Origin: an uncultured virus (IMG/VR IMGVR_UViG_3300020281_001373) | Lineage: Duplodnaviria; Heunggongvirae; Uroviricota; Caudoviricetes | Strand: one strand, 5' to 3' | Virus record (IMG/VR): IMGVR_UViG_3300020281_001373 | DNA length: 64,000 bases | In this document: one piece after another, positions 1-64,000 of the stretch | Layout of the letters: every line of letters begins with the position of its first letter | How positions within the stretch are numbered: the stretch's first letter is position 1 | Position numbers and translations under genes: made by a program | Notes under the pieces: generated by a model | Database searches by the model: none | The model's input: only the letters and a program-made list of their open reading frames with translations | What the model was told of the DNA's origin: nothing

Positions 1-6
1 CTCCAA

Positions 7-657
7 ATGGCATATAAAGGTTATAGAAAACCATTCGTATTTAGAGGTTCAGACTCAGAGACATCTCTGCAGTATGTAGGATCTATTGATACGACTACCA
101 CTGGAACTACTGATTCTGACGATAATACATTAGCTACAGTCGGCGGTTTTGGAGTCACTCATGCAGTCACTTCTAGAAAAGCAAGCCCGAACACAGTAGC
201 TACTAGCGATTCCGATGGAAACAAAGGAACAGTCAAATCATTAGAGATTCTAGAAGCACTGCCAGGTTGGTACATGAAAGGTGATTCATCTAAAGGACCT
301 ACATCAATTGCAGATTCTGATGGTGAAGGCGTATTCGGTACAGACCTAGGAACTTCTACTGATGTTCAGGTTGAAAATGGTATATACACTTTAAGCTTCG
401 CAACTAGAGATTCTGACTGTGGCATAGGAGACTATGTTGTAGCAGTTCAGGGTGGTGGAGTTTATTATGAAGGTTATGTCACTGGCAAAACAGATGGAAA
501 CAATGATATTCAGATTCGTCCGGTATCAGGAAACTGGCAAGGTTTTGACGGTACAGCAGCTTGGAAATATACAACTTCAAACCAACAGCATAAAGGTCAA
601 GATATTGAGTTTGCTGGAACAGTAGTAGATGCACCAGCAGCTAAATTTAAAATCTAA
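7..657 (+). CDS. Gly/Thr/Asp-rich putative virion structural protein with repeated DSD motifs
   Basis: 216 aa, beta-rich composition, 4 DSD + 1 DSE. Confidence 0.5.
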   Translation: MAYKGYRKPFVFRGSDSETSLQYVGSIDTTTTGTTDSDDNTLATVGGFGVTHAVTSRKASPNTVATSDSDGNKGTVKSLEILEALPGWYMKGDSSKGPTSIADSDGEGVFGTDLGTSTDVQVENGIYTLSFATRDSDCGIGDYVVAVQGGGVYYEGYVTGKTDGNNDIQIRPVSGNWQGFDGTAAWKYTTSNQQHKGQDIEFAGTVVDAPAAKFKI

Positions 658-669
658 AGGTAGTTAATT

Positions 670-1206
670 ATGGCAACAGCGGTTATTACTTGGGGCAGAA
701 TGAACCCACCAACTGCAGGTCATGAGAAACTGGTTAACAAAGTAAGAAAGGCTTCCCGTATTCATAAAGGGAAGCCTTTCATTTATCTAACAAAAACATT
801 CAAGAAACCCAAAGACCCACTTCCATATAGAGATAAACTGAAGCTTGCAAAGAAAGCTTTCGGTAATATAGTGCAAGATCATAAGAGTAGAACTATTATT
901 GAGCTTATGAAAGAGCTTGAAAAGAAATATGATGATATGGTATTGGTGGTAGGATCAGATAGAGTAGCAGAATTTGAAACACTCTTAAACAAATATAATG
1001 GAAAAGATTACACATATTCTAGTATAACTATAGTATCTGCAGGTGAAAGAGACCCTGACGCTGAAGGTGTATCTGGAATGTCTGCAAGCAAGATGAGACA
1101 GTTCGCAAAAGATGATGACTACGATTCTTTTGAGAAAGGTTTACCATCATTAATTAAAAAACCAGATGCTAAAAAAGCATTTGATACGGTAAGAAAAAAC
1201 ATATAA
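670..1206 (+). CDS. cytidylyltransferase-like (HxGH) nucleotidyltransferase, T4-like phage type
   Basis: WGRMNPPTAGH, VVGSDR and MSASKMR motifs. Confidence 0.85.
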   Translation: MATAVITWGRMNPPTAGHEKLVNKVRKASRIHKGKPFIYLTKTFKKPKDPLPYRDKLKLAKKAFGNIVQDHKSRTIIELMKELEKKYDDMVLVVGSDRVAEFETLLNKYNGKDYTYSSITIVSAGERDPDAEGVSGMSASKMRQFAKDDDYDSFEKGLPSLIKKPDAKKAFDTVRKNI

Positions 1207-1214
1207 AGGATATT

Positions 1215-1793
1215 ATGAAAACACAAGATGCACAAGTATACGAGATTCTAGAAGAACTAGATTCATGTACTACTAAACAAAGAAAAGTTGATTTAATCAA
1301 CACTAAATATAGCAATCATACACCACTACAGTATGTACTCAGATGGAACTTTGATAGATCTATAAAGTCTCTTCTACCAGAAGGTGAACCACCTTTTGAT
1401 AAGGAAAGAAAAGATGGTGATTCACCACAAGCTTTATGGTCTTATTTAAAGATGTTCCCTAATTTTGTAGACTCTGCACAGGGTAGACAATTACCAGAAT
1501 TAAAAAGAGAAAATCTTTTTATTGAAATGTTAGATGCACTAGATCTTGAAGAAGCAAATGTAATAGTGTTAGCTAAAGATGGTAAGTTAGATGAGAAGTA
1601 TAATATTACAATTGATGTAGTAAATGCTGCATATCCTGATATTGGATTAGTATCCGATCCTATCCCTGAACCTACTCCAAAAGAACAAAAAGAAGACCTA
1701 TTATCGCAAGCAAAGAGCATAAAGGAACAAGTAAAAGAATTAAATAGTCTAGCAAAAGAGCTAACTGAAAAAGCTAAAGCGATAACGGAGTAG
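1215..1793 (+). CDS. conserved T4-like phage hypothetical protein
   Basis: WNFD..SLLPEGEPPF..KRENLFIEMLD pattern recalled from marine T4-like phages. Confidence 0.6.
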   Translation: MKTQDAQVYEILEELDSCTTKQRKVDLINTKYSNHTPLQYVLRWNFDRSIKSLLPEGEPPFDKERKDGDSPQALWSYLKMFPNFVDSAQGRQLPELKRENLFIEMLDALDLEEANVIVLAKDGKLDEKYNITIDVVNAAYPDIGLVSDPIPEPTPKEQKEDLLSQAKSIKEQVKELNSLAKELTEKAKAITE

Positions 1794-1796
1794 AGT

Positions 1797-2309
1797 ATGT
1801 CACCATTGGAATGCGTGAAGTTTGGTCACGATATTGGCCAATTAAAGCCAGCAATTAATGAAGTTGGTTTTGATATACATTATAATAAGATCTACAAAAA
1901 ACTTGTAGATGACTTCAACCAAGGTGTTGGTGATTTTGCATTTAATAAAGCCGGAGCACATCTTCATAAGTTGTACTTCGAAAATTTAAGGGAACGTAGA
2001 GATACAAATGTCCCTATTGGAAAAGCGGAACATATCATAACTCAAAGATATGGGAACTTTAATAATTTTAAGAAGCAAGTACAAGAACAAGCTTCTAGAT
2101 TACAAGGTTCTGGATGGGTATTTATGAACATGCAAGGATATGTGAATATAATACCTAATTATAGAATTGTAGATAATGTTGCTATGATTATTGATTGTTG
2201 GGAACATGCCTATGCATATACTTTCGGTCATGATAGAGCAGCGTTTATAGATTCTGTATTTGATATTATTAATTGGGACACTGTAAATACTCGTTTAAAC
2301 GGTGAGTAA
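1797..2309 (+). CDS. sod: Fe/Mn superoxide dismutase
   Basis: DCWEHAY, QGSGW and LHKLYFENL motifs. Confidence 0.9.
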   Translation: MSPLECVKFGHDIGQLKPAINEVGFDIHYNKIYKKLVDDFNQGVGDFAFNKAGAHLHKLYFENLRERRDTNVPIGKAEHIITQRYGNFNNFKKQVQEQASRLQGSGWVFMNMQGYVNIIPNYRIVDNVAMIIDCWEHAYAYTFGHDRAAFIDSVFDIINWDTVNTRLNGE

Positions 2310-3695
2310 ATGTGTGTAGTTGCTGCAAAGCACTTTAAAGGCCACGGTTGGATATTAGTTAAGAATAGAGATCGTAATTATCCAACTGAGGTAAAATTAG
2401 TTCAGTCACAAAGATCAGGAATCGAAAGATTATTCCTGCGAGATACCACTACTGGTTATAGTGAAGGCCTTAACGAAACAGGTCTATCAATAGTTTCTGC
2501 TTCAGTAATGGTAAAGAAAGATGAGAAAGAAGGTGGTGGTAGAGCATCTGATTCTCAGAACTGGACATCACCAGATGGTCAAAGAATTAGAAGAGCACTA
2601 TATCAAAAGACTGTAAAAGGTGCAATCAAATCATTATTAGATTCACAGATTCCTGGTAATACTCTTATTACAGATGGTAAAGAATGCTATCTTATAGAAT
2701 CAGCATATACAAACTACGAAAAACCAAATCAAAAATATCATAGTATAGTCAAGAAAATAAGTCCATCTGATATATGTGTAAGAACAAATCATGGTATTGA
2801 ACTACCATGGACTGGATATGATATGAAAGACCCTGATCAAAAGCCTGATAGAATATCATCTGAAAGCAGATTGAAGATAGCAACAAAGGAAGTTAAGAAA
2901 GCACAGGATCCACAAGCATTATTGAATGCTCTAGGTGTAGCACCTGAAAAAGACCCACAAATGAATCCAATAAGAATCAATAAGGGTAAAGGTGTAATGA
3001 GAACTACTGGTCAAATTATGTTGAATCCATTAGAAAGAGTATTTACATATAGACCCACAATGTCAGAAGTAGAGTTGAAGAACTACAATAAAATTAATCA
3101 GAAAGAATCTAAAACATTCTTTGAAATCATTTCAAATAGAGAGTTAATTAGTTTTGGTACATTTGGTGAAGACAGTAAGAGAGTACCTAGAAAACCTGGT
3201 CAAAAAGCAAATAGTAGTAAGCATAGTGATTTATACACTGATGAAAATCCTAAAGGTACTATACACGGTCTTGGTTTTACTGATGCAGCAAAAGCAAAAC
3301 AAAGTCTTAATAAGATTGAAGGTTCAGGGAAGACAGATGCACATAAAATGCAGGCAGCGATTGCAATGTCACAAAGAGCAAAGTTTGCCGCAAGAGATGC
3401 AAAAGACCCAGAGAAAAAGAAAGACTTAGCTGCAGCACATAAGACTTATCAATCATGGATAGATAAGAACAAAAAGTCTGAAGATTTTGCAGAAGGTACA
3501 GAGTCATGGGAAGCTGGTTATAAAAGACGTGTAGTAAAAACTACTAAGCCAGAACATAAGAACAAAGGTCTAATGTGGAGAATTAAGGGCAAGGATAGAG
3601 ATGAGATCAGTATAAAACTATATAAAGATAAACCATCCTTTGCAGAATTTAAAAAACAAATGAAAAGAGTTGCAGGACATGAATTTGGCGGTTAA
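2310..3695 (+). CDS. Ntn-hydrolase (N-terminal Cys nucleophile) fused to two C-terminal modules
   Basis: MCVVAA..KNRDR, EGLNETGLSI, VRTNHG; then a HSDLYTDENPKGTIHGLGF module and a basic terminal module. Confidence 0.7.
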   Translation: MCVVAAKHFKGHGWILVKNRDRNYPTEVKLVQSQRSGIERLFLRDTTTGYSEGLNETGLSIVSASVMVKKDEKEGGGRASDSQNWTSPDGQRIRRALYQKTVKGAIKSLLDSQIPGNTLITDGKECYLIESAYTNYEKPNQKYHSIVKKISPSDICVRTNHGIELPWTGYDMKDPDQKPDRISSESRLKIATKEVKKAQDPQALLNALGVAPEKDPQMNPIRINKGKGVMRTTGQIMLNPLERVFTYRPTMSEVELKNYNKINQKESKTFFEIISNRELISFGTFGEDSKRVPRKPGQKANSSKHSDLYTDENPKGTIHGLGFTDAAKAKQSLNKIEGSGKTDAHKMQAAIAMSQRAKFAARDAKDPEKKKDLAAAHKTYQSWIDKNKKSEDFAEGTESWEAGYKRRVVKTTKPEHKNKGLMWRIKGKDRDEISIKLYKDKPSFAEFKKQMKRVAGHEFGG

Positions 3696-4905
3696 TGAAT
3701 ACTTATTGGAAATGGCTAACAGCGAGCAGAATCTACATCTTACACATGTTGATGAAGATATATTTGAGAGAGGTGATGCTGGTGCAATGGCCGCAATACA
3801 ATCATGCAGAAATGTATTAGATGGTGTAGGTGAAGGTGAAACTGCACTTACGATTAAATGGGACGGAGCTCCTGCAATTTTTGCTGGTATTGACCCTTCT
3901 GATGGTCAGTTCTTTGTATCTACAAAATCAGCTTTTAATAAAACTCCACTATTATACAAGGGACCAGCAGATGCTTCTAAATTCAAGACTGGTAAAAAAC
4001 TAGCAATTGCTCATAGAGAGTTTCAGAATATTGGTATACCTAAAGGTGTTGTATTGCAAGGTGATCTCATGTTTACTAAGGGTGATCAGAAGTATGAAAC
4101 TATTGATGGTAAAAGATATATTACTGCACATCCTAATACTATTGTATATGCGTGGGATGCTGAAAGTGAAGTAGGTAAACAAATCAGAAATGCAAATATA
4201 GGTGTTGTTTGGCATACAACTTATTCTGGTAAGTCATTGCAAACTATGAAAGCAAGATTTGGTGTAAATGTCAAGAAACTAAAAGGTCATCGTGGTATAT
4301 GGATGGATGATGCTTATTTTAAAGGTGCTAATGTAGCCTTCTCTAGTTCAGAGAAAGCAAAGGTAGAAAAATTATTAAGTGCTGCAGAAGCTAAAGTCGG
4401 TAAATTTAATAAGCTCAGAGATATTATGTCTTTGATACCACAAGCGGCTATTGGTGCTGGTATCAAAACATTCATCAACTCAAATATTAGAAAAGGTCAA
4501 TTACCTACAGCAAGAAAAAATCCTGTAAAAGACTACATTGAGTATGTAGATAAGTACTATGAAGATAAGGTAATCAGTAAGTTAAAGACAGACAAAGCAA
4601 TAGACTCTAAGAGAGCAGCAAAGAAACAATTAAGATCTGAGCTTGGTAAGAATGCTGCTATTTTAAAAGCTGCATTTGAATATGTAGATTTAATTACACA
4701 GGCTAAAGTACAAATCATTAAGAAACTTGTATCGTTAGATAAACAAAAACAATTTGTTAAAACAAGCAAAGGTTTTAAGGTGACAAATCCAGAAGGTTTT
4801 GTAGCTATAAATTCTAAGAAAGGTGAAGCTGTAAAATTTGTAGACAGATTAGAATTTAGTTATAATAACTTCTCTGATAGTGTCATTAAAGGATGGCAGA
4901 AATGA
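3670..4905 (+). CDS. ATP-dependent ligase-like nucleotidyltransferase (DUF6267-like); start may be slightly downstream
   Basis: KWDG (motif I), LQGDLMF (III), PEGFV (IV), VKFVDR (V). Confidence 0.7.
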   Translation: MQDMNLAVNEYLLEMANSEQNLHLTHVDEDIFERGDAGAMAAIQSCRNVLDGVGEGETALTIKWDGAPAIFAGIDPSDGQFFVSTKSAFNKTPLLYKGPADASKFKTGKKLAIAHREFQNIGIPKGVVLQGDLMFTKGDQKYETIDGKRYITAHPNTIVYAWDAESEVGKQIRNANIGVVWHTTYSGKSLQTMKARFGVNVKKLKGHRGIWMDDAYFKGANVAFSSSEKAKVEKLLSAAEAKVGKFNKLRDIMSLIPQAAIGAGIKTFINSNIRKGQLPTARKNPVKDYIEYVDKYYEDKVISKLKTDKAIDSKRAAKKQLRSELGKNAAILKAAFEYVDLITQAKVQIIKKLVSLDKQKQFVKTSKGFKVTNPEGFVAINSKKGEAVKFVDRLEFSYNNFSDSVIKGWQK

Positions 4906-5141
4906 TGAAAACAATTGTAGTAATTTCAGCCATTTTACTATATGAGAATGTTCCTATGACAATGCAAACTGATTGGCCTGGAAAAGATTTTAATTCTGTC
5001 TATGAATGTAGAGAGTATATAAAATGGAATAAGGTCAATCTTACTATAGGCTTATTTGACAAACATTTAGAAGATGAAAACGGTAATCAACTTATAAGTT
5101 ATAATTACTTCTGCGAGACTAGATCATTCACAGATTTATAG
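4893..5141 (+). CDS. hypothetical protein with hydrophobic N-terminus
   Basis: ORF in operon. Confidence 0.5.
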   Translation: MAEMMKTIVVISAILLYENVPMTMQTDWPGKDFNSVYECREYIKWNKVNLTIGLFDKHLEDENGNQLISYNYFCETRSFTDL

Positions 5142-5145
5142 AGGT

Positions 5146-5153
5146 AATAAATA
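5146..5153 (+). promoter_or_regulatory. T4-type late promoter variant AATAAATA
   Basis: one mismatch to TATAAATA, just upstream of ATG 5158; same variant recurs before other genes. Confidence 0.55.
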
Positions 5154-5157
5154 TATT

Positions 5158-6045
5158 ATGAGTATATTAGATGGTCTCTCCAAAGATTATATAGGTGCTA
5201 ACAGCAAATTGTTAGGTGATTGGAAGCGTGTTAAATACAATTTTGACATACCGCTTTATTTTGATACTAATAATACTGAAATGATTAATTTTGGTCTTGC
5301 ATGGGATATTTGTGTGGCTGGTTGGATTGAAGTTTATCCAGCGGTAAGAGGTGTAAACATATATCATCCAATACATAATGGTAAAACTATGATGAGACTA
5401 GATGAGACCAGCTCATGCTTTGAAAATCAAGTGTTTACAAGACATCCACCATTTGAACCAATAGAATATATTACTTATGTACATGAAAATGAAGGTGGTA
5501 GGGATTTTGAATCTAAAGCTAAATCAGCAAATACATCAACATCACTAGATGTAGTTGACTATGAAATGCAGAATACATCTTTTGAATATAAGGCTGAAGA
5601 TAGAGGTACTAAAGATGCTCGTATATTATTAGGTCCACAAAGATTATTAGATTCAAACTGGCGTCTGCCAATTCCAGCATATAAGAAAAGACTAGTTAAA
5701 GATGATACTATTTATGATATTGGTTATCATTTCTCATCTTCTGATAGTTCAAAACAAATGTCTAGTAGATATGAAGAAATTATGTTTGCAGGTAAAGATA
5801 CATTTAACTTTATGAATTGGCATAACAAATATTTAGATGCACCAAAGTTAGATAAGGTAGTTAGAAGAATGGCACAATGTAGAGAGTTTCATGGTACACT
5901 TGGCGGTTTATCATTCTTAGCTTTAGCAATGAATATACCAACAACAATACATATCAATAAGAGAATGGTATGGACATCACAAAAGAAAGTATTTAAAATA
6001 TTAGCTAAAAGAAGTGGTGCAAAATTTGTAGAGGCAACACATTAA
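5158..6045 (+). CDS. putative GT-B glycosyltransferase (GT9-like C-terminal motif)
   Basis: FHGTLGGLSFLALAMNIPT resembles the heptosyltransferase GxDSGxxHLAxAxGxPT motif. Confidence 0.5.
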   Translation: MSILDGLSKDYIGANSKLLGDWKRVKYNFDIPLYFDTNNTEMINFGLAWDICVAGWIEVYPAVRGVNIYHPIHNGKTMMRLDETSSCFENQVFTRHPPFEPIEYITYVHENEGGRDFESKAKSANTSTSLDVVDYEMQNTSFEYKAEDRGTKDARILLGPQRLLDSNWRLPIPAYKKRLVKDDTIYDIGYHFSSSDSSKQMSSRYEEIMFAGKDTFNFMNWHNKYLDAPKLDKVVRRMAQCREFHGTLGGLSFLALAMNIPTTIHINKRMVWTSQKKVFKILAKRSGAKFVEATH

Positions 6046-7010
6046 TGGCTACGAGAAAATTAGATAACTTAGTGATTCAAATGGGTTGGAGAAATCCACA
6101 AAAAGGTTTTGCCATAAGACGTGCTGGTAATGCAAAAACCGATATGTCTGGTCACTACAATTTTGGTCTTGGTCATACATTATTAGGTATGACATTTATA
6201 AATGAACATTACCCAACCAAAGCTGAAAGAGATGAAGGTGTATATAACCCACATATCGAAGTACTATATCCAGATTCTGATACACAGGGAAATATATGGT
6301 TTAGATATGATGATGTAAAGACTATATTAGATTCAGATCTTATGAATGCACCTAACTTAGTATTCGAGCCATATACACCATTAACTGGAGACCCTAATTC
6401 TAGATTTTTAGGACTAGAAGATGGTACTGCTGTTTATGCTGCAGATTCTGAAGGTGAATTAACTGAAAACCTTGTACAATATAATTATGAGCAAGTACAA
6501 AGCTTTAACGGCACTGATAAAAATATAATAATGAAGACATATGATATATGGCAATCACAATTTGGTTTAAGTGGTAATAAATCACTATCGTGGGTAGCTT
6601 TAAGAAAAGATTTAAAAACTCGCTATCGAAGTGGAGAAGACCACTATACACATTGCTTTAAATTTGCAAATGATAGTGATGGTATGGGAGTATCTGCTGA
6701 AATGATAGCTAAATGGAAGTCAGAGAATGAAGCTACTGCATGGAACTTTGACTCAGATACATCCTCGTCACTCGAGGAAGTGGTCAAGAAGATGATGAAT
6801 AGTAGATATTATCATGGTACTTTAAATGGTTTGGCCATCCTAGCATTAGTCTGTGGTGTTCCTGCGACTGTTTATATGCCAGCATCAGTATCACTGACAC
6901 AGGAGCAAAAAGCTCTTAAAAAGATATTCTTACATAATGGTGGTACCATAATGACTCAAGAAAACTTCCTATTATCTAGCCAGCCAATGGATTTTGGTAA
7001 TAATATCTAA
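6045..7010 (+). CDS. putative GT-B glycosyltransferase, paralog of the upstream gene, carries DSD motifs
   Basis: YHGTLNGLAILALVCGVPAT; NFGLG shared with NFGLA of the paralog; 4 DSD + 1 DSE. Confidence 0.5.
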   Translation: MATRKLDNLVIQMGWRNPQKGFAIRRAGNAKTDMSGHYNFGLGHTLLGMTFINEHYPTKAERDEGVYNPHIEVLYPDSDTQGNIWFRYDDVKTILDSDLMNAPNLVFEPYTPLTGDPNSRFLGLEDGTAVYAADSEGELTENLVQYNYEQVQSFNGTDKNIIMKTYDIWQSQFGLSGNKSLSWVALRKDLKTRYRSGEDHYTHCFKFANDSDGMGVSAEMIAKWKSENEATAWNFDSDTSSSLEEVVKKMMNSRYYHGTLNGLAILALVCGVPATVYMPASVSLTQEQKALKKIFLHNGGTIMTQENFLLSSQPMDFGNNI

Positions 7011-7030
7011 AAATCTAGTATAATAATACT

Positions 7031-7447
7031 ATGACAATGCATTTAGTAAGAGGTACACCTGGCCTCAACACCAAAAAACCTAAGGTAAAATACACAAAGG
7101 CTAAACTAGCCTCTCTTAAAGAATCTCATAAAAAGCATAATAAATGGGCAAAAGCAAATCGCATGCCTGATTTAATATTATCTTTTGATGATTACTTATT
7201 GTACACACGTGGTCAATGGAAACCAAAGACTACTGTCAAATCAACAGCAAAACTACCCACATTATCAAAAGACAAAGGTCCTGAATATCCATCACTTAAT
7301 AGTGGTAAATACACTGCATTTAAAAAAGAACCTATCAAATATACTGGTACGCTTGTTAAAGGTATTGCTCAGATGCATAAATCAAATGCAGTACCAGTTA
7401 TTGATAAACAAGCAGCCATTGATATAGCTAATATGAGGAGAAACTAA
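7031..7447 (+). CDS. conserved basic phage protein
   Basis: YTGTLVKGIAQMHKSNAVPV motif recalled from T4-like phages. Confidence 0.6.
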   Translation: MTMHLVRGTPGLNTKKPKVKYTKAKLASLKESHKKHNKWAKANRMPDLILSFDDYLLYTRGQWKPKTTVKSTAKLPTLSKDKGPEYPSLNSGKYTAFKKEPIKYTGTLVKGIAQMHKSNAVPVIDKQAAIDIANMRRN

Positions 7448-7701
7448 TGAGAGAAGATGAATTTCAATTATATGCTGATGTTATTAGATCAGATCAAATG
7501 CCTGCACCTGATGTAGTAGCATTATTTAAAGAAGAACCTGAATTCCAAAAATGGTATCAAGCAAAGTATCTTCAAGACCCACATGAAGCGGCAATGAAAC
7601 TTGAGAGATGGGCTGAAAGAAACCCTGAAAACTCATGGGTACAAGAGACTGCACTAATGTTAATTAGAAAACTTACTAGCGTTACGAATTGTAGAAAATA
7701 A
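7447..7701 (+). CDS. hypothetical protein
   Basis: translationally coupled ORF. Confidence 0.5.
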   Translation: MREDEFQLYADVIRSDQMPAPDVVALFKEEPEFQKWYQAKYLQDPHEAAMKLERWAERNPENSWVQETALMLIRKLTSVTNCRK

Positions 7702-7705
7702 TGCA

Positions 7706-8083
7706 ATGGCTAATAGTCAAATAGTAATTATTGGTCATTCACCTGGTAAAGTAGACGCAGCAAAATCTACCACATTAAAGAAAGTAAAAGACTGGATGGA
7801 GTCTTGTCATATACTATCATATGACTGGTATAATCTTGTAGATTATCATGCACCTGATTTAAAATTAAAAGATGCTACACTGAAGCCAGAAACAGTGAAG
7901 GACTATAGTGTAATCATATCACTAGGTAATCTAGCTGATGAATGGTGCAAGCGCAATAACATAAATAATTATAAGATGCCTCATCCATCAGGTCTAAATA
8001 GAATTTGGAATGATAAGAGAAGAGCTAATAAGATTATAAGAGAACTTAGGAAACATATACATGCAAACTACACAGCTATCTGA
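7706..8083 (+). CDS. uracil-DNA glycosylase superfamily protein (minimal)
   Basis: IIGHSPG, ISLGNLA and PHPSGLNR motifs. Confidence 0.65.
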   Translation: MANSQIVIIGHSPGKVDAAKSTTLKKVKDWMESCHILSYDWYNLVDYHAPDLKLKDATLKPETVKDYSVIISLGNLADEWCKRNNINNYKMPHPSGLNRIWNDKRRANKIIRELRKHIHANYTAI

Positions 8084-8690
8084 TATTTTTTCCGATGAAG
8101 AAAGAAATGCTTTATTAGACATATACAGGTCTCATGAAAGTTATGATACTGAAGAGATGAAGAAGGCTCCAGTATGTGATAAGACCATGAATATAGTAGA
8201 AGAAAGAATCAGACAACTTATAGGTACTGATTATGTATATGTATCAGGTAATTATTATTCTCATGAAAAACCTTTCTACCCACATACAGACTTCCAGAAA
8301 GAATGGAAAGAAAGTATCAATATGGTCATACCACTAGAAAATAATACAGAAGATAAAAATGGTAAGCTTGTTATATTTGATCAGCTATGGGAAGATGACA
8401 GTAAGACTTGGATGATGATACATCCAGTAAAAGAATATGCTGTAAACAAAGCATTGCCTGGTTGTCCATTTGATTATCGTATTACAAATCATACAAACGA
8501 GAAGATGAGTTTGTTATTTTGGGAAACACATTTAAAACACTTTCCATCATGGTGTTGGCAAGGTTTATCAGGTTCTACATATAATTACGAAGAAAATAGT
8601 ATAATTATATTTGATAATAGAAGAATACACTGTACTAATAATTTTAAAGGTAATAAAACTGGACTAACTTTGAGGTATAAAAAGAAATGA
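8061..8690 (+). CDS. 2OG-Fe(II) oxygenase-like protein
   Basis: PHTD..NMVIPL..IIFDNRRIHCT (HxD...H). Confidence 0.7.
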   Translation: MQTTQLSDIFSDEERNALLDIYRSHESYDTEEMKKAPVCDKTMNIVEERIRQLIGTDYVYVSGNYYSHEKPFYPHTDFQKEWKESINMVIPLENNTEDKNGKLVIFDQLWEDDSKTWMMIHPVKEYAVNKALPGCPFDYRITNHTNEKMSLLFWETHLKHFPSWCWQGLSGSTYNYEENSIIIFDNRRIHCTNNFKGNKTGLTLRYKKK

Positions 8691-9130
8691 AGATAGCTTT
8701 GGTGACAGGTGGTTTCGATCCACTACATAGTGGTCATATCAAATATATGAAGGCAGCCAGAAAGATGGGTGATAAGCTTATGGTTGGTATCAATTCAGAT
8801 GATTGGTTGACTAATAAGAAAGGTAAACCATTCATGCCATACGAAGAAAGAAAGGCAGTCATACAAGAATTAAAATGTGTAGATGAAGTCATTGAATTTG
8901 ATGATGATGACGGTTCATCAGGTGATGCAATACAGGTACTCTTAGAGAAGTATAAGAAAGCTAAGATAATATTCTGTAATGGTGGTGACAGAGAGAAGAA
9001 GAATATTCCTGAATATGATATGTATATAGACGAACCAAGAGTAGAATTTAAGGATGGTGTAGGTGGTATGGAGAAAGTAAACTCATCTAGTTGGATAGTA
9101 TTAGAATATTTAGAAGGTATACAGAAATGA
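8687..9130 (+). CDS. cytidylyltransferase/adenylyltransferase family protein (RfaE domain II/TagD-like)
   Basis: TGGFDPLHSGH, GINSDDWL, NGGDR, NSSSWI. Confidence 0.9.
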   Translation: MKIALVTGGFDPLHSGHIKYMKAARKMGDKLMVGINSDDWLTNKKGKPFMPYEERKAVIQELKCVDEVIEFDDDDGSSGDAIQVLLEKYKKAKIIFCNGGDREKKNIPEYDMYIDEPRVEFKDGVGGMEKVNSSSWIVLEYLEGIQK

Positions 9131-9855
9131 ATGTAAAAATACTTGGTGATGGTACTGTTGGATATGCTATGAAGCATATTTTTGAAGACTGTATGGACCC
9201 GACGCAAGACCCTGATGCTGTGATTATTACAAATCATGAAGATTATGTATATGATGTATTGAATGATCTGCTTGATTGGTATGATGGTTTAGTAATCATA
9301 AAGTCTACCATACTACCAGATAGAATTGAAAGACTTATGAAACTACATGATAAGATGTGTTATGTACCTGAATTCCTAAGAGAAAACTATTCTACAGAAG
9401 ATGCAACATGGCCTAAAATGAGAATATTTGGTGGTACAAAAGAGAACATATACTTTGCTGAAAGGGTATTTGCTTATGCTAAAGGTAAACCAGATAGAAT
9501 TATACATATGACCGCACCTGAAGCATCATTTGTCAAACATGCAATCAATTGTTTCCTTGCTCTTAAGGTGACTTACTTTAATGACTTATATGATATTGCA
9601 GAAAACAAAGGCTTAGACTGGTATAATATTAGTAGAGCAGTCATAGCAGACGATAGAGTAGGTGAATCTCATACAACCGTACCAGGTTTTGATGGCTTAT
9701 TCGGATTCGGAGGTAAATGTCTGCCTAAAGATTTGATGAATTTTATATATTATAGTGATAGCAAATTACTTACTGAAGTACATAGAGCTAATGATGAAAG
9801 AAGAAAAATACAAAAACAGGAAAGATGGGAAGACCCATTAGGATACGGATATTGA
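9127..9855 (+). CDS. UDP-glucose/GDP-mannose dehydrogenase family, short form
   Basis: GDGTVG, IKST, PEFLRE, GFGGKCLPKD. Confidence 0.85.
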   Translation: MNVKILGDGTVGYAMKHIFEDCMDPTQDPDAVIITNHEDYVYDVLNDLLDWYDGLVIIKSTILPDRIERLMKLHDKMCYVPEFLRENYSTEDATWPKMRIFGGTKENIYFAERVFAYAKGKPDRIIHMTAPEASFVKHAINCFLALKVTYFNDLYDIAENKGLDWYNISRAVIADDRVGESHTTVPGFDGLFGFGGKCLPKDLMNFIYYSDSKLLTEVHRANDERRKIQKQERWEDPLGYGY

Positions 9856-9856
9856 T

Positions 9857-10342
9857 ATGATGATAGACTTAGATATTGTAGGAATAAATCACCCGTGTCA
9901 GGGTATTGCAATCAGAGATGCAGTAGAGAATGCAATGATGGTACTCATGCCTAAACGTGAAAAACCAATCTATATAAATGTAGAGATAGGTTTAGATGAA
10001 GATATGGGTACTGCAGCAGGTTATATGGTAGAAGGTAGCGATACAGATGAGTTTGATATATTTCTAAGACAGGATACTTTATATGATATAGAAGAACTAT
10101 TACTTACTGTCACACATGAATGTATACACATCAAACAATATTTACGTAGAGAATTAAGAGATATAAATGTAGATGAAAAGATATGGAGAGGTGAGCTGTA
10201 TAATACTAGAGATACTTATTATAAAGACTGTCCATGGGAACAAGAAGCATATCTCTTACAATTACCTATAGCAAATGCAGTATTAAAAAAATATGAGGAT
10301 AACACATGGCCTTCAGAACAACAAGCAGTAGCACAGCAGTAA
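9857..10342 (+). CDS. zinc metallopeptidase-like protein
   Basis: HECIH..PWEQEAY. Confidence 0.7.
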   Translation: MMIDLDIVGINHPCQGIAIRDAVENAMMVLMPKREKPIYINVEIGLDEDMGTAAGYMVEGSDTDEFDIFLRQDTLYDIEELLLTVTHECIHIKQYLRRELRDINVDEKIWRGELYNTRDTYYKDCPWEQEAYLLQLPIANAVLKKYEDNTWPSEQQAVAQQ

Positions 10343-10689
10343 GCTGGGAAGAAGTAATGGAGTGGTCAAAGAACTTGGCTGCTAAAATTAAGGCTGGTCC
10401 AGATGCTGATGTTAAGTCTATATTTCCAGTAGATCATGAAGATATAATTCCAGCGTGGTTGGTAGCTAAACACTTAGGTATAGGTATACTACCAGGCCAT
10501 GCTGACCTGCAAGCCAAATACTTAGCATTTCATGTAGATAACAGTGTATTCTGTGATATATGTTTTGTTAATTATAAAGAAGATGCTGATCATCAAATGC
10601 TAAGTATTGCTAAACACTCTACTATTGAAGAGATATATGTAGAGCAGGAAGAAAAGAAAACTTATCAATATCCTTGGTATAATATCTAG
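10306..10689 (+). CDS. hypothetical, possibly degenerate phosphoribosyltransferase fold
   Basis: VSWEEV..IPAWLVAKHLG..YPW resembles a purine PRT outline; PRPP-binding motif absent. Confidence 0.4.
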   Translation: MAFRTTSSSTAVSWEEVMEWSKNLAAKIKAGPDADVKSIFPVDHEDIIPAWLVAKHLGIGILPGHADLQAKYLAFHVDNSVFCDICFVNYKEDADHQMLSIAKHSTIEEIYVEQEEKKTYQYPWYNI

Positions 10690-10690
10690 T

Positions 10691-11311
10691 ATGAATGTCT
10701 TTATCTTACATGAGGATCCTATCACAGCTGCACGTATGCATTGTGACAAGCATGTACCTAAGATGATAGTTGAATCTGCACAAATGATTTCAACTGCTCA
10801 TCGTATGCTTGATGGTCATACAATTAAGAAGCCATCTAAATCAGGCAAACGTATTATAAACTATTGGGAACATCCAGATCCTAATGATGAAGAACTACTA
10901 TACAAAGCAGTTCATCACAATCATCCATGTACACTATGGACAAGGCAGACTACAGGTAATTATGATTGGCACTATGAATTATTTGCCGAACTATGTAAAG
11001 AATTTACAAAACGATTTGGTAAAACACATCTATCAGAATCCCTGCTCTTAGAGCGACTTAAGAAACATCCAGTAAAATTACCTAAAGGTGCAAGAACTAA
11101 ATTTCCACTAGCCATGTCTAACTTACCTGAATGCATGGTTGAGGATCCGGTTCAATCATACCGTAATTACTACATTGCTAAACAAAGCTATATGCCTTGT
11201 GATTGGAATAAAGGTACACCTATGCCATCATGGTTCAAAAAGCTAGATGTGGAAGGTGTAGATATGTTTCTTCAAGAGAAGCGTTATGAGCAACAGTACC
11301 ATCAAGTATAA
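10691..11311 (+). CDS. pyrimidine-dimer DNA glycosylase (DenV-related family)
   Basis: MNVFILHEDP..HCDKHVPKMIVESAQMISTAH..HNHPCTLW..YRNYY. Confidence 0.8.
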   Translation: MNVFILHEDPITAARMHCDKHVPKMIVESAQMISTAHRMLDGHTIKKPSKSGKRIINYWEHPDPNDEELLYKAVHHNHPCTLWTRQTTGNYDWHYELFAELCKEFTKRFGKTHLSESLLLERLKKHPVKLPKGARTKFPLAMSNLPECMVEDPVQSYRNYYIAKQSYMPCDWNKGTPMPSWFKKLDVEGVDMFLQEKRYEQQYHQV

Positions 11312-11480
11312 AATCGTACCAGCATTCACTGGTGGATATAATATTATTGCAATAAATAAAACTAGTTGGAAAGAAGTTGCTGGCCCTTATATGGCAGAAG
11401 ATGAAGCAAAGACAGACTTAGATCTTTTCAAAAGCGGTGATGTAGTAGATAATGAAGAAAATAGACAAAATAGATCTTAG
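11286..11480 (+). CDS. hypothetical protein
   Basis: ORF in operon. Confidence 0.45.
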   Translation: MSNSTIKYKIVPAFTGGYNIIAINKTSWKEVAGPYMAEDEAKTDLDLFKSGDVVDNEENRQNRS

Positions 11481-12963
11481 AAAACTTCCTGTTCAGGACC
11501 TTACTGATATGAGTTATCAAGGTAAGGATGAGTGGATGGAAAAGGTCGATACAGAAACATTCGCTCAAGCAATCAACGAAATCTCTAGTTCATTCTGCAT
11601 AGCTAAATGGAAGCAGACTACATTGCATTTACAGAATGGTCACACACATTCATGTCACCACCCACAAACACATAAGGTACCATGGCAAGAGCTAACAGTT
11701 AGACCATCAGCATTACATAACACCACTAAGAAAATGATGATGCGTGATCAGATGAAGAATGGTGTCAGGCCAAGAGAATGTGAGTATTGTTGGAGAGTAG
11801 AAGATGCACGTAAAAAGAAAGGTGATGCCTGGTCAGATAGAATACATAAGAGTCGAGATCATTGGGCATTAAAGCATCTACCTGAAATACTAAGGAATGA
11901 TGCCACATACGATGTACCACCATCATATCTAGAAGTATCATTTAGTAATGTATGTAATTTTAAATGTGCGTATTGTGCTCCACATATATCATCACAATGG
12001 ATGACAGAGATACAGCACAAAGGACCATATCCAACATCAGCAAGATTCAATAACTTAGAATGGATAGAGCAAAATGGTCTAACACCAATACCAAATAATA
12101 AGCCGAATGTATATGTTGAAGCATTTTGGAAATGGTTTCCTGAAATATACCAAGACCTTGAAGTGTTTCGTATTACAGGTGGTGAGCCATTTCTATCTAA
12201 AGATACTATCAAAGTATTAGATTTCTTAACAGATAATCCTGCACCAAATATGGATTTTGCAATCAACACTAACTTATGCATACCTGACAAACTATTTGAA
12301 AATGTAATGGGTAAATTAAAAAGACTTGTTGTTGAGAAGAAGATTAAAAGACTACAACTATATACGAGTGCAGAAGCTCATGGTGATGCATGTAATTACA
12401 TTAGATATGGCATGGATTATGATAAGTGGTACAATAATTGCAGATGGATTATAGGCAATATACCAGATGTAGATGAGCATAATCCTACATCACTAACTAT
12501 AATGTCTACAATTAACTTATTGAGTCTACCATCTTATACTAAGTTTATTCAAGATGTTAGTCTCTTAAAGAAAGAAGCTAGTTTTAACTTAGATAATCCA
12601 AGACTCTATGAGAGAGCTACACCAATTAATTGTCCAGTACGAGTTGACTTTCCATATCTTAGAAATCCTGAGTTCTTGACAGTATTCCTATATCAAAATC
12701 CTGACTACAAACTAGAAGGTAAGAAATGGATCGAGGATGCGATATTTGCAGCTAAAATGGGTGGCTTTAATGTATTCGAAATAGACAGAATGAATAGAGT
12801 CCTAAACACCTATATGGGAGATCAGAGATGGACTCAGGTACAGCGCACTAAACACGAAAGAGACTTCAAAAAGTACATAATTGAATATGATAAGCGAAGA
12901 AATGTTGATTTTGATACAGTTTTTCCTGAGTTAAAATCATTCAAAGATGGTATAATCCTATAA
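11452..12963 (+). CDS. radical SAM protein with N-terminal Twitch/SPASM-like Cys cluster
   Basis: CNFKCAYC, TGGEP; N-terminal C..SCHH..CEYC. Confidence 0.9.
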   Translation: MKKIDKIDLRKLPVQDLTDMSYQGKDEWMEKVDTETFAQAINEISSSFCIAKWKQTTLHLQNGHTHSCHHPQTHKVPWQELTVRPSALHNTTKKMMMRDQMKNGVRPRECEYCWRVEDARKKKGDAWSDRIHKSRDHWALKHLPEILRNDATYDVPPSYLEVSFSNVCNFKCAYCAPHISSQWMTEIQHKGPYPTSARFNNLEWIEQNGLTPIPNNKPNVYVEAFWKWFPEIYQDLEVFRITGGEPFLSKDTIKVLDFLTDNPAPNMDFAINTNLCIPDKLFENVMGKLKRLVVEKKIKRLQLYTSAEAHGDACNYIRYGMDYDKWYNNCRWIIGNIPDVDEHNPTSLTIMSTINLLSLPSYTKFIQDVSLLKKEASFNLDNPRLYERATPINCPVRVDFPYLRNPEFLTVFLYQNPDYKLEGKKWIEDAIFAAKMGGFNVFEIDRMNRVLNTYMGDQRWTQVQRTKHERDFKKYIIEYDKRRNVDFDTVFPELKSFKDGIIL

Positions 12964-12978
12964 AGAAAGTGAGGTTAT

Positions 12979-13125
12979 ATGGAAGCACATCCAGAAGTAG
13001 AATCGCTTAAGCACCGAGTATCAGAGCTAGAGCGAGATAATGGCAGCTATCGAGTTCAGATAGCTGAATATCAACAAATCGTCAAAGAATTATCTGACAA
13101 ATTAAAGAAGGTTAATTATGATTAG
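12979..13125 (+). CDS. small coiled-coil protein (48 aa, not in ORF track)
   Basis: GAGG RBS; MEAHPEVESLKHRVSELERDN... Confidence 0.55.
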   Translation: MEAHPEVESLKHRVSELERDNGSYRVQIAEYQQIVKELSDKLKKVNYD

Positions 13126-13399
13126 AGACCCTTATGAATCTATAATGAATCCTAAGAAGAACGCTCTAAAAAATCTACCATTCCAAGTTAAATTTATGTC
13201 TATGCAAGTATTAGCTTGGATGTGGTCTGCTGTCTTTGGAATCTATATAGTAGAAAGTATATATGCATTTGGTATATCAGCACTAGCACATGCATCATTA
13301 ATAACAATGACTGTGTTGACAGCTATTTACTTTAGACAAGTACAGAAAGCTAAGGTTGATGGCATACTAACAAGAGGTAAAGGAGGAGAACACGAATGA
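13118..13399 (+). CDS. small membrane protein
   Basis: two hydrophobic segments, MQVLAWMWSAVF. Confidence 0.6.
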   Translation: MIRDPYESIMNPKKNALKNLPFQVKFMSMQVLAWMWSAVFGIYIVESIYAFGISALAHASLITMTVLTAIYFRQVQKAKVDGILTRGKGGEHE

Positions 13400-13471
13400 A
13401 ATTTCAAGATTGGGATAAGTTAGTGATTGCAACATCTTTCATTATCTTTTGTATTGTTATTGGAGGTTTAT

Positions 13472-13781
13472 TATGAGTAAAATATATGAATCACCAGATG
13501 GTGGTAAGACAGTATTTGAAAGAGATGTTAATGAACCTATTAGCGCTCGTAGAAAAGTAGAAGATACTGAAACTGATGACTATGATGTACCAGCGTGGAA
13601 GTATATCAGACAGGATTACGAGAGCTATATACTCAAAATAAATAGTCTAATAGAACTTCATGAGATGAAATTTACTAAGACTCATGAAGACTTTCATAAG
13701 AAGGCTTACGAGACCTTAATCACTTACATGCATGAACTAAAAGCTTACATTAAGAAGAAAGAGGAGGATTACTTCAAATGA
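13472..13781 (+). CDS. hypothetical protein (MSKIYESPDGGKT family); start approximate
   Basis: GGAGG RBS before ATG. Confidence 0.55.
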
Positions 13782-14359
13782 GAAAAAAATACGGAAAAGA
13801 AGACTTCATTATTTGGTTTGCGTTATTGGCATTGTTTGGATTTTTTCTATTCATGCCACTTGATGCAGAAGGTGGTACACAACCTAAGATAGAATATCAT
13901 GATAACGATAGCTTTATATCTAGTGTAAAAACCTGTGCTGATTATGAAAACAGCTTAGTTGATGAAGCTGATCAAGTACCAGTAGAAATAATTGCTGCAA
14001 TGGCAGTATTAGAAACTGGATATGGTCAGAGCCGATTTGCTCATGAAGCAAATAACCTTTTTGGTATAAGAACATGGGACATGAATAGCCCACATGTTAA
14101 GCCACTAAACTATGCTACTACAAAATGGGCAGTCAAAAAATACAATACAAAATGCGATAGTGTCAAAGACATGATGCGTATCTTAAATAATCTACACTTC
14201 TATGAGAAGTTTAGAGAAGCCAGACTTAACTTTCTAAACAATGTTGGTTATAGTCTATATGACATGGTCGATACCCTTTCACCATGGTCTACCAACCCTC
14301 GTTATACAGAGTTAGTAAACAATCGAGTCAAGCATATTCAAATTGCTTTTACTGACTAA
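13778..14359 (+). CDS. GH73 glucosaminidase (Bax-like), N-terminal membrane anchor
   Basis: AVLETGYGQSRFA..NNLFGIR..WSTNPRY. Confidence 0.85.
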   Translation: MRKKYGKEDFIIWFALLALFGFFLFMPLDAEGGTQPKIEYHDNDSFISSVKTCADYENSLVDEADQVPVEIIAAMAVLETGYGQSRFAHEANNLFGIRTWDMNSPHVKPLNYATTKWAVKKYNTKCDSVKDMMRILNNLHFYEKFREARLNFLNNVGYSLYDMVDTLSPWSTNPRYTELVNNRVKHIQIAFTD

Positions 14360-14368
14360 AAACAGCAC

Positions 14369-14398
14369 ACCGACTGTGATATTTTTGTCACAGTCGGT
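14369..14398. repeat. 11-bp inverted repeat (hairpin or operator, TGT-N12-ACA core)
   Basis: ACCGACTGTGA-N8-TCACAGTCGGT. Confidence 0.7.
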
Positions 14399-14471
14399 AA
14401 AATAACTGTTAATAAGTTTATAAGTAGTTGTTTTTATATAACAAAATAATCTAAGAAAACTGCATAAAACG

Positions 14472-14500
14472 TTGTACATCTTCGAGAAACTGTATAGAAT
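14472..14500 (+). promoter_or_regulatory. early promoter copy 1
   Basis: TTGTAC-17 nt-TAGAAT with conserved AACTGTATAGAAT, repeated 4x in window. Confidence 0.85.
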
Positions 14501-14532
14501 AGTACCTATAATTGATTAACAAAGGAGTAAAT

Positions 14533-14808
14533 ATGACAATTAATATAACAACCGGATATGAATATACTGGTCAAAATGCGGAAGCATGTGGTGATATTGA
14601 AGCTGTTTGTACTTTTAAACAAGGTATCAAACACTTTGGTGTTTCAGGTACTCAGGTAAAAGGCTTAAAAGCAGTAGCTAGATTAGTCAGATACAGAGTA
14701 GAAGAAGATGAAGATGGTAAAGAAATCAAACGTCCAGTTTATTTCTCAGTCTTTAATGCTGAAGACTTTGCAGCTAGAGCCAAAGTCGCTAAGAAGGTGG
14801 TTGCTTAA
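14533..14808 (+). CDS. ArdC-like ssDNA-binding/antirestriction domain protein
   Basis: N.TTG.EYTG.N..TFKQG..G.QVKG..YFSVFN pattern; first gene after early promoter. Confidence 0.6.
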   Translation: MTINITTGYEYTGQNAEACGDIEAVCTFKQGIKHFGVSGTQVKGLKAVARLVRYRVEEDEDGKEIKRPVYFSVFNAEDFAARAKVAKKVVA

Positions 14809-15074
14809 TGAAAAACTTCGAAGATAGATTGGCAGCATTTCACGGTGCTGCCTTTATGGCTAGAGACGAGTTCGTCAAAGAATATGCAAGTCCACATGAA
14901 GAGTCTTCCATATTCAAAGGTGTACCAATCAAGTATCTTGAATCATTTAAAGCTTTATTTGGTAATGGGTACTTAATTAAGTATAGAGGTAAATCTAAAG
15001 GTCAATACAGAAGACCGCAAGCGTACATGCATAAGCAATATGCTGATACTTTTGCAGTTTATCATAAAAAATAA
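14808..15074 (+). CDS. early hypothetical protein
   Basis: coupled TAATG. Confidence 0.55.
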   Translation: MKNFEDRLAAFHGAAFMARDEFVKEYASPHEESSIFKGVPIKYLESFKALFGNGYLIKYRGKSKGQYRRPQAYMHKQYADTFAVYHKK

Positions 15075-15112
15075 TTCACTTTTAGAGTATAACTATATAG
15101 CAAGGAGAAAAC

Positions 15113-15547
15113 ATGGCAAAATTAATAATAGAAACCCAATACATGGAAAACTACGATGTGGACGAGGTGACCGAAGAAGGATACTGGAAGTTCAAAGGTG
15201 GTAATACTTTTATTGTTGATAATGTCGATGTTAACAATATTCAATCAGTGGCCAACGAAATCATACCACTGATTGAATATGACAACTCCATGTCTAGAGA
15301 ATTTGTCCTTGAATGGACAGTAGAAAATGACGATTGGAAATCTCAATACGAGAAAGACCAAAAAGAGTGGTCTGACGGCAGTATGTATTATGACCCAAGA
15401 CTCTTTAAGAATGAAGATGGTCATTGGATTAAGATACGTAAATTTGATGGTGAACGTGGTGGATACGAATACCATGATAATTTGAATACTAATGAAGTAA
15501 TTTATAAGAATGAATATGAAAACACACAAGCGGGGTACGCATCATGA
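15113..15547 (+). CDS. conserved phage hypothetical protein
   Basis: ETQYMENY..WKFKGG; AAGGAG RBS. Confidence 0.6.
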   Translation: MAKLIIETQYMENYDVDEVTEEGYWKFKGGNTFIVDNVDVNNIQSVANEIIPLIEYDNSMSREFVLEWTVENDDWKSQYEKDQKEWSDGSMYYDPRLFKNEDGHWIKIRKFDGERGGYEYHDNLNTNEVIYKNEYENTQAGYAS

Positions 15548-16026
15548 GTGAAAGCAACGTATGGGGTATCATACCCAATCCTGATAAATGGGTAATCTTT
15601 GATGTAGATGGTACATTAATGGATATTACTGAAAGACGTAAGTTTGTTGAGCAAAGGCCAAAAGACTGGGATTCTTTCAATAATATAGACAATGTCAAGA
15701 AAGACAAGCCATTTGATGCTGTCTTTATGTTGGCTAAAAATTTACAACAAGGTGGTTTTGGTATCATCTTATCTAGTGGTCGTAAAGAAAACTTGACCAA
15801 GATTACATTAGAACAAGTTCAAAAACAAAACTTGTTTCCAGACATGTGGTTCTTTAGGTCAGAAAGAGATTTCAGACCAGATAATGAGTTAAAAGCCAGT
15901 CATTTAGCTAAGATAAGAGCTGAAGGTATTGAACCAGTCATGGCATTTGATGATCGTGACTCAGTTGTAGATTTCTGGCGCTCTGAAGGCATAAAGACCT
16001 TTCAGCCTGAAAGAGGTAATTTTTAA
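15544..16026 (+). CDS. HAD phosphatase, PseT (polynucleotide kinase) 3'-phosphatase domain only
   Basis: FDVDGTL, SGR, RPDNELK, FDDRDSVV. Confidence 0.85.
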   Translation: MSESNVWGIIPNPDKWVIFDVDGTLMDITERRKFVEQRPKDWDSFNNIDNVKKDKPFDAVFMLAKNLQQGGFGIILSSGRKENLTKITLEQVQKQNLFPDMWFFRSERDFRPDNELKASHLAKIRAEGIEPVMAFDDRDSVVDFWRSEGIKTFQPERGNF

Positions 16027-16062
16027 CACAATAAGGTATAATCTATACAGGAGAAACACACT

Positions 16063-16266
16063 ATGATTGACTTACTTAAAGAAATAGAATTACTTGAGCA
16101 GGTTTGCGAAGCTGCTGAAGATGGTGACTTTGAAAAGGTCACTGAACTATGTCGTGATAAGATACATGACAATCTAAAAGCAGTACGTGACTTTGAACGT
16201 GCATATGCCAAGGATTCTTTTGTAGCTGATATCAGACGACAGAATGCAAAAGCAGCAGACAAATAG
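16063..16266 (+). CDS. hypothetical protein
   Basis: AGGAG RBS. Confidence 0.55.
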   Translation: MIDLLKEIELLEQVCEAAEDGDFEKVTELCRDKIHDNLKAVRDFERAYAKDSFVADIRRQNAKAADK

Positions 16267-16690
16267 AGAAATTATGGGCAGATTAGGTGAAGAAGCCTTA
16301 TCTGCCAAATATGGATTTACCCTATCGGATGACAAGTACGATATGGAGAAAGATGCGATTGATGAGAATGGTAATCGAGTAGAGATTAAAACTCAAAATC
16401 GTCATCCGGCTGGGTATTTCACGGTCAACCTTGCAAATGTTAATCAATTAAAAAAGTGTGTCGAGGTTGACCGTCTGTTATTCTTAGAATATGACAATAC
16501 AGACATTCTCAAAGTATGGGAAAGTCCAAAGACAGATGAAGCTCGTAGAGCTAAAACTATTAGAACACGTGATGGTAGAGCTATGGGTGGTTTTCCTATC
16601 GATAAGATGATTCTTATTGATGAGTTAGATGACCCAGATCTCTGTAATATGTTAAAGCAACTATCACAATCAAAGGTGATAGATGTATAG
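16244..16690 (+). CDS. PD-(D/E)XK nuclease-like protein
   Basis: GRLGEE..KDAID..VEIKT. Confidence 0.6.
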   Translation: MQKQQTNREIMGRLGEEALSAKYGFTLSDDKYDMEKDAIDENGNRVEIKTQNRHPAGYFTVNLANVNQLKKCVEVDRLLFLEYDNTDILKVWESPKTDEARRAKTIRTRDGRAMGGFPIDKMILIDELDDPDLCNMLKQLSQSKVIDV

Positions 16691-16985
16691 ACCATTACCT
16701 GAAAGCTTATACATAGGTAAAAGCAGGATACATGGTCAAGGTCTATTTGCTATTGACATTATTGAACCCAACACTGATTTAGGTGTATCGCATATCTATC
16801 TTATTGATAGACTTATACGTACACCACTTGGTGGGTTTATCAATCATTCTGATGATAGCAACTGCAAATTAGAAGAGGGTACTCTATCTAAAGATGCAAG
16901 CTTTCAATGTAAGAGATTGATAACAACCCGTTTTATTCATCCAGGAGATGAGTTAACTACAACTTATAAAATGTATAAAGTATGA
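16683..16985 (+). CDS. SET-domain protein
   Basis: SRIHGQGLFA, GGFINHSDDSNC, GDELTTTY. Confidence 0.85.
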   Translation: MYRPLPESLYIGKSRIHGQGLFAIDIIEPNTDLGVSHIYLIDRLIRTPLGGFINHSDDSNCKLEEGTLSKDASFQCKRLITTRFIHPGDELTTTYKMYKV

Positions 16986-17036
16986 GCACGATAGAAATAC
17001 TATTAATATTATATATAGGTACCATATTACTAGATA

Positions 17037-17159
17037 ATGGAACGCCTAAGTTTTAGATATAAGATAACCCTCCTAATATTATTGACTATAATACTTTACC
17101 CTAGTGCCTATTGGCTGACATTAGAGCTCTGGTGTATTGCGTATGGTCTAATATACTAA
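17037..17159 (+). CDS. small membrane protein (40 aa, not in ORF track)
   Basis: MERLSFRYKITLLILLTIILYP... Confidence 0.35.
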   Translation: MERLSFRYKITLLILLTIILYPSAYWLTLELWCIAYGLIY

Positions 17160-17172
17160 CTAGGATTAATTT

Positions 17173-18837
17173 ATGTATAGATTACTACTACTAAGCCTTG
17201 TCTTGTGCACACAGGTGTACGCGGCAGAGGTCACGGAAGAGATTATTGTCATCGGTGACAGATCTTCTTCAGAAAATAGAATGCTAACATACTCATTTGA
17301 CATTATAAAGGTAGATGATATAGAAGATCTCGATAATGTTGTTGGTGTAGACCTTGTAAGAACAGGTCCTATGGGTCAACAGACATCTTTGTTTACAAGA
17401 GGTACAAACTCTAATCATACTCTTATAGCGTTAAATGGTGTAGCAATTAAAGACCACAGTACCATATCTGGTTCTGATGATATTGGTAAACTAAGAGCAA
17501 CTGGAATTGATAAGATAGAGGTTATACTCGGACCAATGGGTGCCGTATATGGTGCAAATGCTATTGGTGGTGTTATCAATATGCATTCAGTTGCATCGAA
17601 GAAGAATAAGTTCTTTACTCACATGGGTAATAGAGAACACTTTACACATAAGTTGTCATGGGGTAATGAGTTTGATGACCATACATTCTCATTTGACATA
17701 GCCTATGAGAACAATCCATACGCTATATCGGTCAATCCATCAGGTACAGAGCCTGATCCATATAGATTTAGAGACATAAACCTTAACTATTCAGTAGATC
17801 TCTCTCAAAGCGAGTCTATATTTGTGAATAGCATGAATAGAAATCATGACATTAGTCTCGATGCATATAATGGTGATGATCTTGACTATGTGGGTAAGTG
17901 GAAGATGACCAATAATCAGTTCATCTATGCAAATAATAACACCATGGTAGCGGTCAACCAGACCAGTCATGATAGAACATATACGGATGGTGACCTGATA
18001 TCATCATATATTTCAGATGTCGATACACTTCTCGTACATACCACGCTCGACAATTTTACTTACGGAGTAGAGTTAGAGAATGTATCGGCATCCTTCGATA
18101 TTAATGGTGACTGGGGTTATAACTCATATAATACACAAGAATCAAGACAGAACCGAGGTGCATTCTTTGGATATGATGACAGGAACTATACAATCGGTGT
18201 TAGACACGATGATCTCTACAGCATAACCACATACAGAATAGGTGGTCAGATAGCAGGTTTTCGTACATCATGGGCCACAGGATTTAAGGCACCGACACTC
18301 TACGAGCTCTTCGGTAAGGATACATTTGGCTTTAATGGTAATCCTAACCTTGCACCAGAGAGATCAGAGACAGTCGAGATCGGATATGGCAATATAGTCA
18401 CATTGTTCTACACCGAGCTTACTGACATGCATACTTACTCGAACAGTACATACTCTAATAGTGAGACAGTACAGAGGATAAAGGGTGCTGAATTCAACTA
18501 CGGTATCGGACCATTTAGCTTTAACTACACATATCTCGATGTAGGTAAGGAGGTCCTGAGAAGACCGAAACATAAGGCCACGATCAAGCTCTTCGGACGT
18601 GGTCATACATTTAGAGCCACATACACCGGAGAGCACAGAGATATACACTCGGCATTATTCACCACCATCGATATGGATGCCGTAACACTATACGACTACG
18701 ACTACAGGTTATCCATCGACGAGTTCGGTAGCCTTGTCTTTGGTGTAGATAACATCATGGATAAGAGTTATCAGAGTCCGCATGGATACAGTCAGCGTGG
18801 AAGAGAAATATACATGAGGTTAGAATATGAATTTTAA
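17173..18837 (+). CDS. TonB-dependent outer-membrane receptor, BtuB-like
   Basis: signal peptide, TonB box-like EEIIVIG, plug GQQTSLFTRGTNSNHTLIALNG, YGANAIGGVIN, GFKAPTLYEL, NPNLAPERS, C-terminal EYEF. Confidence 0.9.
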   Translation: MYRLLLLSLVLCTQVYAAEVTEEIIVIGDRSSSENRMLTYSFDIIKVDDIEDLDNVVGVDLVRTGPMGQQTSLFTRGTNSNHTLIALNGVAIKDHSTISGSDDIGKLRATGIDKIEVILGPMGAVYGANAIGGVINMHSVASKKNKFFTHMGNREHFTHKLSWGNEFDDHTFSFDIAYENNPYAISVNPSGTEPDPYRFRDINLNYSVDLSQSESIFVNSMNRNHDISLDAYNGDDLDYVGKWKMTNNQFIYANNNTMVAVNQTSHDRTYTDGDLISSYISDVDTLLVHTTLDNFTYGVELENVSASFDINGDWGYNSYNTQESRQNRGAFFGYDDRNYTIGVRHDDLYSITTYRIGGQIAGFRTSWATGFKAPTLYELFGKDTFGFNGNPNLAPERSETVEIGYGNIVTLFYTELTDMHTYSNSTYSNSETVQRIKGAEFNYGIGPFSFNYTYLDVGKEVLRRPKHKATIKLFGRGHTFRATYTGEHRDIHSALFTTIDMDAVTLYDYDYRLSIDEFGSLVFGVDNIMDKSYQSPHGYSQRGREIYMRLEYEF

Positions 18838-19186
18838 GAAGTTTCATAAGTTTATGAAGAGAGGCAGATTGCATAAAGTAATAAAGGCTTCGGGAATAAA
18901 TCAGAACAGTTCAGAACACGAGGTCCGCGTCCTAAAGACCTATCCAGGAGAACACGTAGGTGGACCGCAGACTCAGGTCAGAACCCATTCAGACGACTCA
19001 GATGACTCGTGGATGACTCAAATGGCCAGAGCAAATAGAGTACATGTCACAATACCACTCGAGGATACAAGAGTAGAACTCAATATAGCTCTAACAGTGC
19101 TCTCTATCTTTATCGGTGCTGTAATCGGAATAGTCGGAGTAGGTCTATTAGGACTCGGCTTTCTCAAGGTCCTCGGGCTGCTCTAA
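18827..19186 (+). CDS. hypothetical protein with C-terminal transmembrane helix
   Basis: basic N-terminus, hydrophobic C-terminus. Confidence 0.5.
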   Translation: MNFKKFHKFMKRGRLHKVIKASGINQNSSEHEVRVLKTYPGEHVGGPQTQVRTHSDDSDDSWMTQMARANRVHVTIPLEDTRVELNIALTVLSIFIGAVIGIVGVGLLGLGFLKVLGLL

Positions 19187-19401
19187 ATCACCCGAAAGCT
19201 TTATAAACTGTATTAAAATACATTAAAAAATACAGGCCCGACCGTGATTAAGCCATCTGTAAACACCACCGAGAGATGCCGACTAAATCCACAGGGGCGG
19301 TCGGAACACCCCACCACTGTATCTTTTATGTCACAGGAGTAAAAAATATGCTAAGTGGTTGTTTTCTAATAACAAAAAAGTATAAAAAAACGCATAAAAA
19401 G

Positions 19402-19430
19402 GTGTACATTCCCGAGGAACTGTATAGAAT
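19402..19430 (+). promoter_or_regulatory. early promoter copy 2
   Basis: GTGTAC-17 nt-TAGAAT. Confidence 0.85.
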
Positions 19431-19463
19431 ATACCCTATAATTAACTAATATAAGGAGCATAT

Positions 19464-19664
19464 ATGTCAAAAATGTCTAATCTTTATCTTGAGCAAAGCG
19501 AAATAGCTCAGAACTACATCGCGGATTATGCGAATGGTCACTATCCTTCTATAGAAGACGCTAAGAAAGCTTTTATACAGGATCCTCATTTCGTTAATTT
19601 TGTAGGCGCGGAGTCAGTCTTTGATGACGAGGCTGCAGCTGCCTCAGAGATAGGTATATTATAA
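19464..19664 (+). CDS. early hypothetical protein
   Basis: AAGGAG RBS. Confidence 0.6.
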   Translation: MSKMSNLYLEQSEIAQNYIADYANGHYPSIEDAKKAFIQDPHFVNFVGAESVFDDEAAAASEIGIL

Positions 19665-19666
19665 GT

Positions 19667-20176
19667 ATGGCTAAATCAGGATATAAGCAGCCCAAGACAC
19701 TGGACGAGGCCATCAAGTCCCTTACCCCGGTAGTCAAGAAGTTCGCCCGTCAGTACACCCGTAACCACTATCACCTCTATGAGGACCTCATGCAGGACGG
19801 TTTTATGGGTATCTGTGAGGCGTGGGATAAGTTTGACCATACCAAGGGTGCAAGCTTTACTACCTACGCCTGGTTCTATATACGTAAGAAGATGCAGACC
19901 ACTGTCGATCCCTTTTGGAAATGGGATAACAAGACCGTACCCGAAGAATGGGCACCCGATAATGGCTACGAGCACGACTTCGATGGCTTTGCGGCTATAC
20001 AGGCCTTTCAGAAGCTTAATGACTACGAGCAGGAACTCATAAGGCTACGTACCGAAGGATACACCTTCTCCGAGATAGCCAAGGAGATCAATAGGTCTAC
20101 TAAGTCACGTAAGTCACTTAACAAGATCAGGTCCGAGATACTCGAGATACAGGACAGGCTAGTCGCCGAGGAATAA
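19667..20176 (+). CDS. RNA polymerase sigma-70 family factor (regions 2 and 4)
   Basis: EDLMQDGFMGICEAWDKFD..KGASFTTYAWFYIR; EGYTFSEIAKE HTH. Confidence 0.85.
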   Translation: MAKSGYKQPKTLDEAIKSLTPVVKKFARQYTRNHYHLYEDLMQDGFMGICEAWDKFDHTKGASFTTYAWFYIRKKMQTTVDPFWKWDNKTVPEEWAPDNGYEHDFDGFAAIQAFQKLNDYEQELIRLRTEGYTFSEIAKEINRSTKSRKSLNKIRSEILEIQDRLVAEE

Positions 20177-20377
20177 TCCCCAAGGGCCTAGGTATTATCT
20201 AGGGAAAAGTGCCGGGCAAGGTCGTCCGTGCGTAGCTCCGTAGGGTTTTTTTTCCTAGAATTTTTTTTTCTCAAGGATTTTTTTACCCGAGTATCATTGT
20301 ATTGGCTATGCTTATCCCTATATAGACATAGAGAGACATGAGCATGATGGCCATATATTTTATCCAGGTATCAGGTG

Positions 20378-21625
20378 TCATGACATAATAGGTGGTAGGG
20401 GTAGGCTGGAGGATTCTCCATCTACCGTAGGTGGTTTATCGGTTAGTATCGGTTTGGCTCCCTCTATATTAGGTGGAGGTGGAGCATTGAGTACTATCTG
20501 TTTAGGTTTCTGTGGTCCATTCGGTCCGAAGTCACTCGGTATAGGTGAGAGGGACGGGGCTCCCTGTGTCACGGCATTTCGTAGAGCAACTCGTTCATTC
20601 ATTTCTCTCTCAAATTGAGCTTGTTGCTGCATGTCCGTAGGATATTGGATATTACCTCCCTGATCTATGAATCCCATCCACGGTACATGTATTCTTACGG
20701 GACCGGCTGGTGTCTCGATATCACATTCTAATATTGTATCTTTACCCTTCGGACCGGCCTTGATCTGTTCGCGTTTCGCCTGTATTCGAAGCTGCAGGAC
20801 ATCTTTCGGATGCATAAGATCGGGGTAGATGATATTCTCCTGACCGGCAAGCTGTCTCTCGATAGCGGCTCGTACATCATCCGGATTATCCTGATAGGCG
20901 GTACCTCGGACCTCGGGAGTTATCTGCTTAATATCGACCAACTCCTTATCCTCATAGATATGTTCCATGAGATTATCCCATGTTATCTGATGAAAGTTAT
21001 CAAAGCCAATCAATCTCGGAGGTGACTTACCATCGAGCGGGTCGACGTGATAGAACTGTGTATCTGGGAACTGTTTAATAATCCACTGATATCTGCGCTG
21101 CCAGTTCCTGAATGTAGGAGCACCGTTCAGAACACCTTCCTTCTTCTTTGCATAGTGTTTCTTACCCTCATAGAGGTTATTCATCAGACCGTTGTTATCG
21201 GGATTATTGATATCCGCCTCGGATCCGATACCAAAGAAGTCATTACCTATGAGAAAGATATGCTTGTGCTCATGTACCTTACAGGCCACATAGGTGGCGG
21301 ATGGACCGGCTGCGAACTTCTCCGGTGTAGGTATCTTCTTTGCACCGGAACCAGGCTTAGGAAACCACGTGTAGAACCAGTTGCTCATGGGCCAATTTGG
21401 TGAGGTCTTCAATATAGTTCTAGTCATCGGTTCATCCGAGGCCACTAGAACATGAGGTGCAAACTCCTCACGATAGAACCAATTACATGCGTAGAGGATA
21501 CCATACTGCTTGAGCTGCATGATATCCTTGCCCTTACGTGTGATACCATTACCGATTATCCACGCGTACTTGCCCTTGGGTAGGGTCTTCTTACCGGTTC
21601 CCTTCATCTTAGGTAGTTTCTGCAT
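20378..21625 (-). CDS. Maf/DUF115-like glycosyltransferase-related protein with Pro-rich C-terminal tail
   Basis: WIIGNGITR, YACN, LVASD, AGPSA, IFLIGNDF. Confidence 0.65.
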   Translation of the reverse strand: MQKLPKMKGTGKKTLPKGKYAWIIGNGITRKGKDIMQLKQYGILYACNWFYREEFAPHVLVASDEPMTRTILKTSPNWPMSNWFYTWFPKPGSGAKKIPTPEKFAAGPSATYVACKVHEHKHIFLIGNDFFGIGSEADINNPDNNGLMNNLYEGKKHYAKKKEGVLNGAPTFRNWQRRYQWIIKQFPDTQFYHVDPLDGKSPPRLIGFDNFHQITWDNLMEHIYEDKELVDIKQITPEVRGTAYQDNPDDVRAAIERQLAGQENIIYPDLMHPKDVLQLRIQAKREQIKAGPKGKDTILECDIETPAGPVRIHVPWMGFIDQGGNIQYPTDMQQQAQFEREMNERVALRNAVTQGAPSLSPIPSDFGPNGPQKPKQIVLNAPPPPNIEGAKPILTDKPPTVDGESSSLPLPPIMS

Positions 21626-22676
21626 CTATCCTCTTTATAAATTTATTTAGACCAGGATCGATATGTAGTAGCCGCTCCTGATTATGTTTACGGTCCTTTA
21701 TAGTATTATACCAAATTTCCTGCCATTGTTCATCACTCATGTGATATAATCTACTAATCTCCTCGTTCAGCATTCTTAATCTCTTGCCAGGGTCACGTTC
21801 GAGATCATACGAGTGGTCAATATACTTGTCAAAGAACTTCCAACCCTTACGTTTCAGATTGGTTATATGATGTTGTTGAGCCCAGTATAATGAGAGATTA
21901 CCTGATCTGAGAGCACGAAATGTCTTCTCACTTGCAAATGTAGAGAGTGGACCACCATTGATTCGTGTTTCTGATACGATCTCCAGTTGAAACTTTGCTC
22001 TTGCCTCATAGCTATCTACGAGTGCACCGTTCTGACCCTCGACAAGGTCCTGACCCTCACTGATGATTCTTTGTTTTACCTTACCCCAGTTATCAAAGTG
22101 TTTCTTTAGCGGTTCATTTATCTCAGGTCTCTCGAGTTCCGTCAGTATATGTGGACATCTGATCTCCATCTCCATATTACTATTTACTAGTCTCTTTAAG
22201 AGTTCGACACGATATGGATAGTGTCTTCTCATCCAGAAGAACATACGTTGTTTTCTATTTACAACCTGTTTGGATCTTTGATCCACGGGTACGGGTGGAT
22301 ATTTAGATATCTGTATGTCTACGAACTTCTTCCAGTATGGTACATATATCCAGTTCTTATCACATGACTGTGTAAGTGGTCCACTATTACAATGCCAGAT
22401 ATACATATTCTCATAGTTCTTAAACTCATGCTTGACATCAAACCACTCCTTAAACATATACTCCATTCCTACATTCAGTATGTATAGAGCCTTATTACCA
22501 TAGGAATCATACATTCTATTCATATAGTCACGTGCCTCGGTGTATCTTTCAAATCCACCAAGGTGTTCAAAGTATATGACCTGTATATTTTCTGCGAGTG
22601 TCTTTAGTTGTGGACTAAATGCTGAATCTGCTCTCAGAGCGGGTACTTCTGTATTGTTTATGTCTAGTGGAAACAT
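21609..22676 (-). CDS. putative glycosyltransferase (GT10/fucosyltransferase-like motif)
   Basis: EIVSET..FASEKTFRAL..IDHSYD. Confidence 0.55.
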   Translation of the reverse strand: MFPLDINNTEVPALRADSAFSPQLKTLAENIQVIYFEHLGGFERYTEARDYMNRMYDSYGNKALYILNVGMEYMFKEWFDVKHEFKNYENMYIWHCNSGPLTQSCDKNWIYVPYWKKFVDIQISKYPPVPVDQRSKQVVNRKQRMFFWMRRHYPYRVELLKRLVNSNMEMEIRCPHILTELERPEINEPLKKHFDNWGKVKQRIISEGQDLVEGQNGALVDSYEARAKFQLEIVSETRINGGPLSTFASEKTFRALRSGNLSLYWAQQHHITNLKRKGWKFFDKYIDHSYDLERDPGKRLRMLNEEISRLYHMSDEQWQEIWYNTIKDRKHNQERLLHIDPGLNKFIKRIDAETT

Positions 22677-23836
22677 TCTGTGGTACCATACTTTATAATC
22701 TTCTTGGTTCGAGGAACATCAATGTCATATTCCTTATCTCCCCAAGGATCGATGAGTATAGAACCATCAGCAACATTATCTATTATGAACTGTGTAGGTC
22801 CTCTACTACAGAGATACACAGCGGGTTCTTCTAGATATTTCTCATAATGAATCTCTTGTTTATTAAACATATCCATTTGTTCCTCTATATCTTCTAACCA
22901 TGCGGCTACGAGAAGAGATGGAGAACCATCGAGTAAATCAGATTCTTTCTTGAATCCATTCTCTAGGAATACAATAGGTAATTCAAATGTAGTCAGAAAG
23001 TCTGACATCTTCTGTGCCTGGAAGTCCCTCGCCTCCATCACGGCTGCAAATAAATCATACTTTAATTTAATATCAGCTGATAATTTTCTAAGGGCTATGT
23101 TGTCTCTAGGGTGACATGGACCACCATCTCCTAGACCTGGTCTCATGTACTTATCACTTGTAATTCTTTTATTAGATTTGGCTAGTGCATTAGCCACTTT
23201 CGAAGCATCCATGTGGCCAATCTCCATGGCCATATCCTGTATCATATTAACAAATGAGATCTTCATTGATATGAATGTATTGTAGAATACCTTTATGCAT
23301 TCGGCTTCTTCATATGTACCAGTTTCCCATCTTACTGGTGCAGTAATTATATTCTGATAGAATGCTATCAGTTCTGCTCTATCTCCTGGCTCACCACCAG
23401 CAATCATCATTTCAGGATTTAAGAAGTCTTCTTTTACGGTACCCATTGCGATAAGATATGGGTTATAAACTAATCTGTAGTTCTTTGGTATGTCCATCAA
23501 ATGTTTTCTAAATGTAGTTGGTAGTACAGTTGATATGACCACAACGAGAGCATCTGGTTCTGCATAGTCATTGAGATCATTTAACACATCTTTTAATGCT
23601 TCATAGTCAAAGTCTACGGGTTCTAGATTGTATGTAGGTTTATCACCACCATAATCATCTTGATGTGGTGTAGGTACCGCAATAAAAATAGTATCAGCAC
23701 CTTCACATACTTCTTTCATATCAGTATTCATCTTTGTATCATGAATATGTACATCATAGTACTCATTCATAACTTCAGCAACTGGACCGCCGAGTTTACC
23801 AGCTCCGATGAATGCTACTTTCTTACCAGCCTCCAT
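22664..23836 (-). CDS. UDP-glucose/GDP-mannose dehydrogenase
   Basis: GAGKLG, AVPTP, VIST, YNPYLIAMG, GDGGPCHPRD. Confidence 0.9.
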   Translation of the reverse strand: MEAGKKVAFIGAGKLGGPVAEVMNEYYDVHIHDTKMNTDMKEVCEGADTIFIAVPTPHQDDYGGDKPTYNLEPVDFDYEALKDVLNDLNDYAEPDALVVVISTVLPTTFRKHLMDIPKNYRLVYNPYLIAMGTVKEDFLNPEMMIAGGEPGDRAELIAFYQNIITAPVRWETGTYEEAECIKVFYNTFISMKISFVNMIQDMAMEIGHMDASKVANALAKSNKRITSDKYMRPGLGDGGPCHPRDNIALRKLSADIKLKYDLFAAVMEARDFQAQKMSDFLTTFELPIVFLENGFKKESDLLDGSPSLLVAAWLEDIEEQMDMFNKQEIHYEKYLEEPAVYLCSRGPTQFIIDNVADGSILIDPWGDKEYDIDVPRTKKIIKYGTTECFH

Positions 23837-23972
23837 CGCCTTTACCTTTCTGTTTTCTCTTAAAGTGAAACTTACCAGATAAACCGGCTAGGACGAATAA
23901 TGTACAACCAACAATAATTGCTGAACATATTAATAACGCTTCAATCATAACGATTACATTCATATCATACAT
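23823..23972 (-). CDS. small membrane protein (49 aa, not in ORF track)
   Basis: one TM helix followed by a basic tail; fills gap in operon. Confidence 0.45.
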   Translation of the reverse strand: MYDMNVIVMIEALLICSAIIVGCTLFVLAGLSGKFHFKRKQKGKGDGGW

Positions 23973-24308
23973 TTACCATTTTTCGTTGTAGATAAATTCT
24001 CCTGTTTCATAGTCCCAGCCATTTGTTAAGTAGAAGTATTTGTTTCCTTTAGCATCTACTCCTAGTTTTTCTTCTGATGGTGGATGTGAGTGAGTCATAG
24101 GGTCATGGTCTTGACCAATATATCTAAAGGCTTTGCTACCTTCTGAATAACCGCCTTGTCCTTCAAGTTTACAAGGTGGTACGTGGTCAAACTCATGTTC
24201 GCATTCACAATTATGTTTTACACTATACTTTCCGATATCTAAATTAGTACCATAGATGTACTCACCATTAGTCATCTTCATGTAAAGCATTTCATGTACT
24301 TGCGCCAT
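23973..24308 (-). CDS. hypothetical protein
   Basis: ORF after late-promoter motif. Confidence 0.55.
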   Translation of the reverse strand: MAQVHEMLYMKMTNGEYIYGTNLDIGKYSVKHNCECEHEFDHVPPCKLEGQGGYSEGSKAFRYIGQDHDPMTHSHPPSEEKLGVDAKGNKYFYLTNGWDYETGEFIYNEKW

Positions 24309-24312
24309 AATA

Positions 24313-24320
24313 TATTTATT
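24313..24320 (-). promoter_or_regulatory. late promoter variant AATAAATA
   Basis: immediately upstream of ATG 24308. Confidence 0.5.
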
Positions 24321-25044
24321 TTACTAAATTGAAATGTCGTTCATAGACATGTAGGTTTTGAACTTGCCATACTATCTGGCCAGGCTTACATTGTATATCT
24401 TGGCATAAACGCGTAAGTACTGTTTTTTGCCATGCAAAATCATTGCGATAGCCGTATATGACATCGTTAGAACGCATTTGAACTACACAGTCAAGTAAGT
24501 CATTACGTTTGTAATATGTGACAGCATTGGTACATATAAAATCTGACTTACCATTTTCATTGTATTCTTTCCATATAGATGGGCGAGTATAGATCATGGC
24601 TGCACGCCTTGAGTCTGGATTGTCAAGCAATTCTTCGACTACATGTTCGTATTGATTGTAGAATAAATCATCGTATATAAGCTTGCCATAATTAGAATTG
24701 ATATTACCCCAAGGATCAGCAGCTAGTAGCCATGCTTGAGGTGGTGAATTGACACCATCTTTATCTTTACCTTCAGGACCATATATATCATATATGCTGG
24801 TTGACATAGAATCATACCAATCAATTTCATAGTCAATGTATTCTTTATTAGGAATACCAAAGATCGCTGGTTCGTCAGCTATAAAAGAAGCACCAATTAA
24901 TTCTATAGTCTTAGAACCAGATCGATCCTTGGTAAACTTTTCTTGATTCAGTTCACTAATAAAGTGAGATCTGATATCAGAAACTTTTGGATGTAGTTTA
25001 GTCTTCGTTGAAGATTTTTTCGAGAATTCCAGTATTTGTCCCAT
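24316..25044 (-). CDS. gp42: dCMP hydroxymethylase (T4 gp42-like)
   Basis: NSNYG, NPDSRR..IYTRPS, DFICTN, MRSNDVIYGYRND, LHVYERHF match T4 gp42. Confidence 0.9.
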   Translation of the reverse strand: MGQILEFSKKSSTKTKLHPKVSDIRSHFISELNQEKFTKDRSGSKTIELIGASFIADEPAIFGIPNKEYIDYEIDWYDSMSTSIYDIYGPEGKDKDGVNSPPQAWLLAADPWGNINSNYGKLIYDDLFYNQYEHVVEELLDNPDSRRAAMIYTRPSIWKEYNENGKSDFICTNAVTYYKRNDLLDCVVQMRSNDVIYGYRNDFAWQKTVLTRLCQDIQCKPGQIVWQVQNLHVYERHFNLVK

Positions 25045-25423
25045 GGTTTGGTGCCTCCCAGTCTTTAGGTTTAGTCAAATCAGGTAGTCCGTATGGATTA
25101 GGTCTACCTTCCTTCAAGCCAATTGTTTTATTTAGATTAGCTTTTAATACTTCTTGCCACGCTTTATTACCATCAACCTTCATAAGATCAAGGGTACCAG
25201 CTGCGAATACAATGAGATCAATAAGACCATCAACTATTTCTTCAGGGTCTTGATTATCAAGTGCATTCTTAGTTTCATCAAGTTCTTCTTGACAACATTC
25301 AAGTCTGAATGCTAGGAACTTACCTAACATATCTTTATCCATTCTGTTTACTACTACAGGTACCATGTATTTCATATGCATACCTGCCATGTCTTTAAAT
25401 ATATCACTCATATCTTGCTCCAT
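24998..25423 (-). CDS. MazG-like NTP pyrophosphohydrolase (candidate dCTPase)
   Basis: QEELDE, EIVDGLIDL, ANLNK, DLTKPKDW. Confidence 0.8.
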   Translation of the reverse strand: MEQDMSDIFKDMAGMHMKYMVPVVVNRMDKDMLGKFLAFRLECCQEELDETKNALDNQDPEEIVDGLIDLIVFAAGTLDLMKVDGNKAWQEVLKANLNKTIGLKEGRPNPYGLPDLTKPKDWEAPNHGTNTGILEKIFNED

Positions 25424-25718
25424 TAAATATTGCTGAGAATATTAGAGGTTCTATATCTGTATTATACACTTTATGGAATTTATTTGCTGGTACTGGAATA
25501 GTGTCACCAGGTTTAACTGCAAATGTTTCATCTTCTATTTGCATAAGACCTGTACCTTTTGTAAATACATATACTTCCTCTTGTTGTGGGTCACTATGTG
25601 TATGACCATTGGTTTCTTTTCCTGGTTGTAGTACAGTAATTGAAGGAACTAATATATTTAGTTCATCATTATCTAGTACGGCATAACGCTCGTCTTTCTT
25701 AGCTATTTTCCAAGTCAT
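25404..25718 (-). CDS. cupin-domain protein
   Basis: GHTH..EEVYVF..G..VPANKFHKV. Confidence 0.85.
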   Translation of the reverse strand: MTWKIAKKDERYAVLDNDELNILVPSITVLQPGKETNGHTHSDPQQEEVYVFTKGTGLMQIEDETFAVKPGDTIPVPANKFHKVYNTDIEPLIFSAIFNGARYE

Positions 25719-25974
25719 GATTATGTAATGCTATAAGAGCGTAATGTAATATCTTCATGATGTCTGCTCTATTATATCCTTCTTTTTTACCATATCTTTG
25801 TGCATACTTTAGGACATTACCCAGAGCAAACCCCATACCATGGCCACAATCAATAATAAACTCAGTAGACTGAAATTTATTTTTGCTATAGTGTCCATCG
25901 TAAGTTTTATCAATATAATTTTGTAAATCATCTATAAGATTCTTTTCATTAAATTTGTAATTAATCTTGGCCAT
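25699..25974 (-). CDS. DUF3310-like protein
   Basis: HY..GFALGNVLKYAQRYGKK..DIMKILHY. Confidence 0.75.
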   Translation of the reverse strand: MAKINYKFNEKNLIDDLQNYIDKTYDGHYSKNKFQSTEFIIDCGHGMGFALGNVLKYAQRYGKKEGYNRADIMKILHYALIALHNHDLENS

Positions 25975-26248
25975 CCATCTTACCTCGTAAATAAGATACG
26001 GCAAAAGAACAATAATTAATCATGTCTTTATAGGTATCTTCAAGTGATTCGAACTTTACATCACCATCGGCTTCAAGTAAAGATTGGGCACGTAATAGTT
26101 TTTGATGTATCATATCATGAATAGTATCAACACCACGTCTGTAATGCATGGCCTGTTTGATATTTGATTTTGGATTCTGATAATCTTTTGACTTAGCTAA
26201 TTGTAAGTCAATACATTCTTCAAGTACTTTTACGGATTCTTTTTTCAT
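25961..26248 (-). CDS. nucleotide-modification-associated (DUF1599-like) protein
   Basis: AKSKDY..K..R..ESLEDTYKDMINY. Confidence 0.7.
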   Translation of the reverse strand: MKKESVKVLEECIDLQLAKSKDYQNPKSNIKQAMHYRRGVDTIHDMIHQKLLRAQSLLEADGDVKFESLEDTYKDMINYCSFAVSYLRGKMDGQD

Positions 26249-26708
26249 GGTGCTTTTTGTGTATTGTTAATAATCTATTAATATTATACTTCTTAAGTTG
26301 TATTTTTTTCTGTACCAGATGTTGTAGCCATTTCTTTTTACTTGTAAACTTATCACCAAAGAATAGCTTTAAGAGTGTATCATCTGTAATACCTTTTCTT
26401 TCGAATAATCTATCTATGTCAAACATAGTTGGTAGTACCTCATCAGCAGTCTCACGTTTGTATGTTTCATATTGTTGAGGATGATAGTCTTTTATATATG
26501 TTATAAAGTTTGCACTATAACCGCAGTTGAAGCAATGACATACAAGACCTTGTTTCTTAGCATCTACCCAGAACCTTGCTTTACGAGGATTAGTAGCACT
26601 ATCACCACATACCTGACATGACCAATTCCAAGAGTACTGACTCTTCTTCCTGAAGTTTCTAACTTCGTAGGTTAAAGAGTCAGCAATTGTAATTAGATTA
26701 TGAAGCAC
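26220..26708 (-). CDS. stand-alone gp61 primase-type zinc-finger protein
   Basis: NWSCQVCGDS..KARFW..CHCFNCG; no TOPRIM domain. Confidence 0.7.
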   Translation of the reverse strand: MLHNLITIADSLTYEVRNFRKKSQYSWNWSCQVCGDSATNPRKARFWVDAKKQGLVCHCFNCGYSANFITYIKDYHPQQYETYKRETADEVLPTMFDIDRLFERKGITDDTLLKLFFGDKFTSKKKWLQHLVQKKIQLKKYNINRLLTIHKKHHEKRIRKST

Positions 26709-27183
26709 TAAGACCTTCCGTTAGGTGATGACCAAATTCTTTTTCAGCATCCCAAACGGTCATGCCTTTTTCGCCTTCACCAATGTTGATAGCAGTTTCC
26801 TCATATTCATCGAACTTGAATTGTTCTAACTCGCCTTGAGTATGAGTCCATCCAACTTCATCATTAAGTTTATCGACTATTGCATCAAGGTATTTAGCCG
26901 CCATAGAGTTACGATTTTCTCTGTAGTAAGAGTAGCTAAGAGTTTCGAGTTCAGTGATTTTTTCTTTCATCACTTCTCTAACTCTATCTCTTTCATAGTC
27001 TCCAATAACTCGTAGGTAATCATTACTACCTTTTTCGGCTACTGATAAGACTAGCTCATCATCACTAGACCAGGCTTCGTAAAGAACATATTCTTTGCCG
27101 TCTCTGACTCCTTGAACTCTGATTAATTTATCGTCATCTAAGAATGCATCTTCGATGACCGCTTGTAGATTTTTGAATAACAT
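26698..27183 (-). CDS. hypothetical protein (start corrected to 27183)
   Basis: GGAGG RBS before MLFKNLQ. Confidence 0.6.
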   Translation of the reverse strand: MLFKNLQAVIEDAFLDDDKLIRVQGVRDGKEYVLYEAWSSDDELVLSVAEKGSNDYLRVIGDYERDRVREVMKEKITELETLSYSYYRENRNSMAAKYLDAIVDKLNDEVGWTHTQGELEQFKFDEYEETAINIGEGEKGMTVWDAEKEFGHHLTEGLSAS

Positions 27184-27208
27184 ATTTGGTGCCTCCGTTA
27201 TAATATAG

Positions 27209-27388
27209 TTATACTGATTGTTCCATTCTTTTTTCGAGCATGTCTTCCATGATGACATCATTCCAATTTTCTCGATAAGCGGCTTGTAAGCCATTCTTAA
27301 AGAGATACATGTGTTTTTCATGGGCAGACATATCTGCGACTTTATCGATAATTTCATCCATTATCATGTCATTTACTGGGTGTGACAT
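27209..27388 (-). CDS. small early protein (59 aa, not in ORF track)
   Basis: MSHPVNDMIMDEIIDKV..; TAATG coupling. Confidence 0.55.
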   Translation of the reverse strand: MSHPVNDMIMDEIIDKVADMSAHEKHMYLFKNGLQAAYRENWNDVIMEDMLEKRMEQSV

Positions 27389-27588
27389 TATAACACCTCC
27401 GCAATTATAGTTTTTGCGAAATCCTCAATAGCCATGTGGTTTTCCCATTTTTGAAAACCTTTAACTATACAATAATCTCTAGGATCATTTTCCGGACCAT
27501 CCAAAGTACCAAGTACTTTCACAGTTTTTTCAACTGCACCTTTGCCAGGCTCCCAGCCTTTGCATATAAATGTTTTACCATCTAACAT
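27388..27588 (-). CDS. early hypothetical protein
   Basis: GGAGG RBS, MLDGKTF. Confidence 0.55.
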   Translation of the reverse strand: MLDGKTFICKGWEPGKGAVEKTVKVLGTLDGPENDPRDYCIVKGFQKWENHMAIEDFAKTIIAEVL

Positions 27589-27932
27589 TACGACACCTCC
27601 TTCATGTCTTGAGCTGAGAAAACATTTTCCCAAAACTCATCTGTTTCTTTTTCTTTCTTTTCACAAGTTCTGACTACCTGTCTCCAAGTAATAAGACCAG
27701 CTTCGTAGAAGTCTAATAACATATCACCAAAAGGTTCTCTGTCATTTGATTTCCATAATACTAAATCACCATCTGTGTAGAAGTCATTTTCATATTTTTC
27801 AACCGCATTATCAGTAGTTGAAAAACAAAAGTCAAAAAACTCAGATTGTCTTTTGTACTCTCTACCAGCAATTACAACTGATTGAGTTTCTAATTGCTCT
27901 TTTGTTTTTGGATATTTACATTTACCATTCAT
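27588..27932 (-). CDS. early hypothetical protein
   Basis: first gene after early promoter copy 3. Confidence 0.6.
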   Translation of the reverse strand: MNGKCKYPKTKEQLETQSVVIAGREYKRQSEFFDFCFSTTDNAVEKYENDFYTDGDLVLWKSNDREPFGDMLLDFYEAGLITWRQVVRTCEKKEKETDEFWENVFSAQDMKEVS

Positions 27933-27965
27933 TATTTAGTGCTCCTTTATTAATTTATAGGTATT

Positions 27966-27994
27966 ATTCTATACAGTTCCTCGTGAATGTAAAC
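27966..27994 (-). promoter_or_regulatory. early promoter copy 3
   Basis: GTTTAC-17 nt-TAGAAT (T4 early -35 consensus). Confidence 0.85.
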
Positions 27995-28036
27995 ACGTCA
28001 ATGCATCTATATCTAAGCATATAACTTCTAGGAATA

Positions 28037-28669
28037 TTAAAGTTTTGATCTCATAGCAGCCATTTTTTCTCTAGCTGCATGCCATCTTTCAAATGTATAA
28101 GGTGTGGGATGCTTACCTACTTTCAATCCAAGTTTCTTGAATTCTTTCTTTAGTATGTCATGACATTCTCTACCCATAAAGGCTGATACTAATTTTAAGA
28201 GTACATTTCTAAACTCACGACCATGATGCATCTGACCCGCAGCATGTGATAGTTCATGTAGTAGTACATATAAGTTGTAGCCATTCACTTTATCAAGTGT
28301 AATCTCATAGATGTATGACCATCCATGACAACCACGTCCTTGGTAATTGGCTTTATCTCGTATCTTAACTTTATGACCACCTTTAGCATCTACCTTTTTA
28401 AATGCTGCAGACTTACAGATTTGATTTGCTCGCTTCTGTATTTCTTCTAAAGTCTTGTAGGTTTTTTGTTTTGATTTAAAGGCATCAGTTTTGTATAAGG
28501 CTCTTTCTGCTTTATATACTTTGCCTGCTTCTGTATCTCGTTTGTTCTCCATTCGAGACATGCTATGTTTTTTCTTGTGCTGATTTAGATATCTAATGTA
28601 TGCTCTTTGCTCGCCAACCATGATATCTTCACGCTGATTGACTGCTTCCTTAAATGGAATGTAGTCCAT
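28037..28669 (-). CDS. zinc metallohydrolase (SprT-like HExxH)
   Basis: LLHELSH..HGREF. Confidence 0.7.
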   Translation of the reverse strand: MDYIPFKEAVNQREDIMVGEQRAYIRYLNQHKKKHSMSRMENKRDTEAGKVYKAERALYKTDAFKSKQKTYKTLEEIQKRANQICKSAAFKKVDAKGGHKVKIRDKANYQGRGCHGWSYIYEITLDKVNGYNLYVLLHELSHAAGQMHHGREFRNVLLKLVSAFMGRECHDILKKEFKKLGLKVGKHPTPYTFERWHAAREKMAAMRSKL

Positions 28670-28687
28670 ATTTTCTCCTTGCTATAT

Positions 28688-28924
28688 TTATTTCATATCG
28701 TTCAAAGTTGGCTCGTCAGATTTTTTACGTTTTCTGGTAGACCAAACTTTGATGAGATTTTCGATATGTTTGATTTTGATGTTGAGACCCCTGAAGTTTT
28801 CAGGATGCTCACGTCTTTCCTGAAGTAATTCTTCTAGAAATTTGACCTTTCCCTTTTTAGTTCTAATTTTTTGGAATGGTTTATAAAGTAATTCTTCTTT
28901 ATTAGTCTTTGTATACTTAGGCAT
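28688..28924 (-). CDS. basic early protein
   Basis: first gene after early promoter copy 4. Confidence 0.55.
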   Translation of the reverse strand: MPKYTKTNKEELLYKPFQKIRTKKGKVKFLEELLQERREHPENFRGLNIKIKHIENLIKVWSTRKRKKSDEPTLNDMK

Positions 28925-28963
28925 ATTATTTGGTACTCCTTCTTGATATATTAATTATACTCT

Positions 28964-28992
28964 ATTCTATACAGTTTTTCAAGGATGTACAC
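28964..28992 (-). promoter_or_regulatory. early promoter copy 4
   Basis: GTGTAC-17 nt-TAGAAT. Confidence 0.85.
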
Positions 28993-29009
28993 AACTTTGT
29001 TTCGTTTGA

Positions 29010-29022
29010 AATCAATAACTTA
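29010..29022. promoter_or_regulatory. IHF consensus site
   Basis: AATCAATAACTTA = WATCAANNNNTTR. Confidence 0.6.
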
Positions 29023-29028
29023 GGGGAT

Positions 29029-29105
29029 TGGCCTCCACGGTAGGACTCGAACCTACAACCCTCGGCTTAGAAGGCCGATGCTCTATCCAGTTGAGCTACG
29101 TGGAG
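29029..29105 (-). tRNA. tRNA-Arg (anticodon UCU), CCA encoded
   Basis: acceptor CTCCACG/CGTGGAG, D-arm, anticodon loop CTTCTAA, GGTTCGAGTCC T-arm. Confidence 0.95.
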
Positions 29106-29564
29106 TTAGGCGAAATAGTGTAGGTTAATCCAGTCACAGGTCATGGCTGGTTTTTTCTGTCCTTCGATTTCAATGACAATATCAATAACTGTTCTAAATC
29201 TATTGCCAAGTTTCTTATATGATTTAAGAGTGAAGTGTGCTCTGATTCTTTCATCTGCTTTTACTGCCTGTCTAAACTTAAGGTTCTCTACTCCGACATT
29301 AGTGGCCATAACCTGACCAGCAAATGGTTTTATAATCTCATAACTAAATTTAGGTAGGAAAGATAGTATCAGAAAACCATGAGATATGATACCACCGAAT
29401 GGTGTAGCCTTAGCATAGTTCTCATCAGTATGAATTGGTTGGTCATCACCAACTAAGGCACCATATAGTTGTATTAACTCTTTGTCAATAGTTTCCCATG
29501 ACGATGTAAGTTTTACACCTATATGTTCTTTGTATTTTTTATCGGCAGCATCAATGGTATTCAC
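29106..29564 (-). CDS. MaoC-family dehydratase
   Basis: GDDQPIHTD..A..TPFGGIISHG. Confidence 0.9.
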   Translation of the reverse strand: MNTIDAADKKYKEHIGVKLTSSWETIDKELIQLYGALVGDDQPIHTDENYAKATPFGGIISHGFLILSFLPKFSYEIIKPFAGQVMATNVGVENLKFRQAVKADERIRAHFTLKSYKKLGNRFRTVIDIVIEIEGQKKPAMTCDWINLHYFA

Positions 29565-29809
29565 AGAAGTTTTTGCTCATCTAGTTGTTGCTTAAACTGA
29601 TCGTATCCACCGATATTTTTACCATCAATAAAGATTTGTGGAAATGTTCTAGCATTTGGTTGTAGCTTCAATAATTCTTCCATAGTAAAATCTTCATTCA
29701 GCATTAACTTCTCGTATGTATGTTTACTTTCCTGTACAAATTGTTGTGCTGCTCTTTCAGCCATATCACAGTACGTACATGGTTCTTTAGAATAAATTTT
29801 TATATGCAT
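29561..29809 (-). CDS. glutaredoxin
   Basis: CTYC, TFPQIF, IGGY. Confidence 0.9.
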   Translation of the reverse strand: MHIKIYSKEPCTYCDMAERAAQQFVQESKHTYEKLMLNEDFTMEELLKLQPNARTFPQIFIDGKNIGGYDQFKQQLDEQKLL

Positions 29810-29812
29810 AAC

Positions 29813-30250
29813 TTATCCTTGTAAATATGATAGCATTGTCTTAGCATCAGATACTTCGAATGGGTCACCTTCGAAATTATCAGCTTTACCTTCTTCAGCA
29901 AACATCTTTACAATTTGTCCATCTTGAAGAACTGCTGAATAACGCCATGATCTTGAGCCAAAACCTAGATTTCTTTTACTGACTAACATATTAAGTTTAT
30001 CTGTTAGATCACCATTACCATCTGCAATATACTTAACTTTAGAAACTCCTTGTTTCTCAAACCAAGCTTTCATTACAAATTCATCATTTACTGATATGCA
30101 ATAAACTTCATCAACACCACAGTTTTTAATCTCATCATATAGTTCTTCATAACCTGGTAAATGAGATGCAGAACATGTAGGTGTAAATGCACCTGGTAAT
30201 CCGAAGACTACCACTTTCTTATCTAAAAATAGGTCTTTATATTGTGACAT
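29813..30250 (-). CDS. peroxiredoxin (Prx5/redoxin type)
   Basis: PGAFTPTCS..HLPG, SVND.FVM.AW, RSWRY. Confidence 0.9.
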   Translation of the reverse strand: MSQYKDLFLDKKVVVFGLPGAFTPTCSASHLPGYEELYDEIKNCGVDEVYCISVNDEFVMKAWFEKQGVSKVKYIADGNGDLTDKLNMLVSKRNLGFGSRSWRYSAVLQDGQIVKMFAEEGKADNFEGDPFEVSDAKTMLSYLQG

Positions 30251-30291
30251 AATATTTCCTTTACTTTGATTGTATAGGTATTATACCTTGT

Positions 30292-31617
30292 TTAAGCAAA
30301 AAATTCTTCTAGTCCAGATGATTTTTTTACTATAAGAGTGTTTTTAGTTTTATTAATTATATCTGTATACACATCAATGGCATCACAATGTGATTTCCAA
30401 AACTCAAATGCTTTGTGTCTTTCTTCATCACGTTTAACATTATCTGTTGCATACTCTGAAAGTATATTTGCAACTGTATTGTAATCTGTACCTTCTTTAT
30501 TTCTATGAGCCCATGTACCATAATCTCTTTGTTTAAAATCATCTGTCAGAAATATAGTACCACTATCTAAACAACTAATTACCGGATCACCTATCTTATT
30601 GTGAATTATATGAGCACCAAAATGTTCGTGAAATATAGGAACTGTACCAGCACCTAAACAATCTGAATGACAGTATTCTATATTAGCTCCGTACTGTTCA
30701 GGCTTGAGATGATATAGATCAGAACCAAACATAGACTTTGCCATTCTTAACATCATGTCGTGGTGTTGATAACCTGGATATAGATAGGCACCTTTCATTT
30801 CTTCTTCAGCACCATATTCAAAGTCACCAGTTTCACCATATTCTTTTTCAGGTCTAAACTTATTTACTACATTCCACCTTGTAGATGGATCGTTATCATC
30901 TTTATATAAGATACCTTTATATCCAATAGATGCTTCTAAACCTTCAAGTATTGTAATGAATCCTCTATGCATCATTTGTTCTTGATGAAAATCAATTAGT
31001 TGTTGTGGACCTTTCCAACCTGCAGATCTTCCAACCCATCTTATAATCTTTTCTTGTTCTTCAATTGGCTGCCAATACTTTTCTTTATTCTCATCAAAAT
31101 TATATCCTACACCCGCAGTTGTAATTGGAACTGTGATACCTTCTTTCTCACACCATTTAGCAAATGGGTTTGTAGTTGAATGAGTCATAATAACATCTAA
31201 ACATTGTAATACTTCTTTCAGTTTAGCATTACGATGAATTGATTGTATGTTATGGTCAACCTGAACAATGCTTTTATTAACATTAATTTTTTTTAATAAC
31301 TCTATGAAGTTGTCGACACATTGTTCAGGGTGACTTTTAGATGGAACAGAAAAGACAATCAAAGCTTCACACTTGTTAATCTCATCTATAACCTCAGTAC
31401 AAGTCATTAGATCAGGAAACTTCTTAGTAGTTTTACTAATCTCTGACCAATCTGCTCCTCTAAAATAGTTTACATCAAACTCCATGGAGTTTTGTCTTGG
31501 CCACACTTTATCCATAGTGGCATAGACTTTTACACCCATAAGTTTTTGGAATTCTACAACATTCTTCGTGACACCGCAACCTTCAACACCACGACCCATA
31601 AGTACTGCTACAGTCAT
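30292..31617 (-). CDS. agt: DNA alpha-glucosyltransferase homologue (T4 Agt-like)
   Basis: MGRGVEGCGVTK, SVP, DH..S..RN, RWVGR..WKG, EGLE, IEY.H..GTVPIF. Confidence 0.85.
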   Translation of the reverse strand: MTVAVLMGRGVEGCGVTKNVVEFQKLMGVKVYATMDKVWPRQNSMEFDVNYFRGADWSEISKTTKKFPDLMTCTEVIDEINKCEALIVFSVPSKSHPEQCVDNFIELLKKINVNKSIVQVDHNIQSIHRNAKLKEVLQCLDVIMTHSTTNPFAKWCEKEGITVPITTAGVGYNFDENKEKYWQPIEEQEKIIRWVGRSAGWKGPQQLIDFHQEQMMHRGFITILEGLEASIGYKGILYKDDNDPSTRWNVVNKFRPEKEYGETGDFEYGAEEEMKGAYLYPGYQHHDMMLRMAKSMFGSDLYHLKPEQYGANIEYCHSDCLGAGTVPIFHEHFGAHIIHNKIGDPVISCLDSGTIFLTDDFKQRDYGTWAHRNKEGTDYNTVANILSEYATDNVKRDEERHKAFEFWKSHCDAIDVYTDIINKTKNTLIVKKSSGLEEFFA

Positions 31618-32519
31618 TTGTTTTTACCTCTTTCTAGATTATACTGATCTACACACATATCTTCTAAACTCTTTGTTAGTGTAATCTTATCTGATAGTTT
31701 ATCTACAACAGAACATTCTGCATCACCATCACGTCTTTCAGTCTTTACAATATTTATGTTTTTACCTGTAGCTTTCTTAAAAGAATCAACAACTTCAAAC
31801 ACACTATAACCTGTGTTAGAACCAAGACATTCGTATGGTGTATTTGTTGGACCATCTTTAACAGCATTACATATTGCATTTGCTAAGTCTACAACATGTA
31901 CATAATCTCTAATACATGTACCATCGCGTGTATCATAATCTGTACCGTATATTTCTAAATAATCTCTTTTACCACAAGCAACTTCAGCTGCAACTCTAAT
32001 TAAATGTGTTGATGGACCTATTTGTTTGTGTACACCATCTGAACCAGATACATTGAAGAATCTAAAGATTGTATAACCACTTGCTTTTTCTTTGATTATA
32101 TCTTCAGCAGCAACTTTAGATTTAGCATAAGGTGATGCCATTTCCCATGCGGCTGATGTAGATGCAAATATAATATGTGCTTGAGGAAATACTTCACATA
32201 CTGCTAGTGTACCCATTACATTAGTCAGATAATAATCTGCAGGTCTTTTCATACTTTCTGGTACTACAGACAGACCACCTAAATGTACAACTGCATCATA
32301 ATCTGGCCATTGTTTTCCCATAGGAGTCTTTAATGATTGACGTCTATATACTTCTAAAACACTGAAACCATGAAAATCATGTAAGTATTGACTTACATCA
32401 TTCTTATCTTCGCCATGAACATCAACATCCAAGCCATCGATTTTTACACCTTGTTCATGTAGTATCTTACATACGTGTGAACCGATATAGCCATTACATC
32501 CTGTGACTAAGACGTGCAT
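31614..32519 (-). CDS. NAD-dependent NDP-sugar epimerase (GalE-like)
   Basis: TGCNGYIGSH, YAKSK, RFFNV, DGTCIRDYVHVVDLA. Confidence 0.9.
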   Translation of the reverse strand: MHVLVTGCNGYIGSHVCKILHEQGVKIDGLDVDVHGEDKNDVSQYLHDFHGFSVLEVYRRQSLKTPMGKQWPDYDAVVHLGGLSVVPESMKRPADYYLTNVMGTLAVCEVFPQAHIIFASTSAAWEMASPYAKSKVAAEDIIKEKASGYTIFRFFNVSGSDGVHKQIGPSTHLIRVAAEVACGKRDYLEIYGTDYDTRDGTCIRDYVHVVDLANAICNAVKDGPTNTPYECLGSNTGYSVFEVVDSFKKATGKNINIVKTERRDGDAECSVVDKLSDKITLTKSLEDMCVDQYNLERGKNK

Positions 32520-32914
32520 ACTCGTTTCCTTAAATCTGAAGATGAGAATCTATGTTCTCTTTTATTAAAGTACAATGCTATACCTCGTTTCTTGCATATA
32601 TCTTTTCCAGTAAAATCTTTTTCTTTATACTCTTCACCAAGAATTCTTACATCAATAGTATATAGTTCTAATATATCTTCTAAATCTTTTTCACTAGCAT
32701 AGGGAATAATCTCATCCACATACTTAACTGCTTTTAGTTGTGTATATCTTTCTACAATAGTTTGTATTGGTGAGTTCTTTTCTTTTCTATCTAGTGATGG
32801 ATCGACTTGTAAACCACAAATCAAATAGTCACATTGATCTTTAGCATCTCTTAACATTTGTACATGACCAGCATGTAATAAGTCAAATGTAGAACAGGTG
32901 AAGCCGACTTTCAT
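32507..32914 (-). CDS. glycerol-3-phosphate cytidylyltransferase-like (TagD family)
   Basis: FDLLHAGH, VDEIIPY, FSSSDLR. Confidence 0.85.
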   Translation of the reverse strand: MKVGFTCSTFDLLHAGHVQMLRDAKDQCDYLICGLQVDPSLDRKEKNSPIQTIVERYTQLKAVKYVDEIIPYASEKDLEDILELYTIDVRILGEEYKEKDFTGKDICKKRGIALYFNKREHRFSSSDLRKRVCTS

Positions 32915-32931
32915 AATCTGATTATACCCCG

Positions 32932-32961
32932 AATGGGAACATTATTTCTAATGCTCCCATT
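32932..32961 (-). terminator. 13-bp RNA stem-loop with GAAA tetraloop after the HTH gene (no clear U-tract)
   Basis: AATGGGAGCATTA-GAAA-TAATGTTCCCATT on minus strand. Confidence 0.5.
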
Positions 32962-32981
32962 AATAACAAAAGACTTAGTTA

Positions 32982-33245
32982 TTATACTAAGCCTTGCGCA
33001 ATTGCTTTGTAGCCTGCTGCTACTACGGCACGAGTTGGAGTACCCATACGGTATCTCAAAGCTCTTAGTCTGCTAGATTTAGCAGGTCTGTTTCCATAAA
33101 TAGCAAAACCTTTATTTCTAAGGTTAGCAACTACAGCAGTTGGGTTTGCCATGTTAAATCTGTCTCTCATTTGAGCAACAGTTAACTCAGCGCCATTTGA
33201 AAGAGCATCAATTACTTTCTGCTCTTGCGATTTTGTTTTAGCCAT
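32982..33245 (-). CDS. small winged-HTH DNA-binding protein
   Basis: LT..Q...RF..ANP.A.V..LR..GF.IY..YRMGTPTRAVVAAG; AAGGAG RBS. Confidence 0.7.
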   Translation of the reverse strand: MAKTKSQEQKVIDALSNGAELTVAQMRDRFNMANPTAVVANLRNKGFAIYGNRPAKSSRLRALRYRMGTPTRAVVAAGYKAIAQGLV

Positions 33246-33380
33246 ATCAGTTTTCTCCTTACTTAGTGGTCTAAATAATATGTTAAATAATTTTAACATC
33301 ACGAATAGATTATACTCTTTAATCGATTTTTTTTTATATTCTCTTAAAGTGGGTAAATATGTCCGCGGGTATACACGGGT

Positions 33381-33388
33381 AATAAATA
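33381..33388 (+). promoter_or_regulatory. late promoter variant AATAAATA
   Basis: upstream of ATG 33393, heads the curli/cyclase run. Confidence 0.5.
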
Positions 33389-33392
33389 CTGT

Positions 33393-34706
33393 ATGATGAA
33401 ATGGTTGCTACTTCCTGTAGCCTTAACAATATCCGCGATCGCAGCTTTCTATTCAATCTATGGATTAGTAGCAATCTTCGCAGCGGCAGTAATACCTATT
33501 ATTATCATGGGTGTGGCCCTTGAGATAGGTAAACTAGTATCTGTTGTATATCTACATCAATATTGGGAGGAAACTAAATTACTCTTAAAGAGCTATCTAA
33601 TAGTGGCTGTCGCACTCTTAATGTTTATTACATCATTAGGTATATTTGGATTTTTGTCAAAAGCACATGTAGAACAAGCATCTCTATCAGAAGAACAGAT
33701 AGCTTTAATAGAACAGTTAGAAGATAAAGAGATTAGATCAGAATTAAAGATTGAGAGATGGGAGAAAGAACTTACAAAGCTTTTAAACAATGAAGATACA
33801 CGTGTAGACACTCTCATAGGAAATGAGCAAGAGCAACTTAATAACATATATGATAGAATTGAAAGAGAAAAGAATTCTGCCAATGAAGCATACAACCAGA
33901 AAGTAAGAACTATAAATGAAACCATTACTGGTTTTGGTTCAAATGCTAGAAAGACTGAGCAGATTGAAATAGCTAATGCAGAATTAAAGAAAACAATAAA
34001 TGATATTGATGCTAAATATAAAGATGAGATAAGTGAATTACAAGATGTAATTAAAGGTTATAGAAATCAAGTCACTGAAAAAACAGATGACATAGATATA
34101 AAGATAGAAGAACTAGAAACACGCATTGAGAGTGAACAGAAAATTATTGATGTTGTCATAGAAGAAAAAGCAGTTTATGAAAAACAATACAGAGCGCTTG
34201 AAGCAGAAGTCGGCCCGATTAAATATATTGCGGAACTCATCTATGGTGAAACTGACAAGAGTTTACTTGAAGATGCTGTAAGATGGGTTATTATAATATT
34301 GGTTATTGTGTTTGACCCTCTAGCGGTTGCGTTATTAATAGCATGGAATGATATTATAAAACGCGAATCTCCAAGGCCTAAGCCAAAACCAACAGAACCA
34401 GAACCTACTCTTAACGAGTTAGCAGAAAAAAAAACTGAAGAACCCGAAGAAGTAGAACCTGAGATTGATAAGGATTATGAGAAAAATACTTATCACAATG
34501 TTTTAGGCGTCAAAGTAAAAGAGAATCCTAAAACATTAAAAGAATTTATGAAAGAAACACCCGATTTCTTTGCTCAATTGGCTGATGAAATGGGTGGAAG
34601 AATAGATTATGATAGTGAAGCGGCTCAGATAGAAGTTCCTGAAGATGTATTGGAACAACTACCTGATGGTACTTATAGAAAGAAAGTGAGCCGTACTAGA
34701 ATATAA
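33393..34706 (+). CDS. membrane-anchored coiled-coil protein
   Basis: 3 N-terminal TMs, GIFGFLSKAH, long heptads, EVGPIKYIA, VFDPLA. Confidence 0.7.
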   Translation: MMKWLLLPVALTISAIAAFYSIYGLVAIFAAAVIPIIIMGVALEIGKLVSVVYLHQYWEETKLLLKSYLIVAVALLMFITSLGIFGFLSKAHVEQASLSEEQIALIEQLEDKEIRSELKIERWEKELTKLLNNEDTRVDTLIGNEQEQLNNIYDRIEREKNSANEAYNQKVRTINETITGFGSNARKTEQIEIANAELKKTINDIDAKYKDEISELQDVIKGYRNQVTEKTDDIDIKIEELETRIESEQKIIDVVIEEKAVYEKQYRALEAEVGPIKYIAELIYGETDKSLLEDAVRWVIIILVIVFDPLAVALLIAWNDIIKRESPRPKPKPTEPEPTLNELAEKKTEEPEEVEPEIDKDYEKNTYHNVLGVKVKENPKTLKEFMKETPDFFAQLADEMGGRIDYDSEAAQIEVPEDVLEQLPDGTYRKKVSRTRI

Positions 34707-34725
34707 GGAAATATAATGTTTTAAG

Positions 34726-35007
34726 ATGAAAGAGTTTATGCTATTACTATCCGAGTTTGGGCTGCCTGTAGCTGGTGCAGTGGTAATGGGCCTGTTCATT
34801 TACATTATATTAAGATATATTTTAGATTCTGTAGTTAGTCAAACTAAAACTTTAAAATCCATAATAATGCAACTAGATAATCGTGTTAAAAACATGAATA
34901 ATGATATGATAAAACTCGATATGGAAATCACACATGTTCTTGGATTGAAACCAGATGATGTAAGAATTTCTAGATCTAATGGTAAAGAAGATGCGAGAAG
35001 AGATTAA
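34726..35007 (+). CDS. small membrane protein (paralog pair, copy 1)
   Basis: FGLPVAGA TM, LDNRVKNMNNDMIKLD. Confidence 0.65.
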   Translation: MKEFMLLLSEFGLPVAGAVVMGLFIYIILRYILDSVVSQTKTLKSIIMQLDNRVKNMNNDMIKLDMEITHVLGLKPDDVRISRSNGKEDARRD

Positions 35008-35276
35008 TGAAATTGTTTATCGAAATTTTAAGCGTATATGGTTTTCCAACTTTAGCCGCAGTTGCTATGGGTTGGTTTATCTGGTTTGTATATAACTTCA
35101 CAACAAAAAATATTAAAAAGAATTTAAGTGAAACTCACACTACACTTATCGCTCTCTTAGATAGAATCAGAATGTTAGACAATGACATAATCAGATTAAG
35201 AGCTAAATTAGATGCTGTTATTCAGATGAAAGAGAACGAAAAGGTTCCAACAGAAGCAGAAGAAACTAATAAATAA
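35007..35276 (+). CDS. small membrane protein (paralog pair, copy 2)
   Basis: YGFPTLAA TM, LLDRIRMLDNDIIRL. Confidence 0.65.
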   Translation: MKLFIEILSVYGFPTLAAVAMGWFIWFVYNFTTKNIKKNLSETHTTLIALLDRIRMLDNDIIRLRAKLDAVIQMKENEKVPTEAEETNK

Positions 35277-35279
35277 TAT

Positions 35280-35795
35280 ATGATTAAAGCACATTTTATA
35301 ACAGGTGTGCTGCGAACTTGGGTTGTTATGTTATTTGCGGTGACGTTGGCAGCCCTATCTACAACTAATCTCAACGCCAGTGAGCTTCACTTTGAGTTTG
35401 GCAACCCTGCATTCTCAAAACACGGCTACTCATCCCATGTCTTATCTATAGAACAACTCAATTATTCACGTCAAAGAGATGTAGAGAAAGATAAGAAGTC
35501 AGCCGATGCCGCTGCTCAGAGAGAAATAGACAATACAACAATTAATAAGTTCATTAAGAATGTTGAATCTCGTATTTATGCTAACTTATCTAAGCAATTG
35601 GTTGATAATATGTTTGGTACTAACTGCGTAAACACATCAGAAATAACTTGTGAAACTTCAGGTACAGCAGTAGTTGAAGGTGCTACAATTTACTGGGTAA
35701 GAGATGATACAACGGAGACTATTAGTTTAACAGTCACAGATGAGACCGGTAATGTCACAACGATCACCGTGCCCATTGGAGACTTTCTATTCTAA
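35280..35795 (+). CDS. csgF: curli assembly protein CsgF-like
   Basis: ASELHFEFGNPAF; C-terminal TDETGNVTTITVP. Confidence 0.8.
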   Translation: MIKAHFITGVLRTWVVMLFAVTLAALSTTNLNASELHFEFGNPAFSKHGYSSHVLSIEQLNYSRQRDVEKDKKSADAAAQREIDNTTINKFIKNVESRIYANLSKQLVDNMFGTNCVNTSEITCETSGTAVVEGATIYWVRDDTTETISLTVTDETGNVTTITVPIGDFLF

Positions 35796-35812
35796 TAGAA
35801 GAATGAACTTAT

Positions 35813-36625
35813 ATGAAGATACTTTTAGCTATATTACTGTCAGCAATAATTACGGGTTGTGTAAGCACACCTGACAGGATAGACTATTATCAAGATCTTC
35901 CGCCTCAACAACATGCTACACCAACATCAGAATTACTAGTTAAGCTTCCACCATTAGATGGTGATATTATAACCATTGCAGTATATTCATTTATGGATGA
36001 AACTGGTCAAAGAAAACCTAGTGAAAAGTTCTCACAGCTGTCAACAGCCATTTCACAAGGTGTAGATGTATGGGTAATACAAGCTTTAAAAGAAGCGGGT
36101 AATGGTACATGGTTTAAAGTTGTAGAAAGAATGGGATTGGATAATGTAATAAAAGAAAGACAACTTATAAGAAGTACAAGAGAAGCTTATGATGGAGAAC
36201 AAAAGAATTCACTTAAACCTTTAATATTTGCAGGCTTAATATTAGAAGGTGGAGTTGTTGCCTATGATACTAACGTAGAAACAGGCGGTAACGGTGCAAG
36301 ATACTTTGGCATTGGTGTATCCGAAGAATATCGGGTAGATCAAGTCACTGTCGCTATGAGAGTAGTTGCTGTTCAGACTGGTGAAGTTTTACTTACCGTT
36401 TCAGGTACTAAAACAATTGCTAGTCATAGATCAGGAACTGATGTTTTTAGATTCTTAGATATGGGAACTAAGGCTTTAGAAATAGAAAGCGGAGTCGCTA
36501 TGAATGAGCCAGTAAATTACGCGATACGATCCGCAATTGAGTATTGCGTAATTGAAGTAATTAAACAAGGTGCAGATCAAGGTCTGTGGAAAATAAAGGA
36601 GGAAAACAATGAAACAATTCATTAA
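35813..36625 (+). CDS. csgG: curli secretion channel CsgG lipoprotein
   Basis: lipobox ITGC; AVYSFMDETGQRKP, STAISQG, WFKVVER, KERQLIR. Confidence 0.92.
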   Translation: MKILLAILLSAIITGCVSTPDRIDYYQDLPPQQHATPTSELLVKLPPLDGDIITIAVYSFMDETGQRKPSEKFSQLSTAISQGVDVWVIQALKEAGNGTWFKVVERMGLDNVIKERQLIRSTREAYDGEQKNSLKPLIFAGLILEGGVVAYDTNVETGGNGARYFGIGVSEEYRVDQVTVAMRVVAVQTGEVLLTVSGTKTIASHRSGTDVFRFLDMGTKALEIESGVAMNEPVNYAIRSAIEYCVIEVIKQGADQGLWKIKEENNETIH

Positions 36626-37295
36626 CCTTATATTATTATCAGTCTTGTTTACAGGTACATTATGGGCGAATGATATATATGTCACTCAAAGTGGTAATAC
36701 ACTTGACTTAGATATCACACAGGATGGACAAAACAATACTGTTGGTAATTCTACCACATCATCATCGGTTGTAGGTGCTACATCTACTATTGATATTGAT
36801 CAGGTAGGAAACTCTAACGTCCTTACATTTGATGTTAACGGTGATACATACACCGGAACATTCAATGTCACAGGTGATAGCAACAATATTGACTTTAACT
36901 GTGATAGCACAGGGAACAATTCCTCATGTGCAACAGTTACGTCCAGTATAACATGGGTAGGTTCCAGTAACGATTTAGACATCGATATTGGAGAGACTGC
37001 TGATGCCGCAAACGGTGCAGTGACTATAACAGGAGCCAGTGGTTCTGATTCAAACGTTATAGCTGCGACTGTTGATGGTACATCTGCAATCTTAACACTA
37101 ACTGTAAACGGTGATACAAATAACTGGTTGATAGATATTGATGGTAATGGAGATATTAATGGCCATACATTAATCCATTCTCATACAGGCGGTATTGCCG
37201 ATGTAGATATAGTTCAAAGTGGTGTTTATGACAACATAATAAACTTAACTACAAGCGGTAATAATGCTGATATCGATATAAGTCAAACAGACTAA
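36609..37295 (+). CDS. secreted curlin-like repeat protein
   Basis: signal peptide; QxGxxN repeats (TQSGN, TQDGQNN, DQVGNSN). Confidence 0.7.
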   Translation: MKQFINLILLSVLFTGTLWANDIYVTQSGNTLDLDITQDGQNNTVGNSTTSSSVVGATSTIDIDQVGNSNVLTFDVNGDTYTGTFNVTGDSNNIDFNCDSTGNNSSCATVTSSITWVGSSNDLDIDIGETADAANGAVTITGASGSDSNVIAATVDGTSAILTLTVNGDTNNWLIDIDGNGDINGHTLIHSHTGGIADVDIVQSGVYDNIINLTTSGNNADIDISQTD

Positions 37296-38422
37296 TGAGA
37301 ACTCTATACAGAGTCATTGCCTTTTTGATAGGCGCTTGTGCTTTACTCTTATATGGTAAGGAGATTAATGCACAGACTATAGGAGATGTAATTCTTCAAG
37401 AAGGCAATGCTGTTATAGAACAAAGTGGTGAAGAGAATATATCTGTCGAAGGTTTAGATGTATTTTCCTATGATGTCGTTAAGACTGGAAATGGTAAGAC
37501 TGCTATATCCTTTATTGACGACACTCGCGTGGATGTCACTGAACATTCAAAACTTATAATAGATGAGTTTGTATATGACCCTGCAAATAACAAAGGGTCA
37601 CTCTCAATAAAAGCGACTTTAGGTACCGTACGTTATGCTTCTGGTCAAATAGCAAAGAAGTATGCACAGAACGTAAATATCGAAACACCAACTGCCACCA
37701 TCGGTGTAAGAGGTACTGACTTTAGTATGACTGTAGATGAGATTGGTGGTTCAACAATAATCCTTTTGCCGTCATGCGATACACGGGGTTATTGTTATGT
37801 AGGTGAAATTGAAGTAGAGACAGATGCAGGTTTTGTTATTATGAATCAAGCATTTCAGGCAACTGTAGTCACGACTGGTGAATCAAAACCAATGAAGCCA
37901 GTAATTTTAGATTTAGATGAAAACATGATTGGTAATTTATTAATAATACAAAAGCCTCAAGAGATTGTAGCTGAGCAACAAAGAGCTGAATATAACGAAG
38001 TTGCTAATGCATTAGATATAGACTTTTTAGAATTTAATGATTTAGAAGTAGATGAATTAGAAATAGATAACGATACATGGTCAACAGGTTTAGATATAGA
38101 TTTTTTAGAACAGAATTTTTTAGTAGATGTATTAGCACAAATAAACAAAGAACTTGCTAAGGCAATGAGAAGTGAGTTTGTAAAACAAGAAGAAGCTGCA
38201 ATTGATGGTGTACAATTAGGTAAGGACCCAGAAACAGGTATCATAATATTAGATGAAGACCCTGAATGGGTATATGCAAGAGAAGGTGCAGCAACATATT
38301 TTGAATTAAGATTAGATAAAGAATATGGTTATGTAATTAGTTTTATACAAGAAGATTTTGAAGTATATGACTATGAATTAGGTGGACAAGGAAATGAAAT
38401 CAGGATTTACCAAAGTAATTAG
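37295..38422 (+). CDS. FecR-domain protein
   Basis: signal peptide; TPTATIGVRGTDF; acidic C-terminal half. Confidence 0.85.
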   Translation: MRTLYRVIAFLIGACALLLYGKEINAQTIGDVILQEGNAVIEQSGEENISVEGLDVFSYDVVKTGNGKTAISFIDDTRVDVTEHSKLIIDEFVYDPANNKGSLSIKATLGTVRYASGQIAKKYAQNVNIETPTATIGVRGTDFSMTVDEIGGSTIILLPSCDTRGYCYVGEIEVETDAGFVIMNQAFQATVVTTGESKPMKPVILDLDENMIGNLLIIQKPQEIVAEQQRAEYNEVANALDIDFLEFNDLEVDELEIDNDTWSTGLDIDFLEQNFLVDVLAQINKELAKAMRSEFVKQEEAAIDGVQLGKDPETGIIILDEDPEWVYAREGAATYFELRLDKEYGYVISFIQEDFEVYDYELGGQGNEIRIYQSN

Positions 38423-39122
38423 TTTTTTAATAATTATTATTATAGCCACTATATGGTCAGATCAGGCTAAGGGCAGTGACATATATGTATCACAATCAGG
38501 AGATAACTTCACTTTAAATATAGATCAAGATGGAGATAATCATCTTATTCGTGGTTATCATAATCAAACCGCTAGTATACAAGGTAGCAATAATGATCTC
38601 AGAATTAGACAACGTTCATCTATTACAACTGGTACATTTTCCACAGCACATGTAGATATTAATGGTAGCAATAACGACATATACATGGGTATGGGTTGGG
38701 GTACTACAAACTTTAATAACTTTAATGCTACTGATCATCAAGAGGCTGGTAATCATAATCAAAAATTATATCTACAAGGTTCTAATAATGATATTTACAT
38801 GGGTCAAAGAAATGGTTCACCAAGTCAAGCATACAGTCCACATAATATAGATTTAAAAATATACAGTGATAATAATAATGTTGGAATATTTCAAGGTCAT
38901 GATGGTTCAAAAACAATGAACTTAACTATCAATAATGATAATAATAATGTGACTGCTTATCAATTAGGTTATAACTCCACACACAGTGCTACAATAACAT
39001 TAGATGGAAACTATGGTACTAACTTATATTTGAATCAAAACAATGGATATTCCAGTCATTCATATACACTTAATCAAACATGTATGAATTCAAATGGATG
39101 TAGTGTGACTGTAAATGACTAA
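38394..39122 (+). CDS. second curlin-like repeat protein
   Basis: DIYVSQSGDN, GSNND repeats, terminal CxxxxGC. Confidence 0.7.
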   Translation: MKSGFTKVISFLIIIIIATIWSDQAKGSDIYVSQSGDNFTLNIDQDGDNHLIRGYHNQTASIQGSNNDLRIRQRSSITTGTFSTAHVDINGSNNDIYMGMGWGTTNFNNFNATDHQEAGNHNQKLYLQGSNNDIYMGQRNGSPSQAYSPHNIDLKIYSDNNNVGIFQGHDGSKTMNLTINNDNNNVTAYQLGYNSTHSATITLDGNYGTNLYLNQNNGYSSHSYTLNQTCMNSNGCSVTVND

Positions 39123-40980
39123 ATTTTTTACACATTGGACATTTGCATTTGTCACACTCTTTATTCTTACATATATAGGATTACAAGACCCTACAATAAA
39201 AGAAACACTACGTTTAAAATCGTTTGACTTTCTTATTCAATCACAAGAAAAATCTTTATCTGATGACATTATAATTGTAGAGATTGATGAAAAGGCAATT
39301 GAAAAACATGGTCAATATCCATTTAACAGAAGTGTATATGCAGATCTTATTGTAAAGTTAAGAGATGCTGAAGCTGGTATCATTTTATTTCCAATATTAT
39401 TTTCTGAAGAAGATAGAATGGGTGGTGATGAATACTTTGGTGATGCATTACAATATGGTACTGTAATTGCACAAGTAGGTACAACACAAATAAACAAGAA
39501 TGCGGTTCCAAGAGGTGTTGCAAAGATAGGCGATCCATTACCATTTTTATTTGAATGGCCTGGAATGTTAGGACCTATACCTGAATTAAAATCAAATGGT
39601 GTTGGTGTTATTAATACTGCACCTGAAATTGATGGTGTTGTAAGAAGAGTACCATTACTTATGAGAATAGGTGAAGATGTATACCCATCAATGGCAATTG
39701 AAATGATAAGAGTTGCAACTGGCGATCCATCATATCAAGTAAAAGCTGATGAGAATGGTATAGTAGCTATGCGTGTACCTGGATACGCGACCATACCCAC
39801 AGACATGCACGCACGGGTATGGTTAAATTATAATAAGACCTTTGACTCTATCTCATTAGTAGATGATGATATGCATTTTGAGCTTGTTAAAGGTAAAACT
39901 GTAATAGTTTCATTAACAGCTGAAGGTTTAAACAATGTTATTGCTACACCCATAGGTGAACAATATGCTCATACAATAATAGCAAATAACATACAAACAA
40001 TTATTGATGGTGATAATATTACAAGAAATGATTTACATTTTCTAGAACTTATAGTTGCATTCTTGATATCTGCTTGCTTCATAGCACTAGCAAGAATTGC
40101 ACCTTATTGGATTATTGGCATGAGTCTTATAGGTGCATATATAGTGAGTATATATGGCACATACTATATGTTTCATCAGACAAGAGAAATGTATGATGTA
40201 AGTTGGTTCCTTATCATGATTACATTTGTAAGTTTACATTCTATCTTCAATAGATTCATATTAGAGTTTAATTTAAAACAACAGATAAGAAAACAATTTG
40301 AAAAGTATTTAGACCCAAGACAAGTTGCCATATTACAAAAGAATCCAGATAAGATTAAACTTGGTGGTGAAAGAAAAGAAATGAGTTTCTTATTTATGGA
40401 TATTGTAGGTTTTACACCAATATCAGAACATTACAAAAATAAGAATGACCCTGAAGGATTAGTAAAAGTTATTAATGATTATCTACATCGAATGAGTAAG
40501 ATAGTTCTTGATAATGGTGGTACAATAGATAAGTATATGGGTGATTGTATTATGGCTTTTTGGAATGCACCACTTGATTGTGACAACCATGCTGAGATGG
40601 CGGTGAAGTCTGCTATTGAATGTGCTGAAGAAACAGAAAAGATTAAAGAAGAGTTTAAAGCAAAAGGATTACCAGAAATTAATATTGGTAGTGGTGTAAA
40701 TACAGGAACTTGTATTGTAGGTAATATGGGTAGTGAAATGAGATTAGATTATAGTGTTATTGGAGATGCTGTAAACTTAGCAGCAAGATTAGAAGCACAA
40801 ACTAGAAACTATAAAGATAAAGATGGTAATGTCACACCATTATTATATTCACAACACACTAAGGATTTACTTAGTAATATAGACTCTATCGAAGTGGATA
40901 AGATTAAAGTTAAAGGTAAAGAAGAGTTAATTACAATCTATTCGCCAGTATCTACCATCTCAGCTTCTAAACCAGGATAA
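39115..40980 (+). CDS. CHASE2-domain class III adenylate cyclase
   Basis: IDE..G.YPF.R, DGVVRR, TM helices, DIVGFT, DKYMGD, GDAVNLAARLE. Confidence 0.92.
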   Translation: MTKFFTHWTFAFVTLFILTYIGLQDPTIKETLRLKSFDFLIQSQEKSLSDDIIIVEIDEKAIEKHGQYPFNRSVYADLIVKLRDAEAGIILFPILFSEEDRMGGDEYFGDALQYGTVIAQVGTTQINKNAVPRGVAKIGDPLPFLFEWPGMLGPIPELKSNGVGVINTAPEIDGVVRRVPLLMRIGEDVYPSMAIEMIRVATGDPSYQVKADENGIVAMRVPGYATIPTDMHARVWLNYNKTFDSISLVDDDMHFELVKGKTVIVSLTAEGLNNVIATPIGEQYAHTIIANNIQTIIDGDNITRNDLHFLELIVAFLISACFIALARIAPYWIIGMSLIGAYIVSIYGTYYMFHQTREMYDVSWFLIMITFVSLHSIFNRFILEFNLKQQIRKQFEKYLDPRQVAILQKNPDKIKLGGERKEMSFLFMDIVGFTPISEHYKNKNDPEGLVKVINDYLHRMSKIVLDNGGTIDKYMGDCIMAFWNAPLDCDNHAEMAVKSAIECAEETEKIKEEFKAKGLPEINIGSGVNTGTCIVGNMGSEMRLDYSVIGDAVNLAARLEAQTRNYKDKDGNVTPLLYSQHTKDLLSNIDSIEVDKIKVKGKEELITIYSPVSTISASKPG

Positions 40981-42515
40981 TAGTTCTCACCATATATTTG
41001 TCTTTGTGTGTAGTTATATACAAATGCCGCAGTCTTTCTTTCCATCTTTTCCATGTTAAGATTCTTCTGATAAGTATGTTGTAAGAAATAGTGGTCTTCT
41101 TCAATTGCAGATAATTCCATAAGTCTAAATCCAGCAACTTTTACAAAATCATTTGAAGCATAATTTAATTCAACACATTTTCTATTTGCTGTTGATGAGT
41201 TAAAGTTCTTGTGTTTCCAATATAGACCATTACCTGGAATTGGAAACTTATATCCCCATTTCTGTGCATCCTTATCAAACTTACTCATTTGCAATTCACC
41301 TGGTTTTTCATGTTGATTTATATAGAGTGGTTGAAATATCCAGTATCCTGGTTGATGTTTTACCATCCAATCCCATGTTTCTTGTAGACTCTCATTTGTT
41401 TCTCCAGGTAAACCAACAATAAGTCCTAATTCATATGTGACCTTATCTCCCCAATATTCCATGAGTTCTTCTAAGAATTCTTTACCTTGTCTACCATTCC
41501 AACCTTTACCAATTGCTTTTGAAGCTTCAGGATGAAAAGATTCTATGCCAAAGAATGGTGATACTAATCCTATCTCTCTTAATAAATCTTTCTGTGCTTG
41601 TCTTGCCCAGATCAAATCCATTCTATGGTAGCCTACATACTTTAAATCGAATGGCAAGTCACTTGATATTTTTGCAAGTTCTTCCATCTTTTCCATATCT
41701 TCATTGAATGTATCATCAGTAAATACATATTTTGTGGTACCAAATTCCTCATAGTTTGCAATAAACTCGTCTTTGATTCTAGAATAATCTCTTATATAAG
41801 TACCTTTCTTTTTTCCAATCAATGGATATGAACAGAATGCACATTCAAATTGGCAACCTCTACCCATTTCCATAAGCAGTGCTTCATTAGGACTAATAGA
41901 CATGCTTTGTCCTAAGTATGCACGAGTTGCCTTTTGAATATCAAATTCATTTCTTTTTCCTGTAAAACCTGACATCTCATCAAGATATTTTAGGAAACTA
42001 TCTTCAGCGAAACCATGAAACTTTCTCCATTCGAAATGCATATTACCGTAATGTGTTTGTGAACCACCCATTACCCAATCTAATTGTGGATGTCTTTTTT
42101 CTAAAACATCTCTTGCTTTCATTACCCAAAACGGTTCTTCAGTTTTATTTGGAGCAGCCATCATGTTAGTAAAGTTCTGATCGAATAGCTTTCTCTTTTT
42201 TACAGGGTCATCTGAATGACCAATCTGATCACCTACTGATGTAGTATATGTGTTTGTTTTTTCTGAACCTTTTGCTTTCTTCATCCTTACACTTGGATGC
42301 CAGAAAGATGTGCTTACACCGATACCAATTGTTTCTGGACCGATATATTTTTCATTAATTTCTAAAAATGCTTTTTCATGTATAAGATGACAAAAGTCTA
42401 TTACCTTAACATCATAACCATGTTGAATACACCATGACGCAAGTTGATGTGGACCTATAGGCCTAATTGGAGCGAAGTCCTCTGCCAAGCAGTTCCAAAT
42501 TACAAAATGCGCCAT
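40938..42515 (-). CDS. B12-binding-domain radical SAM enzyme
   Basis: PIGPHQLASW..GYDVKVIDF; GRGCQFECAFC; DDTFN; GIES; IVGLPGET. Confidence 0.85.
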   Translation of the reverse strand: MAHFVIWNCLAEDFAPIRPIGPHQLASWCIQHGYDVKVIDFCHLIHEKAFLEINEKYIGPETIGIGVSTSFWHPSVRMKKAKGSEKTNTYTTSVGDQIGHSDDPVKKRKLFDQNFTNMMAAPNKTEEPFWVMKARDVLEKRHPQLDWVMGGSQTHYGNMHFEWRKFHGFAEDSFLKYLDEMSGFTGKRNEFDIQKATRAYLGQSMSISPNEALLMEMGRGCQFECAFCSYPLIGKKKGTYIRDYSRIKDEFIANYEEFGTTKYVFTDDTFNEDMEKMEELAKISSDLPFDLKYVGYHRMDLIWARQAQKDLLREIGLVSPFFGIESFHPEASKAIGKGWNGRQGKEFLEELMEYWGDKVTYELGLIVGLPGETNESLQETWDWMVKHQPGYWIFQPLYINQHEKPGELQMSKFDKDAQKWGYKFPIPGNGLYWKHKNFNSSTANRKCVELNYASNDFVKVAGFRLMELSAIEEDHYFLQHTYQKNLNMEKMERKTAAFVYNYTQRQIYGENYYPGLEAEMVDTGE

Positions 42516-42530
42516 GTTATATTTAACTAA

Positions 42531-43433
42531 CTAAGCGTCAGATGCTAGTGACTTAAAGTAATCTTCCAGATCTTCATCATCTTCTTTTGTAGTGGTATCT
42601 TTGCTTTCAAATACTTGTGCAAAGTCATCACCTTTAGATTCAGATGTTTCAGCTGTTGGTACTTCTACAGTTTTTGTAGATACTGCAGGTGTTTCCATAG
42701 ATTCACCAAGAACCATAGTAAGTTTTTCTTTTAGTTCATCATAAGACTTGAACTTATCTTCTGCGACAAGATCATGTACATCATGTTGAGCATCAAAGAT
42801 AGCTTTCATTTTCTCTTCTGACTCTGATAAAGCAGATGCTTTTTCAAATGTAGATGAGTCATAGTTCCAATATCCACCAACCATTTTGATTTTAATTCTA
42901 AAGTTTGCACCTTCTAATAAATCAAATGGGTTTACCGGCTGATCATCATCAAATTCAGGTTGCATAGCAGACATAATTTTGTCAAATATTTTTTGACCAA
43001 ATTTGTATATCTTAACTTTACCTTCATTTGTAGTATCATTAGGATCGTTAAGAATAAGAGCATTCGCATAATAAGCAGTTCTTCTTTTCTGCTTTCTTGC
43101 AATTTCTTTATTCTCTTCAATACCTGAGTTCCATAACTTTGAGTTATGTTCAGATACCGGATCTTGTTTACCGATAGTAGTAAGAGAGTTCTCTATATAC
43201 CATTTACCAGTGGGACCTTGAAAACCATGATCGTACATAGTCACCCAAGGTGTTTTGTTGGAATCTTTACCAGGTAAGAATCGAACTACAGCATAACCTG
43301 TACCATCTTTTCCCATACGTGGTTTCCAGATACGATCATCATCGTAGCTTTTCTTCTCCGTATTTTTCTGTAAAGATTGTTGAAGTTGCTCAAATTGGCT
43401 TGAGCGGTTTTTTAGATAATCATCAAAAGACAT
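42531..43433 (-). CDS. gp32: single-stranded DNA-binding protein gp32
   Basis: DDRIWKP, GYAVVRFLP, WYIENSLTT, GANF.IKI, acidic tail. Confidence 0.95.
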   Translation of the reverse strand: MSFDDYLKNRSSQFEQLQQSLQKNTEKKSYDDDRIWKPRMGKDGTGYAVVRFLPGKDSNKTPWVTMYDHGFQGPTGKWYIENSLTTIGKQDPVSEHNSKLWNSGIEENKEIARKQKRRTAYYANALILNDPNDTTNEGKVKIYKFGQKIFDKIMSAMQPEFDDDQPVNPFDLLEGANFRIKIKMVGGYWNYDSSTFEKASALSESEEKMKAIFDAQHDVHDLVAEDKFKSYDELKEKLTMVLGESMETPAVSTKTVEVPTAETSESKGDDFAQVFESKDTTTKEDDEDLEDYFKSLASDA

Positions 43434-43489
43434 AATTTACCTCCGTTTCGTCGTTTCGATTTTTCGTTACAGATAAGTTTAACAAGATT

Positions 43490-44077
43490 CTAGCTTGATA
43501 TAAGAATATCCCTTGCAATATCCTCATAATATTTATACTCTAATTTGTTTAATAAAAATGGTTTGTAGTTCTTTACTTTCTTTATATAGTCTGGCCATAC
43601 AAATGGTAAATCAACCATCTTTTCGTGCTTCTCCAAATATGGATGTATTCTATCTAATAATACCACGGATTCAAGATTTATTTCGTTTTTTAACACTTTA
43701 TCATGAATTAATGGTATTGAATCGTGTGAAGCTGCCAACATCTTTGGTGGACCAACTTCTTTAATATGTTCTAAGTCTTCTCTAAATAATTGTGGCATTC
43801 TTCTTAGTTTATTAATCCACTCTTCGTAAGTGGACTTATTCATGTTCTTTATCCAACATTTTGGGTCTGTAATAAAATGTGATACATAGAAGTCTTCAAT
43901 ATCTTCGGCATTTATAATCTTTGTAATCTTTTCAAATGAGAACATATCATTTCTTTTTTGATATGCATCTGTGGAAGCCTTTACTTTACCAGCAAACTTA
44001 TGATAATCATAATTACTTGTAAAGTGTCTTTGTAATGCTAAATATTTTAAATATGCGAGATAACCGCTTTTTGTCAT
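43490..44077 (-). CDS. gp59: helicase loader gp59
   Basis: YLALQRHFT..YDYHKF.GK..KRND; adjacent to gp32. Confidence 0.85.
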   Translation of the reverse strand: MTKSGYLAYLKYLALQRHFTSNYDYHKFAGKVKASTDAYQKRNDMFSFEKITKIINAEDIEDFYVSHFITDPKCWIKNMNKSTYEEWINKLRRMPQLFREDLEHIKEVGPPKMLAASHDSIPLIHDKVLKNEINLESVVLLDRIHPYLEKHEKMVDLPFVWPDYIKKVKNYKPFLLNKLEYKYYEDIARDILISS

Positions 44078-44637
44078 GTACTATACCTATAATTTACTTC
44101 TGCATGTTTTTCTTCATCAGCTCTTATCTTTACGATAATATCTCTGAGTGTTGCATCATCTTTTAAATTATAGTACTGTTTTGCGAGTTTTGTTGCTGGA
44201 ATATTTTCAGTTTGTCCAGAATCTACCATGTGTAAGTAGTGAGTGTATGATACAACAGCTTCTCTCTCAAAGTAATGTATCATACGGTGTGCTGTCTTTG
44301 GAAAGAATACAAATAAGAAAAAGTAAAATACAAGAAAGATACCTTGTGCAAATAGTACTAACCATCTTTCAAACCAAGTTGGTTTTGCTATATCAATAAA
44401 AATCATGAGATGCATTCTTTCATTCTCAGCTTCAGCCATCATCTCTCTAATCTTAGGACCAAGACCAGCTTCCATTTTTCTTAATGATTTCATATGTAGC
44501 CAAACACCTGCTACAATTCCTGGAACACCTGCAATAGTCTCTAATACGACGGCTCTATGACCATATCTTTTAGCAAAAAAAGTATCTGCTATAAATCTAA
44601 AGAAAGCGGTCATTGACCTTGCAAACTTATCAGACAA
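44074..44637 (-). CDS. aox: alternative oxidase (TTG start)
   Basis: LETIAGVPG, EAENERMHL, FEREAV.SY, RADEEKH. Confidence 0.92.
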   Translation of the reverse strand: MSDKFARSMTAFFRFIADTFFAKRYGHRAVVLETIAGVPGIVAGVWLHMKSLRKMEAGLGPKIREMMAEAENERMHLMIFIDIAKPTWFERWLVLFAQGIFLVFYFFLFVFFPKTAHRMIHYFEREAVVSYTHYLHMVDSGQTENIPATKLAKQYYNLKDDATLRDIIVKIRADEEKHAEVNYRYST

Positions 44638-44920
44638 GACTATTCACCTTATATTTCAACATGTTTAAATCAGAAGCATCCTTCTCAATCTTTTCTTTTA
44701 TATTCTTTGGCAACATTAACTTCATACCTTCTACTTCCAAACCATACTTCTCACAGACATATACTACTGCGTCAATATAATTACCACCACCATTAGCAAC
44801 AACTTCTTCTATTTCTTTTGGTAGGTTTTTAACTTTAGCCTGAAAATCACTATCTGTAATTTGTTTTTTCTTAGACGATAATTTAGGTAATGTATCTTTT
44901 TCTTCTAAACCAATCTGCAT
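44630..44920 (-). CDS. gp33: late transcription coactivator gp33
   Basis: YIDAVVYVCE..LEVE..IKEKIE.DA..LNML. Confidence 0.8.
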   Translation of the reverse strand: MQIGLEEKDTLPKLSSKKKQITDSDFQAKVKNLPKEIEEVVANGGGNYIDAVVYVCEKYGLEVEGMKLMLPKNIKEKIEKDASDLNMLKYKVNSLV

Positions 44921-45147
44921 TACTCTATCACCGGATTATCTTTTACATCATAGTCTTTTTCAAGAACTGATTTAATTAAGTTTGATAGAACAACATCTAA
45001 GTCATTCATGTTTCTCATTCTATAATAATCCTCAAGCAATTGCAGAATTCTAATTTGTTCTTTCTCTGGTACAGTTGAATTCTTCTTAAATGATATAATG
45101 TCTTGCATTACTTTCTGTACTTCGGATGGTCCAATAAAACTATCCAT
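44920..45147 (-). CDS. hypothetical protein (start corrected to 45147)
   Basis: AGGAG RBS, MDSFIGPSEV. Confidence 0.55.
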   Translation of the reverse strand: MDSFIGPSEVQKVMQDIISFKKNSTVPEKEQIRILQLLEDYYRMRNMNDLDVVLSNLIKSVLEKDYDVKDNPVIE

Positions 45148-45805
45148 ATTCACTCTCCTGTTGTTTTGATTTATATAAGCTAATTCTTGTTTTAAGCCGC
45201 TCAGTCCAATATTTATTGTCTCGTGCTGACTTTGTAAATTCCTGTATCTGGCCATTCTGACAGCAGATAATAATTTTAGTATTCTTAGGTAAAATTTTTG
45301 TATGTTCATAAAATGCATTAAAATAAAAAGCCGCTTGAATAAAGTAATCAGAAATCCAATCTTCATTTTTAGGTTTCTTTGAAGTCTTGAAATCAATAAC
45401 AGATATTTCACCATCCATTTCTGCAATGCAATCTACAGTTCCAGCAACTCCTAATCTGTCGCTATATACTGCTTGTTCTAAACACTTAACAGTAGAAATC
45501 CTGTCAAGGGTAGGACGTATGGCTCTAAATAATAAAGACTGTTTGAAATCTTCGTTAAGAAGGTATTGCTCACACTCTTTATGAAAGTTAGTACCATGTC
45601 TTGTGGCTGCATTGCTGATTCTGTTTGCTTCTTTCTCACCAACTCTTTTCTTCCACTCCATTAACTTAGTCATATCCTTAGTACGACCAAGTACTGTTGT
45701 TATAGATGGATATTTATTACCATCCGGTGTATTGTAATATCGTCTATCAGGTTCCGTAACTTGCTCGAGTTTTGGAACATCAATAAAATCATGTTTGAAC
45801 TTCAT
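45140..45805 (-). CDS. PD-(D/E)XK exonuclease
   Basis: YPSITTVL, GT.FH, AGTVDCIAE, IDFKTS, Q..FY. Confidence 0.88.
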   Translation of the reverse strand: MKFKHDFIDVPKLEQVTEPDRRYYNTPDGNKYPSITTVLGRTKDMTKLMEWKKRVGEKEANRISNAATRHGTNFHKECEQYLLNEDFKQSLLFRAIRPTLDRISTVKCLEQAVYSDRLGVAGTVDCIAEMDGEISVIDFKTSKKPKNEDWISDYFIQAAFYFNAFYEHTKILPKNTKIIICCQNGQIQEFTKSARDNKYWTERLKTRISLYKSKQQESEYG

Positions 45806-46919
45806 CTATAATCTTTTTAACATCTTTCTCATCGAGCACAGCCGATTCTAAATTAAACATATAGTCTAATAATACCATTTCAATTAGAGATTTTAATCCT
45901 CTAGCTCCTACCTTTCTTTCAATTGCCTTCTCAGCAATATATTCTAGACCTTTCTTAGATATCTTTAACTCTAAATCAGAGTATGCAAATAATCTACCGT
46001 ATTGGTCCATGAGATTATTCTTTACTTTAGTTAATATGTCTATAAGATTTTCTTTAGTTAGTTCTTGTAATGGTGCAATAGTTGGTATACGACCGAGAAT
46101 CTCAGGTATAAAGCCATATTCTTCTAAATCTTCTGGTTGTACCTTATTGAATATATTTACTAATGATTCAGCTTCTTTAAAATTAGCACCGAATCCAATA
46201 CTTCTTTTATCTTCACCAAGTCTTTTTTGAATTATTTCATCTAAACCAGTAAATGCACCACCTACAATAAACAATATGTTAGATGTATCTACAACAAATC
46301 TAATTTTAGAAAGACCTTGCATTCTTTCCATTTCTATTTCAGTTCCTTCAATTAGCTTTAAGAGTGCTTGTTGTACCGCTTCTCCACCAACATCTTTTCT
46401 TTTATTTCCACCACCATCAGTCTTACTACATATCTTATCAAACTCATCTATGAATACTATACCAGTTGCAGCTGCATCAAAGTTTCCTCTAGCATTTTGA
46501 AATAGACCATCAACAACAGACTCTACATCTTTACCTACATAACCAGATGCTGTCATATTATTAGCATCAGCAATATAATATGGTACCTTCATCATCTCAG
46601 CAAGCTTCTTTACAAGATAAGTTTTACCAGAACCTGTAGGTCCTAATAACATAAGATTAGTCTTCTCGATTTTATTCTTATCATCATAACCCTCATCTTT
46701 AAATATCATTAGTCTTTTATAATGGTTATGCGCACCAACAGAAAGTATTTTCTTTGCTCTATCTTGACTTATAACATAATCATCAAGATAGTCATATATT
46801 TCTTTTGGTGTTGGTAATGTAAAATCGAGTTGTGCTTTGACAGTATAGAGACTTAATTTTTCTCTGGTCTGTCTAATATTATTAAGTAAGAATTCCTTAT
46901 CACTCGCACTTATCGTCAT
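45789..46919 (-). CDS. clpX: ClpX AAA+ unfoldase lacking the N-terminal zinc domain
   Basis: GPTGSGKT, GYVG, IDEFDK, VQQALLK, IGF loop, PEILGR, GARGL. Confidence 0.92.
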   Translation of the reverse strand: MTISASDKEFLLNNIRQTREKLSLYTVKAQLDFTLPTPKEIYDYLDDYVISQDRAKKILSVGAHNHYKRLMIFKDEGYDDKNKIEKTNLMLLGPTGSGKTYLVKKLAEMMKVPYYIADANNMTASGYVGKDVESVVDGLFQNARGNFDAAATGIVFIDEFDKICSKTDGGGNKRKDVGGEAVQQALLKLIEGTEIEMERMQGLSKIRFVVDTSNILFIVGGAFTGLDEIIQKRLGEDKRSIGFGANFKEAESLVNIFNKVQPEDLEEYGFIPEILGRIPTIAPLQELTKENLIDILTKVKNNLMDQYGRLFAYSDLELKISKKGLEYIAEKAIERKVGARGLKSLIEMVLLDYMFNLESAVLDEKDVKKIIDEVQT

Positions 46920-47334
46920 ATTGGTTATGCTTTCTATGGGATTGTTTTTCTTCCCAGTCCTCTATTGCTTTTTTAATACCACTCTCTGCAAGAACAGAAC
47001 AGTGGAGTTTAATTGGTGGTAGTTGTAATGCCTCAGCAATCTCTTTATCTTTAATTTGTTTTGCTTCTTCAATTGTTTTACCCGTTAACATTTCTACGAA
47101 CATAGTAGATGATGCTATTGCACTACCACATCCATAGGTTTTAAACTTTACATCTATTATTATACCATTTTCATCGAGTTTTAATTGGAGTTTCATTACA
47201 TCTCCGCATGCGGGTGCACCTACCATACCAGTAGCTACATTAGGATCGTTAGGATTAAACCTTCCGACCGAGTGTTTTTCTGGGTTCTTTAGAACAGATT
47301 CAAATCTGTCTACAACCTTCTGTGAATATGCCAT
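46900..47334 (-). CDS. iscU: Fe-S scaffold IscU
   Basis: GAPACGDVM, KTYGCGSAIAS, LPPIKLHCS. Confidence 0.95.
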   Translation of the reverse strand: MAYSQKVVDRFESVLKNPEKHSVGRFNPNDPNVATGMVGAPACGDVMKLQLKLDENGIIIDVKFKTYGCGSAIASSTMFVEMLTGKTIEEAKQIKDKEIAEALQLPPIKLHCSVLAESGIKKAIEDWEEKQSHRKHNQYDDKCE

Positions 47335-47568
47335 TTATATTAAGTGATCTAAACCTTTTGAGAGTGGGTGTAGCTTCTTAGCTTCTCTCATTTTATCCTT
47401 GAAACCGTCAGGTAAATTTCTATCAGATCTTTGTGATATGATACCTGGCGAACCTATAATAAAGTGCCAACCTGGATTATCTTTTAACCATTGCTCTTTC
47501 TCAGAGTAAGGCATGATAACCTCTTTTTCTTTTTTTGTCTTCTTATTTTCTACAGTATATATGGGCAT
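47335..47568 (-). CDS. FmdB-like small protein (no Cys)
   Basis: MPIYTVEN..NP..DGFKD pattern. Confidence 0.55.
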   Translation of the reverse strand: MPIYTVENKKTKKEKEVIMPYSEKEQWLKDNPGWHFIIGSPGIISQRSDRNLPDGFKDKMREAKKLHPLSKGLDHLI

Positions 47569-47732
47569 TAGTTCTTTAATTTTTCTTTTTCGTTTAATCT
47601 TGCAAGCAATTCAGTGTAGAACTTTTTAAATTGTCTATCACTTTTAAATATAGTTGGCTTATCCTCAGCTGCGTGATTAATACGCTCCCAAGCTTTCTTG
47701 GCTGCAATTTCTGCTTCTTTTGAATATTCCAT
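47568..47732 (-). CDS. small protein (54 aa, not in ORF track)
   Basis: AGGAG RBS, MEYSKEAEIAAKKAWE. Confidence 0.55.
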   Translation of the reverse strand: MEYSKEAEIAAKKAWERINHAAEDKPTIFKSDRQFKKFYTELLARLNEKEKLKN

Positions 47733-47769
47733 ATCTGCTCTCCTGTATGTATATTATACCAAAATAAGG

Positions 47770-47777
47770 TATAAATA
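47770..47777 (+). promoter_or_regulatory. T4 late promoter TATAAATA
   Basis: exact consensus just before the gp2 ATG. Confidence 0.85.
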
Positions 47778-47781
47778 TATC

Positions 47782-48324
47782 ATGCCATCTAATACTATTT
47801 ATCAAAAGTATGCAGACCTTGCTGATAAAGCAGGAGTAAAAAGAAACTCTAAAGCGGCTATTGATTGGTTTCGAAAGAGAATCCGTAAGGATAGACCGAT
47901 CATGTTAGATAAAGCAACTGAAGGTTTGAAGACTAAAGGTATAGAACCGGGTAATCTTTATATTTATGGATATAATCCTAAGTATGCAAAAACCCTTAAG
48001 TATTACGATAACTTTCCTTGTTGTCTAGTTTTAGAAACAACAAAGGACGGTTGGTATGGATTGAACTTACATTATTTACCACCTGCTATGAGAGCAAAAC
48101 TACTAGCAGAAAATAATGTAAAGTCAAATCGTGGTCTTAAAATTGCTCAGGCAATGGGAAGAAGTAGATTTGGTAAGCATGCATTACATAGATATATTGC
48201 TAATCAATTAACTTCAAGACCGAAAGTAGTTCCTCAAAGGGATTGGGAAATAGCAATACAATTACCATTTGAAGGATTTGCTAAAATTAGTAGTACACAA
48301 ATATGGAGGAAAGCGCGTGGCTAG
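47782..48324 (+). CDS. gp2: DNA end protector gp2
   Basis: YNPKY..LKYYD.FP, GLNLHYLPP..R. Confidence 0.88.
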   Translation: MPSNTIYQKYADLADKAGVKRNSKAAIDWFRKRIRKDRPIMLDKATEGLKTKGIEPGNLYIYGYNPKYAKTLKYYDNFPCCLVLETTKDGWYGLNLHYLPPAMRAKLLAENNVKSNRGLKIAQAMGRSRFGKHALHRYIANQLTSRPKVVPQRDWEIAIQLPFEGFAKISSTQIWRKARG

Positions 48325-48478
48325 AACATTTAGAAACTTTGTGGCTCATGAGCCAACAAAAAAATCCACTTCTCAAGGGAAAGGTGGTCGTGGCAGATCA
48401 ACAAAGATTGGCATGTCTACGATGAATAAAAACAAACGTAGATCTTATAAGAAATATAGAGGTCAAGGAAAAAGGTAA
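48317..48478 (+). CDS. small very basic protein (GTG start)
   Basis: KRRSYKKYRGQGK motif. Confidence 0.6.
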   Translation: MARTFRNFVAHEPTKKSTSQGKGGRGRSTKIGMSTMNKNKRRSYKKYRGQGKR

Positions 48479-49170
48479 TGGCATTACAAGAGTTCAGAGC
48501 AAATCTTGGAAGACGTGGATTAGCCAGAAGTAGTAAGTGGTTAGTTCGTGTATTCCCACCTAGAGGTGTGACTGCATCTGGCGGAGCTCTTGGTAGATTA
48601 CTTGGTGGTTCATTTGATATTAACTTACCTATATTAGATGCTTTAGATGAGACTGTTGGTGTTCTCAATGATATTGATATAGGCCTTGGAGGATTAAATG
48701 TAAATTATAATCCTAATATACCAACATTAGGTTTTGCTTTATCTGGTGAGAATGAAGCATTAAGAACTATAAACTTATTTACTTCAGATGTTGAATTACC
48801 TGGTAGAGATGTAAACGAGATTGAAAGAAGAACTGAAGGTGAAATAAGATCTGTGGGTTATCTACATACTCACCAAAATTTGAATATAAGTTATTACTGT
48901 ACAGAAAGTCTGGCAGAAAAAGAATTTTTTGAAACGTGGCAAGATGTTGTCTATAATAAAGAGCGTGTTGCCAGCGGTTATTATGATGACTATACAAGTC
49001 GTATAGAAGTGATTAAATATAATGCAAGTTTCAAGAAAGACGTTGCTAAATATCAATTTAATGAATGTTATCCAACAAACATTGGTGCAATATCATTAGA
49101 TAGTATTGGTGACGGAGTTGTGAAACTGCAAATGCAGTTTAAATTTAGAAACTATGATAGGATAAAATAA
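48478..49170 (+). CDS. gp54: baseplate/tail-tube initiator gp54-like
   Basis: GLAR, LPGR, FFETWQ, GYYDDY, ECYPT.IG; synteny. Confidence 0.75.
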   Translation: MALQEFRANLGRRGLARSSKWLVRVFPPRGVTASGGALGRLLGGSFDINLPILDALDETVGVLNDIDIGLGGLNVNYNPNIPTLGFALSGENEALRTINLFTSDVELPGRDVNEIERRTEGEIRSVGYLHTHQNLNISYYCTESLAEKEFFETWQDVVYNKERVASGYYDDYTSRIEVIKYNASFKKDVAKYQFNECYPTNIGAISLDSIGDGVVKLQMQFKFRNYDRIK

Positions 49171-49877
49171 TGAGCGAAATTAGTCGTATAAAAATATCGA
49201 CTCCTGAATATGATGAAATTTTACCTTCTACACAAGAAGCGATAAAAATCAAACCATTCAGAGTAGCCGATGAAAAAACTCTATTGATCGCATCAGAGAG
49301 TAAAAACAATAAACAAATGGTTAATGCCATGAAAAAGATTGTTAGTAATTCTGTCGTCGATGATATTGATGTTGAGAAGTTCGCCCCACATGATTTTGAG
49401 TATCTGTTCTTAAAGATCAGAGCAAAGTCTGTAGGTGAAGTTTCAAAATTAAAGATACCTTGTTCACAGTGTGAAACAAAGAATGAAGTTGATTTTGATT
49501 TAGAATCAGTTGAAGTACATCAAGACGAGAAGTTCTCAAACGTCTTAACAATAAATGATAGGCTTTCATTCCAAATGAAATACCTTAATTTAGAAGACGT
49601 CATGGCAATGGACCCAGATATAAAACAATCTGAAATGTTTAATGTTATTGCACAAGCAATTGATGTTATTGTTTATGAAGATGAAACAATTAATGTTGGC
49701 AAAGCTGAGAGAAAAGAAGCTCAAGACTTAATTGAGAGTCTTACATCAAAAGACTTTGAGAAGTTTGTTAAATACTTTGAATTGATGCCACATGTAAGAG
49801 GTATAGCAAACTTTACATGTTCTAATTGTGGTCATGTTAATGACCATGAGATAAGAGGAATGCAAAATTTTTTTTAA
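49170..49877 (+). CDS. gp26: baseplate hub assembly protein gp26
   Basis: KPFRVADEKTLL, DFEYLFLKIRAKSVGE, two CxxC, GMQNFF end. Confidence 0.85.
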   Translation: MSEISRIKISTPEYDEILPSTQEAIKIKPFRVADEKTLLIASESKNNKQMVNAMKKIVSNSVVDDIDVEKFAPHDFEYLFLKIRAKSVGEVSKLKIPCSQCETKNEVDFDLESVEVHQDEKFSNVLTINDRLSFQMKYLNLEDVMAMDPDIKQSEMFNVIAQAIDVIVYEDETINVGKAERKEAQDLIESLTSKDFEKFVKYFELMPHVRGIANFTCSNCGHVNDHEIRGMQNFF

Positions 49878-50074
49878 TAACCCTTTCTCACATTACGTTA
49901 GAACATTACTATAAGCTAAACTTCGCGATGAAACAACATCACAAGTGGAGCATTGATGAGATCGAAATGATGATACCTTGGGAAAGGGAAATATATGCTG
50001 GATTACTTCAACGACATTTAGAAGAAGAGCGTGAAAGAAATAAAGCGTACGAAGCTAAAATGAAAAGGAAATAA
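49877..50074 (+). CDS. gp51: gp51-like hub assembly catalyst in the -1 frame, no start codon before the conserved region
   Basis: LSHITLEHYYKLNFAMKQHHKWSIDEIEMMIPWEREIY. Confidence 0.8.
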   Translation: MTLSHITLEHYYKLNFAMKQHHKWSIDEIEMMIPWEREIYAGLLQRHLEEERERNKAYEAKMKRK

Positions 50075-50076
50075 TT

Positions 50077-50877
50077 TTGAAAAATGAATTTAAACATAAC
50101 ATACTTAAAGTCATGGGGATTTTCCAAATCGCTTTGCCTGTCTTTACTATTGCATGGTTTATTCTTTTTGGTATTGACCCTGTCTTACTAATTGGTGGTA
50201 TTGCTTTAGGTTATATTTTCTTTATACTCACAATGGCTGGGTATCACAGAATTCTAGCTCATAAGATAGTACAGACGCCTCAATGGTTTAAAGCTTTATA
50301 TAGTTTTGTTGGCTGTTTATCTTTCTCATCACCACCAATATCATGGGCTTCTACTCATATTCTACACCACATGTTCTCAGACACTGAAAAGGACCCACAT
50401 TCTCCTATCTATTTGGGTCCTATCAAAAGTTCTTTATTTTACTTTCAAACACCATTCGGTGAGATTATGAATAAGCTTACTTTAAGAGAAAAGAAAAGAT
50501 TTCTTGTAGCAATAAAACATTTAGTAAAAGACCCAATGCTTATATTCTTTGAAAAGAATTATTTAGTATTGACACTTATGTATGTAATACTTTTAGCTAT
50601 TATTAGTCCAGCACTAGTGATATATGCTTATTGTATTCCAGTAATTTATAGCCACTTTGGTGCTCTGTTAGTGGTGACTAATCATAATGGTGTATTTGGT
50701 GGAGAGAGTAGTAGCGATAAACATAGAGCATTCAATAAATTTATATTATGGCCACTTGTATATGGTGAACACAATCATTCTGATCATCATGATGCCCCTG
50801 GACGCGCGGATGGATTAAATAATCTATTAAGAAGATTGTTTGGGAAACAAGGTAAATGGCAGACGAAAGAACTATAG
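50077..50877 (+). CDS. membrane fatty-acid desaturase (delta-9-like; TTG start)
   Basis: His boxes YHRILAH, HILHH, EHNHSDHH; DPHSP. Confidence 0.9.
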   Translation: MKNEFKHNILKVMGIFQIALPVFTIAWFILFGIDPVLLIGGIALGYIFFILTMAGYHRILAHKIVQTPQWFKALYSFVGCLSFSSPPISWASTHILHHMFSDTEKDPHSPIYLGPIKSSLFYFQTPFGEIMNKLTLREKKRFLVAIKHLVKDPMLIFFEKNYLVLTLMYVILLAIISPALVIYAYCIPVIYSHFGALLVVTNHNGVFGGESSSDKHRAFNKFILWPLVYGEHNHSDHHDAPGRADGLNNLLRRLFGKQGKWQTKEL

Positions 50878-52571
50878 GTCAAAGAAGAATAGATCAAATA
50901 AAAGCTAAAAATCAGGCTGACGAAATAGCTGCGATCAAGGGCATTCCTAAACTTTTAAATCAAGTCAATAAAAGATTTGCCGAAGATATACTCGGTAAAT
51001 TTATCAAAGAAACAAAATCAGGAAATCTTACTTTAGATAAAGCCGCAATAGAAGCAGACGCGGCAGGTGCTGGAAAAGCAATAAAAGAATTTCAAAAAGA
51101 AGGAGCTATAAAAGCTGAGCTAGAGGATTTATCAGATGATGTAAAAGCAGGTTTCAAAAAATTAGGTGAGGATTCAAAACAATTACAAAAAAGAGATGCT
51201 GAAGGTAATAAGAAGTTCTTACAAAAATTATTTGGAACACCAGGAGATAGAAAACAAGCACAAGCAGAAATGGTAGAATTATTTAAAAGCCTACCAGGAA
51301 AAATTACTAATAAACTTGGTGATGTTCTAAAAGGTGCATTTGCTTCTCTTAAAGATGGTATAGGAACTTTCTTTGATATTATAAAAACTGGTCTATTACT
51401 AATTGGTGGTATTGCAGCTTTAGAAAAATTTTCTGAAGGTTGGGAAAAAGCTACACAATGGATGGGTGCAAACGCAGGTTTTGGTGATAAACTTGCTGCA
51501 GGTTTTGCAAATATAGTTGGTTCATTTACGAACATGACCGAAGCTGAGACACAAGAACTTGCATTAAAAATGGCTGCTCTTTTTGAAAAAATAGGAAATG
51601 TATTCGGGAGAATTATCACGGCATTTACTAATATTCTTGGATTTGGTGTTGATGAAGATTCAAGAACTCTTGGTGATAAGATTAAAGATTGGAGTATAGC
51701 TATTGGAACATCATTATTATTGTTCACAAATATAGCTTCTACAATGGCAACAAAAGTTTTAGTTGCATTAGGTAGTTTATTCAAGCAAGTAGTTGTATTT
51801 CTTTTTGGAATAATATTTGGAAAGAATAGTTTATTGAGAACAAACGCTATACTTGGTGGTAGTAAAATGATGGCTGCACTAAAAGCTCTAAGAGTTGCAT
51901 CACTTGCATTTTTAACTGTGACAATCCCAGCCATGGCAGCTACAGTCGGTGGTTTAGTGATGGCAGTAGGTACATTCTTACTTACAAATCCTATTGGTTG
52001 GATAATATTAGCATTGATCGCGGTTGGAACCGCACTCTATGTTTTCTGGGACGATATCAAGGCTATGTTCACGGCAGTACAAGATGCTGGTGGTATTTTC
52101 ATCTATATGAGATTAGCATGGGCAAAAGTGACAGATGGATTTGGAAGGTTTGTAAATGGGTTAATTGATTTTTATAATTACATGGTAGATAAAGTAAACT
52201 ATGTTCTACCTGGACCATTTGAACTAAGTAAAATATCTAGCTCTAAAAGATTTACTACAGATAATGCTAGCAGAATAAGAGCTGAAATGCAAGCAAATCG
52301 TGAAGAAGCAGAACAGACAAGAAATTTAGAAGCTGCAACTCAGGAAAGACAAAACAATGTACCTGGTGGTGGTATGGAAGATTTAACTGCACAAATGGCA
52401 GACTTTGAGGCACAAATGCAGGGATTCAATTTGGAGAATATGGGTACTGGTAATATGGAATTAGCAATGCCAGTAATTAATAATCAGAGTCAGACAACTA
52501 ACATAACACAGAGTGTGTTAAAAACAAGACCTGGTTATACATTAGATTTTAATGGTGCTTATAGCTACTAA
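50856..52571 (+). CDS. putative tape measure protein (gp29 position)
   Basis: 571 aa, helical Ala/Gly-rich with hydrophobic block NPIGWIILA; synteny. Confidence 0.7.
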   Translation: MADERTIGQRRIDQIKAKNQADEIAAIKGIPKLLNQVNKRFAEDILGKFIKETKSGNLTLDKAAIEADAAGAGKAIKEFQKEGAIKAELEDLSDDVKAGFKKLGEDSKQLQKRDAEGNKKFLQKLFGTPGDRKQAQAEMVELFKSLPGKITNKLGDVLKGAFASLKDGIGTFFDIIKTGLLLIGGIAALEKFSEGWEKATQWMGANAGFGDKLAAGFANIVGSFTNMTEAETQELALKMAALFEKIGNVFGRIITAFTNILGFGVDEDSRTLGDKIKDWSIAIGTSLLLFTNIASTMATKVLVALGSLFKQVVVFLFGIIFGKNSLLRTNAILGGSKMMAALKALRVASLAFLTVTIPAMAATVGGLVMAVGTFLLTNPIGWIILALIAVGTALYVFWDDIKAMFTAVQDAGGIFIYMRLAWAKVTDGFGRFVNGLIDFYNYMVDKVNYVLPGPFELSKISSSKRFTTDNASRIRAEMQANREEAEQTRNLEAATQERQNNVPGGGMEDLTAQMADFEAQMQGFNLENMGTGNMELAMPVINNQSQTTNITQSVLKTRPGYTLDFNGAYSY

Positions 52572-53110
52572 GATCTTCTCTTTGGTCGAGTATATTTTCG
52601 TACAGTCTTATTACCAGCAGATTTAGATAATCTTTTCTCAGCAAGTAAAACACTCTTAGGAACTTCCCAAGATAGTATTCCCATTTTTTGTAATTCTACT
52701 TCAGTCCAAATTTCAAACTTTAAACCATTCTTCATGCAAGCATTGTTGGCGTTCTTCCATTTTTCTGAGTTGATTGCAAACCTAGCGGTCTCTTCAATCC
52801 ACTTTTTAGACTTTCTCTTAGGTGATACGGGTGCTACAGTTTCTTTTTTTGGCTTTACTTCAATTACCTTTGTAGTACCATCTCTGAATTTTATATAGAA
52901 ATCTGGATAATATCTAGCTCTTTTACCTGTGACAGGGTGTTGATATGGTATAGCTATCTCTTCACTAGCCCATTCAAGAACATCAATATTCTCATCACAC
53001 CACTTCATAACGTTTCTTTCCCATAAAGATCTATATAAAATCTTCTTAGGATCACCGGCATATTTGTCTGGATTATCTAGTGATGTAAATTTTCCTCTGT
53101 ACGTTGCCAT
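52568..53110 (-). CDS. gp4: head completion nuclease gp4
   Basis: YRSLWE, WASEE, YYPDF, IEVKP, N.EKW. Confidence 0.9.
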   Translation of the reverse strand: MATYRGKFTSLDNPDKYAGDPKKILYRSLWERNVMKWCDENIDVLEWASEEIAIPYQHPVTGKRARYYPDFYIKFRDGTTKVIEVKPKKETVAPVSPKRKSKKWIEETARFAINSEKWKNANNACMKNGLKFEIWTEVELQKMGILSWEVPKSVLLAEKRLSKSAGNKTVRKYTRPKRRS

Positions 53111-53148
53111 AATAAATATCTATATTAGTAATTACTAGGATATTTATT
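53111..53148. promoter_or_regulatory. divergent pair of late promoter variants (AATAAATA on each strand)
   Basis: + 53111-53118 before gp48; - 53141-53148 before gp4. Confidence 0.6.
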
Positions 53149-53150
53149 AC

Positions 53151-54251
53151 ATGCCAAAAGATTTTTACAGCCTAAGATACCCAGAAGATCTTGGAACGGA
53201 TGCTTCACCTAATTATGTGACATTCTCGCCAATGGATATGAAATATGCACCAACTGAATATGGTAATCCAGTCGATCGCGGCAGTGGTGGTCTATTTGGT
53301 GGTGGAGGCGGTGGTGGTCTTGACATAGACTTAGGTGCTGGTAATCCATTTTCACAACTAGCAAATGCCGTTGGTGGTCAACTAACTAGTCTTGCAGATG
53401 CAGCGCTAGATTCAATTGATGCTATCGGTAGTATATTTGAATCTGGTTCCTTATCAAGTGCAGCAACAGCATTTGGTAAGATAGTAAATGGTAAGGTACG
53501 TATTGGAGATTTTATAGTTTCATCTGGAATTAAGACAGATGCACCACAACTAAATACATTAGGTTCTATATCTTTATATCTACCACAACAACTTACATCT
53601 AATACAAGTGCTAACTATGAGAATAAAGAATTAGGTGCCGTAGGTCAAGTTGCACTTGAAGGTTCTATATCAGATCAATCAGGTGTTGGTAATTTTGCAA
53701 AAGCACTTATTGGTGAAACAGTAAAAAGAAGCGGTCAGTTAGGAGATATATTAGCTATACAACAAGGTGCAATTGTAAATCCATATTCATATCAGGTATT
53801 TGGTGGAATGCAACACAGACAATTCTCATATACATTTGACTTTGTACCTAAAAATAAAAAAGAAGCACAAGAAGTTGCTAATATATGTGATATGTTTTTA
53901 TTTCATATGCTTCCAGCAAGAGGTATGCCTGGAAAAGAACAAGATGATAAGGTTGCAACTGCTGAATCTTTCCAAGAAGTTGAAGGTGAAGATAATCTTT
54001 CAGCAACAGGAGAACTTTTAGAGAGCAAACATTTCTTAAAAATGCCATGTCAGTGGGATATTACATATTACAGAAATGGTAATAGATTATCAAACTACAT
54101 ACAAGAACCTAATAGATGTTTTTTAGATTCATGTAATATTACTTATGGTGGAGATTCACAAAATCTTTTACATACTGATGGTGCACCAGTAAAAACTACT
54201 ATGGAACTAAGTTTTACTGAGATAGAACCATTAGTTCAGGGTGCAACATAA
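53151..54251 (+). CDS. gp48: baseplate tail-tube cap gp48
   Basis: LRYP, LYLP, NP..FGG..RQFSYTFDFVPKN..EA, LSFTEIE. Confidence 0.85.
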   Translation: MPKDFYSLRYPEDLGTDASPNYVTFSPMDMKYAPTEYGNPVDRGSGGLFGGGGGGGLDIDLGAGNPFSQLANAVGGQLTSLADAALDSIDAIGSIFESGSLSSAATAFGKIVNGKVRIGDFIVSSGIKTDAPQLNTLGSISLYLPQQLTSNTSANYENKELGAVGQVALEGSISDQSGVGNFAKALIGETVKRSGQLGDILAIQQGAIVNPYSYQVFGGMQHRQFSYTFDFVPKNKKEAQEVANICDMFLFHMLPARGMPGKEQDDKVATAESFQEVEGEDNLSATGELLESKHFLKMPCQWDITYYRNGNRLSNYIQEPNRCFLDSCNITYGGDSQNLLHTDGAPVKTTMELSFTEIEPLVQGAT

Positions 54252-54907
54252 TGTCATACTTTCAAAACTTTCAAAGATTAGTATATCAATTTCCTGATGA
54301 TATAAAAAGAGTTATTACTGATCTATCAATCAGACCTAAATTCAGGGATAATGTTTTAGAGAATGCTAATAATTTTGAATTCTATAATTGTAATGATGGA
54401 GATACACCAGAGATTATTGCTTATGAACAATATGGTGATTCTAATATGCATTGGGCAATATTAATTGCAAACAATGTTATGAGTATCTATAATGATTGGG
54501 TGAAAGATCAGGCTCAATTTAAAGAATTTTTATTTCAAAAATATAAAACACAAACTGATAGTGATGGAGCTACAGTCACTTTAACAAGAACTGGAGTCAC
54601 AGAGTTTACACAATTTGTTGGTACATCTTCAAATGATTTTTCTAGCTATGTGACTGGTACAACTGTAAGAACTAGACCATCTCATTTTGAGGATACAAAT
54701 AAAGTTTATTACTCTTATGATAGTATTGTAAATAATGGTTCTGGTAAAGATGCATTTGGAAATGGAATATCCTATCCAACTGTATCTCCAGTATCGATAG
54801 AAACTGTAGAAGATAGATTGAATGAAGAAAAAAGAACTATCATTATTCCTACAGAAGAAGTAGTCGAGAAAATGCGTAAAGAAATCAAAGAGTATGTAAA
54901 TGGATAA
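54251..54907 (+). CDS. gp53: baseplate wedge gp53
   Basis: MSYFQNF, GDTPEIIA..YGD..HWAILIAN, NEEKR.I. Confidence 0.88.
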   Translation: MSYFQNFQRLVYQFPDDIKRVITDLSIRPKFRDNVLENANNFEFYNCNDGDTPEIIAYEQYGDSNMHWAILIANNVMSIYNDWVKDQAQFKEFLFQKYKTQTDSDGATVTLTRTGVTEFTQFVGTSSNDFSSYVTGTTVRTRPSHFEDTNKVYYSYDSIVNNGSGKDAFGNGISYPTVSPVSIETVEDRLNEEKRTIIIPTEEVVEKMRKEIKEYVNG

Positions 54908-56087
54908 TCACTCAGGAAAGTCAGGAAATTTTCCAGGAAAATGGGAACTTAAAAAAGCTGAAGTAATCAGAGGCGCAGATAGTCTAGAGATTACAAAACT
55001 TGTCTCAGAGTTCAATGTATATGCATCAATAATAGACCCAACAATAGTTGGTGAATTATTAGTTATTGATGGTAGAAATGTATTATCTGGTCTACCTGTT
55101 CAAGGTGGAGATCTTGTAAAACTATCAATAGACATTACTGGTGAAATCAGAGAATATACTTTGAGAATTGCACAGATTAAAAATATTAGTGATTTAGAAA
55201 CTCAGAGAATGTATATTATACAGTGTGTATCAAATCTATTCTTTGAAAGCTTTCATCATAAATTATCGCAATCTTTTGAAGGTCCACTAAATGATATAGC
55301 ATTTAAGATATATGAAAAATATACAGATGAACCATTTGGAATTTTTGAAGCTTCTAAGGGTAGTGAAACAATAATAATACCAAATTGGAATCCAATTAAA
55401 GCATTAACCTGGTTAGCCGCTAGAGCTGAATCGCTCGAACAACAAGTAAGATTTAGATTCTTTCAAGATACAAAAGGTTTTTATAACTTTATGCCTATAG
55501 AAAAAGCACTTACTAATTATAAAGATAATCCACCATTTGAATTTGTTTATCGTGGAAATGCAAGCGGTGATAAAGATTTTTTTGCTATAAAGAATCTTGT
55601 TTTTAATCCAGCATCTTATGATTTAGGTAAAGCTTTGAGAGAGGGATATTTAAAAGGCAGAGCATTTGATATTAATATCTCGAAAAAAACTTTAGGTATC
55701 GTTGATTATGATTACTTTAAAGAATTTGATAAGAAAGATTACCTTAACGACTATCCAAGTTATTATAAACAAGATTTTGGTGTTGGTAAAATTAAAATGG
55801 ATTTAAGTACCGCTGGTAGTAAGAAAACAAACGTATCAGATTTAAAAAGAACTTCAGTCACAGATTATAATCAGATGGTACAAATTACTATATTTGGAAA
55901 CTCAGAAATTGATGTTGGTCAAGTTGTAGAACTAGATATTCCAAATCCAGACCCAGGTAATAATAAAGAACAAGATAAACTGTGGGCTGGTAAATATTAT
56001 GTAATAGGCAAAAGAGATCTTTATACAGGTGACAACTGTTCAATGGTTCTTGATTGTGCAAAAGAAAGTATGGGTATAGAGTTATGA
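54900..56087 (+). CDS. baseplate hub protein (gp27-like)
   Basis: synteny between gp53 and gp5; IIPNW.P, G.Y.V pattern. Confidence 0.65.
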   Translation: MDNHSGKSGNFPGKWELKKAEVIRGADSLEITKLVSEFNVYASIIDPTIVGELLVIDGRNVLSGLPVQGGDLVKLSIDITGEIREYTLRIAQIKNISDLETQRMYIIQCVSNLFFESFHHKLSQSFEGPLNDIAFKIYEKYTDEPFGIFEASKGSETIIIPNWNPIKALTWLAARAESLEQQVRFRFFQDTKGFYNFMPIEKALTNYKDNPPFEFVYRGNASGDKDFFAIKNLVFNPASYDLGKALREGYLKGRAFDINISKKTLGIVDYDYFKEFDKKDYLNDYPSYYKQDFGVGKIKMDLSTAGSKKTNVSDLKRTSVTDYNQMVQITIFGNSEIDVGQVVELDIPNPDPGNNKEQDKLWAGKYYVIGKRDLYTGDNCSMVLDCAKESMGIEL

Positions 56088-57361
56088 TGTTAGATGGAAA
56101 AATGTATTGGTTTACTGGTGTCGTTGAAGATAGAAATGACCCGATGTCTATGGGTAGAGTAAAAGTAAGAGTACATGGTATACACACAGATGATAAAGCC
56201 TTAATTCCTACAGAAGATCTACCATGGTCTCATGTAATGACACCTATAACATCTTCTTCTCTTGGTGGTATAGGTACATCAGCAACTGGTATACAAGAAG
56301 GTTCTTGGGTCATAGGTTATTTTTATGATGGTGCAGATATGCAAGAGAATATTATTCTTGGTACACTACCATCCAGACCATATAAACCTAATCCTGAACT
56401 TGGATTTTACGATCCTACAGGTATCAATCCAATAAGAAATACTGGTGTAGACACACCATTCTCTGCTACGGATGAATTTGATAATCATGTTTCATATATA
56501 ACGAAGGTTGATTTAAGACAAGATAAAGTAGAGACGGCTATTCCACCATTTTTAAAAACAGTAAGTATAGATGAAGAAGACGATCCTAAATTTGAAAGAA
56601 AAACATGGAATAGTCCAAAAGTACAAAGAGATAAGGAGCCAATATATCCATTTAATAAAGTGACTGAAACAGAACGAGGTCACGTATTTGAAGTAGATGA
56701 TACACCAACAAATGAAAGAATATCCATGTTTCATAGAACTGGTACAAACTTTGAAATTCAAGATAATGGTGATATGACATCCACAGTGGTGGGTGATAAC
56801 TATACGGTGATATTTGGTAGTGATAGAATATATGTAAAAGGTAATGTAGATATTACAATTGATGGAGATGTAAGAGAACTAATTAAAGGTAATTATCATT
56901 TAGAAGTAGAGAAAGATTATACAGTAAATGTAAAAGGTTCTCGTAATACTGCAATAGGTAATAATGAATTAATTGAAATTGGTCAGGCATACTCAGCTAA
57001 TATCACAAATGACTATACAACAAGAATTGGTGGTCATGAAATAAGAATTGTAGACAAATCAAGAAACACAACAATCGGTGATTCAGAAGATTTAACAGTC
57101 ACAACAAATATGAATGAGATAGTTTCTGGTAAGAGAGATATGTTTACTAAACTAGGTCATACTCATATAGTCACCGATAAATTAAATATATCAGCATTGG
57201 ATGATATTACGATTGGTACAAAAGCCAATCATATTGAAACAATTAAAGGTAATAGAACAGAAAACATAACAGGCGACGTAAGCGAAACAGTAGGTGGAAA
57301 TGTCACCGAAGCTATTACCGGAAACTTGGATATTGATGCCGCCAGAATTGATTTGAACTAA
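56084..57361 (+). CDS. gp5: baseplate central spike gp5 (OB-fold + beta-helix, no lysozyme domain)
   Basis: WFTGVVEDRNDP..GRVKVR, DLPW, YPFNKV, GHVFEVDDTP, VxG repeats, IDLN end. Confidence 0.92.
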   Translation: MMLDGKMYWFTGVVEDRNDPMSMGRVKVRVHGIHTDDKALIPTEDLPWSHVMTPITSSSLGGIGTSATGIQEGSWVIGYFYDGADMQENIILGTLPSRPYKPNPELGFYDPTGINPIRNTGVDTPFSATDEFDNHVSYITKVDLRQDKVETAIPPFLKTVSIDEEDDPKFERKTWNSPKVQRDKEPIYPFNKVTETERGHVFEVDDTPTNERISMFHRTGTNFEIQDNGDMTSTVVGDNYTVIFGSDRIYVKGNVDITIDGDVRELIKGNYHLEVEKDYTVNVKGSRNTAIGNNELIEIGQAYSANITNDYTTRIGGHEIRIVDKSRNTTIGDSEDLTVTTNMNEIVSGKRDMFTKLGHTHIVTDKLNISALDDITIGTKANHIETIKGNRTENITGDVSETVGGNVTEAITGNLDIDAARIDLN

Positions 57362-57747
57362 TGAATGAACTTTTAAACTCAGAGTTATTAAGTGTTTGGA
57401 ACTTGCTCGGTCCATGGGCTGCTATTATAGGTTCTATAATTGTTGGTATGTGGATAAGAGATTGGTCTACAGGATTTGCAAAAGGTGCTCGATTCAGAAT
57501 GAGTAAATCTTTTAATGAAGGTGATAAGGTAATATTAGATGGTTGTCCAGCACTTATCATTAAGATTGGATTTACTGAATCGGTATTTGGTGTATACAAT
57601 AAAGATGGATATACATGGAGATATGTACAGAACGAGAGAATACCATTTCTTAAATTAGAAAAGATAGTAGATAAAGATTTACTTCACAAGAAAAATGGTA
57701 TAAGATTAGCAGAACTTGAGGCTGGAAAAAGTGGCAAAGAAAAATAA
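57361..57747 (+). CDS. small membrane protein with MscS-like beta domain
   Basis: TM + FNEGDKVILDG..IIKIG..VQNERI. Confidence 0.55.
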   Translation: MNELLNSELLSVWNLLGPWAAIIGSIIVGMWIRDWSTGFAKGARFRMSKSFNEGDKVILDGCPALIIKIGFTESVFGVYNKDGYTWRYVQNERIPFLKLEKIVDKDLLHKKNGIRLAELEAGKSGKEK

Positions 57748-58291
57748 GATTCTACCAAAATTAGCTGTAGCATATATTGATATGCCTGAACCAGAAAAAA
57801 TTACTGAGGATAGTGTATTATATGTTATGGATGAGATTGAAACCAGAACACCTTTTTGGGAAGCATCTGTAGCGGCACATGATGAGAATCCATCTTATGC
57901 AGTAGAACAATTTTGTGAAGAACATGGTTTGAAGTTTCCATCTGAAAAGGTAAAACTTCTAGAAGATGAATCAATAGATACTATTAAGTTCTTTAAGAGA
58001 AAGTTTTCAAAGGATAGACCTTATGAAGCCGCTAGAAAAATGGGATTACCAGAACTAGATAGATTACCTAGTAAGACAAATAAAACAAGGTCATATCCTA
58101 GCGGTCATTCAACTCAAGGATATCTATCAGGTTTATATGTTGCTGGTCTATATCCAGATTATGCAGATGGTTTAATAACCGCAGGTTTAGAATGTGGTAT
58201 TGGTAGAATTAAGGCTGGCTTTCATTATTTGAATGACCATCATGGTGGTATACATTTAGCAGAACAGTTGTATAGGTTAATAAAGAAATGA
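57731..58291 (+). CDS. PAP2-family phosphatase
   Basis: K..F...RP, SYPSGH, R..AGFHY..D. Confidence 0.85.
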   Translation: MAKKNKILPKLAVAYIDMPEPEKITEDSVLYVMDEIETRTPFWEASVAAHDENPSYAVEQFCEEHGLKFPSEKVKLLEDESIDTIKFFKRKFSKDRPYEAARKMGLPELDRLPSKTNKTRSYPSGHSTQGYLSGLYVAGLYPDYADGLITAGLECGIGRIKAGFHYLNDHHGGIHLAEQLYRLIKK

Positions 58292-58893
58292 AGAGTTTTA
58301 CTGAAGTACTAGAAGAAGCAGCTGGTAAAGGTTTAACTGTATTTGATATAGATGATACATTATTTAGAACTGCTGCAAAAGTAAAAGTTAGAAATAAAAA
58401 AACAGGTGATGTAAAAGAGCTACCACCAGTTCAATTTAATAAGTACAAACTGAAGAAAGATGAAGAGTGGGATTTTGGTGAGTTTAAATCTGCAAAGATA
58501 TTTCAACAGACGGCAATGCCTATTGGAAGAATGGTAAAGAAGGCTAAAGCTATTATTAGAAATGCTACTAAGCGTGGTTCTAAAGTAATTATTATTACAG
58601 CTCGTTCTGACATGGACGATAGAGACTTATTCTTAGATACTTTCCGCGCGCATGGAATAGACATTGATAAGGTACATGTAGAAAGAGCTGGTAATCTTGG
58701 TGGTAGTGCAGCTGCAGCTAAGAAAAAAATATTTCAAAAGTATCTTAATTCAGGAGACTTTGAAAGAGTAAGATTCTTTGATGATGATAAAAATAATTTA
58801 AAGAGCTTTCTATCTCTTAAAAAAGAATTTGATAAGGTAGATTTTTCTGCCTTTCAGGTACAAAATAACGGTACAGTTAGGAGTGTAAAATGA
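58288..58893 (+). CDS. HAD-family phosphatase with T4 internal-protein-like leader
   Basis: MKSFTEVLEE; VFDIDDTLF, ITAR, FFDD..N. Confidence 0.75.
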   Translation: MKSFTEVLEEAAGKGLTVFDIDDTLFRTAAKVKVRNKKTGDVKELPPVQFNKYKLKKDEEWDFGEFKSAKIFQQTAMPIGRMVKKAKAIIRNATKRGSKVIIITARSDMDDRDLFLDTFRAHGIDIDKVHVERAGNLGGSAAAAKKKIFQKYLNSGDFERVRFFDDDKNNLKSFLSLKKEFDKVDFSAFQVQNNGTVRSVK

Positions 58894-58960
58894 CATTTGC
58901 AATTATGATAGGAATTACTATTATTATGTTATGGATTATTAGTTCAGTGGCGGGTATATA

Positions 58961-59257
58961 ATGCCAGAAGTCACTCGTCTAGATGATAAACATGTAGGTC
59001 ACGCAAGTCCTACACCAAATCCATTTCATCAAACTGCTTATGTAGGTGGTTCAGATAATGTGTTTGCTAATGGTAAGAATGTAATGAGAGCTAATCAAGA
59101 TTCTACATCTTGTGGTGATCCTGCAACTGGTGGTTCTGGAACTGTGTTTGTAAATAATAAACCTGTGCATAGAAAAGGAGATGCAACTGGTGGTCATGGT
59201 AGTTGGGTACCAAACTCTTCTGCTGAAGGTTCACCTGACGTTTTTGCTGGAGATTAA
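58961..59257 (+). CDS. PAAR spike-tip protein (gp5.4-like)
   Basis: GSDNVFANG, TSCGD, HRKGD..GHG, GSPDVF. Confidence 0.9.
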   Translation: MPEVTRLDDKHVGHASPTPNPFHQTAYVGGSDNVFANGKNVMRANQDSTSCGDPATGGSGTVFVNNKPVHRKGDATGGHGSWVPNSSAEGSPDVFAGD

Positions 59258-59258
59258 T

Positions 59259-60440
59259 ATGGTTAAACAATGTGGTGCTAATGAAGCTTTAAAAGGTCTA
59301 CAAGATAAGACTAAAGAAATGGCTGATACACTTACTGATGCTGTTGATTTAGAAAAGTTAGAGGAATTCAAAGCAAAGGCTGAGGGTATAGCAGACGAAG
59401 TCAAAGGTAAATTAGTTTCTCAAATACCAAAACCAAAGAACCTGCAAGTTGAACTCGGTAAATTAGCTGAGGTCAAAGATGCCATTGGTGTAGGACTTGC
59501 TGTGGCTGCAATTGAAAAAGATTTTGCAAAAGGTTTAGCTGCTGGAGTTTTAACTGGTGCACTTAAGAATATTGTACCACCACTTTTACAGGGTGCAGCA
59601 GGTGTTGTTCAAGATGCGAAAGATGCTATATCAGATGCGTTAGGCGGTAAAGAGTTTGATATATGTAAGAATATACCTAACCTTGAATTAGATGAAGATG
59701 GTGAGCCGGTTGAGAAAGCAAAAGTAGAGGCTAAGCCAAATGAGAAGGCAGACACACAAGAAAAAGTAGAACCTACTGTAGAAGATAATTCAAAGAAACC
59801 AAGCTCAGGTGGTGGAACGTTAACACTCGATGAATTTAAAGCATTGAATAAAGAAATAAGTGAGGGTGCTGCTGCTATCATGGATGAGTATAATAAAGTC
59901 GGTAGTAAAGAGCCATACGGAAAAGCATTTACTAAGCAAGCAAACTTAGAGAGTCGAGAAAAAAATAAAGCAAACTTAAGAAACCTACAATTTACAATGA
60001 ATGAACAAGGTTGGATGGATCCAGTAGATATGTTTATTAATAATGCTATGGATGAAGAAATTATAGATTGGTATTTCCCACATTATCAAACTATCGCAGA
60101 TAAGTCTTATGCAAATGCTTTAGTATTTCAAATTAATGAAAATCTAAACTCAATAGAAGGTGGTTTAGAATATGCTGGAAAAGGTCTATATAAAATGTTT
60201 GATCAGGATGATTGGCACGACCATACCAAATATCCAAATATGTTCATTTACCAGTTTTTCAAGAATTCAAGGGATATTAAAATAAGAGATGCTCTTGGTT
60301 ATGGTTTTAGAAAAGGAAATGAAAATATTGCTGAAGTACACGAAGCTTTATTTAAAAAAATATTAGATTATTATAAGTCTGATGAGGTGAAAGAGAAACT
60401 TGCAAAAAAACTAGAGTATCAGAAAGAGTTATTTAGTTAA
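59259..60440 (+). CDS. hypothetical virion-region protein
   Basis: MVKQCG.N; DICKNIPNL; helical. Confidence 0.55.
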   Translation: MVKQCGANEALKGLQDKTKEMADTLTDAVDLEKLEEFKAKAEGIADEVKGKLVSQIPKPKNLQVELGKLAEVKDAIGVGLAVAAIEKDFAKGLAAGVLTGALKNIVPPLLQGAAGVVQDAKDAISDALGGKEFDICKNIPNLELDEDGEPVEKAKVEAKPNEKADTQEKVEPTVEDNSKKPSSGGGTLTLDEFKALNKEISEGAAAIMDEYNKVGSKEPYGKAFTKQANLESREKNKANLRNLQFTMNEQGWMDPVDMFINNAMDEEIIDWYFPHYQTIADKSYANALVFQINENLNSIEGGLEYAGKGLYKMFDQDDWHDHTKYPNMFIYQFFKNSRDIKIRDALGYGFRKGNENIAEVHEALFKKILDYYKSDEVKEKLAKKLEYQKELFS

Positions 60441-60464
60441 TGCTCTTGCAAGAGCACTTTCCTA

Positions 60465-60472
60465 TATAAATA
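60465..60472 (+). promoter_or_regulatory. T4 late promoter TATAAATA heading the lysis cassette
   Basis: exact consensus. Confidence 0.85.
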
Positions 60473-60486
60473 GATAGAGGTAAATT

Positions 60487-60663
60487 ATGAATATATTTCA
60501 AAAAATTTGGAGGGTAATTGTTCCTCCTAAAGTAAAGCCAGTTTCAGAACTTAAAGAGATGACGAAACTTGAGCTTGAAGAATATGGTCGTATGTTTGGT
60601 TATGAAGTAGACAGGCGTTTAACTAAAGATAAAATCATAAAACAAGTAAGCAAACTCAAATAG
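60487..60663 (+). CDS. small basic protein (58 aa, HeH/Rho-N-like; not in ORF track)
   Basis: LKEMTKLELEEYGR..G..VDRRLTKDKII; GAGG RBS. Confidence 0.6.
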   Translation: MNIFQKIWRVIVPPKVKPVSELKEMTKLELEEYGRMFGYEVDRRLTKDKIIKQVSKLK

Positions 60664-60674
60664 AGAGGTAAACT

Positions 60675-61124
60675 ATGTTGACATTATTGTCCACGCTGTT
60701 AGGATTCGGAACTTCATTTGTTCCTAAGATTTTGGATTTCATGCAAGATCGAAAGGATAAGTCACACGAACTAGCTGTCATGGAAATGCAAATGGAAAGA
60801 GAAGCTAATCTTGCTACTTACAAAGCAGAAGCTATGATGCAAGCTGCAGAAGTACAAAGAGATTCTCAATTACTAGTGCATGACACAGAGACAGGTAAAG
60901 GTGCTTCACAATGGATTACGAATTTAAGATCTTCTGTCAGACCAATAATTACATACTTATTCTTTGCAATTTTCTTCTTTGTAGAAGGTGTTGCTGCGTA
61001 TGTAGTATTGACACAAGGCGGAGATATTGAAGCAATCACACAAGCATTATGGTCAGAAGAAACACGTTCAATCTTCGCTGCTATAGTAGCTTTTTGGTTT
61101 GGTTCAAGAGCAATTAAAAAATAG
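60675..61124 (+). CDS. putative holin (GTA-type 3TM family)
   Basis: SSVRPIITY, FWFGSR; upstream of lysozyme. Confidence 0.7.
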   Translation: MLTLLSTLLGFGTSFVPKILDFMQDRKDKSHELAVMEMQMEREANLATYKAEAMMQAAEVQRDSQLLVHDTETGKGASQWITNLRSSVRPIITYLFFAIFFFVEGVAAYVVLTQGGDIEAITQALWSEETRSIFAAIVAFWFGSRAIKK

Positions 61125-61133
61125 GAGTATATT

Positions 61134-61331
61134 ATGAAAGCGGAATTAAACATTCGTGACGTAGCGGATTGTATTAAAATTATAGATATATGTGCTAAAC
61201 GAGGAGCATTCGATGGCATGGAAATGGAAGCTGTGGGCAAAGTCAGAAACAGACTCGAAGCCTTCACACAAGCGTACACAGAAGCAAACCCACCAAAAGA
61301 ATCAGATGAGCAACCCGACGAAGGTAAGTGA
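61134..61331 (+). CDS. conserved phage hypothetical protein
   Basis: IIDICAKRGAF..E...VG. Confidence 0.6.
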   Translation: MKAELNIRDVADCIKIIDICAKRGAFDGMEMEAVGKVRNRLEAFTQAYTEANPPKESDEQPDEGK

Positions 61332-61788
61332 TAACTGTATAAGAATGATTAAACACCATGAAGGTGTGAGACAACAGCCATATCAAGACCCAATAGGTTT
61401 ATGGACTGTAGGTGTTGGTCATCTTATAGGTGATGGTAAAAAACTTCCTAAGGAATGGAACAAGACATTTACTATGGAAGAAGTAGATAATATTTTAAAA
61501 GCTGATTTAGCTCGATTTGAAAGAGGTGTTAATACACTTATTCCAATTACAAGACTTACACAAAATCAATTTGATGCTTTAGTATCTTTTTCATTTAATG
61601 TTGGATTAGGTAATCTACAAGCATCTACACTCAGACAGAAGCTTAATCGTGGAGATTATGAAGGAGCTGGCAATGAGTTTCCAAAATGGAGAAAAGCTGG
61701 CGGTAAAGTTTTACCTGGATTAGTAAGACGAAGAGCTGATGAGAAGAATTTATTTATGTCTGATGTTATCCACGCAATAGGATATTAA
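61306..61788 (+). CDS. GH24 lysozyme (endolysin)
   Basis: HEG..Y.D..G.WTVGVGH, QFDALVSFSFNVG, GLVRRR. Confidence 0.92.
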   Translation: MSNPTKVSDNCIRMIKHHEGVRQQPYQDPIGLWTVGVGHLIGDGKKLPKEWNKTFTMEEVDNILKADLARFERGVNTLIPITRLTQNQFDALVSFSFNVGLGNLQASTLRQKLNRGDYEGAGNEFPKWRKAGGKVLPGLVRRRADEKNLFMSDVIHAIGY

Positions 61789-62090
61789 ACACCAAAACTT
61801 TCACCACAACCACATGCGGCTGTAGCATTAGGATTGTTTATTACTAATTGTGAACCAGCAAACTGTTCAACATAATCTATTTCAGAACCATAGATATACA
61901 TCTCAGCAATCTTATCTACAACAATAGTATCTTCAATTAGTACACCATCATCTGTTGAATCTGTAAATGTCCATGAATATTCAAAGCCAGCACAACCACC
62001 ACCTTTCATAGATAGATGCGCGTACTTTTTATCCTGATTACTAATTTTTTCAGTAATGTATTGTTTAGCTTGTGGAGTTATACTAAGCAT
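61785..62090 (-). CDS. iscA: Fe-S carrier IscA/HesB
   Basis: GGGCAGFEY, NPNA..ACGCGESF. Confidence 0.92.
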   Translation of the reverse strand: MLSITPQAKQYITEKISNQDKKYAHLSMKGGGCAGFEYSWTFTDSTDDGVLIEDTIVVDKIAEMYIYGSEIDYVEQFAGSQLVINNPNATAACGCGESFGV

Positions 62091-62662
62091 TAATTAAAGG
62101 TCTTTCCTGTAAATTGAGCTGAACCGCCAGTGTCTTCAATTGTAAATGTATCAAATGAAGATACTGTTGTTCCACCTAATGTTAAAGAAGAACCTGTTAT
62201 ACTTGAAAATGTAGCTCTTGTAGCTGTCAGTGTACTATTAGTATCAAATGTAAGATTAGGTAAATTGACATCTGTCATGAATGTAATAGTGCCAGAAGAT
62301 TTTACATTCAGAGAACCTTCAATATCTACACTACCTCTAAGATATGTTTTTCCTACTTGGTTTGTTGTACCGTAGTTAGTCCAGACATCATCAGAATCTG
62401 TACCATAGAATATTGCAGTACCATTAAAACTATCTGAATCAGAACCAAGATAAACACCACCCTGTTTAATATCAATGGTTGAACCTGTAAAGATGGTAGT
62501 ACCTCTAATACCGACATTACCATTAAAGATAGATTGGCCCGTCACTTCTAATCCAGGAAGTGTGACACTCTCTGGATTTTCAAAACCAGTTAAATTACCA
62601 TCTTCATCAAATGATAATGAGCTGATTATATCTGCATGTTTTCTTGTTTTACTCTTAGCCAT
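62090..62662 (-). CDS. putative virion fibre/appendage protein with DSD motifs
   Basis: Gly/Thr/Ser-rich beta protein; termini resemble the neighbouring gene. Confidence 0.55.
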   Translation of the reverse strand: MAKSKTRKHADIISSLSFDEDGNLTGFENPESVTLPGLEVTGQSIFNGNVGIRGTTIFTGSTIDIKQGGVYLGSDSDSFNGTAIFYGTDSDDVWTNYGTTNQVGKTYLRGSVDIEGSLNVKSSGTITFMTDVNLPNLTFDTNSTLTATRATFSSITGSSLTLGGTTVSSFDTFTIEDTGGSAQFTGKTFN

Positions 62663-62675
62663 ATATTATTTAATC

Positions 62676-63920
62676 TTAACTAGGGTCCATAAACTGAAAT
62701 GTAGCAACTGTTGAACCAGTTGCGTTTATAATAGTAAGGTTATACTTACTTGGTATTGATACTTTTTGACCAGCAAGTGTAAACCCATCACTATCAAAGT
62801 TTGCACGGCCTTCATTACCTTGTAATGATAGAGTACCATCAGAGTCTGCAATATTACCAGTGACGGTCATATTAGTTCTTCTTGACCTATTTCCAAAACT
62901 GCCATCACCATCTGAATCATATAATGGTGCAATTTTAAATGTTCCAGTACCTGTAAGTGGACTTGAAGTAGAGTTTAAAAATCTTACATATGATTTACCA
63001 ACTACTTGCTTTGGTTGAATAAATGAACTCATTGCTTGTTCATTTTGAGCATTCATATTTTGTCTGTTTTGACCACCTTTCTGTGTATCATAAGAGCCAT
63101 CATCTTGTCTTTCAAGATAAAATCCCGAGTCTGAATCTGAATCATCTCCTAAGAATCCGAATGTGACATCAGTTGCTTTAAAAATTACTTTACCTTGTAA
63201 GTCTAATGTACCAAAACTTACGAATACAGTATTCTCAGAGTCATGCACGTTTGCTGCACTTTTTGGATAACCAAATTGTAATGGTGTAGTTTCACCAGAA
63301 ACTCTTGCAATATTGATAGTTTGACCACCTTGCTTTCTTCCAAAAATTACATTAGAACGCTCGACATATCTACCAATCTTCTTTTTTATTAGAAAATCAT
63401 TTGCAATGCTCGTGCCATTTGCATAGAGTGAATCAGAATCCAGTGGAAACTTTCTATGCGCGTTTATCATATTATAAACTCTATCAGTAGTTGGGAAAAT
63501 ATTATCATCTCCCTTAAATAAGTATTGTCCTTTGAATGTTGTAGTTGTATCTGAATCTGAACCTAAAATAGCATCACGAAAACCTGACCTATAAAACTGC
63601 GTGATTTCTGCTGCATTAGGGAACATTTCACCAACAATAGGGTTATTAGTAGAAGAAAATCTATTGTATAAGTCTGAATCTGGTTGATTTTGTAAACCCT
63701 GTAGAATTCCTCTCGATGTCCTGTAAAAATCGTCTGTCTCATTTGAATTGTGTGCTATCTGGAAACGACCTACGTTAAGCTTTCCAAATTTTATTGATGT
63801 ATTATTACTGTTTCCAAAAATTACGGCATCAGAATCATCAGACAAATAGAACTTACCACCAGGACCAGTGGGATTTGAGATATTTGCTACTCTTCTTGTT
63901 TTAGATATTTTTCGTGCCAT
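62676..63920 (-). CDS. putative virion fibre/appendage protein with many DSD motifs
   Basis: 9 DSD occurrences + 1 DSE in 414 aa. Confidence 0.55.
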   Translation of the reverse strand: MARKISKTRRVANISNPTGPGGKFYLSDDSDAVIFGNSNNTSIKFGKLNVGRFQIAHNSNETDDFYRTSRGILQGLQNQPDSDLYNRFSSTNNPIVGEMFPNAAEITQFYRSGFRDAILGSDSDTTTTFKGQYLFKGDDNIFPTTDRVYNMINAHRKFPLDSDSLYANGTSIANDFLIKKKIGRYVERSNVIFGRKQGGQTINIARVSGETTPLQFGYPKSAANVHDSENTVFVSFGTLDLQGKVIFKATDVTFGFLGDDSDSDSGFYLERQDDGSYDTQKGGQNRQNMNAQNEQAMSSFIQPKQVVGKSYVRFLNSTSSPLTGTGTFKIAPLYDSDGDGSFGNRSRRTNMTVTGNIADSDGTLSLQGNEGRANFDSDGFTLAGQKVSIPSKYNLTIINATGSTVATFQFMDPS

Positions 63921-64000
63921 AACATTCTAAAAATTAAAAATTCTTGGTATATCTTTTGTGTTGTCATTTATATCAGATGGTCCTTGCAATGCATCTCTTA

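Follow-up and report, generated by a model that had tools for sequence, protein, structure and literature searches.

A clade-confined D-S-[DE] word on the outer virion proteins of a T4-like marine phage as a putative serine-modification sequon

The tripeptide D-S-[DE] is strongly concentrated in the outer tail and fibre proteins of the uncultured virus IMGVR_UViG_3300020281_001373, and its excess is confined to one clade of T4-like (pelagimyophage-like) marine phages. Judging from the sequences, we give roughly even odds (about 0.5) to the word being a selected surface tag, namely a serine-modification sequon read by a cytoplasmic, clade-specific enzyme. The window, which is the whole 64,000-nucleotide stretch of DNA that was analysed, was supplemented by an identical IMG/VR contig that carries the genome 65.6 kb past the window, and the counts per genome module given below comprise the window plus this extension.

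Concentration and strictness of the motif

It had been observed that DSD is concentrated in a few proteins. The per-protein counts were found to be exact, and the concentration was stronger than first seen. The 98 greedy ORFs of the window (20,684 aa) contained 22 DSD, with 19 of these located in four proteins (Table 1). Compared to expectations taken from per-protein composition, DSD ranked first in enrichment among all 8000 tripeptides (22 observed and 5.97 expected; Poisson P 3.6e-7). None of 20,000 shuffles reached the DSD count of the 216-, 321- or 414-aa proteins, and the count of the 190-aa protein was reached by 106 of 20,000 within-protein shuffles. The single DSD of the gp53-like wedge subunit is at chance level.

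Table 1. Coordinates of motif carriers, sugar-related genes and the oxygenase
Position	Strand	Description	Motif residues	Motif nucleotides
7..657	+	216 aa, Gly/Thr/Asp/Ser-rich, 5 D-S-[DE]	DSD at 36, 68, 103, 135; DSE at 16	52-60, 112-120, 208-216, 313-321, 409-417
5158..6045	+	295 aa, possible GT-B/GT9-like enzyme (lead only)	0 motifs	
6045..7010	+	321 aa, 5 D-S-[DE]	DSD at 77, 96, 210, 236; DSE at 134	6273-6281, 6330-6338, 6444-6452, 6672-6680, 6750-6758
20378..23836	-	Group earlier named 'Maf-like' (20378-21625), 'GT10-like' (21609-22676) and NDP-sugar dehydrogenase		
30292..32914	-	Operon: AGT-like GT-B glycosyltransferase, GalE-like epimerase, small nucleotidyltransferase		
54251..54907	+	gp53-like baseplate wedge subunit, phrog_232	One DSD (QTDSDG)	54557-54565
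62090..62662	-	190 aa, Thr/Gly/Ser-rich, adjoins fibre/baseplate block	DSD at 75, 89	
62676..63920	-	414 aa, no known family, 10 D-S-[DE]	DSD at 29, 81, 122, 161, 260, 262, 335, 359, 376; DSE at 227	
Contig G002, 74877-75644 (outside window)		PF05118 oxygenase, 27.6 and 36.0 bits (cut-off 22.6)		

Comparing structural with non-structural modules placed the excess on the outside of the virion. The outer tail/fibre block (18 proteins, 9739 aa) contained 167 D-S-[DE] compared to 9.6 expected, followed by the sheath-to-head block (12 compared to 4.3) and the hub/inner-baseplate block (2 compared to 1.6). The non-virion blocks were near chance (14 compared to 12.8), and 10 of their 14 motifs were found in two proteins. 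The carriers in the window had been described as putative virion proteins, which is doubtful for the enzyme-like product of 6045..7010 and tentative for 7..657, which lies outside the virion modules. The real virion carriers are found mostly past the window end, in the motif-rich outer tail/fibre block of which 62676..63920 is the first gene.

The word was also strict in its composition. In the 18 motif-rich proteins (10,052 aa), the middle residue of D-x-[DE] was Ser in 188 cases, Thr in 2 and any other residue in at most 7, and x-S-[DE] was opened by Asp 188 times and by Glu once. The residue after D-S was D (n = 143) or E (n = 45), followed by A (n = 5), I (n = 4), T (n = 4), L (n = 3), V (n = 2) and M (n = 1), such that no residue besides D and E exceeded 5. 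The claim that the motif is not a tandem repeat was upheld, with flanking positions -7 to +9 remaining within about 2-fold of background. The motifs were isolated and irregularly spaced, and DSDSD was encountered only occasionally. It was noted that the motif serines in the window are encoded by TCT, TCA, TCC and AGT, thus by both codon families, which indicates selection on the peptide and not on the DNA.

Clade limit, loop location and conservation with turnover

Six related records had observed/expected ratios of D-S-[DE] of 7.4, 6.0, 6.3, 6.0, 11.2 and 8.9, compared to 1.02, 1.02 and 0.75 in the distant G008, G009 and HTVC008M. In a comparison of 80 sheath loci, every one of the 23 nearest in rank possessed 2.2-11.4 times the expectation, while 56 of the remaining 57 were at 0-2.3 times and one near-identical partial locus was at 3.8. 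Sequence comparison further suggests that the protein folds do not need the motif, as motif-poor orthologues carry none: four orthologous pairs had 0 motifs in G008 and 22 in this phage, and five pairs had 0 in HTVC008M and 34 in this phage.

Loop location was assessed on the sheath protein, for which the AlphaFold model (pLDDT 73.6) matched T4 gp18 (3j2m_U, Z 29.8). In the predicted structure, none of the sites was in a strand and three were in loops with pLDDT below 50. All five sites lie between the parts aligning to gp18 residues 3-93 and 346-656; those at 101, 107 and 283 are within short clade-specific insertions, and those at 151 and 184 are in variable loops. The model of the 414-aa protein was poor (pLDDT 28.9), and motif exposure was therefore examined on the sheath only, without coordinates.

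The motif residues were conserved beyond their surroundings. Compared to G003, they were 96.4% identical and the remaining residues 83.3%, with 181 of 188 sites kept; compared to G005, the values were 91.8% and 73.0%, with 70 of 74 sites kept. In the distant subclade represented by G004, 7 of 26 sites were kept and 14 were new (alignments at 36-64% identity). New sites originated in small insertions. From these alignments, motif sites appear stable among near relatives and shift in the distant subclade while their density stays.

The individual carriers were then considered. In 25 aligned homologues of the 414-aa protein (down to 54% identity), D29-S30-D31, D122-S123-D124, D161-S162-D163, D227-S228-E229, D260-S261-D262, D359-S360-D361 and D376-S377-D378 were invariant, and sites 81 and 335 varied. 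The G003 homologue of the 190-aa protein likewise possessed two DSD. No PHROG or Pfam family was found for 7..657, whose sites 36, 68, 103 and 135 were kept in homologues of 52-54% identity, with extra DSDs coming in via small insertions. All five sites of 6045..7010 were invariant in three homologues (76-82% identity), and its remote homologue P0059 contained 6 motifs. This carrier is probably an enzyme-like protein and not a virion part, which counts against a surface tag.

Sugar genes and candidate writers

The original prediction had placed two groups of sugar enzymes behind late-type promoters and connected them to the motif. The AATAAATA words are present at 5146-5153 (+) and 24313-24320 (-), each 4-5 nt ahead of an ATG, and WATAAATA occurred 14 times in the window compared to 24.8 expected by shuffling. 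Because the TATAAATA-like word is rarer than chance and both words lie so close to a start, they are not evidence of late promoters.

The 'GT9-like' label of the pair at 5158-7010 remains a weak lead. For both genes, the nearest named cluster in the ESM Atlas was viral GT9 (0.94, 176-182 shared features), a neighbour cluster with PF01075 in 32% of members. However, neither PF01075 nor any other Pfam family matched at E<=1 for 5158-6042 or 6045-7007, nor in four remote homologues, and there was no PDB sequence match for the pair and no NCBIfam match for 5158..6045. The two genes are paralogues over the last 64 residues (BLASTP 31% identity, 64 aa, E 5e-11). Homologues of 6045..7010 came from 5 loci, all of them in very close relatives. 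The pair was found only in the closest relative, and the more distant motif-rich records are fragments that are 19-38% complete.

Nothing ties the motif to the sugar genes named earlier. The 'GT10-like' and 'Maf-like' labels are without support, as neither product matches a Pfam, NCBIfam or PDB sequence. The NDP-sugar dehydrogenase was supported as to family (PF00984, PF03721; TIGR03026 at 135.6 bits, below the cut-off of 189.8) but not as to a motif link, since motif-poor HTVC008M possesses an orthologue (43% identity, 95% coverage).

The operon at 30292..32914 is a candidate writer without a link to the motif, and it could equally well serve DNA glucosylation. Its AGT-like glycosyltransferase matched PF11440 (103.8 bits) and phrog_2888, its epimerase scored 212 bits as GalE (TIGR01179, cut-off 262) and 51.5 bits as heptose epimerase, and its nucleotidyltransferase scored 75.5 bits as RfaE-II compared to 69.2 bits as TagD, both below cut-off. 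As to a supply of ADP-heptose (GmhA, HldE kinase, GmhB, adenylyltransferase, HldD), two small nucleotidyltransferases scored 75 bits against RfaE domain II (cut-off 181.5) and 57-69 bits against TagD, and scanning of the window proteins revealed neither a heptose isomerase nor a kinase. The AGT-like gene was present in G003 (87% identity). It was found neither in four motif-rich fragments nor in five no-excess records, of which G008 and G009 were searched in full and the others around the sheath. PF00534 (GT4, the SdgB family) was recorded in 0 of 4 motif-rich records, with the control positive in 14 of 14 known genomes, and had no match among 57 window proteins scanned; it was present in motif-poor G008. 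No enzyme tracks the motif convincingly, and the GT-like genes of the window and the PF05118 oxygenase are only candidates.

Readings of the motif and known systems

Under the sequon reading, selection would place and keep D-S-[DE] on exposed loops of outer virion proteins, comprising the fibres, the outer baseplate wedge, the neck, the surface of the sheath and a small number of further proteins. The reader would most likely be a cytoplasmic, clade-specific enzyme, and the central serine may be modified before or during assembly, so that the tail would carry a chemically uniform coat. Since a bare DSD tripeptide is O-GlcNAcylated by SdgB, O-glycosylation is the favoured guess. The proposal that DSD marks modified surface serines was upheld in part: the word behaves like a sequon, is conserved beyond background and is confined to one clade, where outer virion proteins carry it in loops, but its link with the sugar genes was not supported.

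SdgB glycosylates a minimal DSD peptide (PMC8561734), and SdgB/SdgA O-GlcNAcylate the staphylococcal Ser-Asp repeat adhesins (PMC8561734, PMC3794999). Shared features are a cytoplasmic enzyme, many sites per substrate and an acceptor Ser between two Asp, here with 143 DSD and 45 DSE in 18 proteins. Unlike the SdgB substrates, in which SD repeats run in long tandem arrays along a disordered stalk, the present motifs are isolated tripeptides with free flanks in loops of folded virion proteins, Glu is allowed at the third place, and no GT4 gene was found, as noted above. TibC/Aah of the BAHT family is a GT9-related cytoplasmic enzyme that glycosylates a beta-rich surface protein at many of its serines (PMC4358343). 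The window resembles this system in its GT9-like lead and RfaE-domain-II-like nucleotidyltransferases, and differs in the missing PF01075 match and an epimerase that is GalE-like and not HldD-like. We know of no D-S-[DE] word at BAHT acceptor sites.

The general O-glycosylation sequon of the Bacteroidota is D-(S/T)-(A/I/L/V/M/T). Similar to this sequon, the present word has three residues with Asp first and a hydroxyl residue second; unlike it, the third residue is D/E instead of a methyl-bearing residue, and Thr is excluded at the second place (2 D-T-[DE] compared to 188 D-S-[DE]). Bacteroidota O-glycosylation is periplasmic, whereas phage virions assemble in the cytoplasm. Virion glycosylation is also known from mycobacteriophages (Freeman et al. 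2023, cited in PMC12801897). Phage-encoded glycosyltransferases decorate virion proteins in these phages, and the sites are reported for the capsid and tail-tube proteins in siphoviruses. To our knowledge, no tripeptide sequon across the outer tail has been described for them.

We consider it unlikely that the carboxylates and Ser hydroxyl simply bind seawater Ca2+/Mg2+ or acidify the tail surface without any enzyme, by which the particle would be stabilised or kept from sticking. The motifs are indeed acidic and in loops, near relatives strongly conserve their positions, some sites are Ca-loop-like (for example site 335 of the 414-aa protein, which reads DSDGDG), and the closest relative in culture, which is a Pelagibacter phage, points to a marine origin. 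However, a generic DxD tolerates other middle residues and Asn/Glu ligands, which is at odds with the 188 Ser here, the single opening Glu and the two Thr replacements. Ca2+ binding by DxD loops had been named as the main alternative, yet canonical loops (DxDxDG or DxDxD) were rejected as an explanation: of the 148 DSD, only 15 have xD next and 11 have Dx ahead of them, and no more than 5 DxDxDG occur. Orthologues in relatives also work with 0 motifs, and the distant subclade shifts positions while keeping density.

An improbable alternative is that a PF05118 2OG/Fe(II) oxygenase (aspartyl/asparaginyl beta-hydroxylase family) hydroxylates an Asp of the motif, with the Ser used for recognition. 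This family was over cut-off in four of five motif-rich records (G002, G003 twice, G004 and G005, not the 35-kb fragment G007) and in none of five no-excess records, comprising the near-complete G008 and G009, the fragments G010 and G011 and the complete HTVC008M (17.3 bits, below cut-off). About a dozen genes of the window or contig, this orthologue among them, had a BLAST match in the distant motif-rich subclade G004 and none in three motif-poor genomes. The HxD...H triad of the oxygenase (H127, D129, H180) plus R190 is invariant in four orthologues. All positives nevertheless belong to one clade, so that the association may be plain ancestry, and Asp hydroxylation leaves the strict Ser unexplained. 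A 44%-identical homologue is found in L143, a fragment of a far more distant phage, where the flanks are without virion genes and thus uninformative on the motif. The enzyme class is called core to all pelagimyophages by Zaragoza-Solas et al. 2020 (PMC7029224).

There is an equally slim chance that the tag serves not as an enzyme substrate but as a place where some other protein or ligand docks, for instance an assembly chaperone, a decoration protein or a host-surface polymer. Strictness, exposure and clade limit would fit equally, and no writer enzyme could be linked to the motif, but three residues with free flanks offer little binding energy or specificity to a non-catalytic partner, and a catalytic reader is the better match for about 190 sites spread over some 18 unrelated proteins, one of them enzyme-like. 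Although D, S, G and T abound in the carriers, an artefact of chance or of the Asp/Ser-rich composition of fibre proteins can be dismissed, since composition-keeping shuffles never reach the counts of the three proteins above, sister tripeptides of similar residues are not raised, and motif residues are conserved above background.

The pelagimyophages of Zaragoza-Solas et al. 2020, described with a host recognition cluster and sugar genes, are the same kind of phage as the present one, with a curli CsgF/CsgG operon, rfaE-like, UDP-glucose dehydrogenase and radical SAM genes, and a variable island among the tail genes in common (PMC7029224). Their glycosyltransferases were read as host LPS modifiers, and the main-text parts of PMC7029224 examined do not mention a virion motif.

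Returning to the sequon reading, it is possible, at somewhat less than even odds, that this phage bears a private D-S-[D/E] sequon on every outward tail, neck and fibre protein and that a phage enzyme coats its tail, with SAR11-like hosts being probable. If so, the coat group over the whole tail would be a sugar, phospho-sugar or hydroxyl, and the non-virion carriers (7-657 and 6045-7010) would be parts or by-products of the coating system. We know of no virion-wide, sequon-directed post-translational coat described for any phage, and the present motif would represent such a coat in an abundant marine phage clade.

Distribution of the D-S-[DE] motif

The D-S-[DE] motif (DSD or DSE) is present in this phage in an excess that is real and testable, and 19 of the 22 DSD tripeptides in the window (98 ORFs, 20,684 aa) fall in four proteins. 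The DSD and DSE counts per protein given in the original prediction were all exact on recount. Against the shuffled background that it had proposed, 0 of 20,000 composition-preserving shuffles matched the count in the 216-, 321- and 414-aa proteins, and 106 of 20,000 matched the DSD count in the 190-aa protein. DSD ranked first in enrichment among the 8000 tripeptides of the window (22 vs 5.97 expected, P 3.6e-7). The mixed codons for both residues (TCT, TCA, TCC or AGT for serine; GAT and GAC for aspartate) ruled out a cause in the DNA itself, for example a word for methylation or restriction, and the varied serine codons therefore place the signal in the peptide.

The 414-aa protein opens a motif-rich block that runs past the window end. 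An overlapping IMG/VR contig, G002 (108,915 bp, CheckV 61%), has the same sequence as the window from 20,735 on and continues for 65.6 kb past its end. Across window and extension, zero motifs were found in gp6, gp25, tube, portal, scaffold, protease, terminase and all replication genes, and the major head protein held one. The predicted concentration in structural proteins was borne out: the outer tail/fibre block held 167 D-S-[DE] vs 9.6 expected, the sheath-to-head block 12 vs 4.3, the hub and inner baseplate 2 vs 1.6, and the non-virion blocks 14 vs 12.8, with ten of these in the 216- and 321-aa proteins. Proteins with fewer than two motifs held 7 vs 18.4 expected in our phage, 8 vs 21.8 in its closest relative (G003) and 4 vs 9.9 in the distant motif-rich G004, vs 24 vs 30.2, 26 vs 28.5 and 20 vs 26.5 in motif-poor genomes; this comparison is biased by its cut at two motifs (by location, 14 vs 12.8), and is only suggestive of depletion from non-target proteins.

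Features of the window, its extension and one relative (window coordinates unless stated)
Feature	Position	DSD/DSE	Observation
216-aa carrier	7-657		no family found (PHROG, Pfam); few homologues
Fe/Mn superoxide-dismutase-like protein	1797-2309
461-aa protein	2310-3695		NF040521 (C45-family autoproteolytic acyltransferase/hydrolase), weak, 27.8 bits, far under cut-off
Paralogue of 321-aa carrier	5158-6045
321-aa carrier	6045-7010
Two large radical SAM proteins	11452-12963; 40938-42515		one twitch-domain type (NF033640, 283.5 bits, above cut-off); the other B12-binding PhpK-like (91.5 bits, under cut-off)
TonB-dependent receptor	17173-18837		full gene, Plug and beta-barrel domains
'Maf-like' gene	20378-21625
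'GT10-like' gene	21609-22676
Sugar group with dehydrogenase	20378-23836 (-)
Thymidylate-synthase-family gene adjoining MazG-like pyrophosphatase	24316-25423
Peroxiredoxin	29813-30250
AGT-like GT	30292-31617
AGT-like GT-B, GalE-like epimerase, nucleotidyltransferase	30292-32914
Curli-type operon	34726-40980		two small paralogues (phrog_18771), CsgF, CsgG, 228-aa protein, FecR-like, CHASE2 adenylate/guanylate cyclase
Alternative oxidase	44074-44637		PF01786, E 2.7e-65
190-aa carrier	62090-62662
414-aa carrier	62676-63920
703-aa protein	past window end	18/1	no known family
783-aa protein	past window end	23/8	no known family
gp7-like wedge protein, 1432 aa	past window end	19/13
gp8-like wedge protein	past window end	6/4
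VrlC-like protein, 2085 aa	past window end	8/2
280-aa protein	past window end	5/0
Neck protein	past window end	7/1
gp15-like sheath stabiliser	past window end	4/1
gp9/10-like connector	past window end	7/3
724-aa protein	past window end	17/6
Sheath	further downstream	5/0
gp13-like adaptor	further downstream	3/1
126-aa protein	further downstream	2/0
Enzyme island	G002 71783-85939		~20 small enzyme genes, between fibre genes and terminase
Six carriers, terminase to sheath	L038/G004 28068-37984		2-19 motifs each

Strictness, turnover and placement of the sites

The 18 proteins with at least two motifs (10,052 aa) contained 143 DSD and 45 DSE. Near-variants in the same proteins amounted to 2 D-T-[DE], 1 E-S-[DE], 3 N-S-[DE], 2 DSN, 6 D-A-[DE] and 4 D-G-[DE], and any residue other than D or E took the third place after D-S five times at most. 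The flanks from -7 to +9 remained within about twofold of background. Calcium-binding loops, the main alternative named in the original prediction, fared poorly, as their spacing was rare: DSD was followed by xD in 15 of 148 cases and preceded by Dx in 11 of 148, with a total of five DxDxDG. The profile is that of a sequon and not that of calcium loops or of acidic loops in general.

The excess was found to be limited to a clade. With a single ORF caller for all genomes, observed/expected ratios were 7.4 in G002, 6.0 in G003 (152 kb, 85% complete) and 6.3, 6.0, 11.2 and 8.9 in the motif-rich relatives G004 to G007, vs 1.02 in G008 (167 kb, 100% complete), 1.02 in G009 and 0.75 in Pelagibacter phage HTVC008M. 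Among 80 sheath-protein loci, every one of the nearest-ranked 23 stood at 2.2-11.4 times expectation; 56 of the remaining 57 stood at 0-2.3 times, and one near-identical partial locus at 3.8. Orthologue pairs held 22 motifs in our phage vs 0 in G008 (four pairs) and 34 vs 0 in HTVC008M (five pairs), and the motif is therefore dispensable for these folds.

Sites were well kept among close relatives. Across all carriers, 181 of 188 sites were retained in G003 (identity 96.4% at motif residues vs 83.3% elsewhere) and 70 of 74 in G005 (91.8% vs 73.0%). For the 414-aa protein, 25 homologues with identities as low as 54% had 7 of 10 sites invariant, and two sites were either whole or fully replaced, a conservative change never being seen. 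For the 216-aa protein, homologues of 52-54% identity retained four sites, and insertions of 2-4 residues brought in two new DSDs. The distant G004 subclade kept 7 of 26 sites and had 14 new ones (alignments at 36-64% identity), and some of its motif-rich proteins had no similarity to ours. Motif density is thus held up while positions drift, as would be expected for a tag. For five of the six G004 carriers between terminase and sheath, BLAST matches were confined to the G004/G007 subclade, and the other had a partial match (39% identity) in motif-poor G009. The subclades therefore differ in which proteins bear the tag.

The structural view comes from the sheath, the AlphaFold model of the 414-aa carrier (25 homologues) having a pLDDT of 28.9, too low for an exposure map. 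The sheath model (pLDDT 73.6, pTM 0.71) matched T4 gp18 (3j2m_U, Z 29.8 over 474 residues; 3foa_A, Z 29.3). Placement was read from secondary structure and pLDDT, and no site lay in a strand: three were in loops with pLDDT <50, one capped helix 152-157 and one was in the loop 182-189. Sites 101 and 107 fall within a 12-residue insertion; at this place motif-poor sheaths carry either a short loop or a domain of unrelated sequence. Site 283 falls in an 8-10-residue insertion unique to our subclade, and sites 151 and 184 in variable loops. Sheaths of other subclades carried additional DSDs inside their own insertions. Residues 4-98 and 305-596 align by sequence to gp18 3-93 and 346-656, and all five sites are therefore in the non-conserved middle, which would correspond to domains I and II of gp18, the domains that face outward.

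Gene content and candidate readers of the proposed tag

The window (G+C 34%) belongs to a T4-like myovirus whose sole DNA matches among deposited phages were the Pelagibacter phages HTVC008M and Mosig (short, ~70-73% identity). PHROG and Pfam named gp32, a gp59-like loader, gp33/gp55-like late factors, lysins, the baseplate hub and gp5-, gp48-, gp53- and gp54-like proteins. Auxiliary genes included a CsgF/CsgG curli operon, a CHASE2 cyclase, a TonB-dependent receptor, an alternative oxidase, grouped with the superoxide-dismutase-like protein and peroxiredoxin as oxidative-stress/respiration genes, two radical SAM proteins and sugar-nucleotide enzymes. The gene set agrees with that of the pelagimyophages of Zaragoza-Solas et al., in which, in the available text, the curli operon is already known (PMC7029224); ours is 60-75% identical to HTVC008M genes. 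The TonB-dependent receptor (local G+C 0.40-0.41 vs 0.33-0.35) has no homologue in G003, an 80-90% identical relative, and so looks like a recent gain from a host. The G002 island contains a PF05118 oxygenase, a short-chain dehydrogenase, a fatty-acid-desaturase-like protein, an AurF-like di-iron oxygenase, cytochrome c and a weak GNAT-like acetyltransferase match (17.7 bits, under cut-off), and its position agrees with the 'host recognition cluster' in the same text (PMC7029224).

The 321-aa carrier and its upstream neighbour are paralogous across the last 64 residues. In the ESM Atlas, their nearest named cluster was a viral 'GT9 heptosyltransferase' (score 0.94, PF01075 in 32% of members); Pfam and PDB gave zero matches for either protein or for remote homologues. 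Remote homology for the 321-aa carrier returned 7 matches among 1.84 billion representatives, none with an explanatory Pfam family. The 321-aa carrier is thus more probably an enzyme than part of the virion, yet its five motifs were invariant among its homologues.

The proposed link of the motif to named sugar genes was unsupported. The 'GT10-like' and 'Maf-like' proteins had no family, PDB sequence searches with 20381-21625 and 21612-22676 found nothing meaningful, and an orthologue of the NDP-sugar dehydrogenase is present in motif-poor HTVC008M. An SdgB-type GT4 was absent from the four motif-rich records searched. The twitch-type radical SAM proteins have several paralogues in motif-rich G004 and likewise in motif-poor G008 and G009, and therefore do not track the motif.

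One lead for a reader, suggested by gene occurrence, is the PF05118-family 2OG oxygenase. Its iron triad is intact, and 4 of 5 motif-rich records carry it vs 0 of 5 without the excess, the positive motif-rich records all belonging to one clade. A PF05118 search gave 10 loci, six in records already counted; L139 and L141 were also motif-rich, and the distant homologues L143 and L144 had no motif excess but were uninformative, their flanks holding no recognised virion protein. The aspartyl/asparaginyl beta-hydroxylase class is core to all pelagimyophages in the available text of PMC7029224. The AGT-like GT-B operon is a further candidate, and could equally be a DNA glucosylator because the thymidylate-synthase-family and MazG-like genes are nearby; as a set, these genes and the AGT-like GT would suit DNA modification of the hydroxymethyl-pyrimidine-plus-sugar kind, which would give the sugar genes a different role. 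The AGT-like GT, the GT9-like pair and the 'GT10/Maf-like' genes co-occurred with the motif only in G003, the remoter motif-rich records being 19-38% complete.

Precedents and implications

The nearest precedent for phage virion glycosylation is reportedly a mycobacteriophage case. For the acceptor site it is SdgB, which in the available text GlcNAcylates the bare DSD tripeptide (PMC8561734), and for GT9-type cytoplasmic serine glycosylation it is TibC, which modifies a surface protein in this way (PMC4358343, available text). None agrees with this phage in its enzyme family, in the architecture of its substrate or in its sequon, and our literature search found no description of the D-S-[DE] motif in phages. 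The original observation stands, its tie to the named sugar genes is unsupported, and a sequon for virion modification is the best available reading of the motif, at a probability of about 0.5.

Were the tagged serines indeed modified, some of the most abundant large phages of the ocean would share a general chemistry for coating their virions. Such a coat may influence how particles recognise their host, how stable they are, how readily they stick to marine polymers and whether they evade recognition by hosts or grazers. The motif would then also be a clean, testable sequon, and its count would offer a simple sequence marker to predict exposed virion parts among unknown ORFs. Were the motif a cation site instead, it would still be a lineage-specific way of keeping particles stable in seawater.

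Follow-up and report, generated by a model that had tools for sequence, protein, structure and literature searches.

Agt of phage T4 moves glucose from host UDP-glucose onto 5-hydroxymethylcytosine (hmC) and needs no dedicated donor pathway. The locus described here raises the question of why an Agt homologue should overlap genes for a sugar epimerase and a small nucleotidyltransferase, and which sugar these three genes might place on phage DNA. The window analyzed is the whole 64,000-nucleotide stretch of IMG/VR record IMGVR_UViG_3300020281_001373, an uncultured marine T4-like phage whose backbone includes gp32, gp59, gp33, DexA, gp2 and baseplate genes and whose lineage lies nearer to Kyanoviridae by gp32. 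Our reading is that this phage probably adds a sugar that it tailors itself, likely other than glucose, to hmC DNA.

The three open reading frames were found at the exact minus-strand positions given in the preliminary description, and profile matches to PF01467, PF01370 and PF11440 bore out the families that it had named (Table 1). Neighboring frames share 13 nt (32507-32519) and 4 nt (31614-31617), with overlapping start and stop codons. The order HTH, CTP-like gene, epimerase, Agt-like gene, peroxiredoxin, glutaredoxin and MaoC was repeated, up to the contig ends, in the six closest viral contigs (87 to 100% Agt identity), indicating that the juxtaposition is not due to chance. Contigs from RNA libraries contained parts of all three genes in the four runs examined (from three studies) and bridged the junction between epimerase and Agt in two runs of one study, bearing in mind that such libraries can contain DNA and that a contig over two genes is not proof of one transcript; in some runs, parts of the stretch had no cover by RNA-library contigs.

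Table 1. Features of the window that bear on the Agt-like locus and the gp42 operon, in order of position.
Feature	Coordinates	Strand	Basis or remark
Second, divergent CTP_transf_like gene	8687-9130	+	Overlaps the second dehydrogenase-like gene; shares 33% identity with the first copy (32507..32914) across 72 residues
Second, truncated nucleotide-sugar dehydrogenase-like gene	9091-9855	+	Profile searches
415-aa protein	20378..21625	-	Related through its N-terminal ~200 residues to many viral proteins of ~195 aa, which form a large family
355-aa protein, predicted GT-B fold, candidate second glycosyltransferase	21609..22676	-	AF2 model
Nucleotide-sugar 6-dehydrogenase-like protein, 390 aa	22664..23836	-	gp42 operon; PF00984 and PF03721
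gp42-type dCMP hydroxymethylase, 242 aa	24316..25044	-	PDB 1b49 (T4 enzyme), E 1.7e-61
MazG-like NTP pyrophosphohydrolase	24998..25423	-	Overlaps the gp42-like gene; phrog_671 E 1.2e-21, PF01503
Small cupin, 104 aa	25404..25718	-	Heads the gp42 operon; PF07883 E 5.4e-12
tRNA-Arg(tct)	29029-29105	-	Co-directional, downstream of the trio
MaoC-like dehydratase	29106-29564	-	Co-directional, downstream of the trio
Glutaredoxin	29561-29809	-	Co-directional, downstream of the trio
Peroxiredoxin	29813-30250	-	Co-directional, downstream of the trio
Agt-like DNA glycosyltransferase, 441 aa, GT-B fold	30292..31617	-	PF11440
GalE-like NAD-dependent nucleotide-sugar 4-epimerase, 301 aa	31614..32519	-	PF01370; ~15-residue deletion between Ser120 and Tyr131
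Small cytidylyltransferase-fold nucleotidyltransferase, 135 aa	32507..32914	-	TagD/ECT/RfaE-domain-II-like; PF01467
Sigma-70-like promoter match TAGAAA-18-TATAAT	32950..32921	-	Directly before the first trio gene; significance doubtful
Two tandem stem-loops, between the upstream HTH gene and the trio	32932..32999	-	Folding, shuffle control

The single promoter-like motif said to precede the trio is indeed present, and the end of its -10 hexamer lies just 6 nt upstream of the ATG of the nucleotidyltransferase, but sigma-70-like matches in the region were not above chance (25 versus 21.9 +/- 4.4 in shuffles). The GGGGTATAAT stretch at this match was invariant among four aligned relatives. No T4 late promoter (TATAAATA) occurred near the trio, and the whole window contained 3, versus 11.6 expected. 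The tandem stem-loops had a minimum free energy of -29.9 kcal/mol (z of -5.9) that none of 200 shuffles equaled. The first extends over the HTH stop codon and has a U-rich run behind it, forming a terminator-like site at 32995..32970, while the second is a 13-bp stem whose pairing is kept in one relative (L007) through a C-G to G-C exchange. On the other side of the trio, the gaps from the Agt-like gene through peroxiredoxin, glutaredoxin and the MaoC-like gene to the tRNA are 41, 3, -4 and 0 nt, and the next strong promoter-like site lies past these genes at 28982..28954. All four probably belong to the same transcription unit as the trio; they are outside the sugar pathway.

The Agt-like protein matched PF11440 with 103.8 bits (cut-off of 25), the alpha-glucosyltransferase family phrog_2888 over residues 1-426 (E 6.8e-59) and the solved T4 AGT chains 1xv5, 1y6f and 1y8z (E of ~9e-34, residues 1-414 against 2-389). 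T4 AGT and 33 marine homologues share 49 invariant alignment columns. By homology, the enzyme would act on DNA and transfer a sugar to hmC. With 259 homologues at E<=0.001, the searches indicate a large marine branch of the Agt family. The closest proteins of cultured phages are about 28 to 31% identical, and no cultured phage with the marine Agt clade was found, all 655-658 matched phage records being below 60% identity with the top at 29 to 31%. Beta-GT (PF09198) and TAGT (PF20691) profiles found no match in five related records, the PF09198 profile being silent in control genomes too. A full-text literature search, with most hits judged from their listing, returned no description of the marine Agt clade or of an Agt-GalE pairing; such contigs could be among the supplementary data to the preprint by Pyle et al. 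(bioRxiv 10.1101/2023.12.21.572611).

The clearest indication that the neighbors matter comes from related viruses. Of 80 related viral loci, 73 have an SDR sugar enzyme directly beside Agt (a GalE-like enzyme upstream in 14 and a different SDR downstream in 59) and 5 have none, 3 of these with room on both sides, although the 80 loci are not independent, with many near-duplicates and with 7 of the 14 upstream cases coming from the window's own clade, its own record included. The loci span three Agt clades (43 to 100% identity) with two SDR types and positions. This recurrence supports a functional tie, as judged from gene neighborhood, between the Agt homologue and a nucleotide-sugar enzyme. 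The partner itself differs among Agt clades, being either GalE-like or one of other SDRs with a dehydrogenase. The CTP-like gene joins them in other clades, as CTP-SDR-AGT or SDR-CTP-AGT (L028/L029, L036/L037 and L010), and in L008, L033, L038 and L046 it comes after a phosphomannomutase-type gene and before a nucleotide-sugar dehydrogenase; about 11 kb separate it from Agt in the complete relative G003. No NCBIfam equivalog was obtained for the trio proteins or for the SDRs of the other clades, and sequence does not allow a name to be put to the sugar. Five Agt positions co-vary with an upstream GalE-like partner, including F89 and Q125, which lie beside invariant motifs. F89, Q125 and D243 are kept in all eight partner-bearing sequences and the other two positions in seven of the eight, against at most 2 of 25 in the others, and the partner-bearing sequences occupy three separate places in a quick tree.

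The epimerase keeps features of the GalE type. It matched PF01370 (E 4.4e-31) and scored 212 bits against the GalE equivalog TIGR01179, below its cut-off of 262.3, versus 51.5 bits against the ADP-heptose 6-epimerase profile; all 32 PDB matches at E<=1e-10 are UDP-glucose/galactose 4-epimerases. Its best-scoring solved relatives are E. coli GalE structures (1udc and 5gy7, E of about 1e-36), with which it shares the NAD motif GxxGxxG (VTGCNGYIGSH), the catalytic Ser, Tyr and Lys, and the GTDYDTRDGTCIRDYVHVVDLA and GNDYPTEDGTGVRDYIHV blocks. Also kept are the residues aligned to E. coli GalE R231, R292 and D295, which we take to have a role in UDP binding. The phage enzyme differs in being shorter (301 versus 338 aa), in having Ser where E. 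coli GalE has Tyr299 (replaced by Cys in PDB entry 1lrk, Y299C) and in lacking ~15 of the residues between Ser124 and Tyr149. The last difference had been pointed out in the preliminary description as a shortened segment between the catalytic Ser/Thr and YxxxK; the peptide that it quoted (ASTSAAWEMASPYAKSK) is in the translation, and both the short segment and the invariant S120, Y131 and K135 were found in all seven aligned phage GalE-like proteins. The altered specificity that it read from this segment is pure conjecture. The epimerase of Pelagibacter phage Mosig stands in an unrelated context.

The nucleotidyltransferase belongs to the same fold family as TagD, ECT and RfaE/HldE domain II (PF01467 CTP_transf_like, 57.8 bits, cut-off of 21) and is of similar length, with an HxGH motif (LLHAGH) aligned to that of TagD and ECT. 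Attempts to name its substrate pointed in different directions, since the best PDB matches (human ECT 3elb, TagD 2b7l/1coz and HldC 5x9q) favor ECT/TagD and NCBIfam marginally favors RfaE domain II (TIGR02199, 75.5 bits, cut-off of 181.5) over TagD (TIGR01518, 69.2 bits, cut-off of 165.4); with both equivalog cut-offs missed by far, no substrate class can be assigned. The enzyme is likely to activate a phosphorylated sugar or alcohol, either for this glycan step or for a parallel one. It is not specific to Agt phages. With more than 8,000 homologues, the best 120 at 84 to 100% identity, this is a widespread and very conserved marine-phage gene, and copies occur in Vibrio phage Va1 (82% identity), Acinetobacter phage Ab1-TPeters (63%) and Synechococcus phage S-B43 (52%), cultured phages in which PF11440 is absent; a gp42 homologue is absent from Va1 and S-B43. 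Among 32 Va1 ORFs around the gene, none besides the nucleotidyltransferase itself matched any ORF of the window. In S-B43, three genes annotated as SDR sugar enzymes come after it.

An acceptor for the sugar is plausible, and glycosylated hmC a sensible product, because the window also encodes a gp42-type hydroxymethylase. This enzyme keeps DFICTN (with the catalytic Cys), MRSND and RND (with the Asp), all invariant in the window and seven relatives, and has Asp in place of the thymidylate-synthase Asn at the base-specificity position; at the position of E. coli D169 it likewise has Asp, not Asn. The overlapping MazG-like protein is a candidate dCTPase, with weak PDB matches at best (DR2231, E 0.04). 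The small cupin is weakly similar to the C-terminal domain of mannose-6-phosphate isomerase (PF01050, E 1.7e-4, under the cut-off), a family that the cupin of L010 matches at E 5.3e-24. Further along the operon, the 390-aa dehydrogenase-like protein reached 135.6 bits against TIGR03026, below the cut-off of 189.8. The 355-aa protein had no Pfam or PDB sequence match, with Glyco_transf_10 as a weak Atlas lead (0.80-0.81), and the AF2 model (pLDDT 70.0, pTM 0.65) suggests its fold: all 12 Foldseek matches at E<=0.001 (ranks 1-12) were GT-B-fold glycosyltransferases or UDP-sugar 2-epimerases, and VIA Z scores of 9-10 were obtained to GT-B chains including the phage HY126 GT (9iqz), T4 AGT (1y6g) and T4 BGT (1j39). 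For the 415-aa protein there were 286 homologues at E<=0.001, one of 12 scanned carrying PF01973 (P0274, E 4.2e-13), a weak MptE-like (PF01973) Atlas lead (score 0.86) and no useful PDB sequence match.

Taken together, we read the trio as providing the sugar step of a T4-style cytosine hypermodification, in which the epimerase sets the donor and galactosyl- or GalNAc-hmC is the most likely product, a reading that we consider about evenly balanced between right and wrong. Judging from homology and the conserved active-site residues, the gp42-type enzyme would make 5-hydroxymethyl-dCMP, the MazG-like enzyme might act as dCTPase, and the base would be incorporated at replication as in T4. The Agt-family GT-B enzyme would then move a sugar onto hmC in DNA, from a donor presumably set by the translationally coupled epimerase, most likely by converting host UDP-Glc or UDP-GlcNAc to the C4 epimer. 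Galactosyl- or GalNAc-hmC would thus be formed instead of glucosyl-hmC; galactose or GalNAc is our best guess.

A simpler product would be ordinary glucosyl-hmC, with the Agt-like enzyme using UDP-glucose and the epimerase, running from UDP-galactose to UDP-glucose, topping up the donor in a UDP-glucose-poor host. All characterized PF11440 members among the matches named are glucosyltransferases, and the 49 invariant columns are shared with T4 AGT. Nothing shows the donor other than glucose that had been claimed earlier; GalE catalyzes its reaction freely in both directions, which means that UDP-glucose may be all that the module supplies. However, a need for glucose only is hard to reconcile with a partner SDR that changes from one Agt clade to another and with Agt residues that co-vary with partner type, and those subclass II clusters that Pyle et al. 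tested needed their epimerase in E. coli despite its UDP-glucose. We regard glucosyl-hmC as unlikely here. Much the same holds for a linear three-enzyme pathway in which the nucleotidyltransferase makes an ADP- or CDP-hexose or heptose from a sugar-1-phosphate, the SDR epimerizes it and the Agt-like enzyme transfers it to hmC. This would suit the gene overlaps in the window clade, the CTP-SDR-AGT and SDR-CTP-AGT orders elsewhere, the phosphomannomutase-type and dehydrogenase genes flanking the CTP-like gene in four relatives, the SDR enzymes that follow it in S-B43, its best NCBIfam match (a heptose-1-phosphate adenylyltransferase domain) and the heptosyl-hmC that a cytidylyltransferase cluster gave in the work of Pyle et al. 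It is rendered improbable by an epimerase far nearer to GalE than to ADP-heptose 6-epimerase, with the three GalE-aligned residues kept, by a nucleotidyltransferase whose PDB matches favor phospho-alcohol enzymes (ECT and TagD) over HldC, by the distance between the CTP-like gene and Agt in the complete relative, and by a search of genomes G001 and G002 in which no phosphomannomutase gene was found.

The epimerase and nucleotidyltransferase might also be auxiliary metabolic genes, serving host surface glycans or other metabolism, that stand beside Agt merely as early genes. The wide distribution and conservation of the nucleotidyltransferase, its presence in phages without Agt or gp42, and the many sugar genes that marine T4-like phages carry elsewhere (such as the Mosig epimerase, in its different context) would agree with this. 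Nevertheless, an SDR stays next to Agt over divergent clades while all else is rearranged, the coding regions of the trio overlap and Agt residues co-vary with the partner, which leaves unrelated neighbors a very small probability.

Returning to a donor set by the epimerase, we tentatively extend this reading, with less than even confidence, to lineage-specific hmC glycans among marine T4-like phages of a large and abundant group with no cultured member. The SDR partner beside Agt would determine which sugar is used (in the window clade a C4-epimer hexose or HexNAc, elsewhere a uronic-acid-derived sugar if a dehydrogenase is present too), with the Agt pocket residues F89, Q125 and D243 tracking the partner, and in the window phage the adduct might grow beyond a monosaccharide through the dehydrogenase-like enzyme of the gp42 operon and the second GT-B protein. 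Phages classically use glycosylated hmC as a defense against restriction enzymes and CRISPR, and type IV restriction systems and DNA glycosylases in turn target it. To our knowledge, its sugar diversity in T4-like phages so far comes from enterobacterial and Acinetobacter phages (glucose, gentiobiose and arabose-type adducts). In the marine branch, Agt nearly always comes with a nucleotide-sugar tailoring enzyme attached. Should the sugars vary as proposed, marine viromes would contain DNA that withstands the usual enzymatic library methods and restriction analysis, new enzymes for glycosylating DNA would be easy to obtain from the Agt/SDR pairs, and partner swapping would offer a simple evolutionary route to glycan diversity.

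Among known systems, the T4 glucosyl-hmC system (gp42, gp56 dCTPase and a-gt, PF11440) shares with the window the active-site Cys and Asp of gp42 and an Agt that aligns end to end with 49 invariant columns. The window protein differs in being ~28% identical to a-gt, in its length (441 versus about 400 aa) and in its coupling to an epimerase and a nucleotidyltransferase of its own, whereas T4 relies on host UDP-glucose. RB69, DLP3 and HY126, described as arabinosyl-5-hydroxycytosine systems by Lee et al. (NAR 2026, PMC13326640), are likewise T4-like phages with their own NDP-sugar pathway (isomerase, kinase/nucleotidyltransferase and phosphatase) beside DNA glycosyltransferases and a thymidylate-synthase homologue. 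According to that paper, D169N is the signature of 5-hydroxy-dCMP synthases and the ThyA homologues with this change make 5-hydroxy-dCMP, whereas the window enzyme keeps Asp like T4 gp42; their glycosyltransferases are also not PF11440. No arabinose-5-phosphate isomerase or MurU-type nucleotidyltransferase was detected among the window ORFs scanned with Pfam.

The nearest precedent for the logic of the locus is that of Pyle et al. (bioRxiv 10.1101/2023.12.21.572611). There, pairs of phage glycosyltransferase and epimerase were reconstituted that place Hex, HexNAc or HexA on 5hmC, the tested subclass II glycosyltransferases needed the epimerase for activity on 5hmC in E. coli, which has UDP-glucose, and a cluster containing a cytidylyltransferase yielded heptosyl-hmC. 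The glycosyl-hmC that the preliminary description called undescribed is therefore not new as a concept. As in subclass II, the DNA glycosyltransferase gene of the window is adjacent to a sugar epimerase gene (4-nt overlap), but the 5hmC of those systems arises post-replicatively from a C5-methyltransferase and a TET-like (5mYOX/TET) dioxygenase, whereas the window has the gp42-type nucleotide pathway; a PF00145 gene gave no match in G001 or G002. The window glycosyltransferase is of the T4 Agt family, and "AGT" has 0 occurrences in the text of theirs that was accessible. The principle of DNA protection has already been shown in other phages, and to it the window would add an Agt-family version with its own epimerase and nucleotidyltransferase.

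The three ORFs of the trio lie on the minus strand exactly where the preliminary description had placed them, overlapping by 13 nt and then by 4 nt, and the family matches agree with its TagD-like, GalE-like and agt-like readings. The 441-aa protein matched the DNA alpha-glucosyltransferase family of Pfam with 103.8 bits (cut-off, 25) and PHROG 2888 over residues 1 to 426, and the solved T4 enzyme (1xv5, 1y6f and 1y8z) aligned with it end to end (E ~9e-34). For the 301-aa protein, an extended SDR, the top NCBIfam match was GalE (212 bits, under the 262.3 cut-off), and all 32 of its PDB matches at E<=1e-10 were UDP-glucose/galactose 4-epimerases. The 135-aa protein, an enzyme with a cytidylyltransferase fold, scored about equally with the NCBIfam models for RfaE domain II (75.5 bits) and TagD (69.2 bits), both far under cut-off; in the PDB it matched ECT and TagD, with weaker matches to HldC and CCT.

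Coordinates of the features discussed in the text
Feature	Coordinates	Strand	Basis or remark
Nucleotidyltransferase, 135 aa	32507-32914	-	ORF; PF01467
GalE-like epimerase, 301 aa	31614-32519	-	ORF; PF01370
Agt-like glycosyltransferase, 441 aa	30292-31617	-	ORF; PF11440
Two tandem stable hairpins between HTH gene and trio	32932-32999	-	MFE -29.9 kcal/mol, z -5.9
Divergent CTP-like/dehydrogenase-like gene pair	8687-9855		CTP-like gene is the second of the window
Nucleotide-sugar dehydrogenase-like gene, first	9091-9855		
Nucleotide-sugar dehydrogenase-like gene, gp42 operon	22664-23836		
gp42-like gene	24316-25044		T4 dCMP hydroxymethylase, E 1.7e-61
415-aa protein, last gene of gp42 operon	20378-21625		
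TonB-dependent receptor	17173-18837		Plug and beta-barrel
ECF-type sigma factor	19667-20176		
FecR-like protein	37295-38422		
CsgF and CsgG homologues, adjoining	35280-36625		PF10614, E 4.9e-12; PF03783, E 2.9e-55
CHASE2-cyclase protein, 621 aa	39115-40980		phrog_35576, E 4e-272

A different donor had been proposed for the Agt-like enzyme. The part of this proposal that is well supported, by conserved adjacency, is that Agt has a dedicated donor-tailoring partner, whereas a non-glucose product is a prediction, though a likely one. A profile scan gave 268 confirmed relatives; 80 loci were retained and all their ORFs were classified with HMMs built from seed ORFs of the same loci. An SDR gene immediately adjoins the Agt-like gene in 73 of these 80 loci, which are not independent, as many are near-copies. 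It is upstream and GalE-like in 14, half of them (7) from the window's own clade with its own record included; in the other 59 it lies downstream and is an SDR of another type. Two further loci have the SDR one gene or 500 nt from the Agt-like gene, and none was detected in five (L011, L058, L060, L079 and L083, with L011 and L083 lacking upstream sequence). Within the available flanks (<=4 kb), a homologue of gp42, the T4 dCMP hydroxymethylase, was present in 47/80 loci and a CTP-like gene in 24/80. In the six closest viral contigs (87 to 100% Agt identity), the whole order between the HTH and MaoC genes is preserved within the limits of each contig. Most relatives outside the window clade (L012 to L087) carry a C5-cytosine DNA methyltransferase-like gene (PF00145) after the Agt-SDR pair, for example L033:6018-7211, L076:7006-8196 and L085:6159-7376, and these phages also encode a gp42-type hydroxymethylase; no PF00145 gene was found in the related records G001 and G002.

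In a quick maximum likelihood tree of 39 non-redundant Agt sequences, three marine clades were recovered. The upstream GalE-like arrangement is found throughout the window clade (five rows, support of 99) and twice more inside another clade (L028/L036 and L061), amounting to three label changes, of which well-supported branches force at least two. Five Agt columns set the upstream-type sequences apart, with the residue appearing in at most 2 of 25 others; F89, Q125 and D243 are common to all eight upstream-type sequences and the remaining two columns to seven, and F89 and Q125 of the window each adjoin an invariant motif. This correlative pattern fits a donor pocket that may track the partner enzyme.

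Compared with Escherichia coli GalE, the window epimerase retains the NAD motif, the catalytic Ser, Tyr and Lys, a long GNDYPTEDGTGVRDYIHV block and the RRxGD block. The shortened segment between the catalytic Ser and Tyr that had been described is real, about 15 residues being absent between positions corresponding to Ser124 and Tyr149 of the E. coli enzyme. The deletion, together with S120, Y131 and K135, is present in 7/7 aligned phage GalE-like proteins (41 to 79% identity to the window epimerase) and is therefore a conserved clade trait rather than decay. At the position of E. coli Tyr299, altered in the 1lrk Y299C entry, the window has Ser. A small residue at this site is associated with the use of N-acetylated UDP-hexoses; for the window epimerase this is a lead rather than a result.

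The nucleotidyltransferase has more than 8,000 homologues, the best 120 of which are 84 to 100% identical and come from marine metagenomes. Such conservation is unusual in a phage gene. Among cultured phages, copies are found in six otherwise unrelated Vibrio phages (82% identity), Acinetobacter phage Ab1-TPeters (63%) and Synechococcus phage S-B43 (52%). With T4 as the positive control, PF11440 had no match in Vibrio phage Va1, Ab1-TPeters or S-B43, and the gp42-type enzyme had none in Va1 or S-B43. Va1 also has no PF01370 gene, and no other gene around its nucleotidyltransferase locus is common to the window. Downstream of the gene in S-B43 lie three annotated SDR sugar enzymes; three Agt subclades show CTP-SDR-AGT or SDR-CTP-AGT orders, others show PMM-CTP-dehydrogenase orders, and the window itself has a divergent CTP-like/dehydrogenase-like pair at 8687-9855. 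The enzyme is thus recurrently wired to nucleotide-sugar enzymes, yet its presence in phages without PF11440 means that it is not dedicated to Agt phages.

The proposed source of the hmC acceptor is the gp42-like gene. Its product retains the catalytic Cys (DFICTN), has Asp in RND at the site of the thymidylate synthase Asn, and retains the Asp in MRSND, all three being common to homologues from seven relatives. As the last of these is retained, the protein does not carry D169N, given by Lee et al. (PMC13326640) as the signature of 5-hydroxy-dCMP synthases. An overlapping MazG-like gene encodes a candidate dCTPase, and the operon runs cupin, MazG-like, gp42-like, a 111-aa ORF, nucleotide-sugar dehydrogenase-like, and proteins of 355 and 415 aa. 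The 355-aa protein, present as a 74% identical copy in G002 (152 kb), had no family match in Pfam or PDB sequence searches. Its AlphaFold model, from a five-sequence alignment (pLDDT, 70.0; pTM, 0.65), gave 12 Foldseek matches at E<=0.001, all of them (ranks 1 to 12) GT-B-fold glycosyltransferases or UDP-sugar 2-epimerases. Realignment with VIA gave Z of 9 to 10 against GT-B chains, among them the phage HY126 DNA glycosyltransferase, T4 AGT and T4 BGT; at these values the assignment to a GT-B fold is of moderate strength, and the protein is a candidate glycosyltransferase. The N-terminal ~200 residues of the 415-aa protein are homologous to many viral proteins of ~195 aa, and one of its 12 scanned homologues contains PF01973 (MptE-like), a family that also includes Maf-type glycosyltransferases. 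The nucleotide-sugar dehydrogenase-like proteins, two in the window and others at L033:904-1812, L076:6195-7013 and L063:5114-6028, are short (254 to 390 aa); they match the N-terminal and central Pfam domains, none shows a C-terminal domain match, and all are under the TIGR03026 cut-off.

Contigs from four RNA libraries of three studies (>=90% likeness) span portions of all three trio genes. In one of these studies, two runs each gave a contig that crosses the epimerase/Agt junction and extends 31 nt or more to either side of it, and one contig connects the 3' end of the HTH gene with the first trio gene, although RNA libraries can contain DNA and a contig across genes is no proof of a single transcript. 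The match to the single promoter-like motif formerly placed before the trio is not above chance. The region between the HTH gene and the trio is strongly conserved, with GGGGTATAAT invariant in four sequences; in L007, an 87% relative, pairing of the second hairpin is kept by a compensatory C-G to G-C exchange. A -35-like TAGAAA sits in the loop of this hairpin. Across the window, matches to the T4 late-promoter word TATAAATA are fewer than in shuffles (3 versus 11.6 +/- 3.5, with at least 3 in 100/100 shuffles).

The window is from a T4-like phage, with homologues of gp32, gp59, gp33, DexA, gp2, tail tube and baseplate genes and a GC content of ~34%; gp32s of Synechococcus T4-like phages are 45 to 51% identical to its own. 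An IMG/VR record of 108.9 kb matches positions 20735-64000 with its bases 1-43266 (99.95% identity). The DNA runs that contain half or more of the sampled words (n=14, four of which may be the window's source sample) came from marine, seawater and coral-reef metagenomes, with one labeled as a synthetic metagenome, and runs containing any portion of the stretch came from 11 studies in all. The TonB-dependent receptor, sigma factor and FecR-like genes resemble a cell-surface iron signaling set, and the 18-to-22-kb stretch has a GC of 0.43 to 0.45 versus ~0.34 elsewhere. The curli secretion homologues also belong to PHROG families without known function, and the 621-aa protein fuses a CHASE2 sensor domain to an adenylate/guanylate cyclase catalytic domain. 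Other auxiliary genes unusual in T4-like phages are an Fe/Mn superoxide dismutase, two radical SAM proteins, a NifU-like protein and a fatty-acid desaturase (as a set, 1797-2309, 11452-12963, 40938-42515, 46900-47334 and 50077-50877).

T4 takes UDP-glucose from its host, whereas the phage of the window brings its own donor-tailoring enzyme. Phage-encoded NDP-arabinose pathways supply DNA arabinosyltransferases acting on 5-hydroxycytosine, according to Lee et al. (NAR 2026, PMC13326640). In the work of Pyle et al. (bioRxiv 10.1101/2023.12.21.572611), reconstituted metagenomic phage clusters included glycosyltransferases that required a partner epimerase to place Hex, HexNAc or HexA on 5hmC, and a cytidylyltransferase-containing cluster gave heptosyl-hmC. 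The principle of a glycosyltransferase with a partner epimerase is therefore already known. Those clusters obtain 5hmC by methyltransferase/TET, whereas the phage of the window would use the T4-type nucleotide route (gp42-type). What is new here is the combination of the T4 nucleotide route to hmC, the T4 Agt family and a GalE-like partner.
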